Below are positions 1-64,000 of a DNA stretch of 64,000 bases, piece after piece; position 1 is the stretch's first letter, and the number at the start of each line of letters is the position of its first letter. The stretch is taken from contig CAJINV010000005.1 in the NCBI GenBank assembly GCA_905178155.1, forward strand, positions 3,947,556 to 4,011,555. The letters are read 5' to 3'. The notes under the pieces were generated by a model. The model was not told the origin of the DNA. It made no database searches and saw only the letters and a program-made list of their open reading frames with translations. Made by a program: the position numbers and the translations under genes. The DNA is from Amoebophrya sp. A120. Lineage: Eukaryota; Protista; Dinoflagellata.

Positions 1-157
1 GCCGCGAAATCGTTGGCGAATTGCGGGTAGTGGCTGTTGCGGAGTTAATTTTTGGGACTGCATTTTGATTTGTTTTCGTCTGCTACTGCAAAACTTTAAA
101 TGATTATTAGGATACAGTAGTACTTTTCTGAAAGAACTAGGGCAAAAAAAATATTTT

Positions 158-3085
158 TTACAAGCGCTCGTATTGCCACTTCTCCGTCTGTCCGCCTTCG
201 GTCTTGCGCGCCGCCACTTCGGCGTCTGTGGCACCAATTTTGTGAATTGATTTACCCGCCTTCTTTTTGTTGATCGTGTTGTCGGCGAAAATAGAAGGCA
301 TGGACTTCTGCTGGTCGTGCTGTTTCTGGAGAGCAATCAGATTTCGCAAATGGTGTCCGACATTTCCGTTGACAGCGCCGTCGCTGTTGAAAGTGTCGCG
401 CTCCGCGGCATGCAGCAAATGCACTTTCGTTTCTCCGTTTTCCGTGCGCACCTGCCATCCGCTAACCGGCGTCAGTTTATCCAGAGCCTTCTGCAGCAGG
501 TCGTCAACCTTCTGGAATTTGTCCGCCCCAAAGTACAGATCAAGCACGTCGCAGGGGGTCGTCATCGTGCAATCTTGCACTATCTTCTTGTTGTTGGCAT
601 CTGATATTAATAAAGGCATCGGGATGGCGTCAAATTTGACTCGCAAAAATTTCGTAGCATGCAAGCTGACGGTGAGTGGACGGAAACACTTCACGAGCGG
701 AGATGGAGAACCGTCGTCGCTCCCCGCGTATGATAAAAGTTAAGTTGCTATGATCCAGCTCCATTTAATTCTCACACGGATAAATAAAATATAAGGCTCT
801 GTAGTTAATAACAGGGAAAGCCAAAAGATCTGTCCTTCTTGACCAACGTTGCAAAAGACAGCTCTTACCGCGATTGGACGTCATGAGGACTTTGTCGGCG
901 GCCAGGGCGAATTTGGAGGCGTTCGCCGTGTTGAACTCGACGTCTTTCAGCAGGTACTTGAGTGAGAGAGACCGGACTTCGGCGCTTGCATCCGAGGAGG
1001 TGCGGAAGTTGAAGACGGACACCGGAATGCCGTTGTCCTGGGCGCTGGACACATGCATGTACTTCGGGACATTGGCGAATTGCGTCTGCACTTCCTTGAT
1101 AATCTTGTTAGCATCCTTCTGGCTGTCGCTCAAACTGGTGTGTTTTCATGGGAGGAGATCCGATGAGGAATAGATGTTACTACAACTGAGAGACTTGTGA
1201 TAACAAGTCAAACACAAAAATGCTGTTCTTTTTAATCTTTTGTTCATCGGATGTCGAGAGTTAAATAATAATATCCCGCGCTCGTTCTGAACAACAACAA
1301 AGCAAAGAAATGAAGTTAATACTTCGTTCCCCGTTGCGGCTTGAGTTGCTGCACAATGGTTTTGAAGTCGGTGTTAAAGTTGCCCTCCGCGTCTTTCGAG
1401 TTGACGACGTCGGCTTTCTGCAGCTTGTTCCACGTGACGATACCGATTTTGGACTTTCGCGAGGCCATAAACGCGTCGCCGATCGCATTGTTGAAAGCCA
1501 AACCCTGGGACTCCGAGAGCAGCATAACCAGGTAGCAGCAGATGACGCCCTTCCAGAAGGTGGGAGCGTGCTTTTTCTCGCCGGTGAGGGGCTGCTGTTC
1601 CTCCTCGTCCTCCTCGTCTGAGCTCTCATCCAGATTCTTGCCGGACACTAACCGAGCCTCATCCGCAATCGAGGAGCGTCGGCCGGTCGCGCTGTTCACG
1701 GACTTCCTATTCGCCTGCTTCTCCAAATCAGCCACGCTCACTTCCGCCTCTGCCTTCGGGGTGAAGAAGTAGTACATGAGTCCGGCCGACACACCAACGG
1801 CGCCAATCAGCGAACCCAGAGCAATGAAAAAGGTCATCATGCCACTGGCCTGTCGTGTTTTAGAAAAGGTTTGTTCATCATGATCCCTTTGTTCCGATGA
1901 CGGAACATTACGCCGAGGAGGTTCTTTCCGACTATGGGATGCACAGATAACTCGAGTAATCAAAGTTTTTCCACTATCGGGCTAAGAAACAAACAGCGTA
2001 TATAAAACATCTCCTCTTGTCCACCACTATGATCATGTACGAAACAACATCAAATATTTAAAAACAGTCTGTACCTTCTCTTCTTCGGTCGTGAAGTTGT
2101 TGGCTTCTTTGTAGAAGTCGTAAGCTTTGAGGCAGATGACCGCGGACATGGCATCCAGCATCAAGTACAGACCGGAGATCAAAGTGCACATCGACTCGGG
2201 AGAGTTACGGATTGTCCCGAGCAAGGTACCAAAGCCCAATCCCTTGGAGCCCTGCCCCGCGAGACAGAGACCGACAATCACCATGACCGGAACCACGTTC
2301 CTCACACCGAGACCCACCATGATGAAGCCCGTTGCGCACAAGGTACCACCGTACAGACACGTGACCGTGGCGCCAAACGCATCAAAGACGAGACCTGGGA
2401 TAATATTGATGAGGGCGGAGTCGAGGGAGCGCTAAAGGGTGTGTGAAGTGGGTGCTCTTTGTGCTTTTTGGACCCCGACTTTCATTCTTGCAAAGCAAAA
2501 AATAGAAAGTTTGAATGCTGCGCTCCTGCTACACTTGTTTGCAAAGTGGACGAAATGTCGTGTCCGGCACAAAAATACTTTAAGTATTCTTGCAATAATA
2601 TCATGTCACGAAAAACGTATGAGGTAATTGAATTGTACCAGGGAAGATGGCAAGGTATTGACCGAAGAAGCCCGCGTAGTAGGCAATATCGACGCCATCA
2701 GAGTAAGAGTTGACCTTCTTCGCCACTTCATCCAAATCCGTACTTTCGGTGGTTGCGTAGTACTTCCAGTAGTCGGTGATTCCTCCCTTGAGGTATGAGT
2801 AGCCGTAGAGCGTACCTTCAAGATAAGATTTAGGTTTTATTTTGCTTTGAAAAAGGCCACACTCGTTGAAACTTCCAACCGGAACAGGCGTCAATGGAAA
2901 TGGATACATATTACCTCCGTTATTCTGCGAAATAAAATATTCGTTTGTATAATAGCAGCTTTTGTTTTCAGGGAAAAAAAATTTTCGAATGCAACTCTCA
3001 GTATACCTACGAACGCCGAGGCAACGGCTCCTGTGATAAGGAGGGCCCAATTGATGGGCTTCTCATCTTTTTTGTCGAGTCCCAT
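158..3085 (-). CDS. Multi-exon membrane protein: MFS/nodulin-like N-terminal TM bundle plus unknown C-terminal region
   Basis: Inferred ATG at 3085 (MGLDKKDEKPINWALLITGAVASAFVG). GT-AG joins give TLYGYSYL..., FPGLVFDAFGATVTCLYGG, EEEK|ASGMMTFFIALG and TN|LSDSQKD, linking ORFs 2601, 2033, 1316, 765 and 158. Several hydrophobic helices. Confidence 0.5.
729..867. mobile_element. Eroded introner-type intron
   Basis: Perfect 5-bp direct repeat CCGCG at 724-728 and 868-872. One end is TAT; the other reads TAA on the coding strand. No clear internal inverted repeat remains. Confidence 0.5.
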
Positions 3086-3927
3086 TTTGATTCTAGAGAT
3101 GTCGAGATGCAACACAGACCGTTCTCCGACAAGAGAAGCAGTGTGAAATAAACCGAAAGAGCAATCACCAAGGTGACGACTAAACAAACCCCGCAGAGGG
3201 TTGTATGATTGAAGATATCACCTTCAAGAAAAGATGCCCCTGAAGATAAAATGAGGTAAAAAAGTGTTGCGCGACTTGCTTGATATTGGAAAAGGCTAAA
3301 TTGATATACCATGCTTACAAAGATTTTTATCTTGAGTACTTGCTCGCTTCGAGCTTTTTAAATCGGACCACATTCATCGAGCTTTTTAAATCGGACCACG
3401 AAAGCAGAGCCAGATCCGGACATGTCGTTACTTGCATGTCGTTACTTGGCGGGACTACTCACAGCGGCACAAAATGAACGTGCAGATCATGATCTCACCA
3501 TCCTCCTACACAAGTAAAGCTGTGATCTTCTGTTGCAGCGGATCTCCACGAGAGAAAAGCAAGTTAAGTAGGTTAAGCTGCAATAGGAGAACGAGACTTA
3601 AATATCTAGGCAAGGATCTAAAATAAAAGCTCGGGATCTTTTGCTTTTCTGCGACGTTTGCCGTAACTGCAAATTCGGTGTCGCAGCTGGCAATCTAAAC
3701 TGCACGAAGAGAAGTAGTCTTCAGAACAATAGAACTACGTCTAGATGATGGGCTTTGCCGAGATACGAAATTTAAATTTTGGTCATGTCTGTCATTCTCA
3801 TGCTTTTTAGATCATCGTGACTCGAGCTGCTTGTGTGTAACATGAGCGCGCATGACGGAAAAAGAATCCTCAGCATGATCTAAATATGAACTTCTTTAGT
3901 TATGGTTCCTCGCACGTCATTCATTTT

Positions 3928-6348
3928 TCATGTGCCGCGTGCTTTCGGGCTAAAAGAGACCACCGGCTTCTCGACCTTGAGCCCGGAAACCATGTCGCCG
4001 TTTTCGTACAGAAGTCGCACGGTGCAATTGTCATTTTCTAGACTTCGCTTGCCCGCCTCGAGGATCGCGGTCACCATCAGCGTCGTCTTTCCCGTCGGCA
4101 GGTCGCAGTCGCAGTCTTTGGCAGTCCTTTTTCCCTCGTTGATCTCTTTCGCGGCCTCGACAAATTTCTGGAAGCTGACGTAGCCGTACCCGCTTTGCCC
4201 GCAGTAGCAATTTCGGGAGTCGGGCACGTTGCGAATGTACAGCGGATTCAGCGACTGCAAGCCGTTCGTTTGCTCGCCGGCAAACGTGTACCCCCGGTGA
4301 CACTGGTCCGTCGTTATTTCGCCCTTCTCCATGAGGCAGAAAAAGCGCTGCTGACTGTGCACATCCGACTTTGCCGCGGTCCACGAGGCCGTGTACGTCG
4401 CGTGCCCAAAGGTTTTCGGCGACGGGGCTGCCGCGCTTTCGCTCTCTTGCGGCGTCGTCGCTGACGATGCTGCAGCAACATCCTCAACGTTAATATTTTC
4501 CCACTCCGCCATGAGCGTAATCGTGTCTTCGCAGGGACCTGTAGTGTAGACACAATCAGATGAATCTTCATCACGTGGTCGCAGGAGAAGCACAGGCTTG
4601 TGCACGAAAACACGATTTAGAGCATTGCTCGCCTGCCTTTGCGCTAATACAAGCACACACGCACATGGTAGTTTTTGCGACGTTACTAAACAGGTACAAA
4701 GATGACGACGGGCACAAAAGTGAAAGTCGGTAAAAAAGCTTTCGGGACGAGATATTAAAACCAAAATACGTCCTAGCAGCTCCTCTGCGACGCCCGTCGA
4801 CGCGAGGGCACGGACCGATACGCACCGGGCGCGACCTTGCATCATCCAGACGTGAAGGTCCACGTGGTGTGAATTCAAGTAGTAGGAAATATCGCTTGAG
4901 AGGCCGGCCCACGAGCGGAAGGTCTCCAGCTGAAATTTTGGCTGCGACATGTGGGAGATGCACTGCAAACATGGTCGTGCTGTCAGGATGCTATCAGAAG
5001 CAAAGGCAGTGACGCGAAAATCGATCACGTGCACTCGAAAATTCTAGCTAATATTTCTCGTGCTCTACTACGCAACCATATGCAACATGTGCACCGAGCA
5101 ACAGTGCGCCATGCAGGACTCTTATCTCAGCAACGTGACATGCAAGCATTGGTGAAGGTTCTTGCCCTGACCTTGATGTGACCATGATGCATCTGCAGGA
5201 TAAAGCTCGTGAAAAAGTTAAACCGACCCAGATCACCGCTGTGAATGCGCAATTTATGCACATGAAATTCGGGTTGAGCGAGTCAAAATCTGCGGTGTTC
5301 AATAACGAATTGCGTCAGCTCTTATTTGAAAAGCCTTACAGCGATTGAAGATACACGGGTCATGCCATCGTGATGTGCCTCATGCATGTTCCTTCGCTGT
5401 GCGATTGCGCAGAGTCGTAAAAATGCAAACAAGTCAAATACATTTACATTCATCACGACAAGTGAGTATGCTGATGCACCCGTATCCTAGTACGCATTTG
5501 ATGACAGGCACTGACTGATGAATTCTGAACAGGATAAATCCGTGCGTCATTGTACATCGGGTCGAATCTCTTGTGCACCTCAATTTGCAGCAAAAGATTT
5601 TTGGCCTCCGCGAGAGCGACCAGCTCCAAGTGCTCCTCCAACGTTTTCACCATGGGTTTTGTGCACATCACGTGCAGGCCCCTCTGCAGCGCGGCCTTGC
5701 AGATTTCAAAGTGAGTGTCATCGGGTGTGAACACGGAGCAGATATCCCCCGGCTGAAACGCTTCCACCGCTTCCCGGTACGCTTGCGGGTCCCGCGCCAC
5801 GCCTTTTTTGGGAAACTGCTCGAAGCTGAGGTTTTTCACGTTGTCGAACTTGATATTCTTCGCAAAATGCTCCCGAATCTGCTCAAACTTGTCACCGTTC
5901 GTGCCGCAGAGGCCGATCTTTTCGCCAATGAGTTTACGCTCGTGCATATCATGAGTAAAAGTAGCCCACCAACCCCCTAGTCAAGACAGGAAATAACCTG
6001 CTACGCAAATCTGGTTCTGGACATCGCTTTGGGGGTTGTGCATTGAAGTTTAGTTTTAGATACGGTGTGTGAGTGGGCGTAGCTGGTGCCCACGACGCGC
6101 CAAAAATTGACCGGCATACACATGCTGCGTGCAACATGACAAGGTGTCGAAGCGAAGTCGAAAGTGGGTGGTCTGGGGTTCATGCAGATTCGTGTGACAT
6201 CAAACATGGGGCGGGTACGCTTTTACACAGGATAACGCAGGTCAAAGTGGACAAGCCCGACCACTCCTAGCGATTTGTCGGATTTACTCTGACCCGACGG
6301 CGTGTAGCCCGTCACGTACTCGCCGACGCCACAGATCAGAGCGTTCAT
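3928..6348 (-). CDS. Gfo/Idh/MocA NAD(P)-dependent oxidoreductase (D-galacturonate reductase GaaA-like), multi-exon
   Basis: Motifs MNALICGVGEYVTGY...SDKSLGVVGLVHFDLR, VFTPDDTH, HVMCTKP, EVHKRFDPMY, MSQPKFQLETFRSWAG..SDISYYLNSHHVD, ASWTAAKSDVHSQQRF and GQSGYGYVSF. Confidence 0.85.
5947..6234. mobile_element. Introner family B (diverged copy)
   Basis: TATCATGAGTAAAA ... TTTTACACAGGATA; flanks GTGCA/ACGCA. Removal joins DLR|ERKLIG. Confidence 0.8.
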
Positions 6349-7194
6349 CTTCCGGCTCTGTGTCTGCGGTATGGCTTACATACAAATGTCCAAAGGGATT
6401 TTCGGATGTCGAAATTGTGTAAGTAGAACGCAGCGACGAGGCTTCGCTATCACCATCCAGGGGGTAAAAGAAATGCTCGAGGAGAGGATCGGTAAGTACT
6501 TATGTACTTAGCTGCCCAACAAAAGGAACTGCGAGCTTTTCTGGTCCACCAGAGAGAAAATGGGTACAAGAAATCGACAAGAAGGTACGACCGACCTCCG
6601 CAGTAACGAGACTGTGCCTCGTATCTACTTTATACATAGAAAGGACCTTATTACCATCTTCTCCTTGCGGTTGCGGCTGCTAGATCGCAAGTGCGAAAGC
6701 CGGAAGCTGTCCAAATGAACCGATTAGATTGATGCTGACTCAGATGATCAGACCGACCGCAAAAGATCTCTTGCTTCGGGATGTTTCTTTTTTTGTTAAG
6801 GAGGTGAACAGGAATTGTGTTGGTAGTGACTTTCGCGTACGTACGGATAAATAGCCACCAGCGACCTGCAGCTTTAAATAAACTGGCACGTTTGTTGGCG
6901 CTACAGCTAACAAATTTCGCACTGGAACACAGATATGAACACGTTTGTGCCCGTTTCTCGAGTGCAGGATAAGCTTCTGAAGCCCCTCTGATACGACATT
7001 TCAGCGTGTTGATGTCGGAGATTCTTCCGGTCCTTGTTTGATGGGCAACAGTGAATTATTCTCAAAACATTCTCAGCTATGCACCTCTGCCTCGATCGAT
7101 GCGCTTCAACCTCTCTTGCTCTTGAGTTGTTCTGGACTTCTCTTGTTCTACTGGATGCGCGTTCAAATCATGATCGTTATGTCATCGCTTTCGT

Positions 7195-10100
7195 TCAATT
7201 CTCAGAGTCAGAAGAAAAGTCAGCGACTTCTACGACATCGCTCCCCTTGGCTGTCGTCCGCTGCTTCTTTGCACTCGTCGCTCCATCCTGACCGTCTTGC
7301 TCGGCCGCAAGTTTTTTGGCTTTTTGTCGCTGTCGTTTCAGCGCTCGTTTGGATTTTGGTTCGTCGTCTTGTGTGCTGTTGTGCCCCACGACCTTGCTGG
7401 CCATACCCTCCACGTTCTCCTCGTCGCTGTCACCATCCTTGCTGGCGCCATCGGTTCGCTTCTTCGACCCGTCTTTATTTACACCGCTTTTGCTCGTTTC
7501 CATTTCCACACGCGCTTTTTCCACCGTGGCCCGTTCTTGCAGAAGCTCCTTGCGCCATTTTGCCAACGAAACTTCGTTTTCTTCAAAGACAGCAAATTTT
7601 TCCACGAGCTCCTTATCGTCGATGGAGGTGACTGTGATATTGTTGGTAGTATGGTTTTGATTATTTCTGTTTCAGCAAAAAATGTTGCAGTCTACATCTT
7701 CCTTTCATGCATGTCGGTGTCACAGACACAGGAACGGATGTCACTCAAAAGAAGTGAGAAAAAAGTTCAAGAATACATTTTTGTCGCAGCTGGCGGCCCT
7801 CGTTGCAACTGGCTTCGATACTCTGCAGCATGTGGGTGAAGTCCTTTCTCACGACTTTATTCCGGGCGGATTTTGTCAACTTTTTGATCAAAGTTGAAAC
7901 AGGGTGAGAGATCTCCGGAAAGCCCGGACTCCGAGCCATCACTCCCATGGTTTCTACGAAGAGGAACTTCAGGTCCCGCACGCAACCTTCCAGCACGGCC
8001 TGTTGTGGGATAAGATCAATTTCGTGAGAACAATATTGTCTGAAAAACTACAGCGAATCAATCCGGTAACCAACATGACATGAATTCAATGCATGTTTTC
8101 ATCGACCGGCAGCTCTGCTCGGGCTTCGTTTGGTGCTGGGATGATTCTAATGCTATAGGTAGTGTGCTGTTGCACATCGGTCGCATACGCATCAAAAGTT
8201 GAGCTAAGTATACCATGCTGTTCTTGTGCGCGTCGGAGATCCGCAGTGTGACGTCCAGCTCCACAGGTTTCAGCATGGAGGATTCCTTGCTCACTTTGGT
8301 GAAAGAGGCCGCCTTGTCGAGCTGCTCGAGCAGGCGCTGCAGCAGTTGCAGCAGCCGGTCGCACACGGGCACGAATTGGTCCGACGCGTGCTGGACGAAA
8401 TTCAAGCACCTTAGGCAGTGGTAGACGTAGGGAAAAAAGTTCAGACAGCCGGCGCGACTCTCCATGGCGAGCTGGATCACTTTGCAGAGCGGATGCGCGA
8501 GATTCTGCTGCAAAGACTTGAACCCGGTGCGGCACACGACCTTGGAAAAGAGGTACATACTGCGGACGAAGCACCAGTTGTACAGGAGCGAGACCTTTTT
8601 GTCCATGTTCGCCTTCTTCTTCGCCAATTTGCCGTTTGATTTCTGGTTCTGCAGCTGCTTCTCTTTGGTGATTTGACCCATCTGTGAGCAGTCCGCCTTC
8701 GTGCTGTTTCGCACCACGGTGGCCATCTGCCGTATGCTCGCAAAGGTGATACGGAAGGCGGTTCGCTCGTCGAGCTTCAGCAGCTCCACTACGCAGTTTT
8801 CCAGAAATCGAAATTTGGAGACCTCGCGCCAAGAATAGCCCCGCTTAGCCGCATCGGTGAAGGCGCGGATCACCCGCTGCAGAATCTTTTCCAACTCCGC
8901 ACTCGCGTCGACCTGCGTGCAGACATCGAAAAATTGTTTTGATGTATCAGATTTCTTGTATTGCATAATACCATGCATGATGGTTCCTGGTCTCGTCTGA
9001 GACGTTGGTTTATTTTTGATGAATGGTTAATTAATAGAAGCAATACACTGCACGGCAAATGAAAGAACCAAGTTCAATGAGTTTTACCTGGTCTACTGCT
9101 GCGGAGTTGTTTTTCTGCTTTTTGTGCGCCAGTTGCGATGGCAAGGCGCAAGCGTTGCGCAGGAAGAGGAACGCGCTTTCGCGGACTTTCTGCTGTCCGG
9201 ACAGCGACCATAATCCCGCGACGGTCTTCAGGTACAACATGCGTACCTGGCGGAAGGGCCACAGGTATTTTTGCATCTGCAGGTTTTGAAGCGGCAGCAG
9301 AATGCCGGTCAGGTGGGCCGGGTTCGACGTGGAGCGGAGATAAGTGAGGGACTCGCAGAGGAAAATGCGCGCGATGGCCTTCAGCTTTGGCCACTTCTTC
9401 GCCTCCGCGACGTGCTGTTGAGCGCCCGCCGCAGTGGAGGTTGTTGTTCCTAATAAGTGGTGATCGAGCAGCTCGGCCATATGGCTTGCCGTCCAGGTCA
9501 GCACGGCCTGACACACGTTTTCGTCGTCGACTTGGAAAACGCCCTTTCGCTCCTGGGTGCGACGCTCGAATTCTGCGCGGCGCTTCTTGCGCTTGCTCGT
9601 CTCCTTCTTGTCGCCAAAATCACTGTTCAGACTGCTGCCGCCCTTCAGGGTTTGCACGACACTGCGGTACGCGCCAATGACCGCACGGAGGTTGGGAAAG
9701 GACTTTTTCTCCAACGCCAGGCCGCTGATCAGCGTCCACCGCTCCATCGTCAGCTGCTTGCTCTCCTCGGTTTGTTCGCGATTAAGATTTTCATCAGCCA
9801 CACTTGAACTTGATGCGGTTGCGTCGGCCTGTTTGCGCGCGGCACCTCCTTCCGGAGGCCCATCATCTCCACCTGCGCCCGGAGCGGCGGAAAACGTATT
9901 GAGCAACTCGGTGTCGTTCTCGACCAAAAACTTGTAGAACTCCGGATCCGCGGCTTTTAGCTGCTCCAGGTCCGTCGCTTGACCTTCAAAGGTTTCATTG
10001 GCTGCACCATCCCCGCTTATTTGTGTGGATGTTGTCGACGTTCTCTTGGCCCCCGTCGAAGAGGAGGAGGAAGCTGCGCTTTTGGTTGATGCGCTCTGCC

Positions 10101-10551
10101 CACCGCCAAGGAGTTGCCGCGCAGTGTCACCTGTCGCTTTCTTTCCGAGGAGTCTTTCCTCGTCGTCGCTGTCGTCGTCGGACTCGTCACCGCGTAGCAC
10201 GGCATCGATGTCCATATCATCGTCGCTGTCCGCCGCGTCGCTATCGGCGCCATCTTCCGCGTCTTTTGTTGAGAACAGGTTGGACTCGAGCAAATCGTCC
10301 ACGTTCTCAACATCGCTCAGCGCGTCCTCATCGGAATCGGAGTCTTGATCTCGCCCTGATTCGTTTTTTACGCTTTTTTCCTCGTGCTCCTTGGCTTTGC
10401 GCTTGTTCTGCTTCACCGACTCCGCATGCCGGATCTGGTGTGTTTTCTTGGCTTTGGCGCTCTTTTTGGCCGTCTGCCCGCTCCGGCTCTTTTTCGTTAC
10501 CTTCTGCTGTGCCTTGCGGAAATTCTTGGTCTTCTTCGAAACCTTGCCCAT
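7195..10551 (-). CDS. NOC2: Nucleolar complex protein 2 homolog, multi-exon
   Basis: Basic N-terminus MGKVSKKTKNF, acidic tract, LEQLKAADPEFYKFLVENDTELL, LYNWCFVRSMYL, FFPYVYHCLRCL and GFPEISHPV. Confidence 0.85.
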
Positions 10552-11216
10552 GGCGTTCGATGCTGTGGTGCGAAAAAACCGATACAATCAAATGGATACA
10601 AGTTGTAATATTGCGGTGGAACGGAACTGTTTTTCAAAATGGCAATGGCTAGCGAAATAAAGGGAAGCGCAGTCTCGTTTTCAGGTTTTTAATATTTGAG
10701 GAGCGTTGCTGCACTATTGTATAAGATCGTATCCGTTTCTTTACTCGTACCTGGTAGTAGGTGATGTAGTCGATCGGATGCTGAGAAGGAGGATTCACAA
10801 AATCGTTTCTTCGATTCAGGTCTGCTGACCGCTTACAGACGCGGCACGAAATCATGAAACATCATCGACGTGATGCAGAGCCATATACACGACGGAGCTT
10901 TGTTTTCATATTTCTGATCGTTGAATTTTTGCCTCGACCTTGATCAGTTTCGGTGATCCACTTCGATCCTTGTTTCTTCCTGTTCAATCATCTGCACAAA
11001 ATTTTTTGAGCTTAGATCTTCTAGCGGAAACACCGATTTTGGGTGGTGTTTTGTAATCTCCGGGTCCCCGATCTTTGAGCTTCGTCATGCATTCGATGGC
11101 AGACTGTGACTGATGCTGATCGGATCGGATCGGATCATAGGTGGTGATTGGCGGAGCCTCTTACTCTAACCCTCGATAGACAGGAGCGGGTTTACATCTG
11201 TTCGCAGCCTGGCACA

Positions 11217-11321
11217 CGACTAGGATAGAGCAGTGTGGACGCCTCTCTGACGTGGAGTTTCCGACGACGTGGACGCCTCTCCGACTAGGATAGAGCAGTG
11301 TGGACGCCTCTCTGACGTGGA
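11217..11321 (+). repeat. 40-bp direct repeat pair
   Basis: CGACTAGGATAGAGCAGTGTGGACGCCTCTCTGACGTGGA at 11217-11256 and 11282-11321. Confidence 0.85.
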
Positions 11322-13089
11322 AACACGCCTTTGCCCTAAACCCCATGCTATATACTAGTTTCTACAAGACTGTTTTGTAAAAGCAAAAACTACCGACGCC
11401 TCTAGGTATATAAAAACCCTAAACCCGTGCTGACTACTGGTCATTATATAGAGCATGCCTGGATCCCGCGCTGCGATGTTGTCACAAGCAAACAAACGGA
11501 ATTAGGTCGTGATTGGCGTTGCCTCTGATCCTGCAATTTTTCACTCGGTTAATAGCCCTTGATTTTCTGATCTCTACTACGGAGGTGCAAGGAGAACGAT
11601 AGGAACTGTGAGCTATGCGAAGCACGCAGTGCAGGTGCAGCACTTCGCGAGGAAATCATTTCAGTGTAGTTTCATGCTAGCGTTTAATAATTCTTTGTTG
11701 CAGTTCTTTGTATTTCAAACGGAAAATCCTCGACTTCGACATCAAATGATTCACCTTCACAAAAAAATTGAAGCAATTCATAAAACAACTGTCCACGGGG
11801 TGGCACTACAGATGTATATTGCAAACACTTCCCTTGTAATCCAGTCCTCGCTACTTTTTTTGTTGTCTGAATATTTGGACGGCGGTTAAAGAAAGACAGC
11901 ATCAGAGTGTTGCCTAATATTATCCTGCTTGATGCCTGCAAACAATTTATAACACTTCGCCTTCGCGAAGTTATGTAGTTCGTGTGTCGTCTATTCTATG
12001 TTCAAAAGTAAGTAATTGCTTCTTCTATGCGTAGTTTCATCTGTAAGTGTAGCTTTGTGCGAACTGTTTGCGTGTTCGGCCGTTCTTCGAACTTGGTAGC
12101 AGCGACAACGAGTTTTAACAGCGTAAGCACTTGCATCTGTGAGCATCCAGCCGTAGAAAAGCGTTCGTAGAGTCGGCGTCAAGGTCAGTCCATTCGGATT
12201 TGCTCGTGGGTGTAGGCCTAAAATTATCTATTTTTTTTTGTATTTGTTTGCACACTGCATTCTGTTTTCAGCTGCGTCATAATAAACAACAGGAGCAAAT
12301 CAAAGCTTCAAGTTCGTGATTGTGCGAAGCCAACACAAAAAAGACGGGCGGCCCATGTTGATAGACAAAAATATAAATTTTGCATCATGCACCAGAAACT
12401 ACAACTTCTGTGACAGCAGGGGTGTAGAAACAAACTGAAACGAGTAAAACTAGTTTTTGCGCAATAATGCTGTCGTTGCATTGGAAACAGCATATATTCA
12501 ATTTTACTTATTCCGATGTTTATTCCGGGGTGCGGCCGACAACTGTCAGGAACCAATAGAAATTGTACAATATCATCGTCCAAAGTGCATTTTTTTTCTT
12601 GGAAATCGTTGATCTCCAAAACCTGCCTTATTCTGCAAACCAAACCCAAGGTTTATGTCCTTCATTTTCAGCATACTTCATTTTACTTTTTTTCAATAAA
12701 CCACACTGCATTCGGATTAGGTGTTTCAACAACATCCATTTCATCTGAAACGATATGAACTTCGCTGTCCTTTTTTATATGGGAGGTCTTCATTATGATG
12801 CTACTGGTGAAACGCTGGGAGTTTTTTTCTCTGGAAAAAATCTAAAAGTGAACGTTCTTTTGTAGTAACTACTACCGTGACCGCAAATTTGAAAAAATCT
12901 TAAGCCACAAAAAAATGAATTGCGACTGCGGAAAATGATTACACTTGTGTTTAGGCGAAAATCTATCCTGGACCTGAAGCTTGTATTTTTCGCGAAAACT
13001 CAATAAAACTTGTTTGGCGGCGGTGTTGGTGCTGGAAGGGTCTGCATACCTGTCGGTGTCGTGATAAAAAGGGATGCTTCAGGCCAAAA

Positions 13090-15807
13090 TCACTCCTGCC
13101 TCGTCTTCTCTTTTTTTTCAAACAACATGATCGTACAAAAATGCATCCTGGCAAGCTCCAGAGTGGATGAAAAGGATATAGTACCTGGCTGCATCTGGTG
13201 CGGTGTATTAGATTGCCCGTTGCTGTTTTGCAATACGGGGGGCGGGGTTCCGCTCTGAATCATGGCCATCAGCTGGTTGACCAAGGACTGTTGAGAGCTA
13301 CCGAGATTTGTTGGGTGGCTGCTATTCGGATCCATCCCACAACTCCCGTTCTGCTGCGCGCCCTTGCTGCCGGCAACGCAGCCCGGCACTCCGGTCCCCG
13401 GGGGTTGCTGCGGGCCACAGCTTCCCACAAGATTGCTGTTCGACGCGGTGGTAGACAGGGACACCAGCGGTGGGGGCGTCAGCACCGTGGACAAATGATT
13501 GTTTCCGCTGGTGTTGTTCATGATCACATTGCTCGGCTGCTGCTGGTGCTGCTGCTGGCCGCCAGTGGCGCAGCCTCCAGCTTGGCCACCGGGGAGCGGC
13601 GCCGGAAACTGCAGCTGGTGGTTCGCAGACGTGTTTTATTGTGAGGAAATATCCCCCCACCCCATATCAAAACGAAGTTTCTGATGCTGGATTTGAGTAC
13701 ACAAATCAGGTTTGTCTTGCAGAAAGTGCTTGGCGGCAATTTCTGAGCCTGTTTGGGTATGCAGAGGGGTAGTAATTACGCATGGAAAACAGGTTTGCAG
13801 TAGCCGAAAGCGCATGACAGATTGGCTTTGGAATGCGCCACATGGCTCCCATTGCCCTATAGGCAAGACAAAGACGATTTGTGACCACAAACCAGCATCA
13901 CAAGTTTTCATTTTGATATGGGGAGGGGGGATTTTTCCTCACAATATGTTTGTCGTCGACGTGGTTCCGTTGAAAGTCGACGACCTGGTTGACAACTGAA
14001 AAACCGGAGTCGAAGCGGACACGTGGTCCTGCTGCATCTGCTGCTGCATTTGGAGTTGATCCAAAAGCTGCAGCGGCAGCTGCTGGCTCTGCTCCACCTG
14101 CAGTGCGTTAGAAGTACTCTGCGAATGCTGCTGACCTGCCAGCTGCTGCTGCGAAGCAGAAGTGACCAAGCCGCTCGTCGTCCCACTTGATGAGGGGAGA
14201 GGAGGAGTGGCGGCGGTCCCCGCGGTGATTAGATTCGCGGTACTAGAGGTATTATTGCTCGCTCCACCACCTCCCCCACAGCCACTGAAAAGCTGCATGC
14301 TGCTCGGGCCGACGAGCTGCTCCAAGAAGGTCGGAAGCGAGGCTGCATGATTCGGTTGCCCGAGTTGTGGCTGTTGCAAGGACTGCGATGAACTGGGGAT
14401 GTTGGACAGGAGATTCATGCTTGTTCCCGGTTGCGCTTGCGCAGATGAGTTGTGCGGCTGAGGAAATAAGTTGAAGCTATCTTGTTGTACTCCCTGTTGC
14501 GGCGCCGGTTGCGAGGACAAAAGGTGATGCTGGAAAAGTTGCTGCCCAACGCCGGGCCCTCCTCCGAGAGGCTGGTCAAGAAAGGCAGGCAACGTGGGGG
14601 GTGGAGTATTGGAATGCACCACCGGCTGCGGTGGCGCGCCGGGGACCACCTGCTGTGAGGCTCCGTTCAATGACCCAACTCCCTGGATGCTGCTGCCATT
14701 CAAGAACCCTTGCTCCAACAGGAGCGGAGACTGTTGTTGTAACAGAGGCGGAAGATGATGCTGCTGGTTGTTTTGTTGATTTTGCGCGTGCATCTGCGGC
14801 GCCCCGGACGACGCGCCTTGCAGCTGCTGTAGGATTTGGTCTTGGTACACTTGCCGCGACAAGATCTCGGTCTGTAGCTGTTGCTTGAAAGAATCAAGTT
14901 CTTCGCGCGAGCGAAAGTTCATCGACATCAACAGTTCCGGAGGAATGGCGCCGCTCCCGGGATGACCGCCTGAAGACCCCGTTGCAGGAGCCAACTGGGA
15001 GACGCTGTTTTGCCCGACGAGATTTTCGAGGATTTGATTGGACCCCCCGAGGCTCCCGCCGGTCAAGTTGGAGAGCTGCTGCCGCAGTTGGTTCCCGGTC
15101 AGTTGCTGGAGCGACGCCTGCGAAAACTGGTTGGGCGCGGTCTGATCGAGAACGAAAAAGTTACCGCTTGATCCGCCGTCGCCAACTTCGGGCTGCGAAA
15201 GCTGCCCAACCATATTATGGCTGTGCTGCTGCATCGCATGCAATTGGGATGTGTTCCCGCTGTGGCCCCCTGGTAAGACCAGCTCTGGTTGCTGCTGCAG
15301 CTGCATCACCTCTCGATAAAGGTGCTCGGGGGAAGGCTCCACGGGCCAGGTCAAATTTTGCTGGTTCAGGTGCTGTGGCGGGCCGGATTGATGAGAGCTT
15401 GACTGCGGTTGAGGAGGCAGGTGGACAAACGGGTCTCCATGTGGTCCATGGTTTATGTTTTGTTGCTGCGGTAAAAATCCCGCCGCCCCGATCAGGTTGT
15501 CGTTGTAATTACTGTTCTGGAGGTTCATGTTGTCCACCATAGGATCAAAGAACTCAGTCTGGTGGAGCTGGTTAAAACTTCCATGGTGGTCGCCCATGCT
15601 GTGAGGACCGAGGGAATGGTTGTGGTTGTGGTACTTGCGACCTCCCTTGTTGCGCATTGGAATATCGTCATCGATGCGGAAGGGCGCGAGGCTCCGTACC
15701 TGATTTTTTGATGACCCTTGTACTTCTTTTTGTTCGAAAAAAAAAGAATGGTTCTGGGCACAATTGCAACTGGTTTGCGAACGTGGAAACAAAGGCAAAG
15801 CAGTCAC
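13090..15807 (-). CDS. Q/G/S/P-rich low-complexity protein region (possibly the C-terminal part of the CSD gene)
   Basis: ORFs 13939-15807 and 13090-13527 join in frame (TSTTN|TSANHQLQ) after removal of introner 13637-13946. Confidence 0.6.
13637..13946. mobile_element. Introner family C
   Basis: TIR TATTGTGAGGAAATATCCCCCCACCCCATATCAAAA and its reverse complement; TSD TGTTT (13632-36, 13947-51). Confidence 0.92.
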
Positions 15808-15955
15808 AGCTACTGAAATTCCATGATGCAGCTTATGTCTATGCGATTACATTTTTGAAATTGTACCGGCTTCGGCGGCGGCGGCAATGGCGGAGGACGA
15901 TCGGCCATAGAAACGTCGTGAGAAGCATGCACATGATGACCTGAATGAAAAATTA

Positions 15956-16060
15956 ACCGGGAGCCGATAAATCTGTGCCCCTTTCATACATTCCGTTTCA
16001 GACATCAATTAACAAACTGGGAGCCGATAAATCTGTGCGCCTTTCATAAATTCCATTTGA
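15956..16060 (+). repeat. ~45-bp imperfect direct repeat pair
   Basis: GGGAGCCGATAAATCTGTGC.CCTTTCATA.ATTCC occurs twice, 60 bp apart. Confidence 0.75.
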
Positions 16061-16434
16061 GCCATTTGGTTGGTCTTCGTGGTCTGTTAGTTCCTCTACC
16101 CAAAGTAGAAGCGCCTACATTTTGTCACTACATTGTACCTCCATGGTAGTTGTTCCGCCCACCAGCACCAGCAGCCGCGCGTGAGAAGTCTGCATCTTTA
16201 CTCGCTTTGTTGCTCCGGTAGCTGCCACGACGGCCGTTGTTGCGGGTGCCCTGCCCTGCGCCTGCAGTTGGTTCATTTTTGTTTTCTGTTCCACGGTACT
16301 AAGGGTGTCACGGTAGGCGTACTACAGTAGTACTTTTACTAATTTTTAGTTTGCAATGACCGAACTCGTTCGAGCGGAAGAGGAGCGGGCTTCATTTTGT
16401 TCTCCTGACCCTAACCCAAAGTCATGAAAATGAC

Positions 16435-17403
16435 TTATTGGAGTTGAGTGTAGTCCCGAGAATCAACTGCTAATACCAAGCAGATGAGTGCACAGTTGAA
16501 AAGCCTACCATGCTGTTTGTTGTCCACCGCCACACTCGACAACTTTTTGTCGACCGACGCGATCGTGGACGGTCGCCGGCTGTTGGCGTTGCGCAGGGGA
16601 GCGGGACCCGCGCCCGGTGGGCGGGGCGGCAACGCGCGCTGCTCGTTGTCCTCATCCCACCGCCATTCCGCAAATTCCTGGTGGTCGAGCATTTTCCGCA
16701 CCGGCTGGACCGCCTGGAGGGACGTTGCGTGATTCACATGGTCCTTGCTCCCCATGGTCCTCGCACTTTTGTTTTCCAGCAAAGCCGCGTCGCGGACGAG
16801 ATTGCGGTTGCTGTGATTGGTCGATCCCTGATCCCGGAGGGGGCCGTGAGAGTGCAGCGGTTGATGCGCGTGAAAGTCGTTGTCGTACAGGTGCACGTTG
16901 CGGTGGTCCACGCGCTCCCCGTACACGTCAAACGCGCCCCCAGTCCCGCCGCGCACATTGTACGCCACCATCTTGCCGGACCGCTCGTCCGGCTGGATTT
17001 CGTACGTGACCTCGTCCCCGCGGGCCAGGGGGCGCCCGATCACGCGGTTCGCGTGGACAAACACGTCTGTGCCGTCCTCCTGCATGATGAAGCCGTACTT
17101 CTGCGTGACCATGAAGAACTTTACCTGGCCCTTGTACACCTTGCTCCGCGGTTGCGCCGGCCGGTGCGGTGTTGCAGCTTTCTCCTCTGCTGCTGGTTCC
17201 ACTGCGGCAACATGGGTGGTTGTTTTGACGTCGGGCAGCTTCGATACACTAGTATTTTCGTCCTCCACATCAGCAGCTCTAGTAGGGACAGAAGCTGCAG
17301 CACACGGCGAAGACTGCGATGAATCCAGCTGCATACTCTGCGACGCAACGGGCTGCAACGCCGCCACCTCCTCTGAAAAAATCGCCATTACGGCGTGCGT
17401 CAA
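16435..17403 (-). CDS. Cold-shock domain (CSD) protein exon
   Basis: YKGQVKFFMVTQKYGFIMQEDGTDVFVHANRV...LARGDEVTYEI...GKMVAYNVRGGTG, with RNP1/RNP2 motifs. Confidence 0.88.
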   Translation of the reverse strand: MTHAVMAIFSEEVAALQPVASQSMQLDSSQSSPCAAASVPTRAADVEDENTSVSKLPDVKTTTHVAAVEPAAEEKAATPHRPAQPRSKVYKGQVKFFMVTQKYGFIMQEDGTDVFVHANRVIGRPLARGDEVTYEIQPDERSGKMVAYNVRGGTGGAFDVYGERVDHRNVHLYDNDFHAHQPLHSHGPLRDQGSTNHSNRNLVRDAALLENKSARTMGSKDHVNHATSLQAVQPVRKMLDHQEFAEWRWDEDNEQRALPPRPPGAGPAPLRNANSRRPSTIASVDKKLSSVAVDNKQHGRLFNCALICLVLAVDSRDYTQLQ

Positions 17404-17850
17404 GAGGCGCGTGCGTCGGGCGTAAGAGATCGGTAAACCCGGCCCACCTTTCGAACTTCTGTCCGCTGTTTCGTTCGATTAATTCTGTGTGACTACCAAA
17501 AATTGACTACCTACGCAAAACGACCACCAGACATGGTCGCTGTACATCAGCCAAATTATTGCAACAAAACTAGACCCGTAATCTTTCGAATTTTTTTTCA
17601 TGAGGAAAAAGATCTCGTAGCTTCAACAGGCAAGTTTCTACTACTACTTTTTTAACTTTATGTCAGTCTTCGCTCTTTTTAATTTTTTCTCATTTGGATG
17701 CCTTTCATCGTTTTGTTCCCTCTTGCGCTCATCGCCTGAGATGAAGAACCCAAGTGGTTGTAAAACCAGGCATCGGAGGTGGAGGAAAAAGGCAATGAAA
17801 CAGTAGAGGCCCCTTCGCGCATGCATTGGCTTCCGCACAACGGAATCAGC

Positions 17851-19789
17851 TAGAAGCGGCGATGGGGAACAGTATGGGAACATTAATTTCTACGATCGAC
17901 CGATAAGGTGTAGTTCATGTGGGCTGACTAGAGCTCAGTGTGCACATGGTCGATGACCACGCGCCGAGGACGAGCACTGGAAACACAGGACGCGCGAACA
18001 GCTGCGCTGTGTAATTACGCGGGACTTTGGGCGCTGCCTTCAACATCTGATCATGACCCGCCGGGTGCGGATCGCGCGCCATGCAACTCGCGCGGGGCGA
18101 GTGCGGGCACGGCGTGCGTGCGCACGAGGGGACTCAGGGTATCTCCCGGTCGCCGCGTTTCAAAGTACCCAAGCAATCGCCGAGGGCGTCGGCCATCATT
18201 AGCACCGCTCGCGCCAGACGGGCGCCATAGCGCCGGCCATTGCCGGCTTTCGGAGGAGTCAAACCACTGCCGGCTTTCGGAGGAGGGCAAGCGCCAGGCG
18301 GGGGCGCGTGCCGAGCCCCCCGCCACTGTAGACGGAGCTGGCCCACCCATACACCGGGAGGGGGGGCGCGGGGCACTTCGCTCGCAATGGTGTTCCGGGA
18401 TTGCGCCGGGGGGGATGGATGCTGGCGCATGTTCGGCAAAGCCACAAGCTGCTGGCCGCCAAAGGAGTCGAGCAGCCCCTGACGCTATGGGCCACGCGCG
18501 ACACGTTTGCCACATTCACGGCCGCTACTGCAGCTACTTCGTCGCATGAGGTGGGTTCGATCGGGATGTAGGGCCCACTTCCCTGCGGTTTCCAATCGCT
18601 GGCGCGGTGTTCTTCATCAAGATCTACTGGCATTTGCTCCGCCGGCAGCTGCAACACCGACCGGAGGGCGGGGCCCGGCCGAAGTTGCTGCCGCAACAGA
18701 AGCTCAGGGCTCCCGCGGGGGATTCCACGTCGCCGCGCCGGAGAGAATCCGCACGAAGGGCCCCCCAAATCTGTTTCCACAATTCCACCGCCCGAACCAC
18801 CAGGGCAGGCGTCGCACGTTATGCCACTGCCTGCAGGAAATGGCACGGAATGCCCCAAGGGGGCGCGCTCCCGCCCCTGCTTCGATTTTGCTGGGCACAA
18901 ACGAAGCCCATAGCAGGGCCGCAACAAGACTCGCGGGGCCCAAAGCCGCACTTCCCCGGGCTCTTCCCTCCGAGACGCTTCCAGCAAAGGGAAGGGCCGG
19001 GCCGCGCGGTCGAAGACCATTCGCCACGCTTGTTCAGTAGCTCCGGCAACCCTGCGCGGGCGCAGCAAGGCAATGCGCGCGCGCATTTCCCCTATCCAGG
19101 GCGCCGGCTGCCGTGCGGCGGCCTCTGGCGCCAGTCCCTCCCCATTCGGCCAGACAAGAAACTGAAGAGCGCCGCCCCACGTTGCACGAAAGAAAACTGC
19201 CGGCGCCCGGTTTGTAATTCATTACAGTCAGCGCACCGCCCCACGAAGGCGCCCGACTTGTAGCCGCACTGCGTAGGACGCATGCCATGCGTCCACATCT
19301 TTAGCCCAATAGGGGGCGGCCTGGCCCGTCCCCCGCATGAAGACTTCAGCCGCCGGCGATGATATCCACCACATGCCGCCGGGGCATGTCCCCGCAGGGG
19401 GGCAGGCCGCCACCCTGGTGCTGCCTGTGCAGGAGCATGGGGGCGTCTCCGCGAACCCTGGCGGGCATGCCGTCCGCCTCGGCGAGTTCATCTAGGTCCC
19501 CAAGGTTGTCGCCATATAATGGCGCGCCGGCTACATGGCGCGCGCCCCGGAGGAATGTGCCCGCGCACTGTTCGCCAGGTGTGGCGCACCGGTTCCCCCG
19601 GTGCGGCGCACCAGGTGGCCGCTAAGATGGGCGCCTCCACGGTCGGCGGAGGTGGCGCCGGCCCTGGGGCGGGGATTTCGCCCGCCGATAAGTAGACTAC
19701 GCAGGCGGCAACTTCCTGTCTTGCGGCCAAGAAGGGCGCTGCCAGCGCTTTAGCCGGTAGAAGCGGCGACGGGGAACAGAATGGGAACA
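17851..19789 (+). mobile_element. Decayed non-LTR (LINE-like) reverse transcriptase fragment between 32-bp direct repeats
   Basis: Ordered, frameshifted RT motifs on +: GQAPGGG (~18285), LAMVFRDC...KATSCWPPK, QPLTLWATRDTFA, VLHQDLLAF, GMPQGGALPPLL (18847-18882), AVED and LPIRPDK. Direct repeats at 17851-17882 and 19758-19789. Confidence 0.7.
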
Positions 19790-20281
19790 GTATAGCAGGC
19801 CGTTCAGTCCTGTGCTCTAGCTCCTTTCCGCCACCGGAAGATGAAGCCTATTCAAGTTGCTTCGTGGCCCTACTTGAAGTGGAAGCCTGCAACTGTCGTA
19901 ATGGAATCTTTACAAAGGAGTTCTGGTTATAAAAAGGTAGCGGTTCGTTCTTCATCTTACAAGAAACTCAATATTTTTGGACGCAAGTGGAGTACATCGC
20001 CGATTTGAAACTTGTACAATGGGGGCAAGAAGACGCACCTGATATCAATAATTGCAAGCACAGGAAATGAAGCGATCAAGAAGTGCCAGACTTGATGAAT
20101 AACGAGAGGCAAGCCATTGCCATTTTTGCTTTCACAATTTTATTCGAAAGACAAGCTTTTTAGTCCTCCTTTGACTACTAGATCGTTAAACTGCACGTCG
20201 CAGTTCGACAGTGTATTGTGGGGGTTGAAGTAATGACTGCCGTACAGGAGAAAACTATCATCACTGAATTCATCGGAAACC

Positions 20282-22346
20282 TTATTTCCCGACGACGTCC
20301 CACGAGAGCGATTCGTTTTGGTAGATCCTGCGCAAGCCATCCGCCACGAGAACGGCAATGCTTGCGATCTTGATGTTCTTGACCTTGTGTCGCCCGTCGT
20401 CGCCGTTGATGGTGTCCGTTACCACCAGCTCCTCCAGCACACTGTTCTTGATCTTTTCCAGCGCGTTTTCTGACAACACGCCGTGAGTGACAAACGCGTA
20501 AATGCGGCGGGCGCCGTGCTTTTTCAGGTTCGCGGCGGCCTCGCAGAGCGTGCCGGCGGTGTCCACCAAGTCGTCGACGATGATAACGTCCCGGTCCCGC
20601 ACATCACCGACCAAATCCATGGAAGCAACCTCCCCTGGCCGTATCCTCTGCTTCGATATCATGGCCAACTTGCAGTCTTCCACGCCATACTTCATCAGCT
20701 TCGACTGGAACTGCCGTGCGCGATCGCTGTTTTAACGAGTGATGTGGAGGAACGACGTCAAATCGATATTAAATGTCGAAACGCTTTTGCTGGAAAATGC
20801 AGAGGACAAAGACGCACAACCAGTTTTGAAATGTGATCGTGGACGAGGAAGCGGGTTTGTATACTACTCGCCTGGAAGGAAGATGAAGCAAAAATCGGAG
20901 AAGACCGAAATCCAGAAAAGAAGTCAGCGTCACCAGCGACAACGACGACTTAAACTCCCATCCATGCTAGCATCCTAGTGCGATGTTGAAAAAAGGAATC
21001 TTCAAATGAACAAATTGACCCAGATATTATTACACGCCTCCCGCATCAGGGCTGATCACGCAGACGCGGGGGCCAAGTTTTTGTTCCCGAGCGAAGTATT
21101 CGACGCCGATGCTCATCGCCGACAAGTTGTCGAAGGGGCAGTGGGGGGGGAAGAACCCTTGGATCGCCCCGTTGTGCAGGTCGACGGACAGCACGCGGTC
21201 CGCGCCCATAGCGATAATCATATTGGCGACGTCGGCGGCGGCAATGGGGACACGACTCGAATTCTTGCGGTCCGCTCGCGCGTACCCGTAGTAGGGGATC
21301 ACCGCGGTGATGCGTTTCGCCGAGGCTCTGCGCGCCGTGCTGATCATGAAAAGCAGTTCCACCAAATTTTCGTTCACCGGGGGACACGTCGGCTGAATGA
21401 TGAAAATATCCTTCCCCCGGCAGGACTGCTGGATCTGGATCCGCGTCTCGCCATCCTTAAACCGCGTAACCAGGGCCGGGGCAAGTTCTGTGGTTTTTTT
21501 TTCATCAGGAGTTCTCGAGTACAACTACTTCCCAGAAGTTTATTGGCAACTAAGTAAGTAGTGCTTGTTACCAATACGAATCGTGGTTCGAATCATTGCA
21601 TCCAGTAGTTCGGATTTATTATCATTTACCGATCACAAAGCTGAAGTCTTCTCTGTCTTCGACCGGGGACCTCCAGATAAATTGCAGAATATACCTACGC
21701 CCAGGTGTTTTGCAATCTTTCTTGCGAGGCGCGGGTTTGCATTTCCGGACAGTAACATGAAGTCGCTACTGTCTCGGCTTTCGTCCTTTTTCTGGGGTTT
21801 TTGATTGTAGAAACTTCGGGCCAGCTCCGGCTGGTGCTGCACGCTGGCATCCCACGTAGCTCCTGGCTCCGGGCGGGCCGGAATTTTCGTGCCTGATTTC
21901 CACCGGGGGAACCAGGAGCTGGTATCTTGCTGGCTGCTTGCAGCTCCGGAGCTTGCTGCCCCGCCTCCTGTGGCACCGCCCGCTCCTTCTTCGCACAAAC
22001 ACAGACTGGAGGAGGTCGCGGTAACGGAAGTGCCCAGCACCAAGCCTGCTACGAGTGCGGCCGACAGAAACCCGGTTGCAGGTAGTTCTAGGGTAGTTTG
22101 CGGCGAACTTGAAGATGCACCCGTGCGCTCTCCGGTCGTCCTTGTGCTCGTCGCGAAAGCTCTCGTCCGAAATGCATCACCAGAGTCGATGAATAGTGGC
22201 CGTTTATTAAGTGCAAAAGCAAGCGGGGCGCTACCGGAGTCCCTTGTTCGTGCGGTAAGTCTACTGTTCTTCGCAGTAGTTGCAAGTGGCGCCGCATGTC
22301 TTGACAAGCGTGCCCCCGCGAGCCGGGATGCTCGTGCTGCGATCAT
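20282..22346 (-). CDS. PRS: Ribose-phosphate pyrophosphokinase (PRPP synthetase), 3 exons, with N-terminal transit-peptide-like extension
   Basis: FKDGETRIQI, IPYYGYARADRK, VDLHNGAIQGFF, ISPDAGGV|DRAR and IIVDDLVDTAGTL. GT-AG introns at ~21488-21694 and 20727-21033. Confidence 0.95.
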
Positions 22347-22990
22347 CGTCAGAGGCAAGAGATGAAAACACTTAACCTAAAAAAGGCCGGTGGCACGCAC
22401 ATGCCCACAGCCCTCTCTGCAAATCAACTATGAGCATGACGTGTGACCGGAATAGATCCAGATGAAATCAAAATTTGGTTGGTGCGCAGTGGTAAAAGTG
22501 CAACTTTCTTCCGAAGGTTCGGAGAGTGAATTCTCGCGTTTGGTGTTCTTCTACGAGGCCACAATATTGCTAGTCATTCATAATTGAAGATGTGAATACG
22601 GCAACTCTGCGGCAGTAGATTTCGTGAAAAAAGCCGAGTCAAGTGATATTGAAGCACAGAAAAGACATATGCAAAAGACTTCCATATTTGTACCGATATG
22701 AGCAGCTGCCAAGCATTCCTCCCTATATTAATGTCTCTCCAGTTGATTTTCTTTCGGATTCTTCCAGAGCGAACAAATTTAATTTTTCTCGAGATAAAGG
22801 GTGAAGATTTTTCGTGGTGCGGTCTCGAAAACTGCGCAGCACGGACATTGGTTCTACTCTTAATACCGACCACATTGCAATGTTCATCACGCTGCGTAGC
22901 TTGTAGTTTCTATCATGCGAAAAGAATGCAAATCTGACGAGCCACAAGCCTTTTCAAGTAGTACAACTGCCTCCTACCCCGATTGGCCGG

Positions 22991-25413
22991 CTAGAAGGAT
23001 TCAGACCGGTTGTAATATCGCCAGTAGCAGTCTTCGAGCACCGCGGTCCACACCCCAACCGTGCCCCAGTTGATGCCACGAATCATGCCCTTCCGAAGAC
23101 CGGCCCACAGCGCTCCGCGGAACGGGTCCCGCGCTGCCTCGAGCGCGGCGTTGTAAAGGGAGATGCGGGGCTTGGTGTGCATTAGTGTCTTCACGCGATC
23201 CGGGTAGTTGGTGGCCACTTCCGCAATGGACCCGGTGATAGAACCGGCCATGAACCCAATCCCCATCTTTTGTAACAAGGAAGAGCTACTAGTGCTCGGT
23301 GCGCCGGGCTGTTGCGCTGGCGAGGCCCCCGCTGCGCCCGCGCTAGTCGTGGTAGTAGATGAAGAAGTGCCTCCACCAGCGGCCATGTCCTTGTTCTTCG
23401 CCACTGCCGTCGCGGGGCCGCTGCTAGTCGTGGCGAACATTGGCGCGAGAAGAAACTTGGTGGGGCCGATACTCTGCAGAACGATAGCGTTCGCGAGACT
23501 TTTGCGTACTACGCCGGCAAACACCCCCTTGAAGAAGGCGCGCATGCCGTCAAGCCGGTACAAGTGCTTACTGGCCGCGATGAATGACCGTTCTTGGTGC
23601 GCAATTTGAAAATTCTTCACCACCACTGGAGGCATCGCGAGAAACTCACCCGTGCCTGCAAAGCAAATTGATAATTTGGGTGCATGATACATTCACGTTG
23701 TCTTATCGGCACGAAAAATAGTAATTCATTGTGCTGACCTTCAAGCCGGAGAGTCACTGGGCTGCGAAACAAGAACGGAGTCAATAAGTAAGTACCTGCT
23801 GCCACCATGCTGCCGGCGAATTTCAAGACCTGGCTATCCGTGCGCTTTTTAACTTCCCGCTGGATGTTCTGGTCGATCAGCAAAGTGAGCCCGAATCGCT
23901 GGCCCTGCGCGATCGCGCCCATGGGGAGGCCCAAGACGTAGGTGGACAACGTGTTCGGGGCGCGCGCACCCACCTGCCGCAGTACTTTCGCCACGTCGAG
24001 CCAGTGCGTGGCGGTTGCGCTGGTGATACCCGCGAGACAGCCGGCCGACAATGTCAGTACCTGTTTCGCTTGTTTCGGCAGCGCGGGCCGCACGATTTCG
24101 GAGTCCTCCTTGGTAAGCTTTGTGGCGCCGCTGCGCGTCTTCGCGGTGTACTCAGGGAGCAGCTCTGCTCCCACACCAGGAATCAGAAATGGCGGCTGGT
24201 AGGTGATGGGAAAGGAGGACACTGCGCCCAACCGCTCGAGGAGCGGCACCAGTTGTGGCTCCCTCAGATCGAGGAAGATTTCCGTATCCGCCACGGGCTC
24301 AGTGATCACGCGACTCTTCAAGTCCAACAGCAGCTGGTACCGCTTCTGCTGCTCTGCGCTCGCGCTTTCTGGCAGCGCCACGGGGAACAGGCCGTCGAGG
24401 AGGTCACCTTTGCTTGCCGCGCCTGCGTCGGTGCGTGCTGTCGAGTAAGGAGGAAAAAGGTTCATGTAACTCGCCCAGGAGGAAGTACGTGTAGCCGCCT
24501 GATGTAACTCGCTCGCGTCGCTGGCACTGGGCCTGCTGGACGATGGAAGAGCGTAGTAGACCCAGCTCCGAAACGCGTCGAGCCAGTGTTTACTGGTGCC
24601 CTTAGCAGAAGAAGTGCTGGAAGACGAACCCCCAGCTTGTTCTCTTTCAGCGGAAGAGGACTTTGTGCGCGCCGAACTGAGGTCGAATCCCCGGAGGTAC
24701 TTCTCGATCTTTTCATCCTCATATGACAGTGCACAAACCCCCCTCCTCCTCATTTGTACATGCATGGACAGCAATACAAACACCAACACAGGTGGATGCT
24801 ATGCATGACAAGTTCATACCCTGAGTGTTGTACTGTTTAGACTCCCAAAATTTGTGATGCAGATAGTTCCACAGGGTAGCAACTGGATTTGACACTCTGC
24901 ATGACAAATGAGGGGGAGGGGGAGTTGTGCACTGTGATACCTCACCCGGCTCCTCCTCGATGCAACGCCGGATTTTTCGCAACTGTTTCTGCTGCTTCTC
25001 AAGCAACCGGACGCGGGAGAGCTCCAGGCGGTCGACCTCCTGAAGTAGCAAGTACCTGGTTTTTTTTTCCCATTTTATTTTCATTCAAAAGTCGTCTTGT
25101 GAAATTTCATCCACGCATCTTCATCAGTGTTGGCGCTCGCAGCATGCGCTGAAAGAAGTCGTTTGGTTTCTCGTGACAAAAAATAAACGCAAAAGCGCAT
25201 CAAAATGAAAGTATTATACCGTCTCTTTTCCAGAGCCGTTTCGACGCGATCGCAATGGTCGCGCACCTCATTTCGGGCTTCTTGAATCCTTTTGTTGATC
25301 TCCTGCACACGCACTTCAATGCCCTGCTCCGCGCTTTCAAGCTCGCGCTGCAAGAAGGACTGTAGTCGAAGGATTTCTTTCTCATGCTCAGCCTCGGGTG
25401 CGACGAGAGGCAT
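22991..25413 (-). CDS. Mitochondrial carrier (SLC25) family protein with long N-terminal extension
   Basis: Carrier signature variants THWLDVAKVLRQ, AMPPVVVKNFQ and NYPDRVKTLMH, plus DGMRAFFKG. Upstream coiled-coil exons join in frame across introner 24722-24939 (EEPGE|DEKIEK). The true start is uncertain. Confidence 0.75.
24722..24939. mobile_element. Introner family E
   Basis: TATGACAGTGCACAAACCCCCCTCC ... GGGGAGTTGTGCACTGTGATA; TSD CCTCA. Confidence 0.9.
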
Positions 25414-26367
25414 AGCATAAGATATTGTTCACAATGCACTCTTGACACAGAAGCAGTCCTCGCTGGCTTGTAGCAGAGCTATCTCTCGAACAAACGAATA
25501 CTGCAAAAAGGGCACCACAAAGACGACGCAGCCCCTTAATACTCCCCTTGAGACTGAAAATTTGCAAGCAGGAAAATCTTGTAACCAACAGACATAAGTG
25601 CATAATATGCAGCTCCTCCTGCAGTTCCCGCGACACAAACTTATCACTGTTGGTCGAAATGAGGTCCCACATACGTGACCTACGTAACGGGAAGTAGTGC
25701 GTTTTGTCGGCAAAAAAAGTTGTTTGTCGGGAACAGTGTGGTCAATGCACGTCGAGCAGGTTTTTATGCCACATCATCCGCAGCTGTGCAAAACACAACC
25801 AAATTCGTAGCTGCAAGCTCAGCCTGCCTCGTCGATATTCCATTTCATTGGGCCACTTCATGCCTAAAATTTCAAGTGAATTTTCAAATGTGCCGTTTTG
25901 AGCAGGGCACGCAGTTTTTCTTTACTGTTGCATTTTCGTTTGACAGGTGAATCCGGTTTGCAAATTGTGTCAAAGATACATCAACTACGAGAAGTGCTTT
26001 GTGCATGCGAAAAGTGCGACTACGGTACTTACTTTATTCTCTGAAACGACAAAACTAACTCTACCCCGTGCTTCTCTCGAAACGACAAAAATATAGTGCA
26101 TTTAGAGTAGAGCAGAAAATTTTTCGAAAGTAGTAAACTGGAAACAGGAGGTGCTTGAAAAGAAAAGGAAGCTCATTTACGTTGTCATGAAGGCTTTCTT
26201 CATGATGTTCGGACAAACAGCACTATAAGAACGCTAGTACCAAATCATAATCAAGAACAGGTGAAAAACAAAAACGCGAGCTCGTTCTACGTCACCCGCT
26301 GTGAACTCAAATGTAATTTTATCTTACTTCATCACCCACGTACGAGCACCTGGTGCCGCTTGACGGT

Positions 26368-28917
26368 TTAAGGGGGCGGGTCTGGCTGGGACACCCCCTC
26401 GCCGCTGGTGTTTGCTGTCTGCCGCGGTCCTCTCCACCGCGATAGCGTTTCCATCAAGAGTACATCTCGATAGGTGTGTGTGCTTGCCCGGACGGTGTTC
26501 AAAATTTGCTGCAGCTTATCGACTACCGACATGCGCGAGTAGTGGGTTATGACTCTGTAGTCGTTCGGGCCGAAGGCCTCTTGCTGATAGAGGTCGGTCC
26601 AATAATCGTAGGCGTCGTGAAGTCGCTGCTCCAGCTCCTCAACCGTGAGACTCCTCTGCCGTGGCGCGTGGGTTTCGCCCCCGATGCCGCGCCCGAACCA
26701 CTTCGTGCGGCTCGGCAGGCTCAACGTTTCGTCGATAATCATGCGCGCCAGCTCGCGGTCTGCCGGGTCGTACGACCTGGCAGGTCTTCCGTGCTGTGCG
26801 GTTTCTTGTCGCCCCGTGCTCTGGCTGGCGTGATGATTCGCAATTAGTTCACTCCAGAGACCGTCCGCCACAAATTGTTGTCTTCCGCCTTCCTCATCGG
26901 GGACAAGATACGAGGCATGGCTTGCTTCTTCATTTGCTTGTTCGCAACAGCGCCGGTCTACTCCTGAAACTTGCGATGTGCCGTTTTTTCGCGCTTTATC
27001 CGTACTGTCAGCTGTTCTTTGTGGTCTTTCCACGCTTTTTCCTGACAGAGCTGCGCAGGTGGAGACGGCGCGACGCTTGCGGTGGCGCAGCACGGCATCG
27101 TGTACCAAGTCAACCAGTAGACTGACCCCGCCCGATTGCACGAGCGTCCGAGAAAGGAAGAGCAGGATCATCCGGGCCTGCTCCAGCAGATGTACAAGCC
27201 TTGAGCACACACTACTTTCTTCAGTAGCAGTGCCCGTGCCGCGCGAAGATGGGTTCTTGCAAAAAATCTCCAATGGCGAAAACAGATGCTGACCGGGAGT
27301 CGCGGTTTTTCCCCCTAGTACCCCCGGGGAGACGCTGCCGCTCCTCTCGCGTGTGTTTGCCGTGGTTATTTTCGCCCGTATCAACTCGGACAAGTTGAGG
27401 TCCAGAAGGCCCGTGCGTGCGACGTGCTGTCGCAGGCACGACCGGACTGCCTGCAGATTCGAAGTCTCCTGGGCGTCCGAACTACGCGAGGGTGGTATGA
27501 CGTGGCGGTCGTTTTTGCCTGGCAGCGGTAAAATCGACCTTGTTGGGGACAAAAGAGACGCTGCTTTCGCCGGAGATGAAACAGTAGCAGGCAAGGCTTC
27601 GGCCTGCGAATCAGATTGCGGTCTACTGGCGGCGCGCAGCAGCGTCCGGAATGTCGTGGACGCTATTGACGCTGTATCTGCGGCCATCGTGCGGGCGGCT
27701 GCATTGTGTGGAGCAGAAGGGCGAGGCTGATACGTGGTCGACGGCGTTGTGCACCGGCGTGGAAATTGACTGTGCGGTGCGAGATCCAGCAGGGTGCCGC
27801 GGTGGTCCCAGCGGTGCCAGACTTCGTGTGCAGAGGGCAACAAATCATACAAGTGGGGCTCAGAAACAGAAACTACACTTGTTGCCTCGTGGTCCACATT
27901 AGCGCTTCGCGCAGCTGGGGTCCCAAATCTGCTCGCAGGAAAATACATGTAGGGGTTCCGGAATCCATTCGCACTCTCTCCGTTTCTTGGTACGAAAAAG
28001 GAAGTAGACGCACTAGAAGCGACATTCCCATTTGTTTCCGGGGCAGTCGCACGGTCCACGAGATAGACTTCTCGCGCAAAAATCATAACTTGTAGAGTCA
28101 CCACGAACAGCATCGCTGCTCTGCCGCCCGCAATCCAGTGTCGCTCGAGACCACGCGTCGCCCGCTGATGCTCCGCGCGAATAACAGTGATGGAGCTGGG
28201 GCACGCCCTAACGACGTTTCGCGCGACGCTGTTCAGAAACATCCGGGGCTGCACGCGGTGCTCGGAAGGCGTTGGGGTTGGCGCAAGCGTGACACTTCTG
28301 CTTGAAGATGAATCGGGCAGCACGACGTTTCGGTGGTGCGCAGGATGCAAGATGTTTTCATGCATGATGCCCCGCCGGGAGAACGTATTCACAGCGGCTG
28401 CTCCGTGCGACGACGAAGTTCGACTGCGCGCACCATTGCTGTTTCCGTTTGGAGTTCCGCGTCCTAGCTGGTTCTCCGCTGTGGCAGGGCTCCCAGCCGC
28501 CAGCTCCACGTGCACCAAGCAGTGAACCCAGTCGAGCAGCCGCAGCGCAGCGGGGTCGTTCGACGGCACCTCCGTGCCTGCTTCGATTGGTGCGTCGCGA
28601 CTTCTTGGCACGACCTGTCTCACAGCCTCAGAAAATTTCATTCGGACCGCTTCCTTCAGTTGCGTGCAGGCCGCTGTGCTGTCTTGTGCCTGATACAAGT
28701 CGTCGTCCAAAAAAAACTGCTCCCCCAGACGCCACCCATCCTGGTCAGCGCTGCCATCCAAGGCAAGCCGGCCGTACAAAAATTGCGAGATGTTGTCCAC
28801 GGCTTCGAGCGGCAACAAGACATGGTGATCGACGTGCGCATCCTCGAAAGCAGCTGCACGCACACCCAAAATTGAGGAACAAAAAGCGCCAAGAATGCCC
28901 CACGATTTGGGAACCAT
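26368..28917 (-). CDS. Intronless 849-aa hypothetical protein, probable signal peptide
   Basis: Long ORF with a hydrophobic N-terminus (WGILGAFCSSILGVRA); no family recognised. Confidence 0.65.
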   Translation of the reverse strand: MVPKSWGILGAFCSSILGVRAAAFEDAHVDHHVLLPLEAVDNISQFLYGRLALDGSADQDGWRLGEQFFLDDDLYQAQDSTAACTQLKEAVRMKFSEAVRQVVPRSRDAPIEAGTEVPSNDPAALRLLDWVHCLVHVELAAGSPATAENQLGRGTPNGNSNGARSRTSSSHGAAAVNTFSRRGIMHENILHPAHHRNVVLPDSSSSRSVTLAPTPTPSEHRVQPRMFLNSVARNVVRACPSSITVIRAEHQRATRGLERHWIAGGRAAMLFVVTLQVMIFAREVYLVDRATAPETNGNVASSASTSFFVPRNGESANGFRNPYMYFPASRFGTPAARSANVDHEATSVVSVSEPHLYDLLPSAHEVWHRWDHRGTLLDLAPHSQFPRRCTTPSTTYQPRPSAPHNAAARTMAADTASIASTTFRTLLRAASRPQSDSQAEALPATVSSPAKAASLLSPTRSILPLPGKNDRHVIPPSRSSDAQETSNLQAVRSCLRQHVARTGLLDLNLSELIRAKITTANTRERSGSVSPGVLGGKTATPGQHLFSPLEIFCKNPSSRGTGTATEESSVCSRLVHLLEQARMILLFLSRTLVQSGGVSLLVDLVHDAVLRHRKRRAVSTCAALSGKSVERPQRTADSTDKARKNGTSQVSGVDRRCCEQANEEASHASYLVPDEEGGRQQFVADGLWSELIANHHASQSTGRQETAQHGRPARSYDPADRELARMIIDETLSLPSRTKWFGRGIGGETHAPRQRSLTVEELEQRLHDAYDYWTDLYQQEAFGPNDYRVITHYSRMSVVDKLQQILNTVRASTHTYRDVLLMETLSRWRGPRQTANTSGEGVSQPDPPP

Positions 28918-29596
28918 CCTCTCGTCTACTCCAGAAAAGAACCAAGGCTTACAAATGCCACGATGTTACAAGACGACGACCAAAATGCCAGCGTACCCAT
29001 ACAAAGAGGAGAACCAGAAATTGCGGAAATGTATTGTCATTTCATTTTCAAGAAGGCATCAGAACCAAACGAAATAATTATAGGGCTTGCGTAGAGTACC
29101 TTCCAAGGAGTGTAAATTTTTCTCAGATTCAATTACACGATTTGAGTTGACCTTCAGCAGCTGTCGCGCAAAAGCGCAACAACCTCCGAACATCTCTTCA
29201 AAAGTTTTCATCATGGATATGGAAGCGGGTAGTGTATGAACGGATGATGCTCTCACGAAGTACTTGATAGATTATCAGGATGAGTCAAAGCAGAAGTTTC
29301 CACTCTTCAGCACGAGGCGTTCAATGGAAAGCGAACAAAATCTCTTTCACCCATGCATAAGGGCTAAAAACCCAGACGACGTGGAAAACCTGCTCTGTGC
29401 AAGCGCACAAACATCCGCGCCTACCCGAGGATACATTTCGCTATCCCTTCTTATGGATGCGGACAACGCGAGGTCGTCACTGATCAGAGATTGTTCTTGA
29501 CTCATACTGAGGTCTGTTACAATTTTTCGCTTCGCTTGTTTCCTAAAGTACTACTCAATCAGTCAGGATCAGGAAAGTAGATGTTGTAATGGCTCC

Positions 29597-32500
29597 TCAC
29601 CATTCAGTTTCTCGGTAGTCCTTCAAAAACATACCGAAAGGTGGTTGCTGCTTCTTCTGTCCGGCGGCGCCTGCCCCACCGCTGGACCCCGCATCTTTCT
29701 CTTTGTCTGACATGGAAGCGTTATTTCCTTCGGCTTTGTCTGCCAAACACACTCCGTTGACGTCGTAAATCCACGAGAAGACGGGGTCCAGAATTCTTGC
29801 CGCCGCGTCAATCTCGTCGATCGGTGTTTGCCACTTGGACGAGACCGCGTGCTGGAACGCCTGCTTGACCGGCTTCTCGTCGTTGATCCACCCGGTGTCC
29901 ACCGAATTCATGAAGATGTTGCTATTTTTCGCGTAGTCATTGGCATATCCTGAGTAAAAACGTACCCACACCAGAGTCAAGCTGGGAAATCTGCTAGACA
30001 AATCTGTCAGCTTTTGCTGCTGCGCATGACAAGTTTGGCCTCGCAGTGTAATCCTGTTTAGCTTGTTCAGCAGCATCTGAGATCTAGCATATCATGCTGA
30101 TTCTAGCATCACAAATCCCACAACACGACTAGAGACTGCTTCTCATGGGTCTCCGCATGAGAGACATTTTCAGCATGCAGATTTGCATGGCAACTCTGGT
30201 GTGGGTACGTTTTTACTCAGGATATGGCACTGGTTTTCGTCATCATGTTGAGCGCGGCCTTGGCCATGTTGGTGTGCGGGTGGTTTGCCGTCTTGTACCG
30301 GTAGAATTTCCCCTCCATCGCGGAGACGTTGACGATGAAGCGCCGGGTGTGCGTGCCGGTTTGGCTTTTTTCCAGGAGCGGCTTCAGACGCCCGTTCATC
30401 ACGAACGGGGCCATGGCATTGATCAAAAAGCACTCGACCAGCTCCGGCGTCTCCACTTCCTCGAGCTTGAACACCCAGCTGTGGCGGTCGCGGTAGTCGA
30501 TCAGCTGCCCGTTCACGTCGGTGTAGCCGGGGAGGTCCTTCGACCCGAGCTTCACCTTCGCATCGTCCTTAACGCATAAATGTAGGTGCGCGTGCTGTTG
30601 CTGCGCGTCCAGATCCACTTCCACTTCCGAGGGGGAGGACGGTCGTGTGCTCCGTGAGGCGGACACGTGGTGGTCCTTCTGTTGGGTACTAGCAGTGTCC
30701 ATGTAGCAGGACGCAAGGGTCGTGGTTGTCGTGGTACTTTTGCAGCTGCTGCTCGACGTGGTGGTTCCTGCACGACCACTGTCAGCTGCGCTTCTATTTC
30801 CATCATTCCTAGCCTCCGGTGACGTAGACGTGCTCGACGGCACCGCCGTGGAAGTCGTCGACCCCGAACTGCCGGTCGGAGACAGGAACAATTCGTTCTT
30901 CAGCGCGGCTGCCCGCCCGTAGTCGTAAAACACGCCCTGGGTCGGACACAGCGAATCCTCGTCCACAAGAAGAGCAGGTGGTTGCTGCGCGTCGGTGCTC
31001 AACGGCACAGAAGGTTGTACATGTGGACTGGGGATTATATCGATATTATCCTCTCCACCTGCTGCGCCCTGCGCCAACATTGCTTGGCTCACCACGTCCG
31101 CACAAGACAGCTGCTCCTTCTCCCGCAGGGGCTCGTAGTAAGCTTGGGGCCGTCTTATTGTCTGACAAGCGTTGTGGATAACGCCATCCAGGTGGTCGTA
31201 GTTCTCCAATACCAAGTATGCCATAGCAAAGCAACCTCCATCCAGTCTCAGTTCTCCTGCAAAGTTGTCATGACTTTAGTTACAGTATTTCCAGACATTT
31301 TTCGCTCCTGCGCACACTCCGTTTGCGCAAGAGTACGCGCTGTGGGTCAACTGTTGACGCTGCAAGGCGCGTTGTGCGTGTTCATCGCTTTTTATTCACC
31401 ACCGAAACTACAGAAATGCACAGTTCATGTCGAGAAGCAGACCTGCAAAGTCAACGCTACGCATTTTGTGGCATGCAAAAGAGGACTCGCTGCGTTTGAG
31501 TCCACTTTTACGATGTGTTGCACAACCTTCAAAGGAACGAGGGACCATAGGAGGAGTTGTTCACTGCTTCATACGTAGTCGCACAACTGTTCGACCCGCG
31601 GTAGGAAGCGTAGGTCGACGCCGAGCAGAACTAGCCTGTCGGCAATGGACTTGTTGTTGTTTTCGGGGTCTTGGCGGAAAAACTGTTCCTTCCCGTAAAA
31701 ATTGACGAACCTCTCGAGACAATCGTTCCTGAACCGCGAGGTCACGAGCACAGTTGCGCCTGCGTTGAGAAGCTTCAGGGCCGTATGAAAACCGATCTTC
31801 ACGCGGCCACCAGTCACGAGGAAGATGTAGCTGTCGTTGAGAAGCGGCTGTTGGAACCGCTTGCTGTAGTTCAACGCGGCGCAGGGTGGGCACAAACTGT
31901 CGTAGAAGTGGTGAAGCGACCAGAACTTGATTTTACACACATAACAGGACCGAGGCCGCTGCAGCTGCACGCCAGCGGCTCTGCTGGCGCTGTCCTTGTC
32001 GTCCGGATGTTGACACGAGGAGAAACGGTCCTCCCCTTGATGTTCTTCGGTACAACTCTCAGCCGGCATGACTGAGCCCGACGCGACTTCGGCGCTCGCT
32101 GCCGAAGGTTCGTCGCGACCGCATGAAGACTGACGACTGCGTTTCAGGGACTCGGACCGAGACGTGCGGTTTGGAGACAGTGACTCATCGGCCATGCCAC
32201 CAGGCGAGACCCCAAGAGGCGCGGGACTACAAACTCCATGATCGCTAGTTTGTGGCTCCGCCTCTACTGCCTGCTTCGTGTCTTCCAAACTACCGGCCCC
32301 GTTTGCCAGCGCAGCAAGCGGCTCCTGAAACGTGTGAAAGGTTGCTCCGTCGGGAACCAAATTGAGTTCCCGCAAATCTGCATCGTTAACGTCGCACAAG
32401 CTCGCCATCGCCTGCAACCGACCCTGGCGGAGTGCTGTTTTGCGAATATCAAGAAAGTGAAAGCAAAATTTTTATATTCTTAGAACAATATTTCTTGCGC

Positions 32501-34544
32501 AGTTCCAACCCGGGGTGCGGATACCGGCTCACGCTAGAAGCAAAATTGTAGTCAGACTATGGGTGATGTGTAGAATTGTCTCATCACATCTCTCAGACGA
32601 ACGAGACCTATTCTTGCATTGCATCATGCAGATATGAAACAAGAAATGGCTCCCATGGTCGCGATTGCGTGTATGTGTGAGCTTGCAAAATCAGAGTGGT
32701 GATGCATGGTGTAAAACATTTTAATCCACATTGTTCATTTTCGGAACAGGTCTGTGAATTATGTTACGCTGTCCTCATTGTCATTTCATGCTTCAGCGCT
32801 AGCACAGATACGACTATTTCAAAGAGGTCGGGGCCACAGCTTCTTATGAAACTTTCGCGGAAGTAAAGCATCAAAATTCAGTACAGCGGAGAAATTTTTG
32901 TCAGCATGAACAGTATTTCTTGCGCAGTTCTTCCATGCCGGCATGCGGATACCGGCTCACGCTAGAAGCAAAATTATAGTCAGACTATGGGTGATGTGTA
33001 GAAATAGAATTGTCTCATCACATCTCTCAGACGAACGAGACCTATTCTTGCATTGCATCATGCAGATATGAAACAAGAAATGGGTCCCTTGGTCGCGATT
33101 GCGTGTATCATATGTTAGTTTGCAAAATCAGAGTGGTGATGCATGGTGTAAAACATTTTAATCCACATTGTTCATTTTCGGAACAGGTCTGTGAATTATG
33201 TTACGCTTTCCTCATTTTATGCTTCATCGCTAGCATAGATACGACTATTTCAAAGAGGAACGTCGTCGGGGCCACTTATGAAACTTTCGCGGAAGTGAAG
33301 CATCGAAATTCAGTACAGCGGAGAAATTTTGTCAGCACAACCAACCCTAATCAAGGCTGATTCAGGTCTGTTGAGCTTGAATAAACGGTTTGGTCATCAT
33401 TCTACAGGAGATATGTGATGCAAATCGCGCTGAGGTAGAGGTCAGAGTGGTGCATGACATTTAAATCCACATTGTTCATTTTCGGAACAGATCTGTGAAT
33501 TTGATGTACATTTTCATCCTGAAAAAATGCGGCGCTCCATGGTGCCACCGCAGAAAAAGGTCCATCTTAATGTTACTTTGCGAGACTAGGATCGATATCG
33601 AAACTGATTCAGTACAGCGGAGAAATATTGTCAGCTTAATCAAACCTAATCAAGGCAGATTCAGGTCTGTTGAGCTTGAATAAACGGTTTGGTCATCATT
33701 CTGTACGACATATAATTCGATACAAATGCAAATCGCGCCGAGGTAGAGGTCAGAGTGGTGCATGACATTTCAATCCACATTGTTCATTTTCGGAACAGAT
33801 CTGTGAATTTGATGTACTTTGTCATCCTGAAGAAATGCTGCGCAAAGGCAAACTGTCGAAATGCATACTTATCCGAGATCGAAGGAGATTCAGTACAGCG
33901 GAGAAATAATGTCAGCACAATCGAACCTAATCCAGGCGGATTCAGGTCTGTTGAGCTTGATTGAAAAGGCTCATCATTCTTTCTTTGCTCCTAATGTTCA
34001 GGGCGGCGAAGATGCGTAAAATTTCAGACCGCAAACATTAGAAGAAACAATCACTCAGAGTGATGGCGCATGGCGATAGAGCAAGGCGAAGTCGTGTATT
34101 TCGGAACAGATCTGTGGTGACCACAAAGTTCTAAACCTAATAGGAAGTAGTACCCACGGACTCCATTCGTTTCGCGTCTTCGCTCATCATGGTCTGTCGG
34201 CGCCACGCCTTCTTTATTTTCTCCTCTTTCTTTCGCACTTTTTCGTCCAGTGCTTTCTTGTTCGGCAGCGTCTTGGCACTAATCTGGTTCACAAGTCGCC
34301 GTATTTTCTTCAGTAGCTTCGTCCGTGCATCAGGCTCCGTAGCAACGTCGGTCGCGTGTTCGTGCGCCTCAATTTCCGACAGGACCGTTTCATCCTGCTG
34401 CAGGGTTTGCAACACATTTGCGCAGCAATCCAGCGATTCTAGAGAGAGATCCATCGACGTCCCTCTTGTAAGGGCCTCAGCGTATTGATGCTGTTGGCCC
34501 CCAGCAGGCCGCGATGGTGACGAAGGTGTGGACCCACGAGTCAT
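29597..34544 (-). CDS. Extended short-chain dehydrogenase/reductase with CxxC..CxxC motif, multi-exon
   Basis: CYVCK...HHFYDSLCPPCAALN, VTGGRVKIG, HNACQTIRRP, NVSAMEGKF, HPHTNMAKAALNMMTKTSA|NDYA and NSVDTGWINDE. Confidence 0.85.
29946..30224. mobile_element. Introner family B
   Basis: TIR TATCCTGAGTAAAAACGTACCCACACCAGAGT, perfect on both ends; TSD TGGCA. Removal restores TSA-NDYA. Confidence 0.95.
31217..31573. mobile_element. Eroded introner-type intron
   Basis: TATG...CATA ends with 5-nt flanks CCAAG/CGTAG. Removal gives LCDY-VLENYDHLD; there is no AG acceptor at this junction. Confidence 0.6.
32552..32627 (-). ncRNA. Box C/D snoRNA type A, copy 1 (18S guides)
   Basis: ATGATGC..GGTCTCGTTCGT-CTGA..GTGATGA..CATCACCCATAGT-CTGA. 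Guides are antisense to 18S ACGAACGAGACC and CTATGGGTGGTG. Confidence 0.85.
32691..32778 (-). ncRNA. Box C/D snoRNA type B (long variant), copy 1
   Basis: ATGAGGA..TCACAGACCTGTT-CCGA..CCATGCATCACCACT-CTGA. Antisense to 18S AACAGGTCTGTGA (snR56/U25 site) and GTGGTGGTGCATGG. Confidence 0.85.
32980..33061 (-). ncRNA. Box C/D snoRNA type A, copy 2
   Basis: Near-identical to 32552-32627. Confidence 0.85.
33128..33215 (-). ncRNA. Box C/D snoRNA type B (long variant), copy 2
   Basis: Near-identical to 32691-32778. Confidence 0.85.
33310..33400 (-). ncRNA. Box C/D snoRNA type C, copy 1 (LSU guides)
   Basis: ATGATGA..TCAAGCTCAACAGAC-CTGA..GTGCTGA..TTTCTCCGCTGTA-CTGA. Antisense to LSU CTGTTGAGCTTGA and CAGCGGGGAAA. 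Confidence 0.85.
33442..33520 (-). ncRNA. Box C/D snoRNA type B (short variant), copy 3
   Basis: AGGATGA..TCACAGATCTGTT-CCGA..CATGCACCACT-CTGA. Confidence 0.8.
33609..33699 (-). ncRNA. Box C/D snoRNA type C, copy 2
   Basis: Boxes and both guides conserved relative to 33310-33400. Confidence 0.85.
33750..33828 (-). ncRNA. Box C/D snoRNA type B (short variant), copy 4
   Basis: Near-identical to 33442-33520. Confidence 0.8.
33890..33977 (-). ncRNA. Box C/D snoRNA type C, copy 3
   Basis: Boxes and guides conserved, linkers diverged. Confidence 0.8.
34055..34120 (-). ncRNA. Diverged or pseudo type B snoRNA
   Basis: Retains CACAGATCTGTT-CCGA and GCCATGCGCCATCACT-CTGA; box C is unclear. Confidence 0.45.
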
Positions 34545-35177
34545 TATTTCCCCAATACTATATGTCGACTTCTATCATCTACTGCTCCGGATTACAAATG
34601 AACATCGTTTATCCTTCTGTACAATACGTCTTGCTTTCTCAAGCCTCACTGGAAATGTGTTGGAAAAGCCAAAACGTGATCGGACGAAGACAGAGCGAAG
34701 AGCAATAGGCTTGAACCAAATTTGCAGGAGGGGAAGGAGAACTTTGGAAATTCCACACGAAAAAGCATTTGCAACAGACTGGACCTCATTTCAAATTTAA
34801 CATCTTGATCTTTGGCTTGAAGAGGATCGATTTCACTTCCACACCAGTACCACCATTCACCGAGCCAGCAGGAAGCTGCATGAGAAATTATGATAGACAT
34901 TTTGATTTTTCCTCAGAGACCCGAGATCCGCATTATTACGAACTGCGCCTTTTGAGTTTGAACGGATCTCCTGCTGCGAACACATTTTCTCTAAACTACC
35001 AGACAAACCGATAGATACCGAAACGCAGAACTCGAGCGCAACATAATTCCACGTGGTATGCAGGAACTCTCCTGCGCCTTTGGAAACTGGCAGCCATGTT
35101 CTTCGCCTGCCAGGATCTTTTGAGGGAAAGAGAAACGTCTGTGTCTGTCAGTGTACTTTTTTTACTTGGTTGCATTT

Positions 35178-36748
35178 TTACTTCATTTTACACACGGCGA
35201 CCATGCCGCCCTCGATTGGCAGCGTTGCTCCGTTAATCATACCGGACTGCGTTGTGTCCAGAAGAAACAAGACCGGTTTCACAACGTCACTCTCCTCCGC
35301 AAACTGCTCCAGCGGAATGCGCGTGAGCATCGGACCTCCCTTCGCGGGATCCCCCCACACACGGCGTCCCATTGGTGTCATGATGACCTGCAGAGATAAA
35401 ATTTAAATTTTCCTCCTCACGGATCTCCACCGGGGATCAAGGTCTATCTGTCATCAGAGAGCTGGGTTAGTTGTTTTGTCTCCATCGCCCTCGCGAGCTA
35501 GGCAGAAGACCATCGTGAGAACGAACTATTTCTCATCACATTTTTAAGGTCGCGCAATTCTCGCTTCGGAGCCTTACTCTCCAGGTGTTCCTGGAGTTCA
35601 TGCACCATTTTGTTGCACTGCACGAAAATGATCATGCTTCAGGCAATATCAGAGAGCTGGGTTAGTTGTTTTGTCTCCACCGCCCTCGCGAGCTAGCAGA
35701 AGACCATCGTGAGAACGAACTATTTCTCATCACTGAATCGTATTACCTGAAAATCCATGTACTAAATTTTAGTTGGGAAATCGCGTCTCTCCCGGATGAA
35801 TCTGGCCTGTTCTCAAACCAAAAACGCTTGAGGTCGCTCGTAGATTTAGATTTGGACCAAAAGTCATTTTCGTGCCGTCTTGTATGCAACATCAGAGAGC
35901 TGGGTTAGTTGTTTTGTCTCCACCGCCCTCGCGAGCTAGCAGAAGACCATCGTGAGAACGAACTATTTCTCATCACGAAAGTCCAATTTTGACCAGATCA
36001 CGGAAAGATAAGTATTTACTGGATCATCTTTTTCCCATGGAACGAAGTTTTCAAACAAAAGATTTTTCTCAGCTGCTATGCGAGTTCGAGTGGTTCGAAA
36101 ATTTGCATCGAATTCGCTGAGGGGAATCAAAATCAATCTTCTTGCGAAAAGATGAAAAAGGTTGTACTATACCGTTGGATTCACCGCGTTGCAGCGTATT
36201 TTGTGCGGTCCTAGTTCGAGCGCTGCTGTTTTTGTGAGCAAATCTAGTGCGCCCTTGCTCATGGAGTAGCTGGTATGGTCCTCCAGTGCGAACAAACTCG
36301 CCTGCGAGCTGATATTCACGATGGACTTCTGCTTCACCGCCTCAGCATCCCCGGTGGCGAGCATTTTCTTCACTGCTTTCTGCGTGCAGAGCAGCGGCGC
36401 GAAGGAGTTTACCTTCATCACCTCGGTCCAGGCTTCCTCGGTCACGTCCATCAGGGACTGGGGAATCGACATCCCCGCGTTGTTGACCAGAAAGTGCAGG
36501 TCGTCCACTTGCGCCAGTGCCTCATCCAGGACGGCCCCCGCATTTTCTTTTCCCAGGTCGCCCTGGACGGGGAGAATTTTCTCGGACCCATACTCTTTCA
36601 CGAGCGAGTCCAGGTCCTCTTGCGAGCGGGTGATCGCGACCACTTTACCGATACCGGCCTCAACCAAACCGCCGACCAACGCGCGCCCCAGGCCCTTCCC
36701 GGCACCCGTCACTAGCGCGGTTTTACCCGAAAGACCAGCTGTCATCAT
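35178..36748 (-). CDS. DCXR: L-xylulose reductase / dicarbonyl reductase (classical SDR), 2 exons
   Basis: TGAGKGLG, NNAG, YSMSK and ALELGPHKIRCNAVNPT|VIMTPMG...RIPLEQFAE. GT-AG intron at ~35388-36172. Confidence 0.85.
35454..35539 (-). ncRNA. Box C/D snoRNA type D, copy 1 (U35/snR73-like plus snR69-like guide)
   Basis: GTGATGA..TCTCACGATGGTCT-T-CTGC..AACCCAGCTCT-CTGA. Antisense to LSU AGACCGTCGTGAGA and GAGCTGGGTT. Confidence 0.88.
35649..35733 (-). ncRNA. Box C/D snoRNA type D, copy 2
   Basis: Repeat boundaries coincide with box C and box D. Confidence 0.88.
35892..35976 (-). ncRNA. Box C/D snoRNA type D, copy 3
   Basis: Identical to copy 2. Confidence 0.88.
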
Positions 36749-37037
36749 AATTTCTTGCTCGTTTCCAGAACGACTCAGTGGTAACCCTTTTCTCGAGCAA
36801 AAGACATACCGTCGTGTATCAATCTATTACCACGAACATCTTGTTCTTCAAGAAACAAATCTCGACCTTGCATTCGCATCCCGTTCCCGCCTCTCGATAA
36901 TTCACTTGAAGTACAGCACAGAGCTCGACGGGCTAAAAGAACGCTCTCAAGACACGCAACAATTCTTGTGCCTGGTGGCGTACTTCAAGGGGATATCAGT
37001 CATGTACATACTAGCAGGACTTTGCAGTGCATCTTAG

Positions 37038-38435
37038 TTAGTAGCACGCCAGGATTTGTTTTGCTCTGGCGACATTGGCATCTCGATGCGAACTAGATCG
37101 CAGGTCGATGTAGTACCTAGTTTGCTCTTGCTGTCGCAGCTTCGCGTGACTGTGTCGCGGCCACGACAGAGGAGGGTGGACAGTGAAGAAACGCTTTAAT
37201 TCAACTGTGGCGGCGCTGCCGCCGCCAGCAGACACCGCATTTACTAGTTCTTTTTCATTTTCCCGAGAGCGCAAGTAATTCTCAGCCACACTTTTGGGAA
37301 ATATGAAGATCCCGACGACAGGGCGTTCTGGTAGCGACGGGTCGAAATGGATTGCGCACACGAAATCCAACCGGCGAAGTTCTTCCATGGTCAGGGAGCG
37401 CTCTCGCGGACCTCCAATGCCAACAGCCATCTCGAGATATGTGTGCTGCTTGTAGTTGGTGTGGCCGGTGATTGTGCGGTGCAGGATACGGCGCGTCCCA
37501 ATCCGGCTGTTGTGCACTGCGTACTCCTCTTGCCCCAACAAAAATTCAACGAAGAATCCACAATGGGTGTAAAGCTTGTCTTGCACATCTAACATGTAGT
37601 GATACAAACACGCGGAGCGGGCTTCCGCGCCTGTGAGGGAGTGCAACCAGAAGCGCCTCGGGTATGCCGATGAAGAATTCCACTTTTGTTCCAGCTCCGC
37701 GATAACTTCTGTTGGCGATACCTTATCGTGATCGAAGAGCTTGACGTCAGTTGGACCAGATTCAAGTGCTTTCCCGGATAACGAAAGGATGACATCGCGG
37801 TGTGGGACTGCACAAAATGCGGGTAGGTCCCGTTTATTCCGGCAGTGGTTCACTCTATAGAGCAGGTTCCCGTCCTTATCGATTGTGTCACGTTGAGTTG
37901 TACGCAAATGCAGTGCTTGCCACATATCGATGCTACCCGGCTGGGAACTGCAAAATTGAGTTTGATGAAATCGAAAAAGCATGATGCCTCCAACTACGAA
38001 AGGCATTCCAGTGAACTCGAGCCGCTTCTCTATTCGACAGATGCTTTCTGCGAAGTATTTAGCGGCAACTGCCCGGAAGAAAAATGAATTCCGACCAGTT
38101 TCTCGGGAGGGTCCGTGCCTTGGTGTTTTCGTGTGAGTCTCCTGTGGCGGCGACACAATTTTCTTAGGAACAGCAACATCCGTCGACAGCGCGGCAGCTG
38201 TAGAAGAGTGTCTTCGTGGAGAGTAGCGAGATGCAATCTTAAAATGGTAACTATGCTGATAGTTTTGAATAGGGCGGCGAAGCCACATCAGCAATGTGCG
38301 CGATTCGTGTAAGGCCCACAGACGATTCCCTCGAGTTTCCGGCTTCGATCGAACCGCGGACCAACGCACGCGCCCCAGGTCCTTCCCGGCACCCGTCACT
38401 AGTACGGTCTTTCCGCTGCACAAGCTAGACTGCAT
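37038..38435 (-). CDS. Hypothetical protein with a MepB-like (PD-(D/E)XK-fold-like) C-terminal pattern
   Basis: LDFVCAI...GIFIFPKSV...RFFTVHPP.SWP..HAKLRQQEQTRYYIDL. The true start is probably downstream of the duplicated SDR fragment. Confidence 0.5.
   Translation of the reverse strand: MQSSLCSGKTVLVTGAGKDLGRVRWSAVRSKPETRGNRLWALHESRTLLMWLRRPIQNYQHSYHFKIASRYSPRRHSSTAAALSTDVAVPKKIVSPPQETHTKTPRHGPSRETGRNSFFFRAVAAKYFAESICRIEKRLEFTGMPFVVGGIMLFRFHQTQFCSSQPGSIDMWQALHLRTTQRDTIDKDGNLLYRVNHCRNKRDLPAFCAVPHRDVILSLSGKALESGPTDVKLFDHDKVSPTEVIAELEQKWNSSSAYPRRFWLHSLTGAEARSACLYHYMLDVQDKLYTHCGFFVEFLLGQEEYAVHNSRIGTRRILHRTITGHTNYKQHTYLEMAVGIGGPRERSLTMEELRRLDFVCAIHFDPSLPERPVVGIFIFPKSVAENYLRSRENEKELVNAVSAGGGSAATVELKRFFTVHPPLSWPRHSHAKLRQQEQTRYYIDLRSSSHRDANVARAKQILACY
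38359..38417 (-). pseudogene. Duplicated 5' fragment of the DCXR-like gene
   Basis: Matches 36674-36725 (SGKT.LVTGAGK.LGR) with substitutions and a 2-nt insertion. Confidence 0.75.
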
Positions 38436-39121
38436 ACTGCCTATGGGGAATCAAGTAATCTTCTGTGATAAATCTGTGCATCCGCATCGTGCATTGATGC
38501 TTGTCGAAATAGCAGACCACCGAGACGAGATCTTCACCATGCAGTACTAGAATTTCTCTCACTTCGAAAGGCTCCGCTCTCGTAAAAATATCATAAGGAC
38601 TGCACTATTGGCCGGGTGGCAAGCACCAAACAGGAACTCGCAGATGAGCCAGGTGGCTCGCTCGTCCTACCGGTTCTATACACCGTGCGCTACGGGTTCG
38701 CCACACGCCCGGAGTTTCAGGGCCTTAGCGGGAGCTTTGTCAAATTGAAATAATCAGACTCAGTATATTACGTTTCTGTATTTTCAACAAACGACACGTG
38801 CCGCGCTATGCACGTGGAGGAAGTGGCACCAGCTTCCAAAGTATTTCTAGAAAATTTTGCAAACAACAGCTTTTATAATTTCCACACGGGCACGAGCCAA
38901 AACTCGTACGATGATTCTACACTTTAGTCTTCCCCGCCCTTTGGTCACGCGGACGAAGGTTTCCCAAGGTGGAAAGATAGATATGAAACACACTCTCTAC
39001 TTCTATAGTTACAAACTGATTTTCAATTTCATTTTCGATAAAAAGGAGGGGTACATTTACTCAGGCTTAGTCCAGACAATCACAAATTGCATTTTGGAGT
39101 CCCTTGCATGTCCCTGTCACT

Positions 39122-40533
39122 CTACCCTATCGGAGATGTTGCAACTTCATCGCCCTCTGCCACTGCGTCAAGCATCGGCACGCTTGGGCCGGCGTCGGAA
39201 GTGCCTGTGGTGCGGCGGTTCCTCAGAGCTAGCCTGGGCGCCCCGTGTCGCGGCGAATTTTGTCGTGCCGGCGGTAAAGCTAGTGTGGTAGGAGGGGTCG
39301 GGCCACTGCTGCTGCTGCTGCTCGCCAAGGCACTGCCGTCGAAGACCGAAGTCGTGGGCGCTTGTGGTGGCAGAAATATCGCAGCGGCCTCGTGTCTTGC
39401 TTCTTCACGAAGGAAACGTTCCGGCTGCGCGCTATACGGAATCTCCTGATCCAGTGGTCCTACGCTTGTGTAGACGGAGGGTGTCGTCCGAGGGCTGAGA
39501 AATCCTAGTCCCGCGGCATTTCGACTACCGGGCGGAGAACCGAATGACGCCGCAGGGCTGATAGTAAAGGCAATTCGTTCTTATACTTAATACTTTACAA
39601 AGCTACGAATCGCAGGCGTTTGGGCATCGGCAAACTCCCTTGAAATATAAATATATGATCTGATGCTACAAACACAAAGTAGCGGAGTATAGGTTTGTGA
39701 AAATTAGGCATGAAGCACCGAGCAACTCCATCTAGACTTTGACACGCTTTTTTTGCAGCAGCACAGCCTTCTTTCTATCTTAACTAACAGAGTCAAAAAG
39801 TAGAAGGTGTCAGCACTTACCCGAAGGGCAGCTGTGGCTGTGCGTCCTGACTTTGCGGCAAAACTGAGTACAAAAAAGGCTGCTGTAGTTGCTGCCCGGT
39901 CGTCGCTTCGACGGGCGCACTGTACACGTAGTTGCTGCCGGCTCCGTAGCCGTAGACTGCCGACCCATCGGTAGCATACGCGTTTCGCCCCCGTTGCGGC
40001 GCGGCGCTGGCGTTTTCGAGGAACTGCGACGGTCCTCCGGTGCGACGTCCCAGATGTACTACGTCGGGGCTGCCCTCTCCCGACTGGGGCGCCTCGGCAT
40101 CGGTCTGCTGGAAAAGCGGTGCCCGAGGAACGGGAAGGTCGCCCGTGCCTTCGCGGGTGCTGCTGGGGGACCGAAGGTGATGGTGCAGGGCGTTATCCTG
40201 CGGTCGGTCGTGGAAAGGCATGCGGGGTGCAAATAGTCCACCGCTCGCCGAGGGTGCCGAGCCCGAAGCGAGGGCGAGAGCGCCGGAGGCGCTCAGCCGC
40301 GAATTGCTGCTCAGGCTGTTGTATGCATTGCAAAAGTATCGTACTAGTATAAAGCGCAATACAAATTTTTCCAGAAGGAAAAACGGAATTTGTAATGCTG
40401 ATTTCGCTAAGAAACAAGATTTGTCACGCATGATTGCAATTAGTACGAGTACGATACTTTTGCACAGGATATGTTGCTAGAATCCGCCAGGTCCTCCCGA
40501 CCAAGGAGCATAACGGAAAAACAACGTGTTCAT
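39122..40533 (-). CDS. Low-complexity S/P/A-rich hypothetical protein, multi-exon
   Basis: ORFs 39817-40321 and 39122-39560. The frame continues across introner 40322-40471 (ADSSN|SLSS). Ends uncertain. Confidence 0.45.
40322..40471. mobile_element. Introner family D
   Basis: TATGCATTGCAAAAGTATCGTACT ... AGTACGATACTTTTGCACAGGATA; TSD TGTTG. Confidence 0.92.
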
Positions 40534-41028
40534 GATGCGCTCACAGACGTTCATATTTGTATTTCATCATCTCTAATGGTGTTCATAGAAAAAGTTGATG
40601 CGTTTATGCTCATCAGGACGAGATCAACGAGTTCATCGTCTAGAACTATCTCGTTTCCGAAGTACGCGGAACTGCAGAACCGCCAGCCACTTCTTCTAAA
40701 TTTCGCATGCAATCCGATTGCACGGTGAGCACATCAGGAATCGGCTTCCGTCTCGTTTCCTAAAGAGGTACCTCGTCGTAAGCGACAGCCGATCGTGCAA
40801 CCTGCGGTACCGGCACTCGTGCAAAATCCACACGGTGCTTGACACAACAGTGCCGATGAGAATAACGCTCGCGTAGCAACGGTTTATCAAAACCCCGGGG
40901 TCAACCTGATGTCGATTTGCGCTTGCTGTCTTCCTTTCGAGATACAAAGACAAACACAATGGCATGTCCGAAGTACAACTCTGAGCTAGAATGGAATGTC
41001 CACTCGCTCCTGCATCTTCCTACCTGAT

Positions 41029-42837
41029 TTACTTTTCTAGTTCAACATCATATTTCGCCGAAGAAAGCAACTGAAGGAGTACGCTTTTTTTTCGAAAATT
41101 ATAACCGAAGACCACCATCGGGCCGATAAGTACCTCCACGCGGAGGCACAGCTGCTGGTCGTTGGGATTTGGATTGTTCAGGTGCGCATCCCGGATTTCG
41201 TTTTTCGCCACGGTTTCCGGTGACAAACCCGGCGGAACCGCCATGAACGTGGTCGTTGTAGTTCCGTTGTCGACGAGGTCCTTTTGCTCTTCTGCGTTTT
41301 TGTTCATGTAAAAGATGACCACGTCGGTGGTTCCCAGCGAGTGAAACGCGGGCGACGTCAGGCCGGTGAAGAGTCCCACATACCCGACCGACAGGCGGAA
41401 CAGTTCGTCTTCCGCGTGTAATCCCGTGATCTTGCCCTCCTCCATCGCCTTCAGCCGTTCCAGCATGGGCATGAGGAACAGCTCCAGATCGGCCACGGAG
41501 ATCTGCAGCTGCTGGAATTCGGACAACCGGTCCCGCGTCTGCGCGAACAGGGGCGCGAACGCCGACAGAGTGCCCAGCACCTTCCGACTCAGCCGGGCGC
41601 CGGACAGGCCCTGACTCAGCATGCGGCGGATCACGGGGACCGGGAAGCAGGGCCCGATGTGCACCCCGGAAGTGGTGTCTTGCTCGTCGTTGGCCCCCGG
41701 GAGACTGAACCCCGTCCAGCTGGCCTCGCCCCCCTCCCGGTCGTCGAGCCGCTTCAGCAACTCCCCGATGTGCTTCTCCAAGTCCTTCAGCTGCGCCGCC
41801 TGCTCCGCGGAAAACTGCCGATCGTTCACAGCTTCCGCGTACTTGTCCGTCGTGGTCGTGCTGGTGGTGGAAGTTCTGGTTCGTGTCGTTGTCGTTTGTG
41901 TCCGCGTTTCCGTTTCAGTTCCAGTTTTTCTAGTTGCTGACTTCGACACTGCCGTCTTGGTAACCTCCTCATGATCTCCTACTGCTTCATGGGAGCCTGA
42001 TGTTAAACTCCCATTAGTGTTTTGGGACACAGTATTGGAAGAAGCAAGGTGGTGGTTGTCGCTTCCTGCTTCCGCGTCGTCGCGAGGGGCGTTTTCACCG
42101 TTTGCCTGTTCATCGTCCCCGGTACTACTGGCGGCAACCTTGCTTGGGGAGGCCACCGTCGGCGCACTTGTGCTAGGCTTTCGAACCGATGTCGTTCTAG
42201 TAGTGGCAAAAGCAGCAGCGGGGGCTTTCCCGCGACGCTTCGGACGGTTCGCGGAAGCGGACGAGTGAGGTTTTTCATCTTCGCCTCCTGGCCCTTCGTT
42301 TTCGATTGCTCTGTCAAGCTCTGCTGGCAGCAGCGTCGTGGTCTCGGTGGATGGATCTGAGCCATGAAAGTTCGCAGGTTGCTGCTCGGCGAGAGATAGT
42401 GACGCGAAGCTCTCGGAGACCGACGAGAGTGCAGAGTCGCCGAGTGCGACAACATTGATGCGCGGCACGGGATCTTGAGGTCCACTGGCACTGGCTCCTC
42501 CTAGCGGCACAGAGAGGAGGAAGCAAACCGCTGCAGGAAGCAGAGTTTTTTTCGGCCTCCTGAAAAACCTCGAAAGCGGCTTTGCTTTATTTCGACTTCC
42601 TGCAGCTCCACTGCGACATGAAGGCTGTGTCACGGCGAGCCTGTCATAGCTTTTGTCGCGGCTGCTGCCCGGGTCGTTTTGGGAAACATCAACCAGGTCG
42701 GTGTTGCTCGGTCGTGACGCTACGGCGTCGACAGCTAACCCCGGGCCTGCGACGCAGATGCAAGTCCAATGCTCCAGTAAGGAGGCGAACAAGCAGAGCA
42801 AATGCAATCTAAGGAGCGATTTCAGGGCTGGCGTCAT
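41029..42837 (-). CDS. Intronless 602-aa secreted/membrane protein with a T/S-rich mucin-like stretch
   Basis: Signal-peptide-like N-terminus, second hydrophobic segment, poly-T tract and globular C-terminus. Confidence 0.65.
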   Translation of the reverse strand: MTPALKSLLRLHLLCLFASLLEHWTCICVAGPGLAVDAVASRPSNTDLVDVSQNDPGSSRDKSYDRLAVTQPSCRSGAAGSRNKAKPLSRFFRRPKKTLLPAAVCFLLSVPLGGASASGPQDPVPRINVVALGDSALSSVSESFASLSLAEQQPANFHGSDPSTETTTLLPAELDRAIENEGPGGEDEKPHSSASANRPKRRGKAPAAAFATTRTTSVRKPSTSAPTVASPSKVAASSTGDDEQANGENAPRDDAEAGSDNHHLASSNTVSQNTNGSLTSGSHEAVGDHEEVTKTAVSKSATRKTGTETETRTQTTTTRTRTSTTSTTTTDKYAEAVNDRQFSAEQAAQLKDLEKHIGELLKRLDDREGGEASWTGFSLPGANDEQDTTSGVHIGPCFPVPVIRRMLSQGLSGARLSRKVLGTLSAFAPLFAQTRDRLSEFQQLQISVADLELFLMPMLERLKAMEEGKITGLHAEDELFRLSVGYVGLFTGLTSPAFHSLGTTDVVIFYMNKNAEEQKDLVDNGTTTTTFMAVPPGLSPETVAKNEIRDAHLNNPNPNDQQLCLRVEVLIGPMVVFGYNFRKKSVLLQLLSSAKYDVELEK

Positions 42838-43549
42838 TCCCGGTATCTAAATGGGAGACTAGTTTCTCACGCCACCGTCGCCGTGCCACCCGAATGAGAC
42901 AAAAATATATGGAACTTGAGCGGGATCGTCGTTTTTCTTTGTGATCCCTCACTTGCGCGGCGTCTACTACCTTTTACATCGCACTTGACGGAAAGGGAAA
43001 ACACCCACGAAAACGAATGCAATCTGAGGTGAATTCAAGATGAGGGGTATTAGATAAAAAAACGAAAAGGAAAAGACTACGCACAAATACGCAATAGGGA
43101 ATACGAACGAAGGAGGCTCTGCAAGAAGGCCCACCGAGTGAATGAAGAAGGAAGAAAATCCAGTACTATCGCAGAACAACAAAAGAAAAGGCTCTTCTTT
43201 CGAAGCACATTATCAACTATCATGGGTTGTTTTTGTCTCTATATTTCTCTTGTTTTTTTATTGTATTTGTACAACACGGTGTGCAACGACAACATTCAAA
43301 AACAAAGTAAAACAATTCTCGTCTATCACCACATGCGTGGTTGCTAGGAAACCCCTCGTTCATTGAATGTGAATCTAGATCACTTTGTCGAATAGAATTC
43401 AATTTACGATTTTTCTCGTTCATTGTACAAAAAAAAAGCTCAGAGCTCTCCTCGGAAAGATGTTGCTTGTCAAATCAAAGTTTCGTTTCTGAATTCGAAG
43501 TTCGAATATCAGTTTGTCAAATCAAAGTTTCATTTCAGCATCAGACCGC

Positions 43550-46500
43550 GCTCCTGAAAGCGGAGGCTTGTTCGTTCTATTCGTGATTTTGGTAGTAATA
43601 AAATGTCATACATTTTGGTGTAGCGAAAAACAGAAGATTAATATACGGCCTATAGGAGGAGCGAGAAGATGCCGACGCTGCAAGATGTCTCACAGGAGGC
43701 AATAACAAAGTTTCATCCTATTTTTTGCCTCTGCCAGAAGCAGTGCCCCCTGTCTTGGTAGTGATTTGGACCAACTTTTTATCGGCCAAGAAAATCGAAA
43801 AAAAATCCGGTGGCGCGGCGAAACTGTAGAGGCCAGAGCCAACCAACGTAAGGGGGGCGATTCCCGATTCCCGAATTTTGCATTGCTCAAAATCGATTTT
43901 GCATTCCCGCAGACGCGGATTTCACAAAATCGATTTTGCATTGCACGAAACCGAATCCCGCAAAATCGATTTTGCATTGCACAAAATCGATTTTGTATTG
44001 CACAGCATCGATTTTGCGTTGCACAAAACCGAATCCCGATTTTGCAGTGCACAAAATCGATTTTGCATTGCACAAAACCGAAAGCAGCAAAATCGATCTT
44101 GCATTGCACAGAAACGATTTTGCATTGCACAAAACCGAATCCCGATTTTGCATTGCACAAAATGGATTCTGCATTCCCGCAGACGCGGATTGCACAAAAT
44201 CGATTTTGCATTGCACAAAACCGAATCCCGCAAAATCGATTTTGCATTGCACAAAATCGATCTTGCATTGCACAAAATCGATTTTGCACTGCACAAAATC
44301 GATTTTGCTCTGCACAAAACCGAATCCCGATTCTGCATTGCACAAAACCGAATCCCGCAAAATCGATTTTGCATTGCACAAAATCGATTTTGCATGGCAC
44401 ACAACGCAGATTGCACAAAATCGAAGCCGCAGACGCGGATTGCACAAAACCCCTCCTCCAGACGCGCAATCCCGCAGATTGCACAAAATCGATTTTCCAT
44501 TCCCCCAGAACGCAGCGCCGACCACAAGGCCGGTTTTGAGCTGACCACAGGTGGTTCGATGTTGTGGGTCGCGCAAGGGCTGTTGAAGGCCACACAATCG
44601 CCCGACCACACAAAATCGATTTCGCAGCTTCCCAGGTCCGACAGAATCGAGCGGCCGCGTGGCTCAATATCGAGGCGGTGCGCCACGCAATCCGCCGGGC
44701 CGACGGACTAGGGGGGAGAGCTTCCAGCTATGCGCTTTAGCGGATCTCCCACAAAATCGATTTTGTGCGTCCGCCCTTTCTTCGCGGATGCAGTCTCCCA
44801 CGCCAATGCCTTACCAACCCCCGTCCCAGCCCGCGCCCTCAGAGGTACGGGCAACGGGCCCTACCGGCCACAAAGTCGATTCTGCAACCCCTCAACCCTA
44901 TGGACAACGTCGGCACCTTGCCGGACATTAGATTTTCCGGAGAGATCTGGACTTCCGGAAAGATCTCGGGAGATCGCTGCGGTCCGGATTTTCCGACTTC
45001 CGGAAAATAGAGCTTCCGAGAAAATAGCAGAAAATCGATTTTGTGCCTCCATTACTATTCAATAGTAGCGAGATCGGACTAAACCTGGTCCATACCATCG
45101 GCGGAGGCAGTTGCTTACTATCCAGTTGGTAAGCTGCTGCCAAAAATCCAAAAAAAATCCGAAGGCAGTCGCGCTCGAGGTGTCGCGCGCAAAAATCCGC
45201 GTTGTTTTGTGTTGCGTCCCGAGCAAAATAATAATTACTATTGAATAGTAACCAACTGCCTCCGCCGATGGTATGGACCAGGTTTGGTCCGTCTCCGTTA
45301 CTATTGAATAGTAACTCGCGCGCACTTTTGGCGCATTTTTGGCGCACACTCGGGCGCACTTTTGGCACACAGAAAATCGACTTTGAAGCGCCTCCGAATC
45401 TCTTGAAAGTGCAAGCGTTCGGATTTTTGGCAGCAGATTACCAACTGGATAGTAAGCAACTGCCTCCGCCGATGGTATGGACCAGGTTTGGTCCGTTCTC
45501 CTTAGCAATGAAGCAGAAAATCGATTTTCCGAGTCGATTTTCGATTTCGAGGACTTGCTGATGTCCCGATCTCGATTTTCGATTTCGGAAAATTCCGGAT
45601 TTTTCGCAAACTCCGGACTTTTCGAAATTTCCGGAATTTCCGGAACCCGGAAAATCGATTTTTCGGCAGTCCCGGAAAGTCCAAGCAACGCGCGGACTTC
45701 CGGAAAACTTGCTCCTCTGGATTTTCAGGAAGTTGGAAAATCGATTTTGGCAAACAGCCGGACAGCCACCTGCCTTACCCACATAGCAGGCCCGCGCCAC
45801 CTCTTTTGCCCGCACCACCACTGACGCGGACATCGCACAAGGAGCGGTCCAACAAAATCGATTTTGCACGCCTCGGGTGATTGAACCCGCAGACGATTCT
45901 GCGAGCCTGAAATAACTAAAATCCCCGACTCTGCGCCCCATCAAGCGCCCAGCGGCTGTCGAGGACTGAGCCGCGGCACCCACCGAGGGCTGTCTGTTTA
46001 CAAAATCGATTTTGCGACCCCCGCGCCAGCCGAGAGCCTGTTCCTGGCGCCTCTACGGAGCTCAGAACACGCAGACGGGGCCCATGCCGCTCCCGCGGCT
46101 TTTCAGAACTTGGGCCCGGATGTAAGTCACAAGCTCGGGCGTTTTTCATTGCTTTCTACGCTGGGCCAACGCGATGAATGTGCGGAACTTCATCGGGGCG
46201 CAAGTTCTGGAATTCGCGATCATCCCTAAGCCTGTAGCGTGCGAGCGAAACATCGATCCAAGGCGGGCAGAGGCCCGTCCTCTGCGACTTCGCCCCACGC
46301 AATCAATTTTGCAGCTTTTGCCGGATTTTCCGGCTTTTGTGTTGGTAAAATCGATTTTGCGACCACGCGCGGATTGTGTGGCCCCGCCCGAGGATAGGGC
46401 ATCTTCGAAAAGCGTGCCCGAAGGGTGCGCACAAAATCGAATCTGTCCGCGGGTACTCACAAAATCGATTTTGTGAGCACCGCCCGCCGGGCGGAACATG

Positions 46501-49500
46501 ACAACCCGGCGCCCCCAACCCGGCTGCGGGAATCTTTCTGGCAGCCCGGACGCTCCAGGGTGGGGCCTAACGCCTCAGGACACCGGCAAAAACTGCCGGG
46601 AGACCGAGTTGGCGCATTCTCGAGCTTCGAGAACGCGGGCAACCGACTTCGTTTCGCGCTACTTTGCTTCGCTTGTGGACGTTAGCAGCCGCGGCACAAA
46701 GTCGATTTTTTGCGGCGTGCCTGGATTTTTTGCGGATTTTTTTCCGATTTTCTTAACATTTTTGAAGTCGGTCCAAATCAGTACTAACCTGTCTGCGATG
46801 GTGGTACGGCGGCTTTTCGCAGGTAGTTGCGTACGATCATCTCGATGGCCAGATCATCAGGCTTTGCTTCGTTTTCTCGGGGCGTCTGATGCTTTTTTGG
46901 TTCCGTCTCAAACCGAAAAAAGTTGGGAACGGGGACGGGAGACAAGCTTTGCTTGTCACGCTCATAGCCAGGTGGCGAGGGTGTGCGGCCCATCTGGCGT
47001 ACTGCCCTGCGGTTTTGCTTCACGTAGTTCATTACTTTCTTCGGGGATGTTGATCCGGCGCTGGGTATTGTTCTCGGGGATCTTATCTTCTCCTCTCCTG
47101 GCGGCGATCTCTCGTCTTCCCGGTTGGTGATTCCAACTCTATTTTCCACCGTCGTGGATAACGTCCGCGAGGTTGTTAAGTTCATCGGGTCGTTTCGCTG
47201 AGCCTCGCCGGACTGCTCGAGAGTCGATAGTGTTGTAGTCGCTTGCAAAGGCATAGGCAGCTGCTGGTGCCCCGCGCGGCTTTGCGAGGAGGCGGACGCG
47301 GTGAGGGTTTGATCCATGGCGCCTGCAGTGCGCGAGGTCGATATTTTTCCACCACCACCGGAGGATATCGTAGCATTTAATGTTCCTGGGACGCGGCTGG
47401 GACTGCTCGTGGTACCTCCAGACGAGATAGAGCCGCCAAATTGTAGTTGTTGAAAGGTGGAACCACTGGTAGTTCCCGCAATGCGGAAGCGTGGCGCCGG
47501 GCGGCAGGGTTTTGCGTAGGGCGATGGCGAACGGTCAGGGGACCGCGACGGCGCGCGGTAGGGGGACGAAACTTCTTTGCCCGCGAACGCCTTGCCTGCG
47601 CGCCAAACCGGGGGCGGGCTTTGGGATCGCTGCACCTCCATAGACCGTTCCCGGAACCCAGCGCGCTCGGCCTCCTTCTCGGCGAGCTTTTTATGGGGGC
47701 GTCAAACTTGTATTTGCCTCAGACCGTAAAAAAATTTCTGCGCGCATTTTTTCGCGGCGGGAAGCTAGTAAACCTGTGCCCGCAAGTGAGGGGCTGACTC
47801 GAGCGCGGTTTGTTTTAGCTAGCTTGTCAGCAGCAGTGCTCTAGTAGGTAAGTGAGTATTGACGCGGAGGAGGGCGGGGCACAGAGGGTTCTTTTGTGGC
47901 TGGCGTTTTCACTTAGAAAGCGCCGGGCGCGCGCAATATTTTGCTCCATTTTCCGGATTGCTTTCTCCGTGCAGCCATTTGCCGCTATGGCCTGGGTTAG
48001 GGTGTGAGGCTGCAGACGCCCCACGAGATGTCTACACAGGCCTTGGCGTCGTCGTCTCTAGCGGGCACCACACGCATATGTTGGCCGCGAAGGCCTTTCC
48101 GGAGGCCCCCCAAAGAGGGAGGGCCGGAGGGGTGCCCGGAACCCTAAAAAAAAGGCTATCGCTTTTTCTTCGAATCACGATGGTGCTACCCCTCCCCAAA
48201 AGGGGTCCCGGAACCCCTCCGGGAAGCCTTTCCGAAAGGCTCTCGGGCTTTTCGCATTTTCAAGAACGAGCCGCAAAGGCAAAAGGCGCGCGCGCCTGCC
48301 GGAAAAAGCGCGCACGGCTGCGCGACATTAGAAACAAGCGGAAACGCAGCCGCGGCCGGTTGCGTTTGCGCCCTTGGCCCCGACCGACCTGCACAGATTG
48401 AGGCCCATTGTCTAGCGGCTGGACTGCAGGAGGACCTGCTGCAGCACCTCCAGGCTGCAGGGGCGCTCCGAGGCAAGTCCGTGGAGCAGCAGCGCCGGAT
48501 AGCTCCGACTTTAGCCACCGAGAAGTGCTGCGAAGAAGCTAGCTAGTTCATTCGGTATGCAATGTAGCGAGAGGCTATATGCGTGCAACATGATGGATAT
48601 CAAATACAAAAAAAGGCGCGCGGAAAATTTTTTACAGCTTGAGGCAAATACAACGTTGACGACCCCATACTTTTGTGGTCCGAAAAACTCTGACAGCATA
48701 TCGTGCCGTACGTCCATCATGGTCCGTGATCCATTCGGATTCAGTCCGTACTCCGCCGCATCCGGGTCTTTCGGAACTGGGAAGGCTTTCTATGAAAGTG
48801 CACAAATCTTCCCTCGTGGTCCGTCATTTGTGATGCACTACACTCCATGTAGTCGTGTAGAGTTCGTTGTCATGCGGAAGGGGAAGCTTCTCTGTTGCTT
48901 CTGTTGCTGTTGCTGTAGTAGAGGCCATGCAAATGATGGGGACGAGGGGGAATTGTGCACTCGCATACTTTCTCGTTGTCGAGGGTGGATGCGAGCTGCT
49001 TCCGCGCGTCGATGCTCATCGACTCCCAGGCCTTCTTCGGCACCGCCGGCCGTATCGAAAACAGGTCGCGCGGTGCCGGCCGGCTCTTGTGCTCCTGGTT
49101 GCGCGGCCGCATCTGGAAGGGGTCCCGCTCCACGTCTATCAGCGCGCGATGAATCTTTTTGAAAGATAGGCATAGACTCAACATTTCTGGGACGCGCAAA
49201 GACAGGTAAAGAGATCCACGATCTCGCAGAACAAGCGACATACTCGAATGCACTTGGAAATTATTATTTTCGGAATGTATCATAGTGACTGACCACTCTA
49301 CTGCGAACTGGAATATGAATCAATGCTGGCAGCTCCAGGTGGAAGCAGAATATTGCGTCTAGTTTTAATATTCTGAGTACAACTAGTTGAGTAAGTACCT
49401 TGTCGTTCGGGTTCAGCGATCCGCGTAGGTTTCGTTTGTAGAAGTAGCTCTCCGTGGCGTTCAGGTCTTTCTCGGTGACACTGTAGCCTACTACCTTCTC

Positions 49501-52500
49501 CGTGGTGTCCAGTTTCTGGAAGTGCATATCGCCCTGCATCATGAGGCGAAAGCAGGCCTGGCAGGCGACGCCCTTCCCGCGCTCGACGACCCGGAAGTCT
49601 CGTTTGCGGTGCATGTCCCGAATGTCTTCGATCATCTTCTCCAGGTCCTCGGCCACTCGGTCGAAGTTCTCGTATGAACTGCAAAAGTATCGTGCTCGTA
49701 GTAATTGCAGTCATGCATGACAGTCCTGGCTTCTTAGCTAATTCAGCATTACAAATGCCTTTTCTCCTTCTGGAAAAATTTGTGATGCTATTTCTACTAG
49801 TACGATACTTTTGCAATGCATATCTCGATCATGGTATCGATGTCGTTCTCCCACGTTTCGTACGTGTTTTCGTACCGGTCGACCGCTGCCTGGGTGTAGT
49901 CCTTACGCTGCTGCTCTAAGTCGATTGCAAGTGCGGCAAACTGTGCAGTTTGGTTTTCATCTATCACAACTCATCTGCGATTTTTTTGGGCATGATCTTC
50001 GCTTGTCTAGACGTGAACTTTTGCTTTCGGAATTGGAGGAGCACTTTCTTAGAACTGGGGATATATAATATAAATATCATGAAACCTAACCAACGTTCTT
50101 GGGGAAAAAGAAAAAGCGTGAAGTGTAACTGAACTGCTACTGCCCCAAATGAAAGGAAGTGCCAACGCAATGATAAACACTGCACCAGCAGAATTGTTTA
50201 AATTCACAGAAACAAACAGATTGTTATCAAGAAGGACCTCCTCTTTTAGTTGCTTATCCCGCTCGATCCATTCTTTGTCTTTTTCCGGAATTTTTACTTC
50301 GTAGATGACGTCGATCTCCAGTTTTAATTCGTCCATTGCTTCGTAGAGAGCTGCCTCCTTGGCCCCGATACTTTCGACCTCTTCCAGAAGCTCTTCGTAG
50401 AGACGCTTGATCTTTACTAGGTAGTTTTCCGCCTTGAGCAGCGGATGAACGATGAGCCACGCTTCCCATCCGTTCTTCAACGCTGCTGCCTTCGACCGGT
50501 TGCGCAAACCAAGCCGGCGCCTAGGAATTTTGCGTGTCAGCGCTTGCGTATGCTCGGGAATTTGATTGAGGAAAGTGAAGAGATTGCAATTGGCTTGTTG
50601 TTCAGCTAACTGAGTAGTGTGTTTACTGGAGATAAGTAAAAAGCTTAGGCTGCATCTGCAACTGCATGCGACATAAGGACCGGCTTTTCTGTACGAGGCA
50701 GAGCAAATAGAAAATTGTTAATACTGGATGAAGGCCGACAGACCGATGGTGATTTTGGTGTTTTCCTTGTGTATGCGGTCGTAAACGATGTAGCGCTCCT
50801 CCATGCGATTGCAGAGGTCGTCGAAGTAGGTGTAGTCCAGTTTTTTGCGCAGCCGCTTGTACCGCTTTTCGTACCGGCAGTACCACTGCCACCGCGTGAA
50901 CAGCAGCCGCTTCCAGTGGCGCGCCTCCTGTTCCCAGAGACTCTCGGCGTAAATCTCGCACGCGTGTTGGTACCGCTCCGCCTTTTTGCGTTTCAGGTTG
51001 ATCCGCCGGGCCAGCGCGTGCAGGAGCGAGGCGCGCTCGTGCCGGGTTTTTAGGAGGAGCTTGTCCAGCCGCCGCCCCTCGGCCTCCAGCTGGGTGTTTT
51101 CGGCCACCTTGTTGTCGATCTTCTCGGTCTATGAACTGCAAAAGTATCGTACTGGTAGTATTGCAATACAAATTGGGTCAGCATGAAAAATGGAGTTTGT
51201 CATGCTGATTTAGCTTGAAGAAGAAACTTGTCTTCCATGACTGCGATTAGTAGCAGTAGGTACGACTACGATGCTTTTGCACAGGATATGGTCCACCTCT
51301 GCACGAATGTCATGGCATACTCGAGCTTATCGTCCCACTTCCCGAGCTCCTCCTCCAAGCGCGCAATCTCCTCCTTTTCCAGTTCGGACTGGGCCTTGTC
51401 CCAGTCGGCTTTGGCCTCCTTTTCGGCCTTCTCCGCCTTCCACGCCTCGTACTCCGCCAACCCGTCCTCAGAAAGATCGGAGGGTGTGCCAAGCCCGCCC
51501 CAGTAGTCGCTGTCTTCCTCGTCCTCCTCGCTGCCCTCTGTTTGATTGTTGTAGTAAAAGAATAGTGCTTAGGGGTGATATTGATCATTTTGGGACCTTC
51601 TTCGGCGCAAAAAAAAAGCCTTGCAGTTGTAATTATGTAAGTAAGCACTTTGCATTCCAAAGAAACGAATCTTCACGAACCCAAGCCTGCTTTACCATCC
51701 TTTCATGAGCGAGGAGCTCGACCTTCGAGAGCAGCACTTCATCTTTTTGCCTACAGAGGAACCAAGAAATGTAGCAGCACTTTCCAACAGATAGTAAGTA
51801 CTAATACCCTCTTCCTCATCTTCCTCCTGATCCAAGACGGATCTGCGGCGGGGCTTTTTCTCTTCGTCTTTCTTTTTCTCGCCGAAGTCTTGCGCCATGG
51901 CGGCCTCCGCGATTTTCTGGATCTCGTCGATCTCGATTTGCCCCTTGGCCATTTTCGGGTCCGTTCGGGCAAAGGTTTTGTCCGTCGCGACCTTCGCGTC
52001 AAAGACCCGGACCGTCTGGCCTATCAAATGCAAAAGTGTCTGGGTCTGGAAGATTGCGAGACTTGTCATGCTTGTCTGGCATGACCAAAAAGTTTGTGAT
52101 GCGTGTCCAAGAAGAGACCCTTTTGCCTGTCATGCAAAAGCGCAGCTTTTCATGCGAAAAACGCAACACAAAGCAGCGCAGACTTTTCTCATGCTTGGCT
52201 GTGCATTACAGAGCATTCACTATTCCCGACGCAGCATTACAATTTTCCAGACCCAGACATTTTTGCATTTGATATGGCCACAGTGGTAGCAAAAGATCCA
52301 GTTCGGACGCGGCAGCATGTGATCGCCCAGCCGACCGCTACCCGCGATGCTCTATCAAAATGAAAAATGCCCCCACCCCCAGCTTGGCAGCATTTGTGTT
52401 GCAAACCTTTCCAACAGAAACATTCCCCGTCTTGCAACTCTCAGCATCACAAATTTTCCATGCTGAATAGGTCAAATTTGTGTTGCGAAGTAGCCCAACA

Positions 52501-53900
52501 GCAGCCTGATCTGGTATGCACAAGGCACCTTGCGCACCCTGATTCTGCATCAGAAACGCTCGCAATCCTTTTATGCAAGACAAAAAGCTTTCATCTGGAA
52601 ACTTTGCATGACAAACTTCTGCATTTTTTCACTGCAATATGGGGGCATTTTTCACTGTAATATGCTCACGTTCATCTTCTTCGCCTGTTTCTGAATTTCC
52701 GCGCGCACCTGTTTGTAGGAGAGTTTGACCTCGACTGCCTTGAAGCTGTAGATCGCCTTTTTGCACTTCACGTTGGTGTATCAAATGTAAAAATGCCTGG
52801 GTCTGGAATAATGCAACTTGTCATGCTAAATCTGAAGCATGCAAAAATCTGTGTTGCGTGATTACCAAAAGTCGTCCAGTTTTGACCAAGTCGGGAGGCG
52901 GTTTCTCATGCAGGCTGGGCATGAGAAAGATCGCACAGAATCTGTCATGCTAGATCCTGCATTCCAGACCTCACGGGTCATGGAAAAGCTGCATGACAAG
53001 TCGCGCACTCTTCCAGACCCAGACATTTTTACATTTGATATGGTGCACTCGATGGCCTGTGGGACGCGCTGCCCGGTGCTTTCCTCCTGCTTCACGGTCT
53101 TTTCGGACTTCTCCTCCTCATACATCGGCGGCATTGCGGCCGGATCTTTTTCCTGCACCGCCTTGGCACGATTGTGTTTGAAGATAGTTCCTGTTATAGT
53201 GGTTTTTCTTTCGATCTAAATTTCAGTTGCATAGATAGTGCTAGCTACAGATAACGAAGATGGATCCGCGGCACATATTTTTACTGTGTCCTCAAGCGGT
53301 CTCTTGTACCAGTTGTAGACAACCACGTGCAACATTTTTAGCTGCGCGAACGGCGACGGCCGGTGAAGGGGTGAGACCATGAGAAAGTCACTTCGATTTT
53401 TCCATGCAGAGTGAGTGTGCAGCCTGCATTCTTCATCACACCCACGCACCGTCTGCGTCTGGAAAGCGCAAAGAAATGATCCTCAAGTGGAATTATAAGG
53501 CATCGTACTAAGCAATAGTGAAGAAAATCCAAAGTACGCATTTGTTTTGCGCTTCGCAGCCTGGTTTCGATCCGGTTCTCTTCTTTCTTGCGCTTCCGGC
53601 GCTCCACCTCCAGCTGCTTTTGCCGCGCATCCTCCTCGCGCTCCCGTTCCGCTGCCGTTGCGGCAGACACCATCCTGCTCGGGGACGAAGCCTAGTAGGC
53701 TGCACAAGCACTCTACTGAAGATCTCGCGCTAGTACTTAGACGACCGCAGACGTTGTTCCTTGGTCCTGTCTATCCTTGCAAACGATCGCATCCTGATGT
53801 GCCACCGCTCGCGCGCGGCCCGAAAACGGAGGTCAGCTTTGTGCTGCCGCCCCCAGCGCGCGTGTTGGGTCTGCCGTGCTCTATTGCTTGTTGTGCACAG
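43550..53900 (-). CDS. Large multi-exon coiled-coil hypothetical protein (one or two genes)
   Basis: E/K/R-rich exons (53500-53900, 51810-52021, 51289-51540, 50718-51129, 50230-50507, 49400-49672, 46789-47690). Frames join across introners (e.g. IDTMIE|NFDRVAED). Ends uncertain. Confidence 0.45.
43870..46710. repeat. Palindromic satellite / foldback-like block
   Basis: Tandem ~21-bp GCACAAAATCGATTTTGCATT at 43870-44500, dispersed AAAATCGATTTT to 46710, TTCCGGAA clusters, and a central inverted repeat 45073-45150/45419-45496. Confidence 0.85.
48791..48967. mobile_element. Introner family E
   Basis: TATGAAAGTGCACAAAT ... AATTGTGCACTCGCATA; TSD CTTTC. Joins DNEK|AFPVP. Confidence 0.88.
49673..49822. 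mobile_element. Introner family D (opposite orientation to 40322)
   Basis: TATGAACTGCAAAAGTATCGT ... ACGATACTTTTGCAATGCATA; TSD TCTCG. Confidence 0.92.
51130..51288. mobile_element. Introner family D
   Basis: TATGAACTGCAAAAGTATCGT ... ACGATGCTTTTGCACAGGATA; TSD CGGTC/TGGTC. Confidence 0.88.
52022..52274. mobile_element. Introner family A
   Basis: TATCAAATGCAAAAGTGTCTGGGTCTGGAA and its reverse complement; TSD TGGCC. Confidence 0.95.
52353..52662. mobile_element. Introner family C2
   Basis: TATCAAAATGAAAAATGCCCCCA ... TGGGGGCATTTTTCACTGTAATA; TSD TGCTC. Confidence 0.9.
52779..53040. mobile_element. Introner family A
   Basis: TATCAAATGTAAAAATGCCTGGGTCTGGAA and its reverse complement; TSD TGGTG. 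Confidence 0.95.
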
Positions 53901-55132
53901 ATGTTCATTCGTTATATTGCGACCCGCTATATTTTTTTTATATGATCAGTGTCAGTCGGTTTGCGTTGGTCCCAAACAAAAACATGCTTTTTGCGGTGGC
54001 CCTGACATCATCTGGCAAGCGGAACTGCGTAGCGCTAGCAAACCGATCAACGAAACAGGGCAGGTTTGGTACCCGTGCTCTCGCTGGGTCGTGGTCAACG
54101 TGCGACGAATGAGCGCGCCGTTTAAGAGCACGACGCTGAACGAAGCGACTCGAACGGGTGAAAAACTCTCTAGCCGCTCTTTCTTGTAAACTCGATGGAT
54201 GGAAGTCCAAGAACCACTTCTCAGCGGTACAATCTTCCGTTCGATTTTGATTCTGGAATGCACCGCTCATTTTTGATTTTGGCTAAACAAAGGGAAGCGC
54301 CGGCACCACCACGGTGAGTTTCGGAGAGGTTTGGCGGCGCGGTGCGAGAACAGAAATTTCAACTTATGCGGCCTATATGCACAATATTTTCCCCACCTCG
54401 TTGTCTCTTGCGGCAAGGCGTTGGCGATTGGGTACCTACTATACCATTTTCCGAAACTGCATCTCTATTCTTCGAATCTGAGCCTCCAATAGTAGCGGCC
54501 CGGGCGCAGTTTACTCGAATATACATCAAAGAAACGTAGTTAGTGCGTCTTGTCGCGCGGCTGCGTTGGAGGTTTTGGTTTTCTTTTTGTAGTTCTAGTT
54601 CTGTTTCATCTTTGTACAATATTAAGATCCCATCTGAAACTGAATGCAACTAATTTGCTTTTCGAGTGTACACTGCGAAAAGCGTGCGGTGGAGCATCAA
54701 AACTCAGTAGCTGTGGACGCAGGCAAACAATAGCTCCGGGTACTTCTTCGAGGCCCGTTTCTTTATTCCCAACTGACGGTGACCTCACTCAGCTTTCACC
54801 CTCCATTTGATTCCCTTTTTTTTTCCCCTGGCACAAGTTAGGAGACTCATCTTGCACGAGCAAACAGCTGCTATCTGTCATCAGCTAGCAGAAGAAAGAA
54901 AAGTAGGACTGGTGTGCTTCTGATCAATCTATTTTTGCGCAAATTAATGGCGCGAAGCTTCTGCTTGATTTTCAAAAGCACAACTATCGATATCGTAAAA
55001 TAAGTTTCAAGGTGGTCAACGTCAAGGTTTGATATATTTTCTTTTCAAATTACACTTTCTCGAAGGAGAAAGAACGAAGAACTTAAAGTTTTTCAAAAAA
55101 TCCGAAACGGAAGTCTACATTAGCTTGCGGAC

Positions 55133-58100
55133 TTACTTTTTCGGTGATGGCACCCCCGCTGGAGTACTGGCCTCCTTTTTGGGGCTGTCCAGGTTTTCCT
55201 TCGAGCTTGTCACGTTGTTTCTGCTCCGACTGGTGCCCTTGAAAAGCCCTCCGAGGAAGCCTACTCGCTTCTGATCCTGCTCGCTTTCGTCGCTTTCCTC
55301 GCTGCTGTGCTCGTTGTAAAAGTCAATCTTCTCGTTGGGGTCTGAGATCGGAACGAGAGCAAACCTGGTCAGAGGAGGACAGGTTGTTTGGTAGTTTTAT
55401 GTTTGAAATCTACTGCAATGGTCCAGCTGGTGGCCGAAAGTCGGCTTCGGCAATAAAGTCGACACAAAGAAATTATGATCCTCGCCGCGGAGAGCCACCT
55501 CATCTATCATCATCATGTCATGTTCCTGTGAACAAGAGAATATCAAATGCAAATATGTCTGGGTCTGGAAGGGTGTAACTTGCAATGCTGCATTTGGATT
55601 CTAAAAAAAATCTGTGTTGCAGGAATAGCAAAAGAGGTGCGTTTTTTGCTACGCGGAGGGAGTAATTCTCATGCAGTTGTATGGGCATCAGAAAGCCGTC
55701 ACAATATCTGTGACGCTAGGGCATGCATCACAGACATCGCCGGTGATGCAAAATCTGCATGACAAACTTCCAGACCCAGACATATTTGCAATGCATAAAG
55801 AATCAATCGAATTTACATTCCAAACTCGATCTGCAAGTCGACCATCTGTTTTTCGTCCCAGGCACGTTTCATGCGATCCGCTTCTGATTCGTACTCGCCC
55901 TTCGCCAGCGCTGCCGGAGCCGAAGAGTTCGCACTCGGGGACCCGCCGCCGGGGGTCGTCGGCGGTATGGCGCCGGGTGTGCTGGCCCCCGGTGTCGTTG
56001 CTCCGCCGGGGGAGCTGCTGCCCGCGGGCGTGGCGGCACCACTTGGCTGACTTCCAAATATCCTGGGGAAAAACGTACTACCCAATTCATAATTTCAGTA
56101 TATTGTTGTGTTTGTGACGCAGATCGTCATCCGGCTCGCCCGTATGTTCATGAGAGCCATTTTCTCAGTCATGTGATTTGGGAACTTCTTGTGACGCTCG
56201 AACTAGCACAAGCCAGACATGGCTTCGTGCTGCAGCTGCGCTGGTCACCATCAAGCACGTGATCGCAACTAAAAGAATTGTGGTCATACAGCGAGAGTGG
56301 CTCGCGCTCGCAATCGCAAAACTAAATGATTTCCCATCATGATTATCATGTACTCACGAGGACTGGGTATGTCTTTGCACAGGATATCTCCGTCTTCTGG
56401 CTTCGCACGCCGGAAGGGACTCAGGACGTTCATCAACTTCCTCGCGCCGCGAACCACCCCGGTAGCGGCTCCCTTGAGGGCACCCGACACCATTCCCAGA
56501 TCCTCGTCTGCGTCTCGCTTTCGCTTCAGCAGGGTCACGGTCTGCTTAAACTCGGGCGAAAGAATCTCCTTCGGTGTAATGGAGCCCGAAGCATAATGCC
56601 TGACGCATGCAATTATTCATCTTCATTCAAGCACCATACATATTCATTGACATAATTGCGTTCTCAACAAAGTGCCAACAGAACCCGGTGATAGAGCACA
56701 GTAGGCACGCCTGGCTTCTACTTCTACAATTAATAGCACAACAAAAGACGAGCGAAAGTAGCATATCTTTGCAACGGGGGTAAGTAGGATTTTTCCTACG
56801 TCATACATTGCCACAGTAGTACAATCAACTTACTAGATTACCGACGTTTGTGGAACGACGGATGCATTACTAGTACTGCGCAACAGAAATAACAATAAGT
56901 TTAAGTTCTTATACTTTTTCCGCCCATTGACGTAGACTTTTATTTCGATCTTCAGATTCTGGGGCTGCGTGATGAGGAAGTGACAACCGAAATTGAAGAC
57001 CGTGTCGTAGCTGGGTTTCCTCTTCAGAATGTCCTTGATAATCTCGGGCGGGTAGTGCGCAAAACCGGCAATGTCGTGGATGGGCATGCTTGCGAAATGC
57101 TCATTGCCAATGCTCAGGTTTTCGACCATGGCCTGCATCGCGTGTGGTACCGCGTCGTCCACGAGCGCCGGCACCACCTTCGCAGAACCGCCCCCAGATT
57201 TTTTCACGTCCTTCGGGTCCTCTGCCTCAAAAGTGACGTAGACTTTGTCCTTTTCAAACTTCTTCGGGATGCCTCGCACAGCGACTAGTCTGCACTGGAA
57301 CAGCATCACGTTCTGGTAGTCCTCCAGTGGCAAGCGGACGGGGGTCTTCGAGGGGGACTCCTTCGCAACTTTGCTTCCCTTTTGCAACACAAACATCCCC
57401 CCGGTCGGGACTCTTCCAGTTGTTTGGCATGAAAAGTTGTCCTCTGACTCATGCACACATAAGAGCGGCTTTTCTTCCCTTGCGCATACAAGAGCATGTA
57501 TGGCCAGAAGATGTCAGTGAAAAAAGAGACAGGCAAAAACTTGCGCAGCTTTAGACGGGTGAAGCCGCAAGTGCGTAGTGCATTTCTTGTGTCCGCATGG
57601 TGGAATCGCCTGCATGCTATAAAAATTTCTAGTCCTGCTCTTACACGGACCAAAATGTCATGAAACACACGGCCGTCCGGGGGCAGACATTGCATTGCGT
57701 AGGGATTCTTCAATTCCGGTCGTGGCAGCGCGTCAACGGTTGTGATCGGCTCGAGCTTCAGCGTTTCTAACGAGACATCCAGGTGCCCTCCCCCTTCTAT
57801 CCTGAGTAAAAACATCCCCACACCAGAGTCAAGATGGGGATTTTGCAACACAAACCTAGAACTTTTGGGGGTCACGCATCACAAGTTGCAGTCCGTAGTG
57901 TAGTGCAGGTTCGCAAGGCCAGCTGCATCAGAAATCCATCTGCTCATCCTGTTTACAGCATTACAAATTCCAAAACACGACTAAAAATGCCTCTCCTGGC
58001 GAAGCGCATTACAAATGTTCCTGGCATTGCAAATCTGCATGACAACTCTGGTGTGGGGACGTTTTTACTCAGGATACCTTCCTCTTCGTCTTCCTGCCGT

Positions 58101-61100
58101 AGCGGAATCGTGACCGCGCCGTCCTGCGCCGCTATTTCGCCGACGGGAATGCGGAAGTGCCCGAGTTGGTATGCATTGCAAATATGTCTGCGTCTGGAAA
58201 CATGTAACTTCTGATGCGCATTTTAGACCAGAGAGAGATCTGTCATGCATGGACCGCAAAAGTTGCTCATTTCTTGTCACCAAAAGAGGGAACTTGTCAT
58301 GTGGATTAGGCATCCCGTAACCTTCTCGAAACCTGTGATGCTAGGGCTTCCTTGCTAGACCTTCTGCGTCATGCAAAAACAGCATGACACTTTCCAGACC
58401 CAGACATATTTGTATTTGATAGCTGGTCATCGGAGTCAATATCGGAGTCGAACAACTCCAACGAGATATCGCCAGGAAAAATGCCCCCCCCCGAACTTGG
58501 CAGCATTTGTATTGCAAACCTTTCCAAATGAAACATTCGCCCTCTTGCATCTATCAGCGTCACAGATTTCCGATCGTGAATAGCAAAAATTTGTATTGCA
58601 AAAGACCCCAGCAAGAGCGGCGCTTGTCATGCAAGCGATGCGATATACGCTTCGACTCTGCATCAGAAAGATTCATACTCCTTTCATGCATGACAAAAAG
58701 TTTTCATTTGGAAACTTCGCATCACAAATCATTGCAACTTTGGGGGTGGGGGCAGTTTTCCTTGTAATACGACAACAGCTGCCGCTTGTTGAACATGAAA
58801 AAGTCGTAGATCTGGTCTTGCCACACCGGATTCACCGTGTATTGCAACGAAAAATCCCCCCTCCCCATATTAAAAAGGTATCCTTCGGAAAATTTGTGAT
58901 GCAGATTTGTGGTCACAAATCATTTTTGTTTTGCAAGAAGGCAAGCGCTGGGAGATGAGCCGCATTATGGGCGCGATTTGTCATGCTGGTTGGCCTACAG
59001 GGCAGGCGTTTCCCATGCTATACAGCTAGACCCGTGCGCTCCTAAACAGCTTAACTATCTGGCCACAATTCCTTACAGCAAGACAGACCTCATTTGTGTA
59101 CGCAAATCCAGCATCAGAAGTTTCGCTTTGATATGGGGAGGGGGGATTTTTCCTTTTGATACCGTGTGCTTGATCACTTTGCTTCGAAACTGCCGCGCGC
59201 CAACGCGGACGATGGCGTAGGGGTCACTCGTCGCGGCGCCGAAGAAATTAAAGTCCTTCGCGAGCAGGTTCTTCCCTTTGTGCAGTTGAAACCGCAACAC
59301 CGCTTCTGGCCGTGGGAAGGAAAGCCGCGTCATGTCGATCTAGTGCGTTTGCTTTCAACATTGCGGTGGTGAGAGAGTGCAGCTCACTTCATCACTTCTT
59401 GTTTTGCATGAAGAATATATAACGACAAACACGTCGCAGCTCGTTCTAATTTCGTACTACCTCAAATAAAAACTGCATAGGCCGAGAAGTTGAAGTGGAT
59501 TCTCGGTGTGTATCATACTGCTTCACTTTGCACTTAGCACAAACTAGAGTGCCGCGTGCTAACCTAAAACCAACGCACTATACCTCCGTCGGATCCGCAA
59601 CGGGGACGAAAATGCGATTTGGGAGGACCAGGGAATCCGTGATAGCGTTCCGGATGATGGACCGGATTGTGCCAGCCAGTACGGTATCGATTGCAAACAT
59701 GTCTGGAGAGTAATAGATACACAATGGTGCTGCGTGATGCTCCCCCTACGTGACGCTGTGGAAAGAAAGTCTTCTTCTCGCATCATCATCGTAAGTAATT
59801 ATCATCGTTAGTTGCCGCAACAAATACCCTCGCGGCGTATCACGACCTGGCAAGCGTTTTTACCCCTGGAACGAACAGGGCCTCTCTACTCAAAGAAACG
59901 GGACATTCGAATGTGCCTTTGAAAATAACTACTGATGTATAAATGTAATCCCGGCACAGTTCCAGTCCCAGACATATTTGCAGTTGATACACGGGCATGT
60001 CAATCAGGTTCGCAGCTCCGGTGAAGTCGACGTCCACTGTCGGTGGATTGATCATGAAGATCTGCAACCGATTATCAGCTGCAAATCTGTTTGTGTTCTT
60101 TCGGGAACCAGCAGCTAAGCACAGGGAAGTCGAATGTTGCTGCGTCTTCTTCTGCTCATGTAGTAGACTTCTGCAGCACAATCTTTCCTCTTTTGTCATG
60201 ACAAAGCATGGGTAGTGTTTAGTATTTGAGCACCTATCCGACATAACTGTTGCATGCGCAGGATGGAACCACTTGTTTCCTGCGCGATGTCACGACAAAT
60301 GAAGGCATCTTCACGCAGTCGTAGTATTCGCGGTCATGCACTGAAACCAAGACAGTTCTGGTTGTAGTCATCGATGTAAACAGGAAGAGTTTAGCTCCCA
60401 ATGGGTCTGCTCTGACGCCGTCCCAACAGACACAAACAACCATGCACAGAGTAGCCACCAACCACCGGCATTGTCTCCATCAATGGACGCAAAACCAGAG
60501 AAACGTATCCCAAAGAAAGCTGCTAGCATGATTTGTTTGTGCTTCTACGTATACAAAACAAGTAAGTGCGCACAAGCATCAGAGGAAAAAGTCGTCCATT
60601 GTCGAGCGTTGGTTCAACGCATGCGAAAGCACAGACATTGTTACAGAAGTTGTCTCTATTTCTATATGTTGGCTTGACAGGACGAGCGCAAAGTCATCAA
60701 ACCTGATGCGGTAGCTACTTTCCGGAGGATACGACGGTTCCTTCGATCACAAGCTTCTTCAGACCTGTGGCGGGAGTGGGTTCAGCGTTTTATTAGAAAG
60801 TATCGGCATGATGGCGGCGTCAATGTCTATCCACCTCCAAAATTGTATAAGCAAACATGAACGGATTTCGGAAACTCGAAACTCATGAAGGAGCTCAACG
60901 AGCTCTTCTAGCTTGAAAAGTGCATCTGCAGCAACCTTTTATTGATAGTCATATCTACAATTTCATCGCAAGACTCACGAATAATTCAATTTCGTGAATA
61001 ATTCAAATTGAATAACTCAATTTCATGAATAATTCAAATTGAATAATTCAATTTCATATCAAGTCTCAATCTCAGTCTCAGTCTGAATCTTAAATCTTAC

Positions 61101-64000
61101 CTCAGTCTCAAATCTTATTCGAATCTCCAATCTTATTATCAAATCTTATCTCAATCTCAAATCTTAAAAAATCTTAAATCTATCTCAGAATCATAGCCAT
61201 CTATCAAATCTTATCTCAAAAATTTTTCATACAGATCGGGGCGCAGTATCATCATATCGAAAGGGCGGGGGGGGCGCGGGGGAGTGACGTAGGGGGTCAG
61301 TCGGATCCGCGCGATCGCGTGTCACTTTCTTACTGAAATCCCTAAGGAGAAAAAGCTTCAGCTGATCGCGCGCACGGAGACATCGCGGGCAGCCGACGGA
61401 GACGGAAGGCGGCAACCGCAGCCACGGACGCTGCACCTGGAAGGCGTGCAGCGATGGCGCAGATGGATGCATCCATCAATACCTTCCCAGCATTCTACTA
61501 GAAAACCCATGCCCCGGGTAGCCAGAATAGCAGTGCTAAACACAGCAACTCGGGAAAAAAAAACAAATTCCCAATACATTTCCACTATCCCAATGAACAC
61601 CCTCCCGCGACCCTACTAGAAGATCCTTGCCCCGGGTAGCCTGAAGAGCCGTGCTAAGCACAACAACCCGAGAAGCGCTTCAGCTCTACCACCCCTTCCC
61701 GATAGCTTCCCAATACCTACCCACTATCCTTCTAGGCAAACCTTTCCCCGGGTAGCCCGAAGAGTTTTGCTAACGCGGGAAGAAACCCCGGAAAATCGAA
61801 GAGAAATCAGCTGCCTTGCGATTCTTGACAGCTGGAAATGCCCCGAGGCGTCTCCGCCCGCAAATCTATCCATCTGGCAACACCTTGGGGCGCCTTGCCC
61901 TGGAATCCCAGCTACCAATGCGCCGCGGATGCCTTTTCAAAGTGTTCCCCACAGCTGGATTCCAAGCTAGAAATCGAAAGCCGTCTTCTACTACAAATCG
62001 AGCTGCCAACACTTTGAAAAGGTCGGGCGGAAAAGCGCTGAAAAAGCCCTCTCGATGCCGTCCCATCTGGAAGGATTTCCCTCGAAAAGGCGTTTCCAGC
62101 AAGCTGGATTTCCATTGCCGCGGCGTCTCCAGCTGGATACTCTTCGAAGCGGCGCCCTCGAAGGGTTTCCAGCAGGAGGCGCGTTGCTTGCGGGTGCCTC
62201 TTTGTTTAAGTAATGCACTGCCTCCCTGCTGGATTTCCTCCCGGCTAGAAAAAAACGCGCCTCCATCTGGGTTTCCCGCTAGGAATGCTCTGAAAAGGCG
62301 TCCCCGGCTCCATTTCACGCTAGAAATACTCTGCAAAGACACGGCCGGCTGAATTTCTTCCAGCCGGGGGCGCTTTGGCGATGCCTCTCCCGCTGGATTT
62401 CGTTCTGGGAACGCGCTGGCGATGCCTTTCCGCCTGGATCTCTAGCCGGAAACACGCTGCCGCTGCCTTTCCGGCTGTGTTTCCTTTCAGCTAGAAAGGC
62501 GCTGAGACGGCATTGCTAGCTGGATTCCCTGCTGGACACACACCGGGGCGGCGTCGCTAGCTGGCTTTCTAGCTAGAAACGCCCTGAGACGGCGTCGCTA
62601 CGTGGGTTTCCAGCTAGAAACGCACTGAGACGGCGTCGCTTGCTAGATTTCCAACCAGAAACGCACTGCGAAGGCGTCTCTAGCCGCGTTTCCGGCTCGA
62701 CATGCTTTGAAAAGGCAACCACTAGGCCGCGGGGGGATGCGGCGCGAGGCGCAGCAGTGTTGTTCCCCGGTGATGCGCAAAGCGTGCGCGTCCCGCAGCG
62801 GGGGGTGAACTTTGTGAAAAATGCTCCTTCTAGCGCAAGTTTGCGATGTCACACCGAGCGGGCGAAGCTGTTCGAGTCTCGTTCTTGAACTACATTGATT
62901 TGCCTAGAGCTAGACAACATACGTTGGTGAAACTCAAAAAACAACATCATGGTGTAAAAAAGTATGCTCTCCATACCAAGCTTCATTTTCAACACTCTCA
63001 TGGAAATATCGAGGTTCGGCTTCCACGATATGAAGATGTCGATTTCGAACCCCTTCAGGTCCTGCTTGTCCTTCTTGTACGCGTGCACCGGCCCAAGTTC
63101 TGGTGCCTCGTCTATCGTAAGGGAAAATCCCCCCTCCCCATATTGAAAAGGTATGTCTCCGAAAATTTGCGTTGCTGATTTGAGGTCACAAATCACATCT
63201 GTCTTGCAAGAAGGCATCTCCACAAGCTCCGCAGCATTGTGCAGGCGGTTTGTGATGCTGATGGGCCTACAGCACGGACGTTCCTCGTGCTAGACGCCTA
63301 GGCCAAAACCTCTCTACTTAGGCTTAGCATGGGCCTGCATTTCTCTCCAGCAAGACAGATCTGATTTGTGTACGCAAATCCTGCATCAGAAACTTCGTTT
63401 TGATATGGGGAGGGGGGATTTTTCCTTTTGATATCGTCCCCAAGATAAAAGCTGGTAATTTTGATTCCGTTCAGCGGCACCGGAAGCGAGGCCTGCTATC
63501 AACTGTAAAAATGTCTGGGTCTGGAAGATTGGGGGAGTTTGTCATGCAAATTTTACATGACCTGCGATGTCGGTGATGCATGCTTTAGCATTACAGGTTT
63601 TGTGCAGGATTTCTCATGCGTATACTGCATGAGAAATGCCTTCTCAGAATAGCAAAAATCTGAGTGCCGATTGCTGGTCATGCAATCAAGGCTTTTGTAT
63701 CATCGAAAGTTAGCATCACAAATTCCATTCTTTCCAGACCCAGACACTTTTGTATTTGATACCTGCAGCGTGGGCTCGATCTCGTCCTTTAGCAACTTGA
63801 GCACCGCTTTGTTTATGTACGGCCAGAGCGCCTTCATTGTCAGATTCAACCATTGCAGTCCCTCGCCCGCGGCGACCACCTTGCCGCCACCTAGATGCGA
63901 AGCACGGCTTCCCGAGACGTGCATGTGCGAGTCTCGCATCTGCGGAGGAGTTCCCCCCTTGTCCGGGCTGTCGGTACTAGCGTTTATATCCTGAGTAAAA
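55133..64000 (-). CDS. Extended synaptotagmin-like protein (SMP + C2 domains), 5' end beyond the window
   Basis: EGLQWLNLTMKALWPYI, FYLGD|EAPELG, LVLRPLMETMPVVGG|LQIFMINPPTVDVDFTGAANLIDMP, LVLPNRI, and C2 motifs NLLAKDFN..SDPYAIV..SKVIKHT|VNPVW..LELFDSDIDSDDQL. Confidence 0.88.
55541..55797. mobile_element. Introner family A nested in a GT-AG intron
   Basis: TATCAAATGCAAATATGTCTGGGTCTGGAA ... CAGACATATTTGCAATGCATA; TSD GAGAA/AAGAA. Confidence 0.88.
56059..56386. mobile_element. Eroded introner-type intron
   Basis: TATCCTG...CAGGATA ends. Removal plus 5 nt joins EDG-E-SQPSG; the TSD is no longer similar. Confidence 0.55.
57798..58076. mobile_element. Introner family B
   Basis: TATCCTGAGTAAAAACATCCCCACACCAGAGT and its reverse complement; TSD CCTTC; 279 bp, same length as the 29946 copy. 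Confidence 0.95.
58170..58421. mobile_element. Introner family A
   Basis: TATGCATTGCAAATATGTCTGCGTCTGGAAA ... TTTCCAGACCCAGACATATTTGTATTTGATA; TSD GTTGG/GCTGG. Confidence 0.9.
58467..58769. mobile_element. Introner family C2
   Basis: TATCGCCAGGAAAAATGCCCCC ... GGGGGCAGTTTTCCTTGTAATA; TSD CGAGA/CGACA. Confidence 0.9.
58840..59161. mobile_element. Introner family C
   Basis: AAAAATCCCCCCTCCCCATAT TIR core; TSD CCGTG. Confidence 0.92.
59685..59989. mobile_element. Introner family A (diverged)
   Basis: TATCGATTGCAAACATGTCTGG ... CCAGACATATTTGCAGTTGATA; TSD TACGG/CACGG. Confidence 0.85.
60073..60453. mobile_element. Eroded introner-type intron
   Basis: Coding strand TAC...GATA plus 5 nt; joins VVGG|LQIF. 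Confidence 0.55.
60506..60731. mobile_element. Partly eroded introner-type intron
   Basis: TATCC...GGATA with flanks AAACG/CGACG; joins EGTV-A-LVLRP. Confidence 0.7.
60980..61225. repeat. AT-rich low-complexity repeats in intron
   Basis: GAATAATTCAA(A)TT units followed by AATCTT/ATCTCA units. Confidence 0.7.
61490..62700. repeat. GC-rich degenerate tandem repeats in intron
   Basis: Three ~118-bp units containing CCCCGGGTAGCC..GTGCTAA, then CAGCTGGA/AGCTAGAAACGC.CTGAGACGGCGTCGCT units. Confidence 0.7.
63113..63433. mobile_element. Introner family C
   Basis: TATCGTAAGGGAAAATCCCCCCTCCCCATAT ... ATATGGGGAGGGGGGATTTTTCCTTTTGATA; TSD TCGTC. Confidence 0.93.
63497..63761. mobile_element. Introner family A
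   Basis: TATCAACTGTAAAAATGTCTGGGTCTGGAA and its reverse complement; TSD CCTGC. Joins EPTLQ|ASLPVP. Confidence 0.93.
63987..64000. mobile_element. Left end of a family B introner (truncated by the window)
   Basis: TATCCTGAGTAAAA is identical to the family B terminus. Confidence 0.7.

What the first reader, a model, noticed from the sequence alone, without database searches (positions are those of the whole stretch)
5947..64000. At least five unrelated MITE-like intron families obey one rule: 5-bp TSD + TAT...ATA
Seen: about 20 elements of 150-322 bp in families A, B, C/C2, D and E. All start TAT, end ATA, carry terminal inverted repeats and are flanked by a 5-bp direct repeat of unconstrained sequence (TGGCA, TGTTT, CCTCA, TCTCG, CCTTC, CCGTG, CCTGC...). 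Wherever I checked, removing the element plus one repeat restores the frame and conserved motifs (SDR TSA-NDYA, C2 KHT-VNPVW), with no consistent GT-AG. Known: inverted-repeat introners with non-canonical splice sites are described in Amoebophrya. Inference: a single transposase and a single non-GT-AG excision/splicing system serve all families. The 5-bp TSD + TAT terminus fits no DNA transposon superfamily I can name (Transib has 5 bp but CAC ends).
Basis: partly seen in the sequence, partly recalled or inferred. Interest (0 to 1): 0.9.

Follow-up and report, generated by a model that had tools for sequence, protein, structure and literature searches.

The report
Amoebophrya introners with a fixed cut
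These are the already published transposon-like introns of the marine parasite Amoebophrya: they stay in the DNA and are missing from spliced transcripts, cut one base before and four bases after their inverted-repeat ends at the junctions that could be resolved, likely by a hairpin-guided variant of the spliceosome.

Summary
The window holds 22 complete elements. Two host proteins match Amoebophrya sp. A120 proteins at 98-99%. Farhat 2021 described TAT-starting inverted repeats and 5-bp direct repeats in A120; Gozashti 2025 lists one family as '5-bp TSD, TA/TA termini', Ginger-like. Spliced-type contigs skip exactly element+5 nt at 8 of 8 junctions seen directly, and genomic-type contigs keep the 4 elements they span. 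In 231 further elements from another public assembly, 173 have an exact 5-bp duplication. Not found in print: diverged duplications fix the cut at 1 nt before TAT and 4 nt after ATA, even where no direct repeat is left. In that register every first/last base pair occurs and elements lie in both orientations, so excision likely follows hairpin geometry, not GT-AG. The families are not wholly unrelated: they share TAT-N7-AAA ends and a GCATSACAA motif 40-54 nt inside. No transposase was found; the splicing machine is untested.

The parts
5947..6234 (-). introner, 288 bp, diverged duplication (GTGCA/ACGCA), in a Gfo/Idh/MocA oxidoreductase gene
   Evidence: public A120 protein P0107 reads FDLRERKL, which needs at least 4 bases of the upstream copy kept; R follows [FL]DL in 73 of 80 homologs with the motif, 120 examined
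13637..13946 (-). introner, 310 bp, TSD TGTTT
   Evidence: frame restored in silico; no RNA test
24722..24939 (-). introner, 218 bp, TSD CCTCA; reads GT-AG in the 1/4 register
   Evidence: no RNA test
29946..30224 (-). introner, 279 bp, TSD TGGCA, in the SDR gene
   Evidence: removal of element+5 matches public A120 protein P0001 at 80 of 80 residues
40322..40471 (-). introner, 150 bp, TSD TGTTG; sits just downstream of a possible AG acceptor
   Evidence: no RNA test
47692..48669 (-). long introner, 978 bp, TATGG...CCATA ends, TSD CTTTT; no Pfam hit in its longest frame
   Evidence: RNA contig length fits removal of element+5
48791..48967 (-). introner, 177 bp, TSD CTTTC
   Evidence: spanned by X1 contig 48641-49700; RNA contig length fits removal
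49673..49822 (-). introner, 150 bp, TSD TCTCG
   Evidence: RNA piece ends at the TSD and length fits removal
51130..51288 (-). introner, 159 bp, one TSD mismatch; opposite orientation to its relative at 49673
   Evidence: RNA joint 51125/51290 in X3 and X6, skip 164; orientation
52022..52274 (-). introner, 253 bp, TSD TGGCC
   Evidence: RNA contig length compatible but not uniquely
52353..52662 (-). introner, 310 bp, TSD TGCTC
   Evidence: RNA contig length compatible but not uniquely
52779..53040 (-). introner, 262 bp, TSD TGGTG
   Evidence: RNA contig length compatible but not uniquely
55541..55797 (.). element of the same family inside the GT-AG intron 55365-55816
   Evidence: joint 55362/55815
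56059..56386 (-). old introner, 328 bp, duplication decayed (CCAAA/TCTCC)
   Evidence: RNA joint 56054/56388, skip 333; kept in X1 contig 55773-57825
57381..57701 (-). old introner, 321 bp, ends TTT...GTA, no direct repeat left; fixes the cut register alone
   Evidence: RNA joint 57376/57703, skip 326, zero ambiguous bases; end-to-end hairpin z -2.96; kept in X1 contig
57798..58076 (-). introner, 279 bp, TSD CCTTC; reads GT-AG in the 1/4 register
   Evidence: RNA joint 57792/58077, skip 284
58170..58421 (-). introner, 252 bp, one TSD mismatch
   Evidence: RNA joint 58163/58421, skip 257; hairpin z -2.90, outermost 8 bases unpaired in the model
58467..58769 (-). introner, 303 bp, one TSD mismatch
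   Evidence: RNA joint 58460/58769, skip 308
58840..59161 (-). introner, 322 bp, TSD CCGTG, in the C2-like stretch KHT-VNPVW
   Evidence: RNA joint 58833/59161, skip 327
59685..59989 (-). introner, 305 bp, one TSD mismatch
   Evidence: RNA joint 59680/59991, skip 310; kept in X1 contig 59137-60200
63113..63433 (-). introner, 321 bp, TSD TCGTC
   Evidence: no RNA test
63497..63761 (-). introner, 265 bp, TSD CCTGC; reads GT-AG in the 1/4 register
   Evidence: no RNA test
63987..64000 (.). start of a further element (same end as 29946/57798), cut by the window end

Best explanation
These are the introner elements published for Amoebophrya sp. A120: short inverted-repeat elements, likely non-autonomous DNA transposons, that stay in the genome and are missing from spliced transcripts, cut 1 nt before TAT and 4 nt after ATA at the junctions that could be resolved, likely by a spliceosome that is guided by the end-to-end hairpin instead of GT-AG. 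Step 1 (inferred): an integrase-related transposase acting in trans binds the shared ends (TAT-N7-AAA plus GCATSACAA 40-54 nt inside) and inserts the element through a 5-bp staggered cut, in either orientation and with little target preference. Step 2 (predicted): the ends pair in the pre-mRNA. Step 3 (shown for 8 junctions by skip length; register fixed by 6 of them together): element+5 nt is removed, so the original exon is restored. Step 4 (inferred): the element's first T becomes intron position +2, the U that host GT donors also carry, and a U1-independent spliceosome finishes the job. Odds: identity and RNA-level removal about 0.97; fixed 1/4 register as the general rule about 0.8; spliceosome as the machine about 0.5.
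For: Two window genes match named A120 proteins at 99% and 98%. X3 and X6 contigs skip GT-AG introns and skip element+5 at 8 of 8 directly seen element junctions; three more fit by exact length. The observed joints give a 590-codon open frame across 55100-60063. X1 contigs keep GT-AG introns and span 4 elements without a difference at depth 41-46, like the flanks. X1 contigs from other loci diverge exactly at the element ends (83, 58, 57 and 53 contigs at 49822, 55541, 55797, 59161). The allowed cut positions at the 8 junctions intersect in one value. In 231 elements from another assembly, TAT is at 440 of 462 ends and an exact 5-bp duplication at 173; 4-bp at 1, 6-bp at 0. For the spliceosome: the register puts T at +2 in 22 of 22 and is the only one of six that gives any GT-AG (3 of 22); 4 of 5 host GT-AG introns seen in RNA start GTA; all nine motifs listed as predominant for A120 in Farhat Table S4 have T at +2; nearly all spliceosome proteins are present and U1 snRNA was not detected; tunicates splice MITE-derived non-canonical introns with a modified spliceosome.
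Against: No base preference of spliceosomal type was found. The purine excess at intron +1 in the window (18 of 21, p 0.002) did not repeat in the larger set (75 of 122 against a 56% background, p 0.24; 58 of 85, p 0.048, at a stricter strand call, matched by a pyrimidine excess at the mirror position). G/G plus A/C first/last pairs were not enriched (24 of 122, p 0.10; antisense control 22) and all 16 pairs occur. T at +2 follows automatically from the TAT end, so it cannot separate a sequence need from geometry. A stable stem must open for spliceosomal catalysis (established knowledge, recalled). The RNA evidence is assembled contigs from 2 samples of 1 study, labelled 'RNA?' by the tool. 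X1 may be the window's own source. The exact register leans on one decayed element (57381) and on 58170. No RNA was laid on the 231 outside elements. No transposase was found, and Farhat found none in A120.
Confidence: 0.55

Rival explanations
1. Same elements and register, but a separate protein machine (a structure-specific endonuclease plus an RNA ligase) cuts the hairpin base at fixed distances, as proposed for Euglena nonconventional introns.
For: All 16 first/last base pairs occur. Elements lie in both orientations (691 same-strand vs 661 opposite-strand pairs, not independent), and 49673 and 51130 are opposite and both removed. Excision persists with no direct repeat. In Euglena the code is also a paired motif plus spacers, 3 nt at the 5' side and 5-6 nt at the 3' side, and the authors suggest non-spliceosomal factors.
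Against: No candidate enzyme was looked for or found. The register coincides with the host's GT+A donor pattern. Models leave the outer bases of older elements unpaired, so a strict stem-end ruler would have to tolerate that.
Confidence: 0.35
2. The junctions are reverse-transcriptase template-switch artefacts across a hairpin with direct repeats.
For: A hairpin plus short direct repeats is the classic setting (established knowledge, recalled). The contigs presumably come from cDNA.
Against: The 57376/57703 joint has zero shared bases and 56054/56388 has one, yet both skip element+5. The element-free form is the main contig (depth 215.6 and 81.5). 15 of 22 elements would shift the frame if kept and the other 7 have stops in all three minus-strand frames. 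Removal restores conserved motifs.
Confidence: 0.03
3. The elements are removed from DNA, like ciliate internal eliminated sequences, before transcription.
For: The anatomy (TA-like ends, short repeats, precise restoration) resembles that (recalled). The X1 joint table was swamped by repeat hits, so a minor excised DNA form is not excluded.
Against: X1 contigs span 4 elements at the depth of flanking single-copy DNA, while the spliced-type contigs lack them together with GT-AG introns. Farhat defined these introns from RNA-seq on the genome.
Confidence: 0.03
4. The shared 5-bp/TAT rule does not reflect one transposase. Several transposons insert, and only those whose duplication equals the 1+4 nt removed, and whose ends fit the splicing factor, survive in exons.
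For: The 978-bp element has a different end (TATGG) and lacks the GCAT[GCT]ACAA motif, yet fits element+5 removal. A 3-kb TIR element with a 6-bp duplication and TTG/TTA ends exists at 43755-46787. Gozashti lists an A120 family with 8-9-bp TSD and GG/CC ends.
Against: All six multi-member families share ends and a subterminal motif at a fixed distance. 55541, which lies in an ordinary intron, has the same anatomy.
Confidence: 0.3

Closest known systems
Amoebophrya sp. A120 introner elements (Farhat et al. 2021, PMC7789003)
   Same: Inverted repeats starting TAT, then seven variable bases and at least three A; direct repeats of 3-5 nt (5 bp in the Fig. S19 legend); many families; non-canonical RNA-supported borders; host proteins 98-99% identical to A120 proteins.
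   Different: Nothing in kind. The paper calls the splice sites variable relative to the hairpin and the border position unknown (Fig. 3 legend); here one register fits all 8 junctions. The GCATSACAA motif is not in the sections I read. The figures were not visible.
A120 introner family 38 and other TIR families (Gozashti et al. 2025, PMC12130899, file 8)
   Same: [quoted passage not shown]
   Different: Family 38 is about 810 bp with ORFs resembling Copia/Gypsy sequence; no such ORF was found here. [quoted passage not shown]
IS3EU/GingerRoot and Ginger2/TDD DNA transposons
   Same: IS3EU/GingerRoot have TA..TA ends (TAYGG..CCRTA in fungal IS3EU, as in the 978-bp element); TDD-4/5 make 5-bp duplications.
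   Different: IS3EU/GingerRoot make 6-bp duplications; Ginger ends are TGTNR. No transposase is available to place these elements.
Euglena nonconventional introns (PMC12501133)
   Same: MITE-like paired ends, no GT-AG, cut at set spacer lengths from the paired motif, longer spacer at the 3' side, coexistence with GT-AG introns.
   Different: Motif CAG/CTG with spacers of 3 and 5-6 nt and a purine need at the 3' exon start; here TAT/ATA with spacers of 1 and 4 nt and no clear base need.
Fritillaria borealis non-canonical introns
   Same: MITE-derived, with TIR and TSD, non-GT-AG.
   Different: They keep preferred ends (AG-AC, AG-AT) and are tied to duplicated U2AF; here the ends vary freely.

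Membership tests
Amoebophrya A120 introner elements | Host is A120 or a near-identical strain | tested here: met
   99% and 98% identity to named A120 proteins; A25 orthologs 53% and 64%
Amoebophrya A120 introner elements | Inverted repeat starting TAT, seven variable bases, then AAA | tested here: met
   positions 11-13 are A in 31, 36 and 34 of 38 ends; definition
Amoebophrya A120 introner elements | 3-5 nt direct repeat at the borders | tested here: met
   exact 5 bp in 14 of 22 here and 173 of 231 outside
Amoebophrya A120 introner elements | Removed from RNA, mostly at non-GT-AG borders | tested here: met
   8 of 8 directly seen junctions; 1 of these 8 can be read GT-AG
Amoebophrya A120 introner elements | Repeated in families across the genome | tested here: met
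   six multi-member families among 253 elements; 29,034 X1 contig pieces laid on a 13-kb stretch
MITE (non-autonomous TIR transposon) | TIRs, constant-length TSD, no coding capacity | tested here: met
MITE (non-autonomous TIR transposon) | Autonomous partner with the same ends and a transposase | tested here: inconclusive
   none in the window or in 417 kb of loci; no whole genome was available
MITE (non-autonomous TIR transposon) | Empty orthologous sites in a sister strain | not testable with these tools
   the outside loci did not overlap the window's genes; X9 gave no exon coverage
Ginger1/Ginger2 | TGTNR termini | tested here: not met
   TAT at 440 of 462 ends, TGT at 2; definition
Ginger1/Ginger2 | 4-bp TSD (5-bp in TDD-4/5) | tested here: met
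   5 bp, as in TDD-4/5 only
IS3EU/GingerRoot | TA..TA termini | tested here: met
   definition
IS3EU/GingerRoot | 6-bp TSD | tested here: not met
   exact 6 bp in 0 of 231
IS3EU/GingerRoot | IS3-like DDE transposase | not testable with these tools
   no autonomous copy at hand
U2-type spliceosomal intron | GT-AG (or GC-AG, AT-AC) ends | tested here: not met
   GT-AG in 3 and AT-AC in 2 of 22 in the 1/4 register; GT-AG in 3 of 122 outside
U2-type spliceosomal intron | Lariat intermediate and dependence on U2/U6 | not testable with these tools
   needs raw reads or experiments

The most novel reading that the evidence does not exclude
Amoebophrya A120 runs a second, base-blind splicing system that measures from the base of a transposon hairpin, cutting 1 nt on one side and 4 nt on the other. 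The sum equals the 5-bp target duplication, so any insertion in either orientation is erased from the mRNA without a scar. It would be non-spliceosomal and convergent with the Euglena system, and it would explain how tens of thousands of elements colonised exons.
Probability: 0.3. Interest if true: 0.85.

Novelty: already known. Interest (0 to 1): 0.35.

Why it matters
The elements are published, so the finding as written is a rediscovery. How they are spliced and what moves them is still open in the papers I read. Two details make that testable. First, naturally diverged duplications reveal the cut site and point to one register (1 nt before TAT, 4 nt after ATA) that needs neither GT-AG nor the direct repeat. 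Second, a shared motif at a fixed distance from the ends is a handle for finding the transposase or the RNA-binding factor. If the rule holds genome-wide, it would let about 30,000 introns be re-annotated exactly, and it would define a minimal cassette that is removed without a scar.

Tried and rejected
No whole genome was held, and the records behind the outside loci could not be searched, so no genome-wide hunt for an autonomous element was possible. The end pattern had 0 matches in viral contigs. No transposase or integrase family was found in 31 window frames or in 38 of the 42 long frames of the loci (the 4 left out are duplicates from overlapping loci). The longer TAT...ATA/5-bp elements in the loci (457-1031 bp, 5 found) have no stop-free frame over 151 aa. 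No run was on record as an RNA holder. My idea that the first intron base must be a purine held in the window but not in 122 outside elements: rejected. My idea of G/G or A/C end pairing was not supported. Rebuilding the transcript across 52022/52353/52779 from contig length gave 179 solutions, a few with a fully open frame, so it is compatible but not proof. Read-through as coding sequence was rejected. Three look-ups in earlier findings of this scan returned nothing. Searches for a paper that fixes the A120 cut register listed none; Roy 2023 and Henriet 2019 (Curr Biol) were not read and may bear on this.

Full report
Observation. The elements are there. A scan for TAT...ATA flanked by an exact 5-bp repeat gave 23 pairs, 14 with real inverted ends and 9 chance pairs; five more have one mismatch in the repeat. 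A scan that imposed neither TAT nor the repeat length gave 7 TAT/5-bp hits against 0 in each of 10 shuffles. RNA joints added two decayed copies, 56059-56386 and 57381-57701. The total is 22 complete elements, plus one cut by the window end. The host genes examined run on the minus strand.

What it is. The SDR gene matches a protein named Amoebophrya sp. A120 at 99% and the oxidoreductase gene another at 98%. Farhat 2021 (PMC7789003; I saw the abstract, sections 10, 11 and 16, passages, supplement part 3 and supplement legends, not the figures) reports that A120 inverted repeats start with TAT, then seven variable bases and at least three A, with direct repeats of 3-5 nt, 29,850 copies and 1954 families. 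The Fig. S19 legend shows 5-bp repeats. The window's ends fit this: positions 11-13 are A in 31, 36 and 34 of 38 ends. Gozashti 2025 (PMC12130899; passages, and parts 15-17 of 33 of file 8, so not all 58 A120 families) labels family 38 'Ginger; 5-bp TSD, TA/TA Termini' and most others seen 'TIR DNA, Unknown'. The rule in the finding is therefore in print.

RNA or DNA. Runs X3 and X6 (2 samples, 1 study; 'RNA?' by the tool's guess) skip GT-AG introns, so I take them as spliced RNA. They skip exactly element+5 nt at 8 of 8 element junctions seen directly. Some rows were flagged 'between: not known'; record coordinates leave no room for extra letters (105 = 40+65 nt in X3; 79 nt at the start of the X6 record) and the table of extra letters was empty. 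Three more elements fit by exact length: 303 and 118 nt predicted and observed in both runs. Three are compatible but not uniquely. One (55541) lies inside a GT-AG intron. Two (29946, 5947) agree with public A120 protein models. Five (13637, 24722, 40322, 63113, 63497) have no RNA test. X1 contigs keep the GT-AG introns and span 48791, 56059, 57381 and 59685 without a difference at depth 41-46; X1 may be the window's own source, and contigs cannot exclude a rare excised form. Template switching is unlikely because one joint has no shared base at all.

The cut register. With a perfect duplication the cut can slide over six positions. Where the copies differ, the mRNA shows which was kept. Counting k as bases of the upstream copy left in the exon, the joints allow k = 0-4 (51130, 59685), 3-4 (56059), 4 (57381), 4-6 (58170) and 2-6 (58467); two are uninformative. 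The intersection is k = 4. The protein model at 5947 needs k = 4 or 5. So the intron runs from 1 nt before TAT to 4 nt after ATA. This puts T at +2 in 22 of 22 and gives GT-AG in 3 of 22, against 0 in the other five registers. All nine motifs that Farhat lists as predominant in A120 have T at +2, though aligner preference may contribute. The same paper calls the border position unknown. I found no paper fixing it. The sample is small, and the exact value leans on 57381 and 58170.

Larger sample. They hold 231 distinct paired elements: TAT at 440 of 462 ends, an exact 5-bp repeat in 173, at most one mismatch in 207, exact 4 bp in 1 and 6 bp in 0. The set is biased: loci were chosen by a TAT-starting pattern and about 160 of 231 are one family. 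I called the coding strand with a codon model trained on the window (right for 20 of 22 window elements, partly circular); 225 were scored and 122 passed the thresholds. In these, the purine excess at +1 seen in the window did not repeat, G/G and A/C end pairs were not enriched, all 16 first/last pairs occur, and family members lie both ways relative to the gene. These loci have no RNA test.

Families. BLAST separates six multi-member families and 8 singletons among 253 elements. They are not wholly unrelated. GCAT[GCT]ACAA occurs in 16 of 22 window elements (5.0 per kb, 0.0 per kb in the rest of the window) and 219 of 231 outside elements, in all six families, and 275 of 543 sites begin 40-54 nt from the end they point to. 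I found the motif in the window and then tested it outside. It is likely a binding site for a transposase or a splicing factor (inference).

How it likely works. An integrase-related transposase would insert the element with a 5-bp stagger (inferred; none found; Farhat found none in A120). IS3EU/GingerRoot share TA ends but make 6-bp duplications, and Ginger2/TDD can make 5-bp duplications but has TGT ends (passages of PMC10045372, PMC12730594, PMC2836005), so membership fails for each. The ends are predicted to pair in RNA. Removal at 1 and 4 nt from the stem sums to the duplication and restores the exon. I favour a hairpin-guided, U1-independent spliceosome (about 0.5) for the +2 T and +3 A match to host donors, the intact protein set without U1 snRNA and the tunicate precedent (review passages; preprint abstract). 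Indifference to the end bases and to orientation keeps a separate endonuclease-ligase open (about 0.35), as suggested for Euglena, where a paired motif with 3 and 5-6 nt spacers is the code (abstract and discussion of PMC12501133). Passages of PMC12005148 and PMC11453091 add that other Amoebophrya strains use GT-AG.

Verdict. Real, and already known as A120 introner elements. The fixed cut register, its independence from the direct repeat and the shared subterminal motif are small additions that make the open mechanism testable. Interest 0.35.

Noticed in passing
window 43755-46787: 3.0-kb element with long inverted ends (TTG/TTA starts) and a 6-bp duplication CCTGTC, holding 21-bp tandem repeats and inner palindromes. 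It sits a few codons before the stop of a minus-strand gene; in-silico removal continues the frame for six codons.
   Followed up: partly
window 47692-48669: The 978-bp element ends TATGG...CCATA, the terminus reported for fungal IS3EU, but has a 5-bp duplication and lacks the GCAT[GCT]ACAA motif. X1 depth over it is about ten times the flanks, so it is likely repeated.
   Followed up: partly
window 40317-40480: Element 40322 lies just after a TTCTAG that looks like a GT-AG acceptor; in the 1/4 register this would leave a 4-nt micro-exon between two introns of different type.
   Followed up: no
window 47200-60069: One 7607-nt X3 contig covers the gene at 55-60 kb and continues through the next minus-strand gene at 47-53.5 kb, over an unspliced 1.8-kb stretch (53537-55362). 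Overlapping or read-through transcripts are possible; a contig cannot show a single transcript.
   Followed up: no
window 61300-62050 and L019:3832-4516: A GC-rich block with 41-bp and 117-bp internal repeats, inside a likely 2.2-kb intron, has a 69-77% match in an outside locus, so it is another repeat family without TAT ends.
   Followed up: partly
window 32480-34000 and 35440-35980: Imperfect tandem duplications of 300-440 bp and of 50-100 bp between genes.
   Followed up: no
window 17800-19800: GC-rich 2-kb block (65% GC) flanked by two similar direct stretches (about 17865 and 19760); no Pfam hit in the one frame tested; possibly another mobile element.
   Followed up: partly
L022:3314-3770, L044:571-1051, L045:3862-4492, L063:3001-4031, L069:3792-4763: Longer TAT...ATA elements with exact 5-bp duplications that carry 60-680 bp of extra sequence inside, likely nested insertions; no long ORF.
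   Followed up: partly

Follow-up and report, generated by a model that had tools for sequence, protein, structure and literature searches.

Introner introns in Amoebophrya sp. A120 are cut one nucleotide before and four nucleotides after the transposon ends

Introduction

About two thirds of the introns of Amoebophrya sp. A120 are non-canonical, described without a signature and with borders unknown. In the account of Farhat et al. 2021 (PMC7789003) there is no clear terminal signature, splice sites are variable, and the position of the border is given as unknown. The window analysed here, a stretch of 64,000 nucleotides of A120 DNA, contains introns built on short transposons, and raises the question of where the RNA is cut relative to the transposon ends. 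An earlier note on this DNA had proposed that the intron comprises TAT…ATA plus the whole downstream copy of the 5-nt target duplication (0/5 register). The evidence below places the cuts elsewhere: N+TAT…ATA+NNNN is removed, so that one nucleotide upstream of TAT and four downstream of ATA belong to the intron (1/4 register).

A fixed register of the form N|TAY...A-N6| was not found in sections, legends and supplement text of Farhat et al. 2021 (PMC7789003); it gives an exact rule for introns that were published without a known border position. This one positional rule would unite the non-canonical introns of A120 as a single class, permit correct gene annotation and make the question of excision directly testable.

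Elements in the window

The elements are inverted-repeat MITEs with TAT…ATA ends and 5-bp target duplications, located in minus-strand genes of A120: they have terminal inverted repeats (TIRs) and a target site duplication (TSD), and are short, non-coding and multi-copy. Perfect copies, defined by at least 15 of 20 TIR matches plus an exact 5-bp repeat, number 14 in the window and 0 in each of 20 dinucleotide-block shuffles, which bears out the earlier description of the ends and the duplication. The repeat is exactly 5 bp long in all 14 of these young copies. The host was checked through P0001, P0121 and P0241, which match named A120 proteins with 99–100% identity.

The elements belong to the introners described by Farhat et al. 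2021 (PMC7789003). They share with them the organism, an inverted repeat of 8–20 nt that begins with TAT, 7 variable nt and AAA, and direct repeats of 3–5 nt across the exon/intron boundaries. They are also multi-copy and removed from mRNA, as seen from the many foreign flanks at element ends in a DNA-like run (X5) and from the RNA joints. Among 21 of the 58 rows listed in Gozashti 2025 (PMC12130899), A120 families are mostly TIR DNA elements of unknown superfamily.

Introns and elements with RNA or protein evidence:
4953..5203, minus strand: decayed introner intron T-TAT...ATC-TCCC in a Gfo/Idh/MocA gene; sole placement yielding protein P0001
5251..5537, minus strand: decayed introner intron T-TAT...ATA-AATT in the same Gfo/Idh/MocA gene; P0001 allows 1/4 or 2/3, not 0/5
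5943..6235, minus strand: introner intron (element 5947-6234; copies TGCGT and TGCAC); P0001 allows 0/5 or 1/4, both FDLR
29942..30225, minus strand: young introner intron within a short-chain dehydrogenase gene; element 29946-30224 with perfect TSD; P0121, slidable
31213..31574, minus strand: old introner intron (element 31217-31573); P0121 allows 1/4 and 0/5, identical mRNA
47688..48670, minus strand: 978-bp introner, perfect TSD; P0241; an RNA piece ends at 47686
48787..48968, minus strand: introner intron, perfect TSD; P0241, slidable
49669..49823, minus strand: introner intron, perfect TSD; P0241
51126..51289, minus strand: introner intron at 51130; X2 and X3 pieces end at 51125, with 0 other letters
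52018..52275, minus strand: introner intron, perfect TSD; P0241
52349..52663, minus strand: introner intron, perfect TSD; P0241
52775..53041, minus strand: introner intron, perfect TSD; P0241
55541..55797, no strand assigned: element of the same kind nested in GT-AG intron 55365-55816; loose end 55815 joins 55362
56055..56387, minus strand: introner intron at 56059, whose duplication has diverged almost completely; joint 56054/56388 in 3/3 runs, 1/4 or 2/3
57377..57702, minus strand: fully decayed introner intron C-TAC...AAA-AGGG; joint 57376/57703 in 3/3 runs, no slide, exactly 1/4
57794..58077, minus strand: young introner intron, perfect TSD; joint in 3/3 runs, slidable
58166..58422, minus strand: introner intron at 58170; joint permits at most 1 nt before TAT
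58463..58770, minus strand: introner intron at 58467; joint permits -1 to 3
58836..59162, minus strand: young introner intron in C2-domain coding sequence; joint in 3/3 runs; C2 Pfam match, upstream exon
59681..59990, minus strand: introner intron at 59685, downstream fifth base retained; joint 59680/59991 excludes 0/5
60069..60454, minus strand: old introner intron at 60073, 5' end TAC; joint 60068/60455, 1/4 or 2/3
60502..60732, minus strand: old introner intron at 60506; joint 60501/60733, no slide, exactly 1/4

Candidate introns from DNA evidence:
13633..13947, minus strand: young element, predicted intron; frame open after removal
24718..24940, minus strand: young element, predicted intron; frame open after removal
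40318..40472, minus strand: young element, putative intron; no frame is open across 90 nt on each side, one is open over a shorter stretch
63109..63434, minus strand: young element, predicted intron; frame open
63493..63762, minus strand: young element, predicted intron; frame open

Three introns with RNA or protein evidence (4953..5203, 5251..5537 and 57377..57702) had been overlooked in the earlier reading.

Position of the cuts

Transcript contigs give 11 joints between 55800 and 61000, each present in three of three runs; two are GT-AG and nine non-canonical. The 1/4 register fits all nine of the latter, and 0/5 is excluded at five of them. Annotated A120 proteins allow 1/4 at 12 of 12 non-canonical introns and exclude 0/5 at three. 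Taken over both kinds of evidence, 1/4 is compatible with 21 of 21 non-canonical introns, and 0/5 is excluded at eight of the 21 junctions: six by RNA contigs (51130, 56059, 57381, 59685, 60073 and 60506) and two by annotated protein (5255 and 4957). Contigs of the DNA-like run X5 are unbroken across 55773–57825 and 59137–60969. A TIR profile made without RNA peaked at offset 4 in 12 of 12 3' ends and at offset 1 in 11 of 12 5' ends; at 57381 the 5' register ranked second in the scan.

The RNA comes from one study with two samples and is known as assembled contigs, so minor cuts are invisible in it; among the runs listed none is on record as RNA, and this data type was a guess by the tool. In the raw-read run X8 just 42 reads aligned, all of them on a repeat, which marks it as a different strain. 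The protein evidence depends on published gene models, and the sample is four genes. At 51130 the evidence consists of contig piece ends and protein, and at 5947 and 31217, which are outside RNA coverage, of protein.

In the transcript contigs, the fifth base of the downstream copy is retained in the mRNA. At 51130 the retained base gives WTEKID, which is found in both P0241 and its homologue P0242. At 4957 the 0/5 register would give SFMSQP, not SYMSQP, and 100 of 118 homologues have the tyrosine. At the 5255 junction the residues of homologues were uninformative. RNA editing was rejected because the retained base is always the genomic downstream base. Four exonic bases of the upstream copy plus one of the downstream copy restore the target, and seamless removal of a 5-bp duplication requires that the offsets sum to five (1+4).

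The earlier note had argued that the cuts are set by a ruler, and boundaries do follow position relative to the element ends, not the boundary letters. Its five old copies (5947, 31217, 56059, 60073 and 60506) lose the element plus 5 nt (293, 362, 333, 386 and 231 nt), and the frame resumes; the TA(T)…ATA ends are generally kept in them, with TAC in place of TAT at the 5' end of 60073. The ruler had been set at exactly 5 nt after ATA, but in the RNA contigs that distance is 4 nt, and on the 5' side the cut precedes TAT by 1 nt. The upstream copy is exonic, as proposed, for four of its five bases; the fifth is taken by the mRNA from the downstream copy. Six junctions with mismatched duplications had been singled out, with downstream-copy bases in the mRNA named as the outcome that refutes the proposal, and by this criterion it is refuted. 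The fifth base comes from the downstream copy at three of them (51130, 59685 and 60506), 58170 and 58467 have identical mRNA under 0/5 and 1/4, and at 5947 the choice is silent at the protein level; 56059 and 60073, outside the six, likewise exclude 0/5. The FDLR motif at 5947 is family-typical as stated (76 of 94 pattern matches in 120 homologues, and the annotated A120 protein), but it does not discriminate, since 0/5 and 1/4 both encode it; under 1/4 the arginine codon would be CGC, not CGT. The alternative AG at 56059, 4 nt downstream, keeps frame with the donor assumed in the note but not with the real donor, and is unused in the contigs. Nor is it supported that the geometry mirrors the insertion chemistry: both RNA cuts are inside the duplication after its fourth base, not at the DNA-joined element ends, and they do not coincide with the DNA nicks of the transposon. 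The earlier observation is partly confirmed and its interpretation partly supported.

Letters at the boundaries

Within the 12 old or mismatched copies, T at +2, A at +3, Y at +4 and A at -7 are invariant, and all bases occur at +1 and at -1 to -4. In the 1/4 register the donors of the elements read N|UAY, with TAY in 21 of 21. Host GT-AG donors have GTAY in 9 of 11, so that the TAY core of the elements equals the host consensus at +2 to +4. RNA-resolved copies have A, C or G as the first intron base and protein-resolved ones T, and AG is at no resolved 3' end; the U2-type combination of an initial G with a terminal AG was not found in the resolved copies. At 56059 and 57381 there are AGs close by that are not used.

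The A at -7 lacks a YURAY context, and its flanking bases are not U2-complementary and vary by family; in young copies it is paired within the stem. Both TAY and this A persist despite lost pairing at 57381, 60073, 5255 and 4957.

Proposed mechanism

The fixed offsets likely point to an altered splicing machine. With moderate confidence, the most likely agent is the host spliceosome with relaxed terminal G's, assisted by the terminal stem. The element TAT would sit on intron positions +2 to +4 and be read in the manner of the host donor G|UAY, the G at +1 being dispensable. The 3' site would be measured from the other end of the element, with the A at -7 as a candidate branch or anchor nucleotide, and the terminal stem would bring both ends together and hold the register. 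As one inverted repeat forms both ends, insertions of either orientation would become introns, and only elements with a duplication of 1+4 = 5 bp would be neutral.

The spliceosome normally requires G at +1 and G at -1 for the second step, which counts against a spliceosomal reading. In addition, the in-register stem predicted in 10 of 12 old or mismatched copies is also explicable by a structure-guided enzyme. In favour of the spliceosomal reading, T stands at +2 in all nine top non-canonical pairs for A120 in Table S4 of Farhat et al., and none is TA; the list covers about 20% of introns, and aligners favour GT, CT or AT starts. For A25 the table has TT donors, and inverted repeats there start with TTA; the strains AT5 and Kv have GT-AG introns only. 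Also in favour, A120 is described as having no detectable snRNP27 and U1 (PMC7789003), and in yeasts loss of SNRNP27K is associated with a donor preference for U at +4.

A more specific form of the spliceosomal reading is tentative. Here the spliceosome would have lost both terminal G's and the AG acceptor, and would read the symmetric element end twice, once as the UAY donor and once with the first A of AUA as a branch point placed exactly 7 nt short of the 3' cut. If this is true, any insertion of this 5-bp-duplicating element, in either orientation and at any target sequence, would be removed from the RNA with no trace left, and this would account for tens of thousands of new introns.

Alternative readings

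A possible but less probable agent is a separate, structure-guided machinery as proposed for Euglena, with paired UAU:AUA, cuts at fixed distances in the 1/4 register and a preference for a purine as first exon base. Euglenid nonconventional introns (Nomura et al. 2025, PMC12501133; PMC11170887) are described with a paired terminal motif set back from the cuts by fixed, unequal distances, and likewise with free terminal bases, a suspected MITE origin and a preferred purine after the 3' cut. The layout in A120 parallels the code N3CDG...CH'G N5-6|R (PMC12501133) without matching it: A120 elements are N1 TAY...ATA N4, with offsets of 1 and 4 rather than 3 and 5-6, and TAY rather than CDG. In both, the offsets from a paired transposon-end motif are fixed; euglenids are an unrelated lineage, and the parallel would be an independent one. 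U1 was not found in A120, and a predicted in-register stem is kept in 10 of 12 old copies. The downstream exon begins with a purine in all 14 young copies (p=0.0005 relative to coding composition, for one position out of the five that were tested) and in 9 of 12 old ones. Against such a machinery, this first exon base is a pyrimidine at the RNA-confirmed junctions 58170 and 60506, terminal pairs are broken at 57381 and 60073, and the two annotated introns at 5255 and 4957 keep 1/4 without a predicted in-register stem. The overlap of the element TAT with the host donor consensus GTAY would also have to be a coincidence.

It is rather unlikely that 1/4 holds in most copies but is not strict genome-wide, with other offsets in some families or decayed copies. 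Farhat et al. report splice sites whose position relative to the hairpin is variable and inverted repeats 1–5 nt from the sites (PMC7789003), and only three junctions here are uniquely placed. Among the 21 junctions there are 0 exceptions, however, and sliding within the duplication alone gives an apparent spread of 1–5 nt.

The joints could instead have arisen when reverse transcriptase switched templates across hairpins at direct repeats, or during assembly. A hairpin between direct repeats is the classic setting for such artefacts, and the RNA data consist of contigs. This reading is very improbable: joints that share 0–1 nt (57381, 60506, 56059 and 60073) keep the same register, the same contig carries GT-AG joints, and removal restores conserved protein motifs. 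The 0/5 register, as a mirror of the staggered DNA cut, agrees with the net removal of element plus 5 nt everywhere, with 13 of 21 junctions and with FDLR at 5947, but its exclusion at the other eight makes it practically untenable.

Comparison with other introns

Introners of Micromonas, Aureococcus, Symbiodinium and Polarella (Roy et al. 10.1101/2020.10.14.339549; Gozashti 2025, PMC12130899) are likewise TIR transposons with a duplication that is partly intronic; in the Polarella class 12 introner the donor consists of the last TSD base and the first element base. Those introners depend on a G-initiated donor and on an AG acceptor that either the element or the TSD supplies, whereas those of A120 have any base at +1 and use no acceptor dinucleotide. 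The non-GT/AG introns of Fritillaria borealis (10.1101/2025.08.15.670264) are described as MITE-derived, non-canonical and removed by an altered U2 spliceosome; their splice sites are the element termini (mostly AG-AC/AT), while the A120 cuts are outside the element, in the duplication. A fixed distance from an A to the 3' cut, as in A120, is also found in Entamoeba invadens (-8), diplomonads and parabasalids (10.1101/2022.06.08.495308), there with a U2-type AYURAY motif and AG, and in A120 with neither at the -7 A, whose role is putative.

Minor observations

A drift of +1 to G was not seen in old copies, where the base is T, T, T, A, A, C, C, G and G in those whose duplications differ at position 5. 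Eleven of the 12 old copies retain TTT at positions -17 to -15, and the 5' AAA has eight substitutions; a required 3' U-tract was rejected, as young spliced families have GTG or TGA at -17 to -15. The intron at 49669..49823 has an internal match to the 51130 copy in the opposite strand. The nested element at 55541..55797 is removed together with its host GT-AG intron.

Elements and host genes

The run of minus-strand genes in the window is broken up by elements of 150–980 bp that start with TAT and end with ATA. A window scan for inverted repeats that match at 15 or more of 20 positions and are flanked by an exact 5-bp repeat found 14 elements, and none in each of 20 shuffles; the flanking repeat was 5 bp long in all 14, not 4, 6 or 7. 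At the ends, the consensus reads TAT, then seven variable bases, then AAA. Many foreign flanks begin at element ends in contigs of the DNA-like set X5, so the elements are high-copy and TAT/ATA are their termini. They are the A120 introner elements (transposon-derived introns) of Farhat et al. 2021 (PMC7789003).

Three exon translations match the named Amoebophrya sp. A120 proteins P0001, P0121 and P0241 at 99–100% identity. Pfam assigns Gfo/Idh/MocA to the P0001 gene, a short-chain dehydrogenase to the P0121 gene, no family to the P0241 gene and a C2 domain to the gene at 55–64 kb. All recognisable genes of the window (1–64000) are on the minus strand, like the unidirectional clusters described for Amoebophrya.

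Cut positions

Runs X2, X3, X8 and X5 were aligned to 44001–64000, and X2, X3 and X1 to 55800–61000. X1–X3 are assembled contigs of presumed RNA origin that derive from two samples in a single study. Like mRNA, they lack GT-AG introns still present in X5 contigs. Between 55800 and 61000 there are 11 joints, each in all three runs: two GT-AG and nine non-canonical.

Allowed values of a, the bases removed before TAT (5-a are removed after ATA), by window position of the copy
56059, RNA contigs: 1, 2
57381, RNA contigs: 1
57798, RNA contigs: 0 to 5
58170, RNA contigs: -1 to 1
58467, RNA contigs: -1 to 3
58840, RNA contigs: -1 to 6
59685, RNA contigs: 1 to 5
60073, RNA contigs: 1, 2
60506, RNA contigs: 1
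51130, X2 and X3 pieces ending at 51125 with 0 mismatches: 1 to 5

The only value shared by all ten RNA junctions is a=1, an intron N+TAT...ATA+NNNN (1/4); a=0 is ruled out at six. X5 contigs run unbroken across 55773–57825 and 59137–60969, so the joined forms are absent from X5 DNA there.

Three annotated proteins mapped back to the window (without the last short exon of P0241) gave 19 junctions, 7 GT-AG and 12 non-canonical. The 1/4 register is allowed at all 12; removal of TAT...ATA plus the whole downstream 5-nt copy (0/5) is excluded at 51130, 5255 and 4957. At 4957, 0/5 would encode SFMSQP, while that residue is Y in 100 of 118 homologues and F in 16; at 51130, WTEKID is also present in homologue P0242 (78% identity).

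RNA and protein together cover 21 non-canonical introns in four genes, a count that leaves out five young elements (those with perfect duplications) and whose RNA side is contigs from one study. The elements are excised at a fixed 1/4 register, which fits 21 of 21. The earlier note, which placed the cuts directly at TAT and 5 nt after ATA, was right that one ruler-like distance from ATA applies, but the constant is 4 nt, and its own register fails at 8 of the 21. Among the mismatched duplications it proposed for cDNA comparison, 51130, 59685 and 60506 exclude 0/5, and 58170 and 58467, like 31217, give identical mRNA under both registers and favour neither. FDLR at 5947, taken there as a sign of 0/5, is encoded either way.

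Decayed copies 4957, 5255 and 57381 are additional to those in that note. A terminal inverted repeat (TIR) profile derived only from the 14 young copies and tested on 12 old or mismatched copies peaks at offset 4 at 12/12 3' ends and at offset 1 at 11/12 5' ends, the exception being 57381. The 1/4 register very probably holds for this element type.

Conserved and free positions

The 12 old or mismatched copies all share +2 T, +3 A, +4 Y, -7 A, -16 T and -17 T, counted from the 5' (+) and 3' (-) cuts; +1 (T3 G4 A2 C3) and -1 to -4 are free. A single junction placed freely would show TAY with -7 A with a chance of ~0.009, and three junctions are uniquely placed. An AG 2 nt upstream of the cut at 57381 is unused, as is the one 4 nt past the cut at 56059, suggested earlier as an alternative acceptor, in transcript contigs.

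Related copies lie in opposite orientations (49673 vs 51130, both within the P0241 gene; 40322 vs 49673, 85% against 65%). The signals are therefore likely the symmetric element ends.

In transcript orientation, duplication base 5 is a purine in all 14 young copies (p=0.0005; one of five positions tested) and position 2 in 13/14; no mirror bias was found at position 1 in the 14. The skew points to strand-specific filtering, either when the element inserts or as it becomes established. C and T occur as base 5 at RNA-confirmed junctions, so the purine is a preference.

GT-AG intron 59340–59583 starts GTAT, and pairing between its two ends is stronger than in shuffled sequence (z -2.6). Possibly this is an old introner that has since acquired an AG acceptor.

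Excision mechanism

The precise 1/4 rule makes the excision mechanism testable. The RNA cuts fall within the duplication, contrary to the proposal that their geometry mirrors insertion chemistry. With a 5-bp duplication, neutrality requires that the two offsets add up to five (1+4).

We lean slightly towards removal by an altered host spliceosome whose recognition of +1 and of the 3' end is relaxed. Donors are GTAY in 9 of the 11 GT-AG introns seen (position -7 has no pattern), so the element TAT coincides with the core of the host donor, lacking just the G; a spliceosome tolerant at +1 and the 3' end would read it as that core. Farhat et al. (PMC7789003) found neither U1 nor snRNP27 in A120, and +4 U donors in yeasts are described as accompanying SNRNP27K loss (PMC10581693, in part). 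The U2 spliceosome can be retuned to the ends of MITEs (short non-autonomous TIR transposons), as reported for Fritillaria (preprint 10.1101/2025.08.15.670264, excerpt), and an E. invadens preprint (10.1101/2022.06.08.495308, excerpt) puts the branch A at a fixed -8. Against a spliceosome, the sequence around -7 A is not of U2 type, and in young copies this A is base-paired.

A separate structure-guided route is the less likely candidate. Nonconventional Euglena introns follow the same logic, with fixed offsets from a paired motif (N3CDG...CH'G N5-6|R; PMC12501133, excerpt), and an in-register stem is predicted in 10 of the 12 old or mismatched copies. There is none in 5255 and 4957, and terminal pairs are disrupted at 57381 and 60073; the donor-core match persists where pairing is lost, which favours the altered spliceosome. 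Further comparison sources, also partial, are PMC11170887, PMC12621601 and a Polarella preprint.

Published borders

In the sections available, Farhat et al. saw no terminal-dinucleotide signature and left border position as unknown. The nine leading A120 pairs of their Table S4 all have T at +2 and none starts TA; they agree with 1/4, though aligner bias is possible. The nine leading A25 pairs all start TT, with repeats beginning TTA plus two purines; with that pattern, +2 would be T and +3 would be A, similar to a GTRAG whose G has been replaced. Automated calls conflict across families in Gozashti 2025 (PMC12130899, in part; 21 of the 58 rows that one dataset gives for A120), and the parts available of two reviews (PMC11282704, PMC11453091) and a paper (PMC12005148) repeat the variable-site description. 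A search of mostly open-access literature found no paper giving the 1/4 register: the element type is already known, and the exact excision rule is new relative to the papers searched.

Other features of the region

Across 53537–55362, a single X2 contig (7607 nt) links the C2-domain gene, ~1.4 kb of intergenic sequence and the P0241 gene; a long UTR, read-through or merged contigs are options. Degenerate tandem-like repeats, multi-copy in X5, occupy 43700–46600 and 61000–62700, the latter within the 2.2-kb GT-AG intron 60765–62976. Repeat-rich 45056–45451 holds two overlapping TAT...ATA inverted-repeat pairs whose 5-bp flanks do not match. A complete TAT...ATA element (55541–55797) is nested in GT-AG intron 55365–55816, which transcript contigs drop whole.

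Follow-up and report, generated by a model that had tools for sequence, protein, structure and literature searches.

Introners of the marine parasitic dinoflagellate Amoebophrya sp. A120 have been described as introns of many families with non-canonical splice sites, together with a hairpin model (Farhat et al. 2021, PMC7789003). According to the text of that paper, their inverted repeats start with TAT, followed by seven variable bases and an A-run, and are bordered by direct repeats of 3–5 nt; a cognate autonomous transposase was not found in A120. U2, U4, U5, U6 and nearly all spliceosomal proteins are listed there as present, U1 and the minor-spliceosome snRNAs, with U11, U12, U4atac and U6atac, as absent. 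The paper poses as an open question by what means most A120 introns are taken out when neither GT-AG ends nor U1 are available. Another Amoebophrya is described as having mostly GT-AG introns, with U1 present (PMC12005148).

Introners of Polarella glacialis (several classes) and Aureococcus anophagefferens give rise to GT/GC/GA-type introns in either orientation (10.1101/2020.10.14.339549; PMC10228655), and the published method of one introner survey already allowed for opposite-orientation copies. Fritillaria borealis carries MITE-derived, non-GT-AG introns with inverted ends that a largely conserved U2 spliceosome removes (PMC11282704; PMC13326754). The nonconventional introns of euglenids resemble the A120 elements in having an end-to-end stem, duplication-like repeats, no polypyrimidine tract and a likely MITE origin (text of PMC11282704).

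The window, i.e., the whole 64,000-nt stretch of A120 DNA analysed here, was scanned for TAT...ATA inverted ends with a flanking repeat in which at least 4 of 5 duplication bases match. The scan returned 19 elements, comprising five that a sequence-only reading of this DNA had named, at the same coordinates, and 14 others, each flanked by a 5-bp duplication that is perfect or carries one mismatch; in the five, the duplication is perfect and 21–23 of the first 25 bases are complementary. Two degenerate copies, 56059 and 57381 (elements are named by their first position), were added to the window set through RNA joints (Table 1). A motif search with family E provided a comparison sample biased towards that family: 154 loci, all from one related assembly (JACKZZ01 contigs, 17 of 64 parts scanned), holding 291 elements. 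The 25 longest of the 209 matches between these loci and the window are element copies at 73–93% identity, and three triplet shuffles of the loci gave 0, 0 and 0 hits under the same element rule.

The terminal inverted repeats (TIRs) start with TAT and pair over ~30 nt. In a search that did not use TAT as a criterion, TAT stood at both ends in 225 of 239 pairs, and the duplication matches at 5 of 5 bases in 243 of the 291 comparison elements, detection itself needing at least 4 of 5. TAT is followed by about seven variable bases and then the A-run, whose positions 11–13 are the best kept after TAT (A in 119–130 of 136 copies predicted to be exonic). Together with direct repeats at the borders, repeated occurrence, non-canonical borders and removal from RNA, these are the features of the published introners, found in the same organism with the same TAT and A-run ends, 5-bp repeat and non-canonical sites (PMC7789003); TIRs, a duplication of constant length, short size and multiple copies are those of MITEs. 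The window elements are the published A120 introners, that is, introns made of miniature inverted-repeat transposons.

In the window and the comparison loci, element ends are modular, the same few starts (TATCAAAT, TATGCATT, TATCCTGT, TATGAACT) being mixed on a single family body, and TIR positions 4–7 pair in only 46–77% of 311 elements, compared with 95–96% for positions 11–13. The element 47692–48669, which is removed exactly, contains internal palindromes and is a candidate larger or nested member.

Table 1. Host genes and introners of the window, with the strand of the host and the evidence for removal or placement.
Positions	Feature	Host strand	Evidence or remark
39125..42837	Host gene of 40322 (P0001, 936 aa, no Pfam family)	minus	
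43721..53691	Host gene, 1082-codon frame after splicing	minus	7 introners, both family D orientations
55136..63987	Host gene, SMP + C2 domains	minus	both family E orientations and two family C copies
13637..13946	Family C introner, inverted copy	minus (frame)	duplication TGTTT; frame evidence only
24722..24939	Introner	minus (frame)	frame restored by removal; frame evidence only
29946..30224	Introner	minus (frame)	464-codon frame restored by removal; frame evidence only
40322..40471	Family D introner	minus	skipped by deposited protein P0001
47692..48669	978-nt TAT...ATA element, removed as intron		joint 47686->48670
48791..48967	Introner		joint 48785->48968
49673..49822	Family D introner, inverted vs 40322 and 51130		joint 49667->49823, 155 nt skipped, runs X1 + X4
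51130..51288	Family D introner, same gene as 49673, opposite orientation		joint 51125->51290, 164 nt skipped; imperfect duplication
52022..52274	Introner, E-like ends		joint 52016->52275
52353..52662	Introner, family and orientation as 58467		joint 52346->52662
52779..53040	Family E introner, orientation A		joint 52773->53041
55541..55797	Family E element, passenger in canonical GT-AG intron 55365-55816		spliced-contig joints
56059..56386	Degenerate introner without intact duplication		joint 56054->56388; only -1/+4 or -2/+3 possible
57381..57701	Degenerate introner, sense ends TAC...AAA, duplication lost		pieces abut at 57376 and 57703; -1/+4
57798..58076	Introner, family and orientation as 29946		piece-length arithmetic
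58170..58421	Family E introner, orientation A		piece-length arithmetic and interior scores
58467..58769	Introner		piece-length arithmetic
58840..59161	Family C introner in C2-domain exons of SMP/C2 gene	minus	length arithmetic
59685..59989	Introner, imperfect duplication		piece end 59680; in place in DNA contig 59137-60969, run X5
63113..63433	Family C introner, SMP part of the same SMP/C2 gene as 58840		exactly 58 nt between flanking pieces, contig X1
63497..63761	Family E introner, orientation B (inverted), same gene as 58170		piece-length arithmetic and interior scores

The sequence-only reading had claimed that the family D copy 49673–49822 is the reverse complement of 40322–40471, and that in family C 13637 is inverted relative to 58840 and 63113. 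Any copy resembles its own reverse complement because of the inverted ends; therefore, interiors alone were compared, with the ends trimmed. The family D claim was confirmed, 40322 and 49673 scoring 96 as reverse complements and −29 on the same strand (maximum of 300 shuffles, −5), and 51130 has the orientation of 40322, opposite to 49673. In family C, of which 13637 is a diverged subfamily, 13637 and 58840 score 140 inverted against 40 on the same strand at trim 45, and 21 against −29 in the core left at trim 90 (shuffle maximum −21). The inversion relative to 63113 is weaker when measured directly (67 vs 43 at trim 45, falling inside the shuffle range at trim 90) and follows from the link through 58840 and the family network, in which 0 of 135 edges are inconsistent, so that the family C claim stands directly for 58840 and indirectly for 63113. 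Stronger cases had escaped that reading: 51130 and 49673 are opposed within one gene, and in family E 52779 and 58170 (as well as 55541) share one orientation that is opposite to that of 63497.

Both orientations are removed from RNA. In run X1, one contig of 7607 nt skips seven minus-strand GT-AG introns and eight introners among the 15 of 30 joints listed, as do matching X4 contigs, and one contig skips both 49673 and 51130, which are oppositely oriented. Once a further GT-AG intron, deduced from length, is allowed for, the pieces add up to the 6275 nt of the contig, and a single 1082-codon frame holds both elements. In the upstream part, the joint table is filled with mis-joins between DNA repeats and joints were taken from the arithmetic of the pieces: 1176 nt are missing from 57792–59161, equal to 57798, 58170, 58467 and 58840, each plus 5 nt, and 63113 and 63497 must both be removed because exactly 58 nt lie between 63107 and 63762. 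Within single genes, the removed length is that of the element plus 5 nt in either orientation, and family E is removed both ways round inside the gene with SMP and C2 domains. Orientation-independent removal of window introners is supported for family D within one contig and for family E within one gene. Since orientation is irrelevant for removal, no strand-specific signal is needed in the interior of the element, and all needed signal lies within the mirrored ~30 nt. X1 and X4 are guessed to be RNA and consist of contigs from one study, so they demonstrate removal and not its efficiency; the raw RNA runs X9 and X10 place 3 and 0 reads on the window.

The claim that all host genes lie on the minus strand and that all frames are restored holds with evidence that differs between copies. 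The spliced contigs that skip 49673, 58840 and 63113 also skip minus-strand GT-AG introns. For 40322, the deposited A120 protein P0001 (99% identical over exon 41032–42846) maps exon by exon and skips the element at residue 626. The host of 13637 is indicated by its frame, which runs for 813 minus-strand codons upon removal and contains two in-frame stops if the element is retained; protein searches with this frame returned nothing. Pfam searches on 10 segments named C2 and SMP as the only families; in the gene carrying them, the small exons that lie between 59680 and 62975, 155 nt in total, were placed only in part.

The exact cut is hidden at most sites because a perfect duplication masks it, which leaves four informative sites. 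In the RNA across 51130 and 59685, base five of the downstream duplication copy is retained, excluding a 0/+5 register. The other two sites are degenerate copies whose termini were assigned by likeness to the end consensus: 56059 is compatible with −1/+4 or −2/+3 only, whereas at 57381, with no duplication left, the joint is unique and −1/+4 is the sole fit. All four informative joints agree with cuts placed, on the transcript, 1 nt ahead of TAT and 4 nt beyond ATA (N-TAT...ATA-NNNN), a register whose polarity is set by the transcript, not by the element. The splice position relative to the hairpin is called variable in the text of PMC7789003, whereas the window copies fit this one register with both orientations removed. 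The nine commonest non-canonical motifs of A120 in Table S4 of the same paper all have T as their second base; the −1/+4 register yields all nine (26 of 136 copies) and other registers 0–11 of 136, the motifs themselves depending on the cut position chosen by the authors' aligner. Coding scores computed for 35 imperfect duplications did not separate the registers. In strain A25, introners are described as starting with TTA and two purines, with TT-NN as top motifs (PMC7789003); judging from that text, A25 ends would also place U at +2, resembling a GTRAG donor with +1 changed.

A codon model sorted the 291 comparison elements into 136 exonic copies with an assigned strand, 102 that were unclear, 40 that were noncoding and 13 lying at edges; the 136 are predictions of this model only, the two strands being the same in 109 of 120 pairs from one locus. 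Counted against the host strand, orientation divides as 24/27, 7/11, 8/6, 4/3, 2/3 and 4/4 in the six largest families, and smaller families have 0–4 calls each, one of them 3/0. By these predicted strands, the larger families appear to be near 1:1, with no orientation bias. The sequence-only reading had proposed such a count genome-wide; the count given here covers the predicted-exonic copies of the related assembly. It differs from the one-orientation bias reported for introner classes 6, 8 and 10 in a preprint (10.1101/2020.10.14.339549).

In the same copies, the base at +1 of the −1/+4 register is G in 42, A in 36, T in 29 and C in 29, and none of the duplication positions departs from background. 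GT/GC-AG ends can be formed in 10 of the 110 copies with a perfect duplication, compared with 8 of 110 on the antisense strand. From these predicted-exonic copies we infer that the +1 base and the last two bases are probably unconstrained. Polarella and Aureococcus introners are likewise inverted-repeat DNA transposons with duplications that form introns in either orientation, but according to the papers cited above their GT/GC/GA and AG sites are supplied by the duplication or by the element itself, whereas A120 needs no dinucleotide. The pyrimidine/purine junctions of euglenids and their CAG/CTG at +4..6 (PMC11282704) are not seen here either, a purine standing at +1 in 78 of 136 introners against a background of 56%; the end-to-end stem is shared, by predicted folds. 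A purine before TAT, considered as a GT/AT-like donor, was rejected on the same count, although 18 of 20 window copies have such a purine on the sense strand (p = 0.001), an excess in which the window is unlike the larger set.

Spliceosomes normally prefer certain bases at the two ends of an intron, first and last. Against the involvement of one, the introners show no G/A at +1 and no AG, lack the GT/GC...AG ends of U2 introns, and have no fixed splice dinucleotide, unlike U2/U12 introns. The 5′ site consensus of U12 introns is RTATCCTT, which the introners do not match: +1 is unbiased, and C is present at +5 in 90 and at +6 in 41 of 136 copies. No common branch motif was found in the last 70 nt of 9 copies, YTRAY occurring in 5 of the 9 at unrelated positions. 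The earlier description of these introns as atypical for U2/U12 agrees with the lack of a fixed dinucleotide; as to orientation, it overlooks that two orientations are known in spliceosomal introners. Orientation alone is no argument against the spliceosome, because Polarella and Aureococcus introners work either way. Either-orientation introners had reportedly also been described by Huff et al. in 2016, as cited in a later preprint (10.1101/2020.10.14.339549) and review (PMC10228655).

Our best reading, held with moderate confidence, is that a relaxed U2-type spliceosome, aided by the stem and reading U at +2 and A at +3, removes these introns. Such a spliceosome would take out introners either way round, U and A at +2/+3 being the bases read and the 3′ cut sitting at a fixed distance past the mirrored end. 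Because the inverted ends pair over ~30 nt, the 3′ end has the same ATA and a U-run 11–15 nt from the end in both orientations. The earlier claim that removal does not depend on strand-specific signals holds for the element interior and goes too far at the 3′ end, where branch-point or U-tract signals may act. Both ends being read alike, either orientation would offer a 5′ N-UAU and a 3′ U-run followed by AUA-NNNN, and the stem probably brings the two sites together, substituting for recognition by U1 and U2AF. The mirrored ends account for orientation independence whichever machinery acts. The U2, U4, U5 and U6 listed for A120 (PMC7789003) speak for a spliceosome. U at +2 and A at +3 hold in the −1/+4 register, partly by construction since detection used TAT; among the 11 host canonical introns listed, GTA starts 9 and GTAT 4. 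At the first two TIR positions, changes lie on the 3′ side of the transcript in 6 of 7 strict exonic calls (p = 0.125) and in 10 of 12 of all best strand calls (p = 0.04), a small, post hoc asymmetry confined to predicted copies. Fritillaria is a precedent that supports the relaxed-spliceosome explanation, while euglenids are a precedent for a stem-reading nuclease; Fritillaria prefers AG-AC/AG-AT and keeps U1, whereas A120 shows N-T...NN and reportedly lacks U1 (PMC11282704; PMC13326754; PMC7789003). The same 11 GT-AG introns have mostly A-rich 3′ ends and donors GTA(C/T/A), and neither a clear polypyrimidine tract nor a shared branch motif was found in them.

Tentatively, A120 might instead possess a second, non-spliceosomal pathway, in which a nuclease reads the inverted-end stem of any TAT...ATA insertion and cuts at the fixed 1-nt/4-nt stagger, a ligase then rejoining the exons, much as has been proposed for the nonconventional introns of euglenids; this comes near to what the sequence-only reading suggested. 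Stems join the ends in both orientations in predicted folds (z −5.4, −3.0, −12.9 and −7.2), the flanks appear unconstrained and the families near 1:1, and copies that have lost the duplication keep the same register; no U1 was found for A120 in PMC7789003, and euglenid introns leave as circles (PMC11282704). The folding scores follow from the TIRs, however, and are explicable by transposition alone. Selection on RNA pairing was not detected: G-U pairs on the transcribed strand are no commoner than A-C (140 vs 143), and both arms carry private changes at the same rate (72 in 127 and 75 in 129 arms), comparisons that have low power where stems are long. Variants at position 2 pair A with C or with A on the 3′ side and are thus mismatches, not wobble pairs. 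Moreover, 57381 is cut in register despite 15 of 30 terminal pairs and mismatched ends. The pair counts and this copy speak against the hairpin as the determinant of removal, one of the two alternatives (symmetric ends or hairpin) that the sequence-only reading had offered. If the second pathway does exist, each transposon insertion would be silent, at any site and in either orientation, which would account for unselected intron gains by the tens of thousands.

The absence of a pairing-selection signal agrees with another, improbable reading, in which the spliceosome applies ordinary branch chemistry, the 3′ arm is the linear signal (the U-run and a branch A in ATA, with candidates 5 or 7 nt before the cut) and the hairpin is a by-product of transposition. 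The conserved A-run of the TIR would supply a 3′ U-run in either orientation, but neither A of the terminal ATA is invariant among copies predicted to be exonic (ATG, ATC and GTA occur), the U-run is buried in the predicted stem, and the host canonical introns have A-rich 3′ ends. It is very improbable that the skipped forms are DNA empty-site alleles, or come from a strain without the insertions, and are not products of splicing. The guessed nature and single-study origin of X1 and X4 would permit this, and a clean empty site has the identical sequence wherever the duplication is perfect; yet the same contigs skip GT-AG introns with 0 other letters in the listed exon pieces, products at imperfect duplications take bases from both copies, and the DNA-like run X5 holds the elements in place, crossing element ends and the whole of 59685.

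Since the elements, their hairpin and their unusual splicing have been published before, and introners that work either way round are known from other organisms, the present results sharpen that picture and are not a discovery. Element orientation is not discussed in the passages of PMC7789003 consulted, where the word refers to genes and lariats are not mentioned, and a literature search covering few subscription papers and no figures found no paper on the orientation, register or excised form of A120 introners. These two details, orientation and register, are absent from the literature searched; they narrow the question of mechanism and make it testable: N-UAU...AUA-NNNN predicts the exact ends of the excised RNA. 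With no constraint on site or orientation, nearly every exonic insertion would survive as an intron, which would differ from the site-limited introners of Polarella and Aureococcus.

Several features of the host genes deserve mention in their own right. The model of P0001 has a 259-nt gap (40503–40761) with neither GT-AG nor recognisable TAT...ATA ends, which is either an odd intron or a misplaced model boundary. A single spliced contig (43277–63987) spans two head-to-tail genes and the ~1.4 kb between their frames (55136 to 53691); a contig cannot prove a single transcript, but its unbroken course suggests read-through or overlapping untranslated ends. The 3039-nt GT-AG intron at 43750–46788 carries a 21/36-nt tandem array (43864–44424) and nested palindromes (45052–45512), and parts of it are matched, with a few differences, by an RNA-type contig, which may reflect expression of a related copy at another place. 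Short tandem arrays also lie between SMP/C2 exons at 60979–61181 (14–31 nt) and 62272–62684 (41 nt), and they recur elsewhere in the DNA run.
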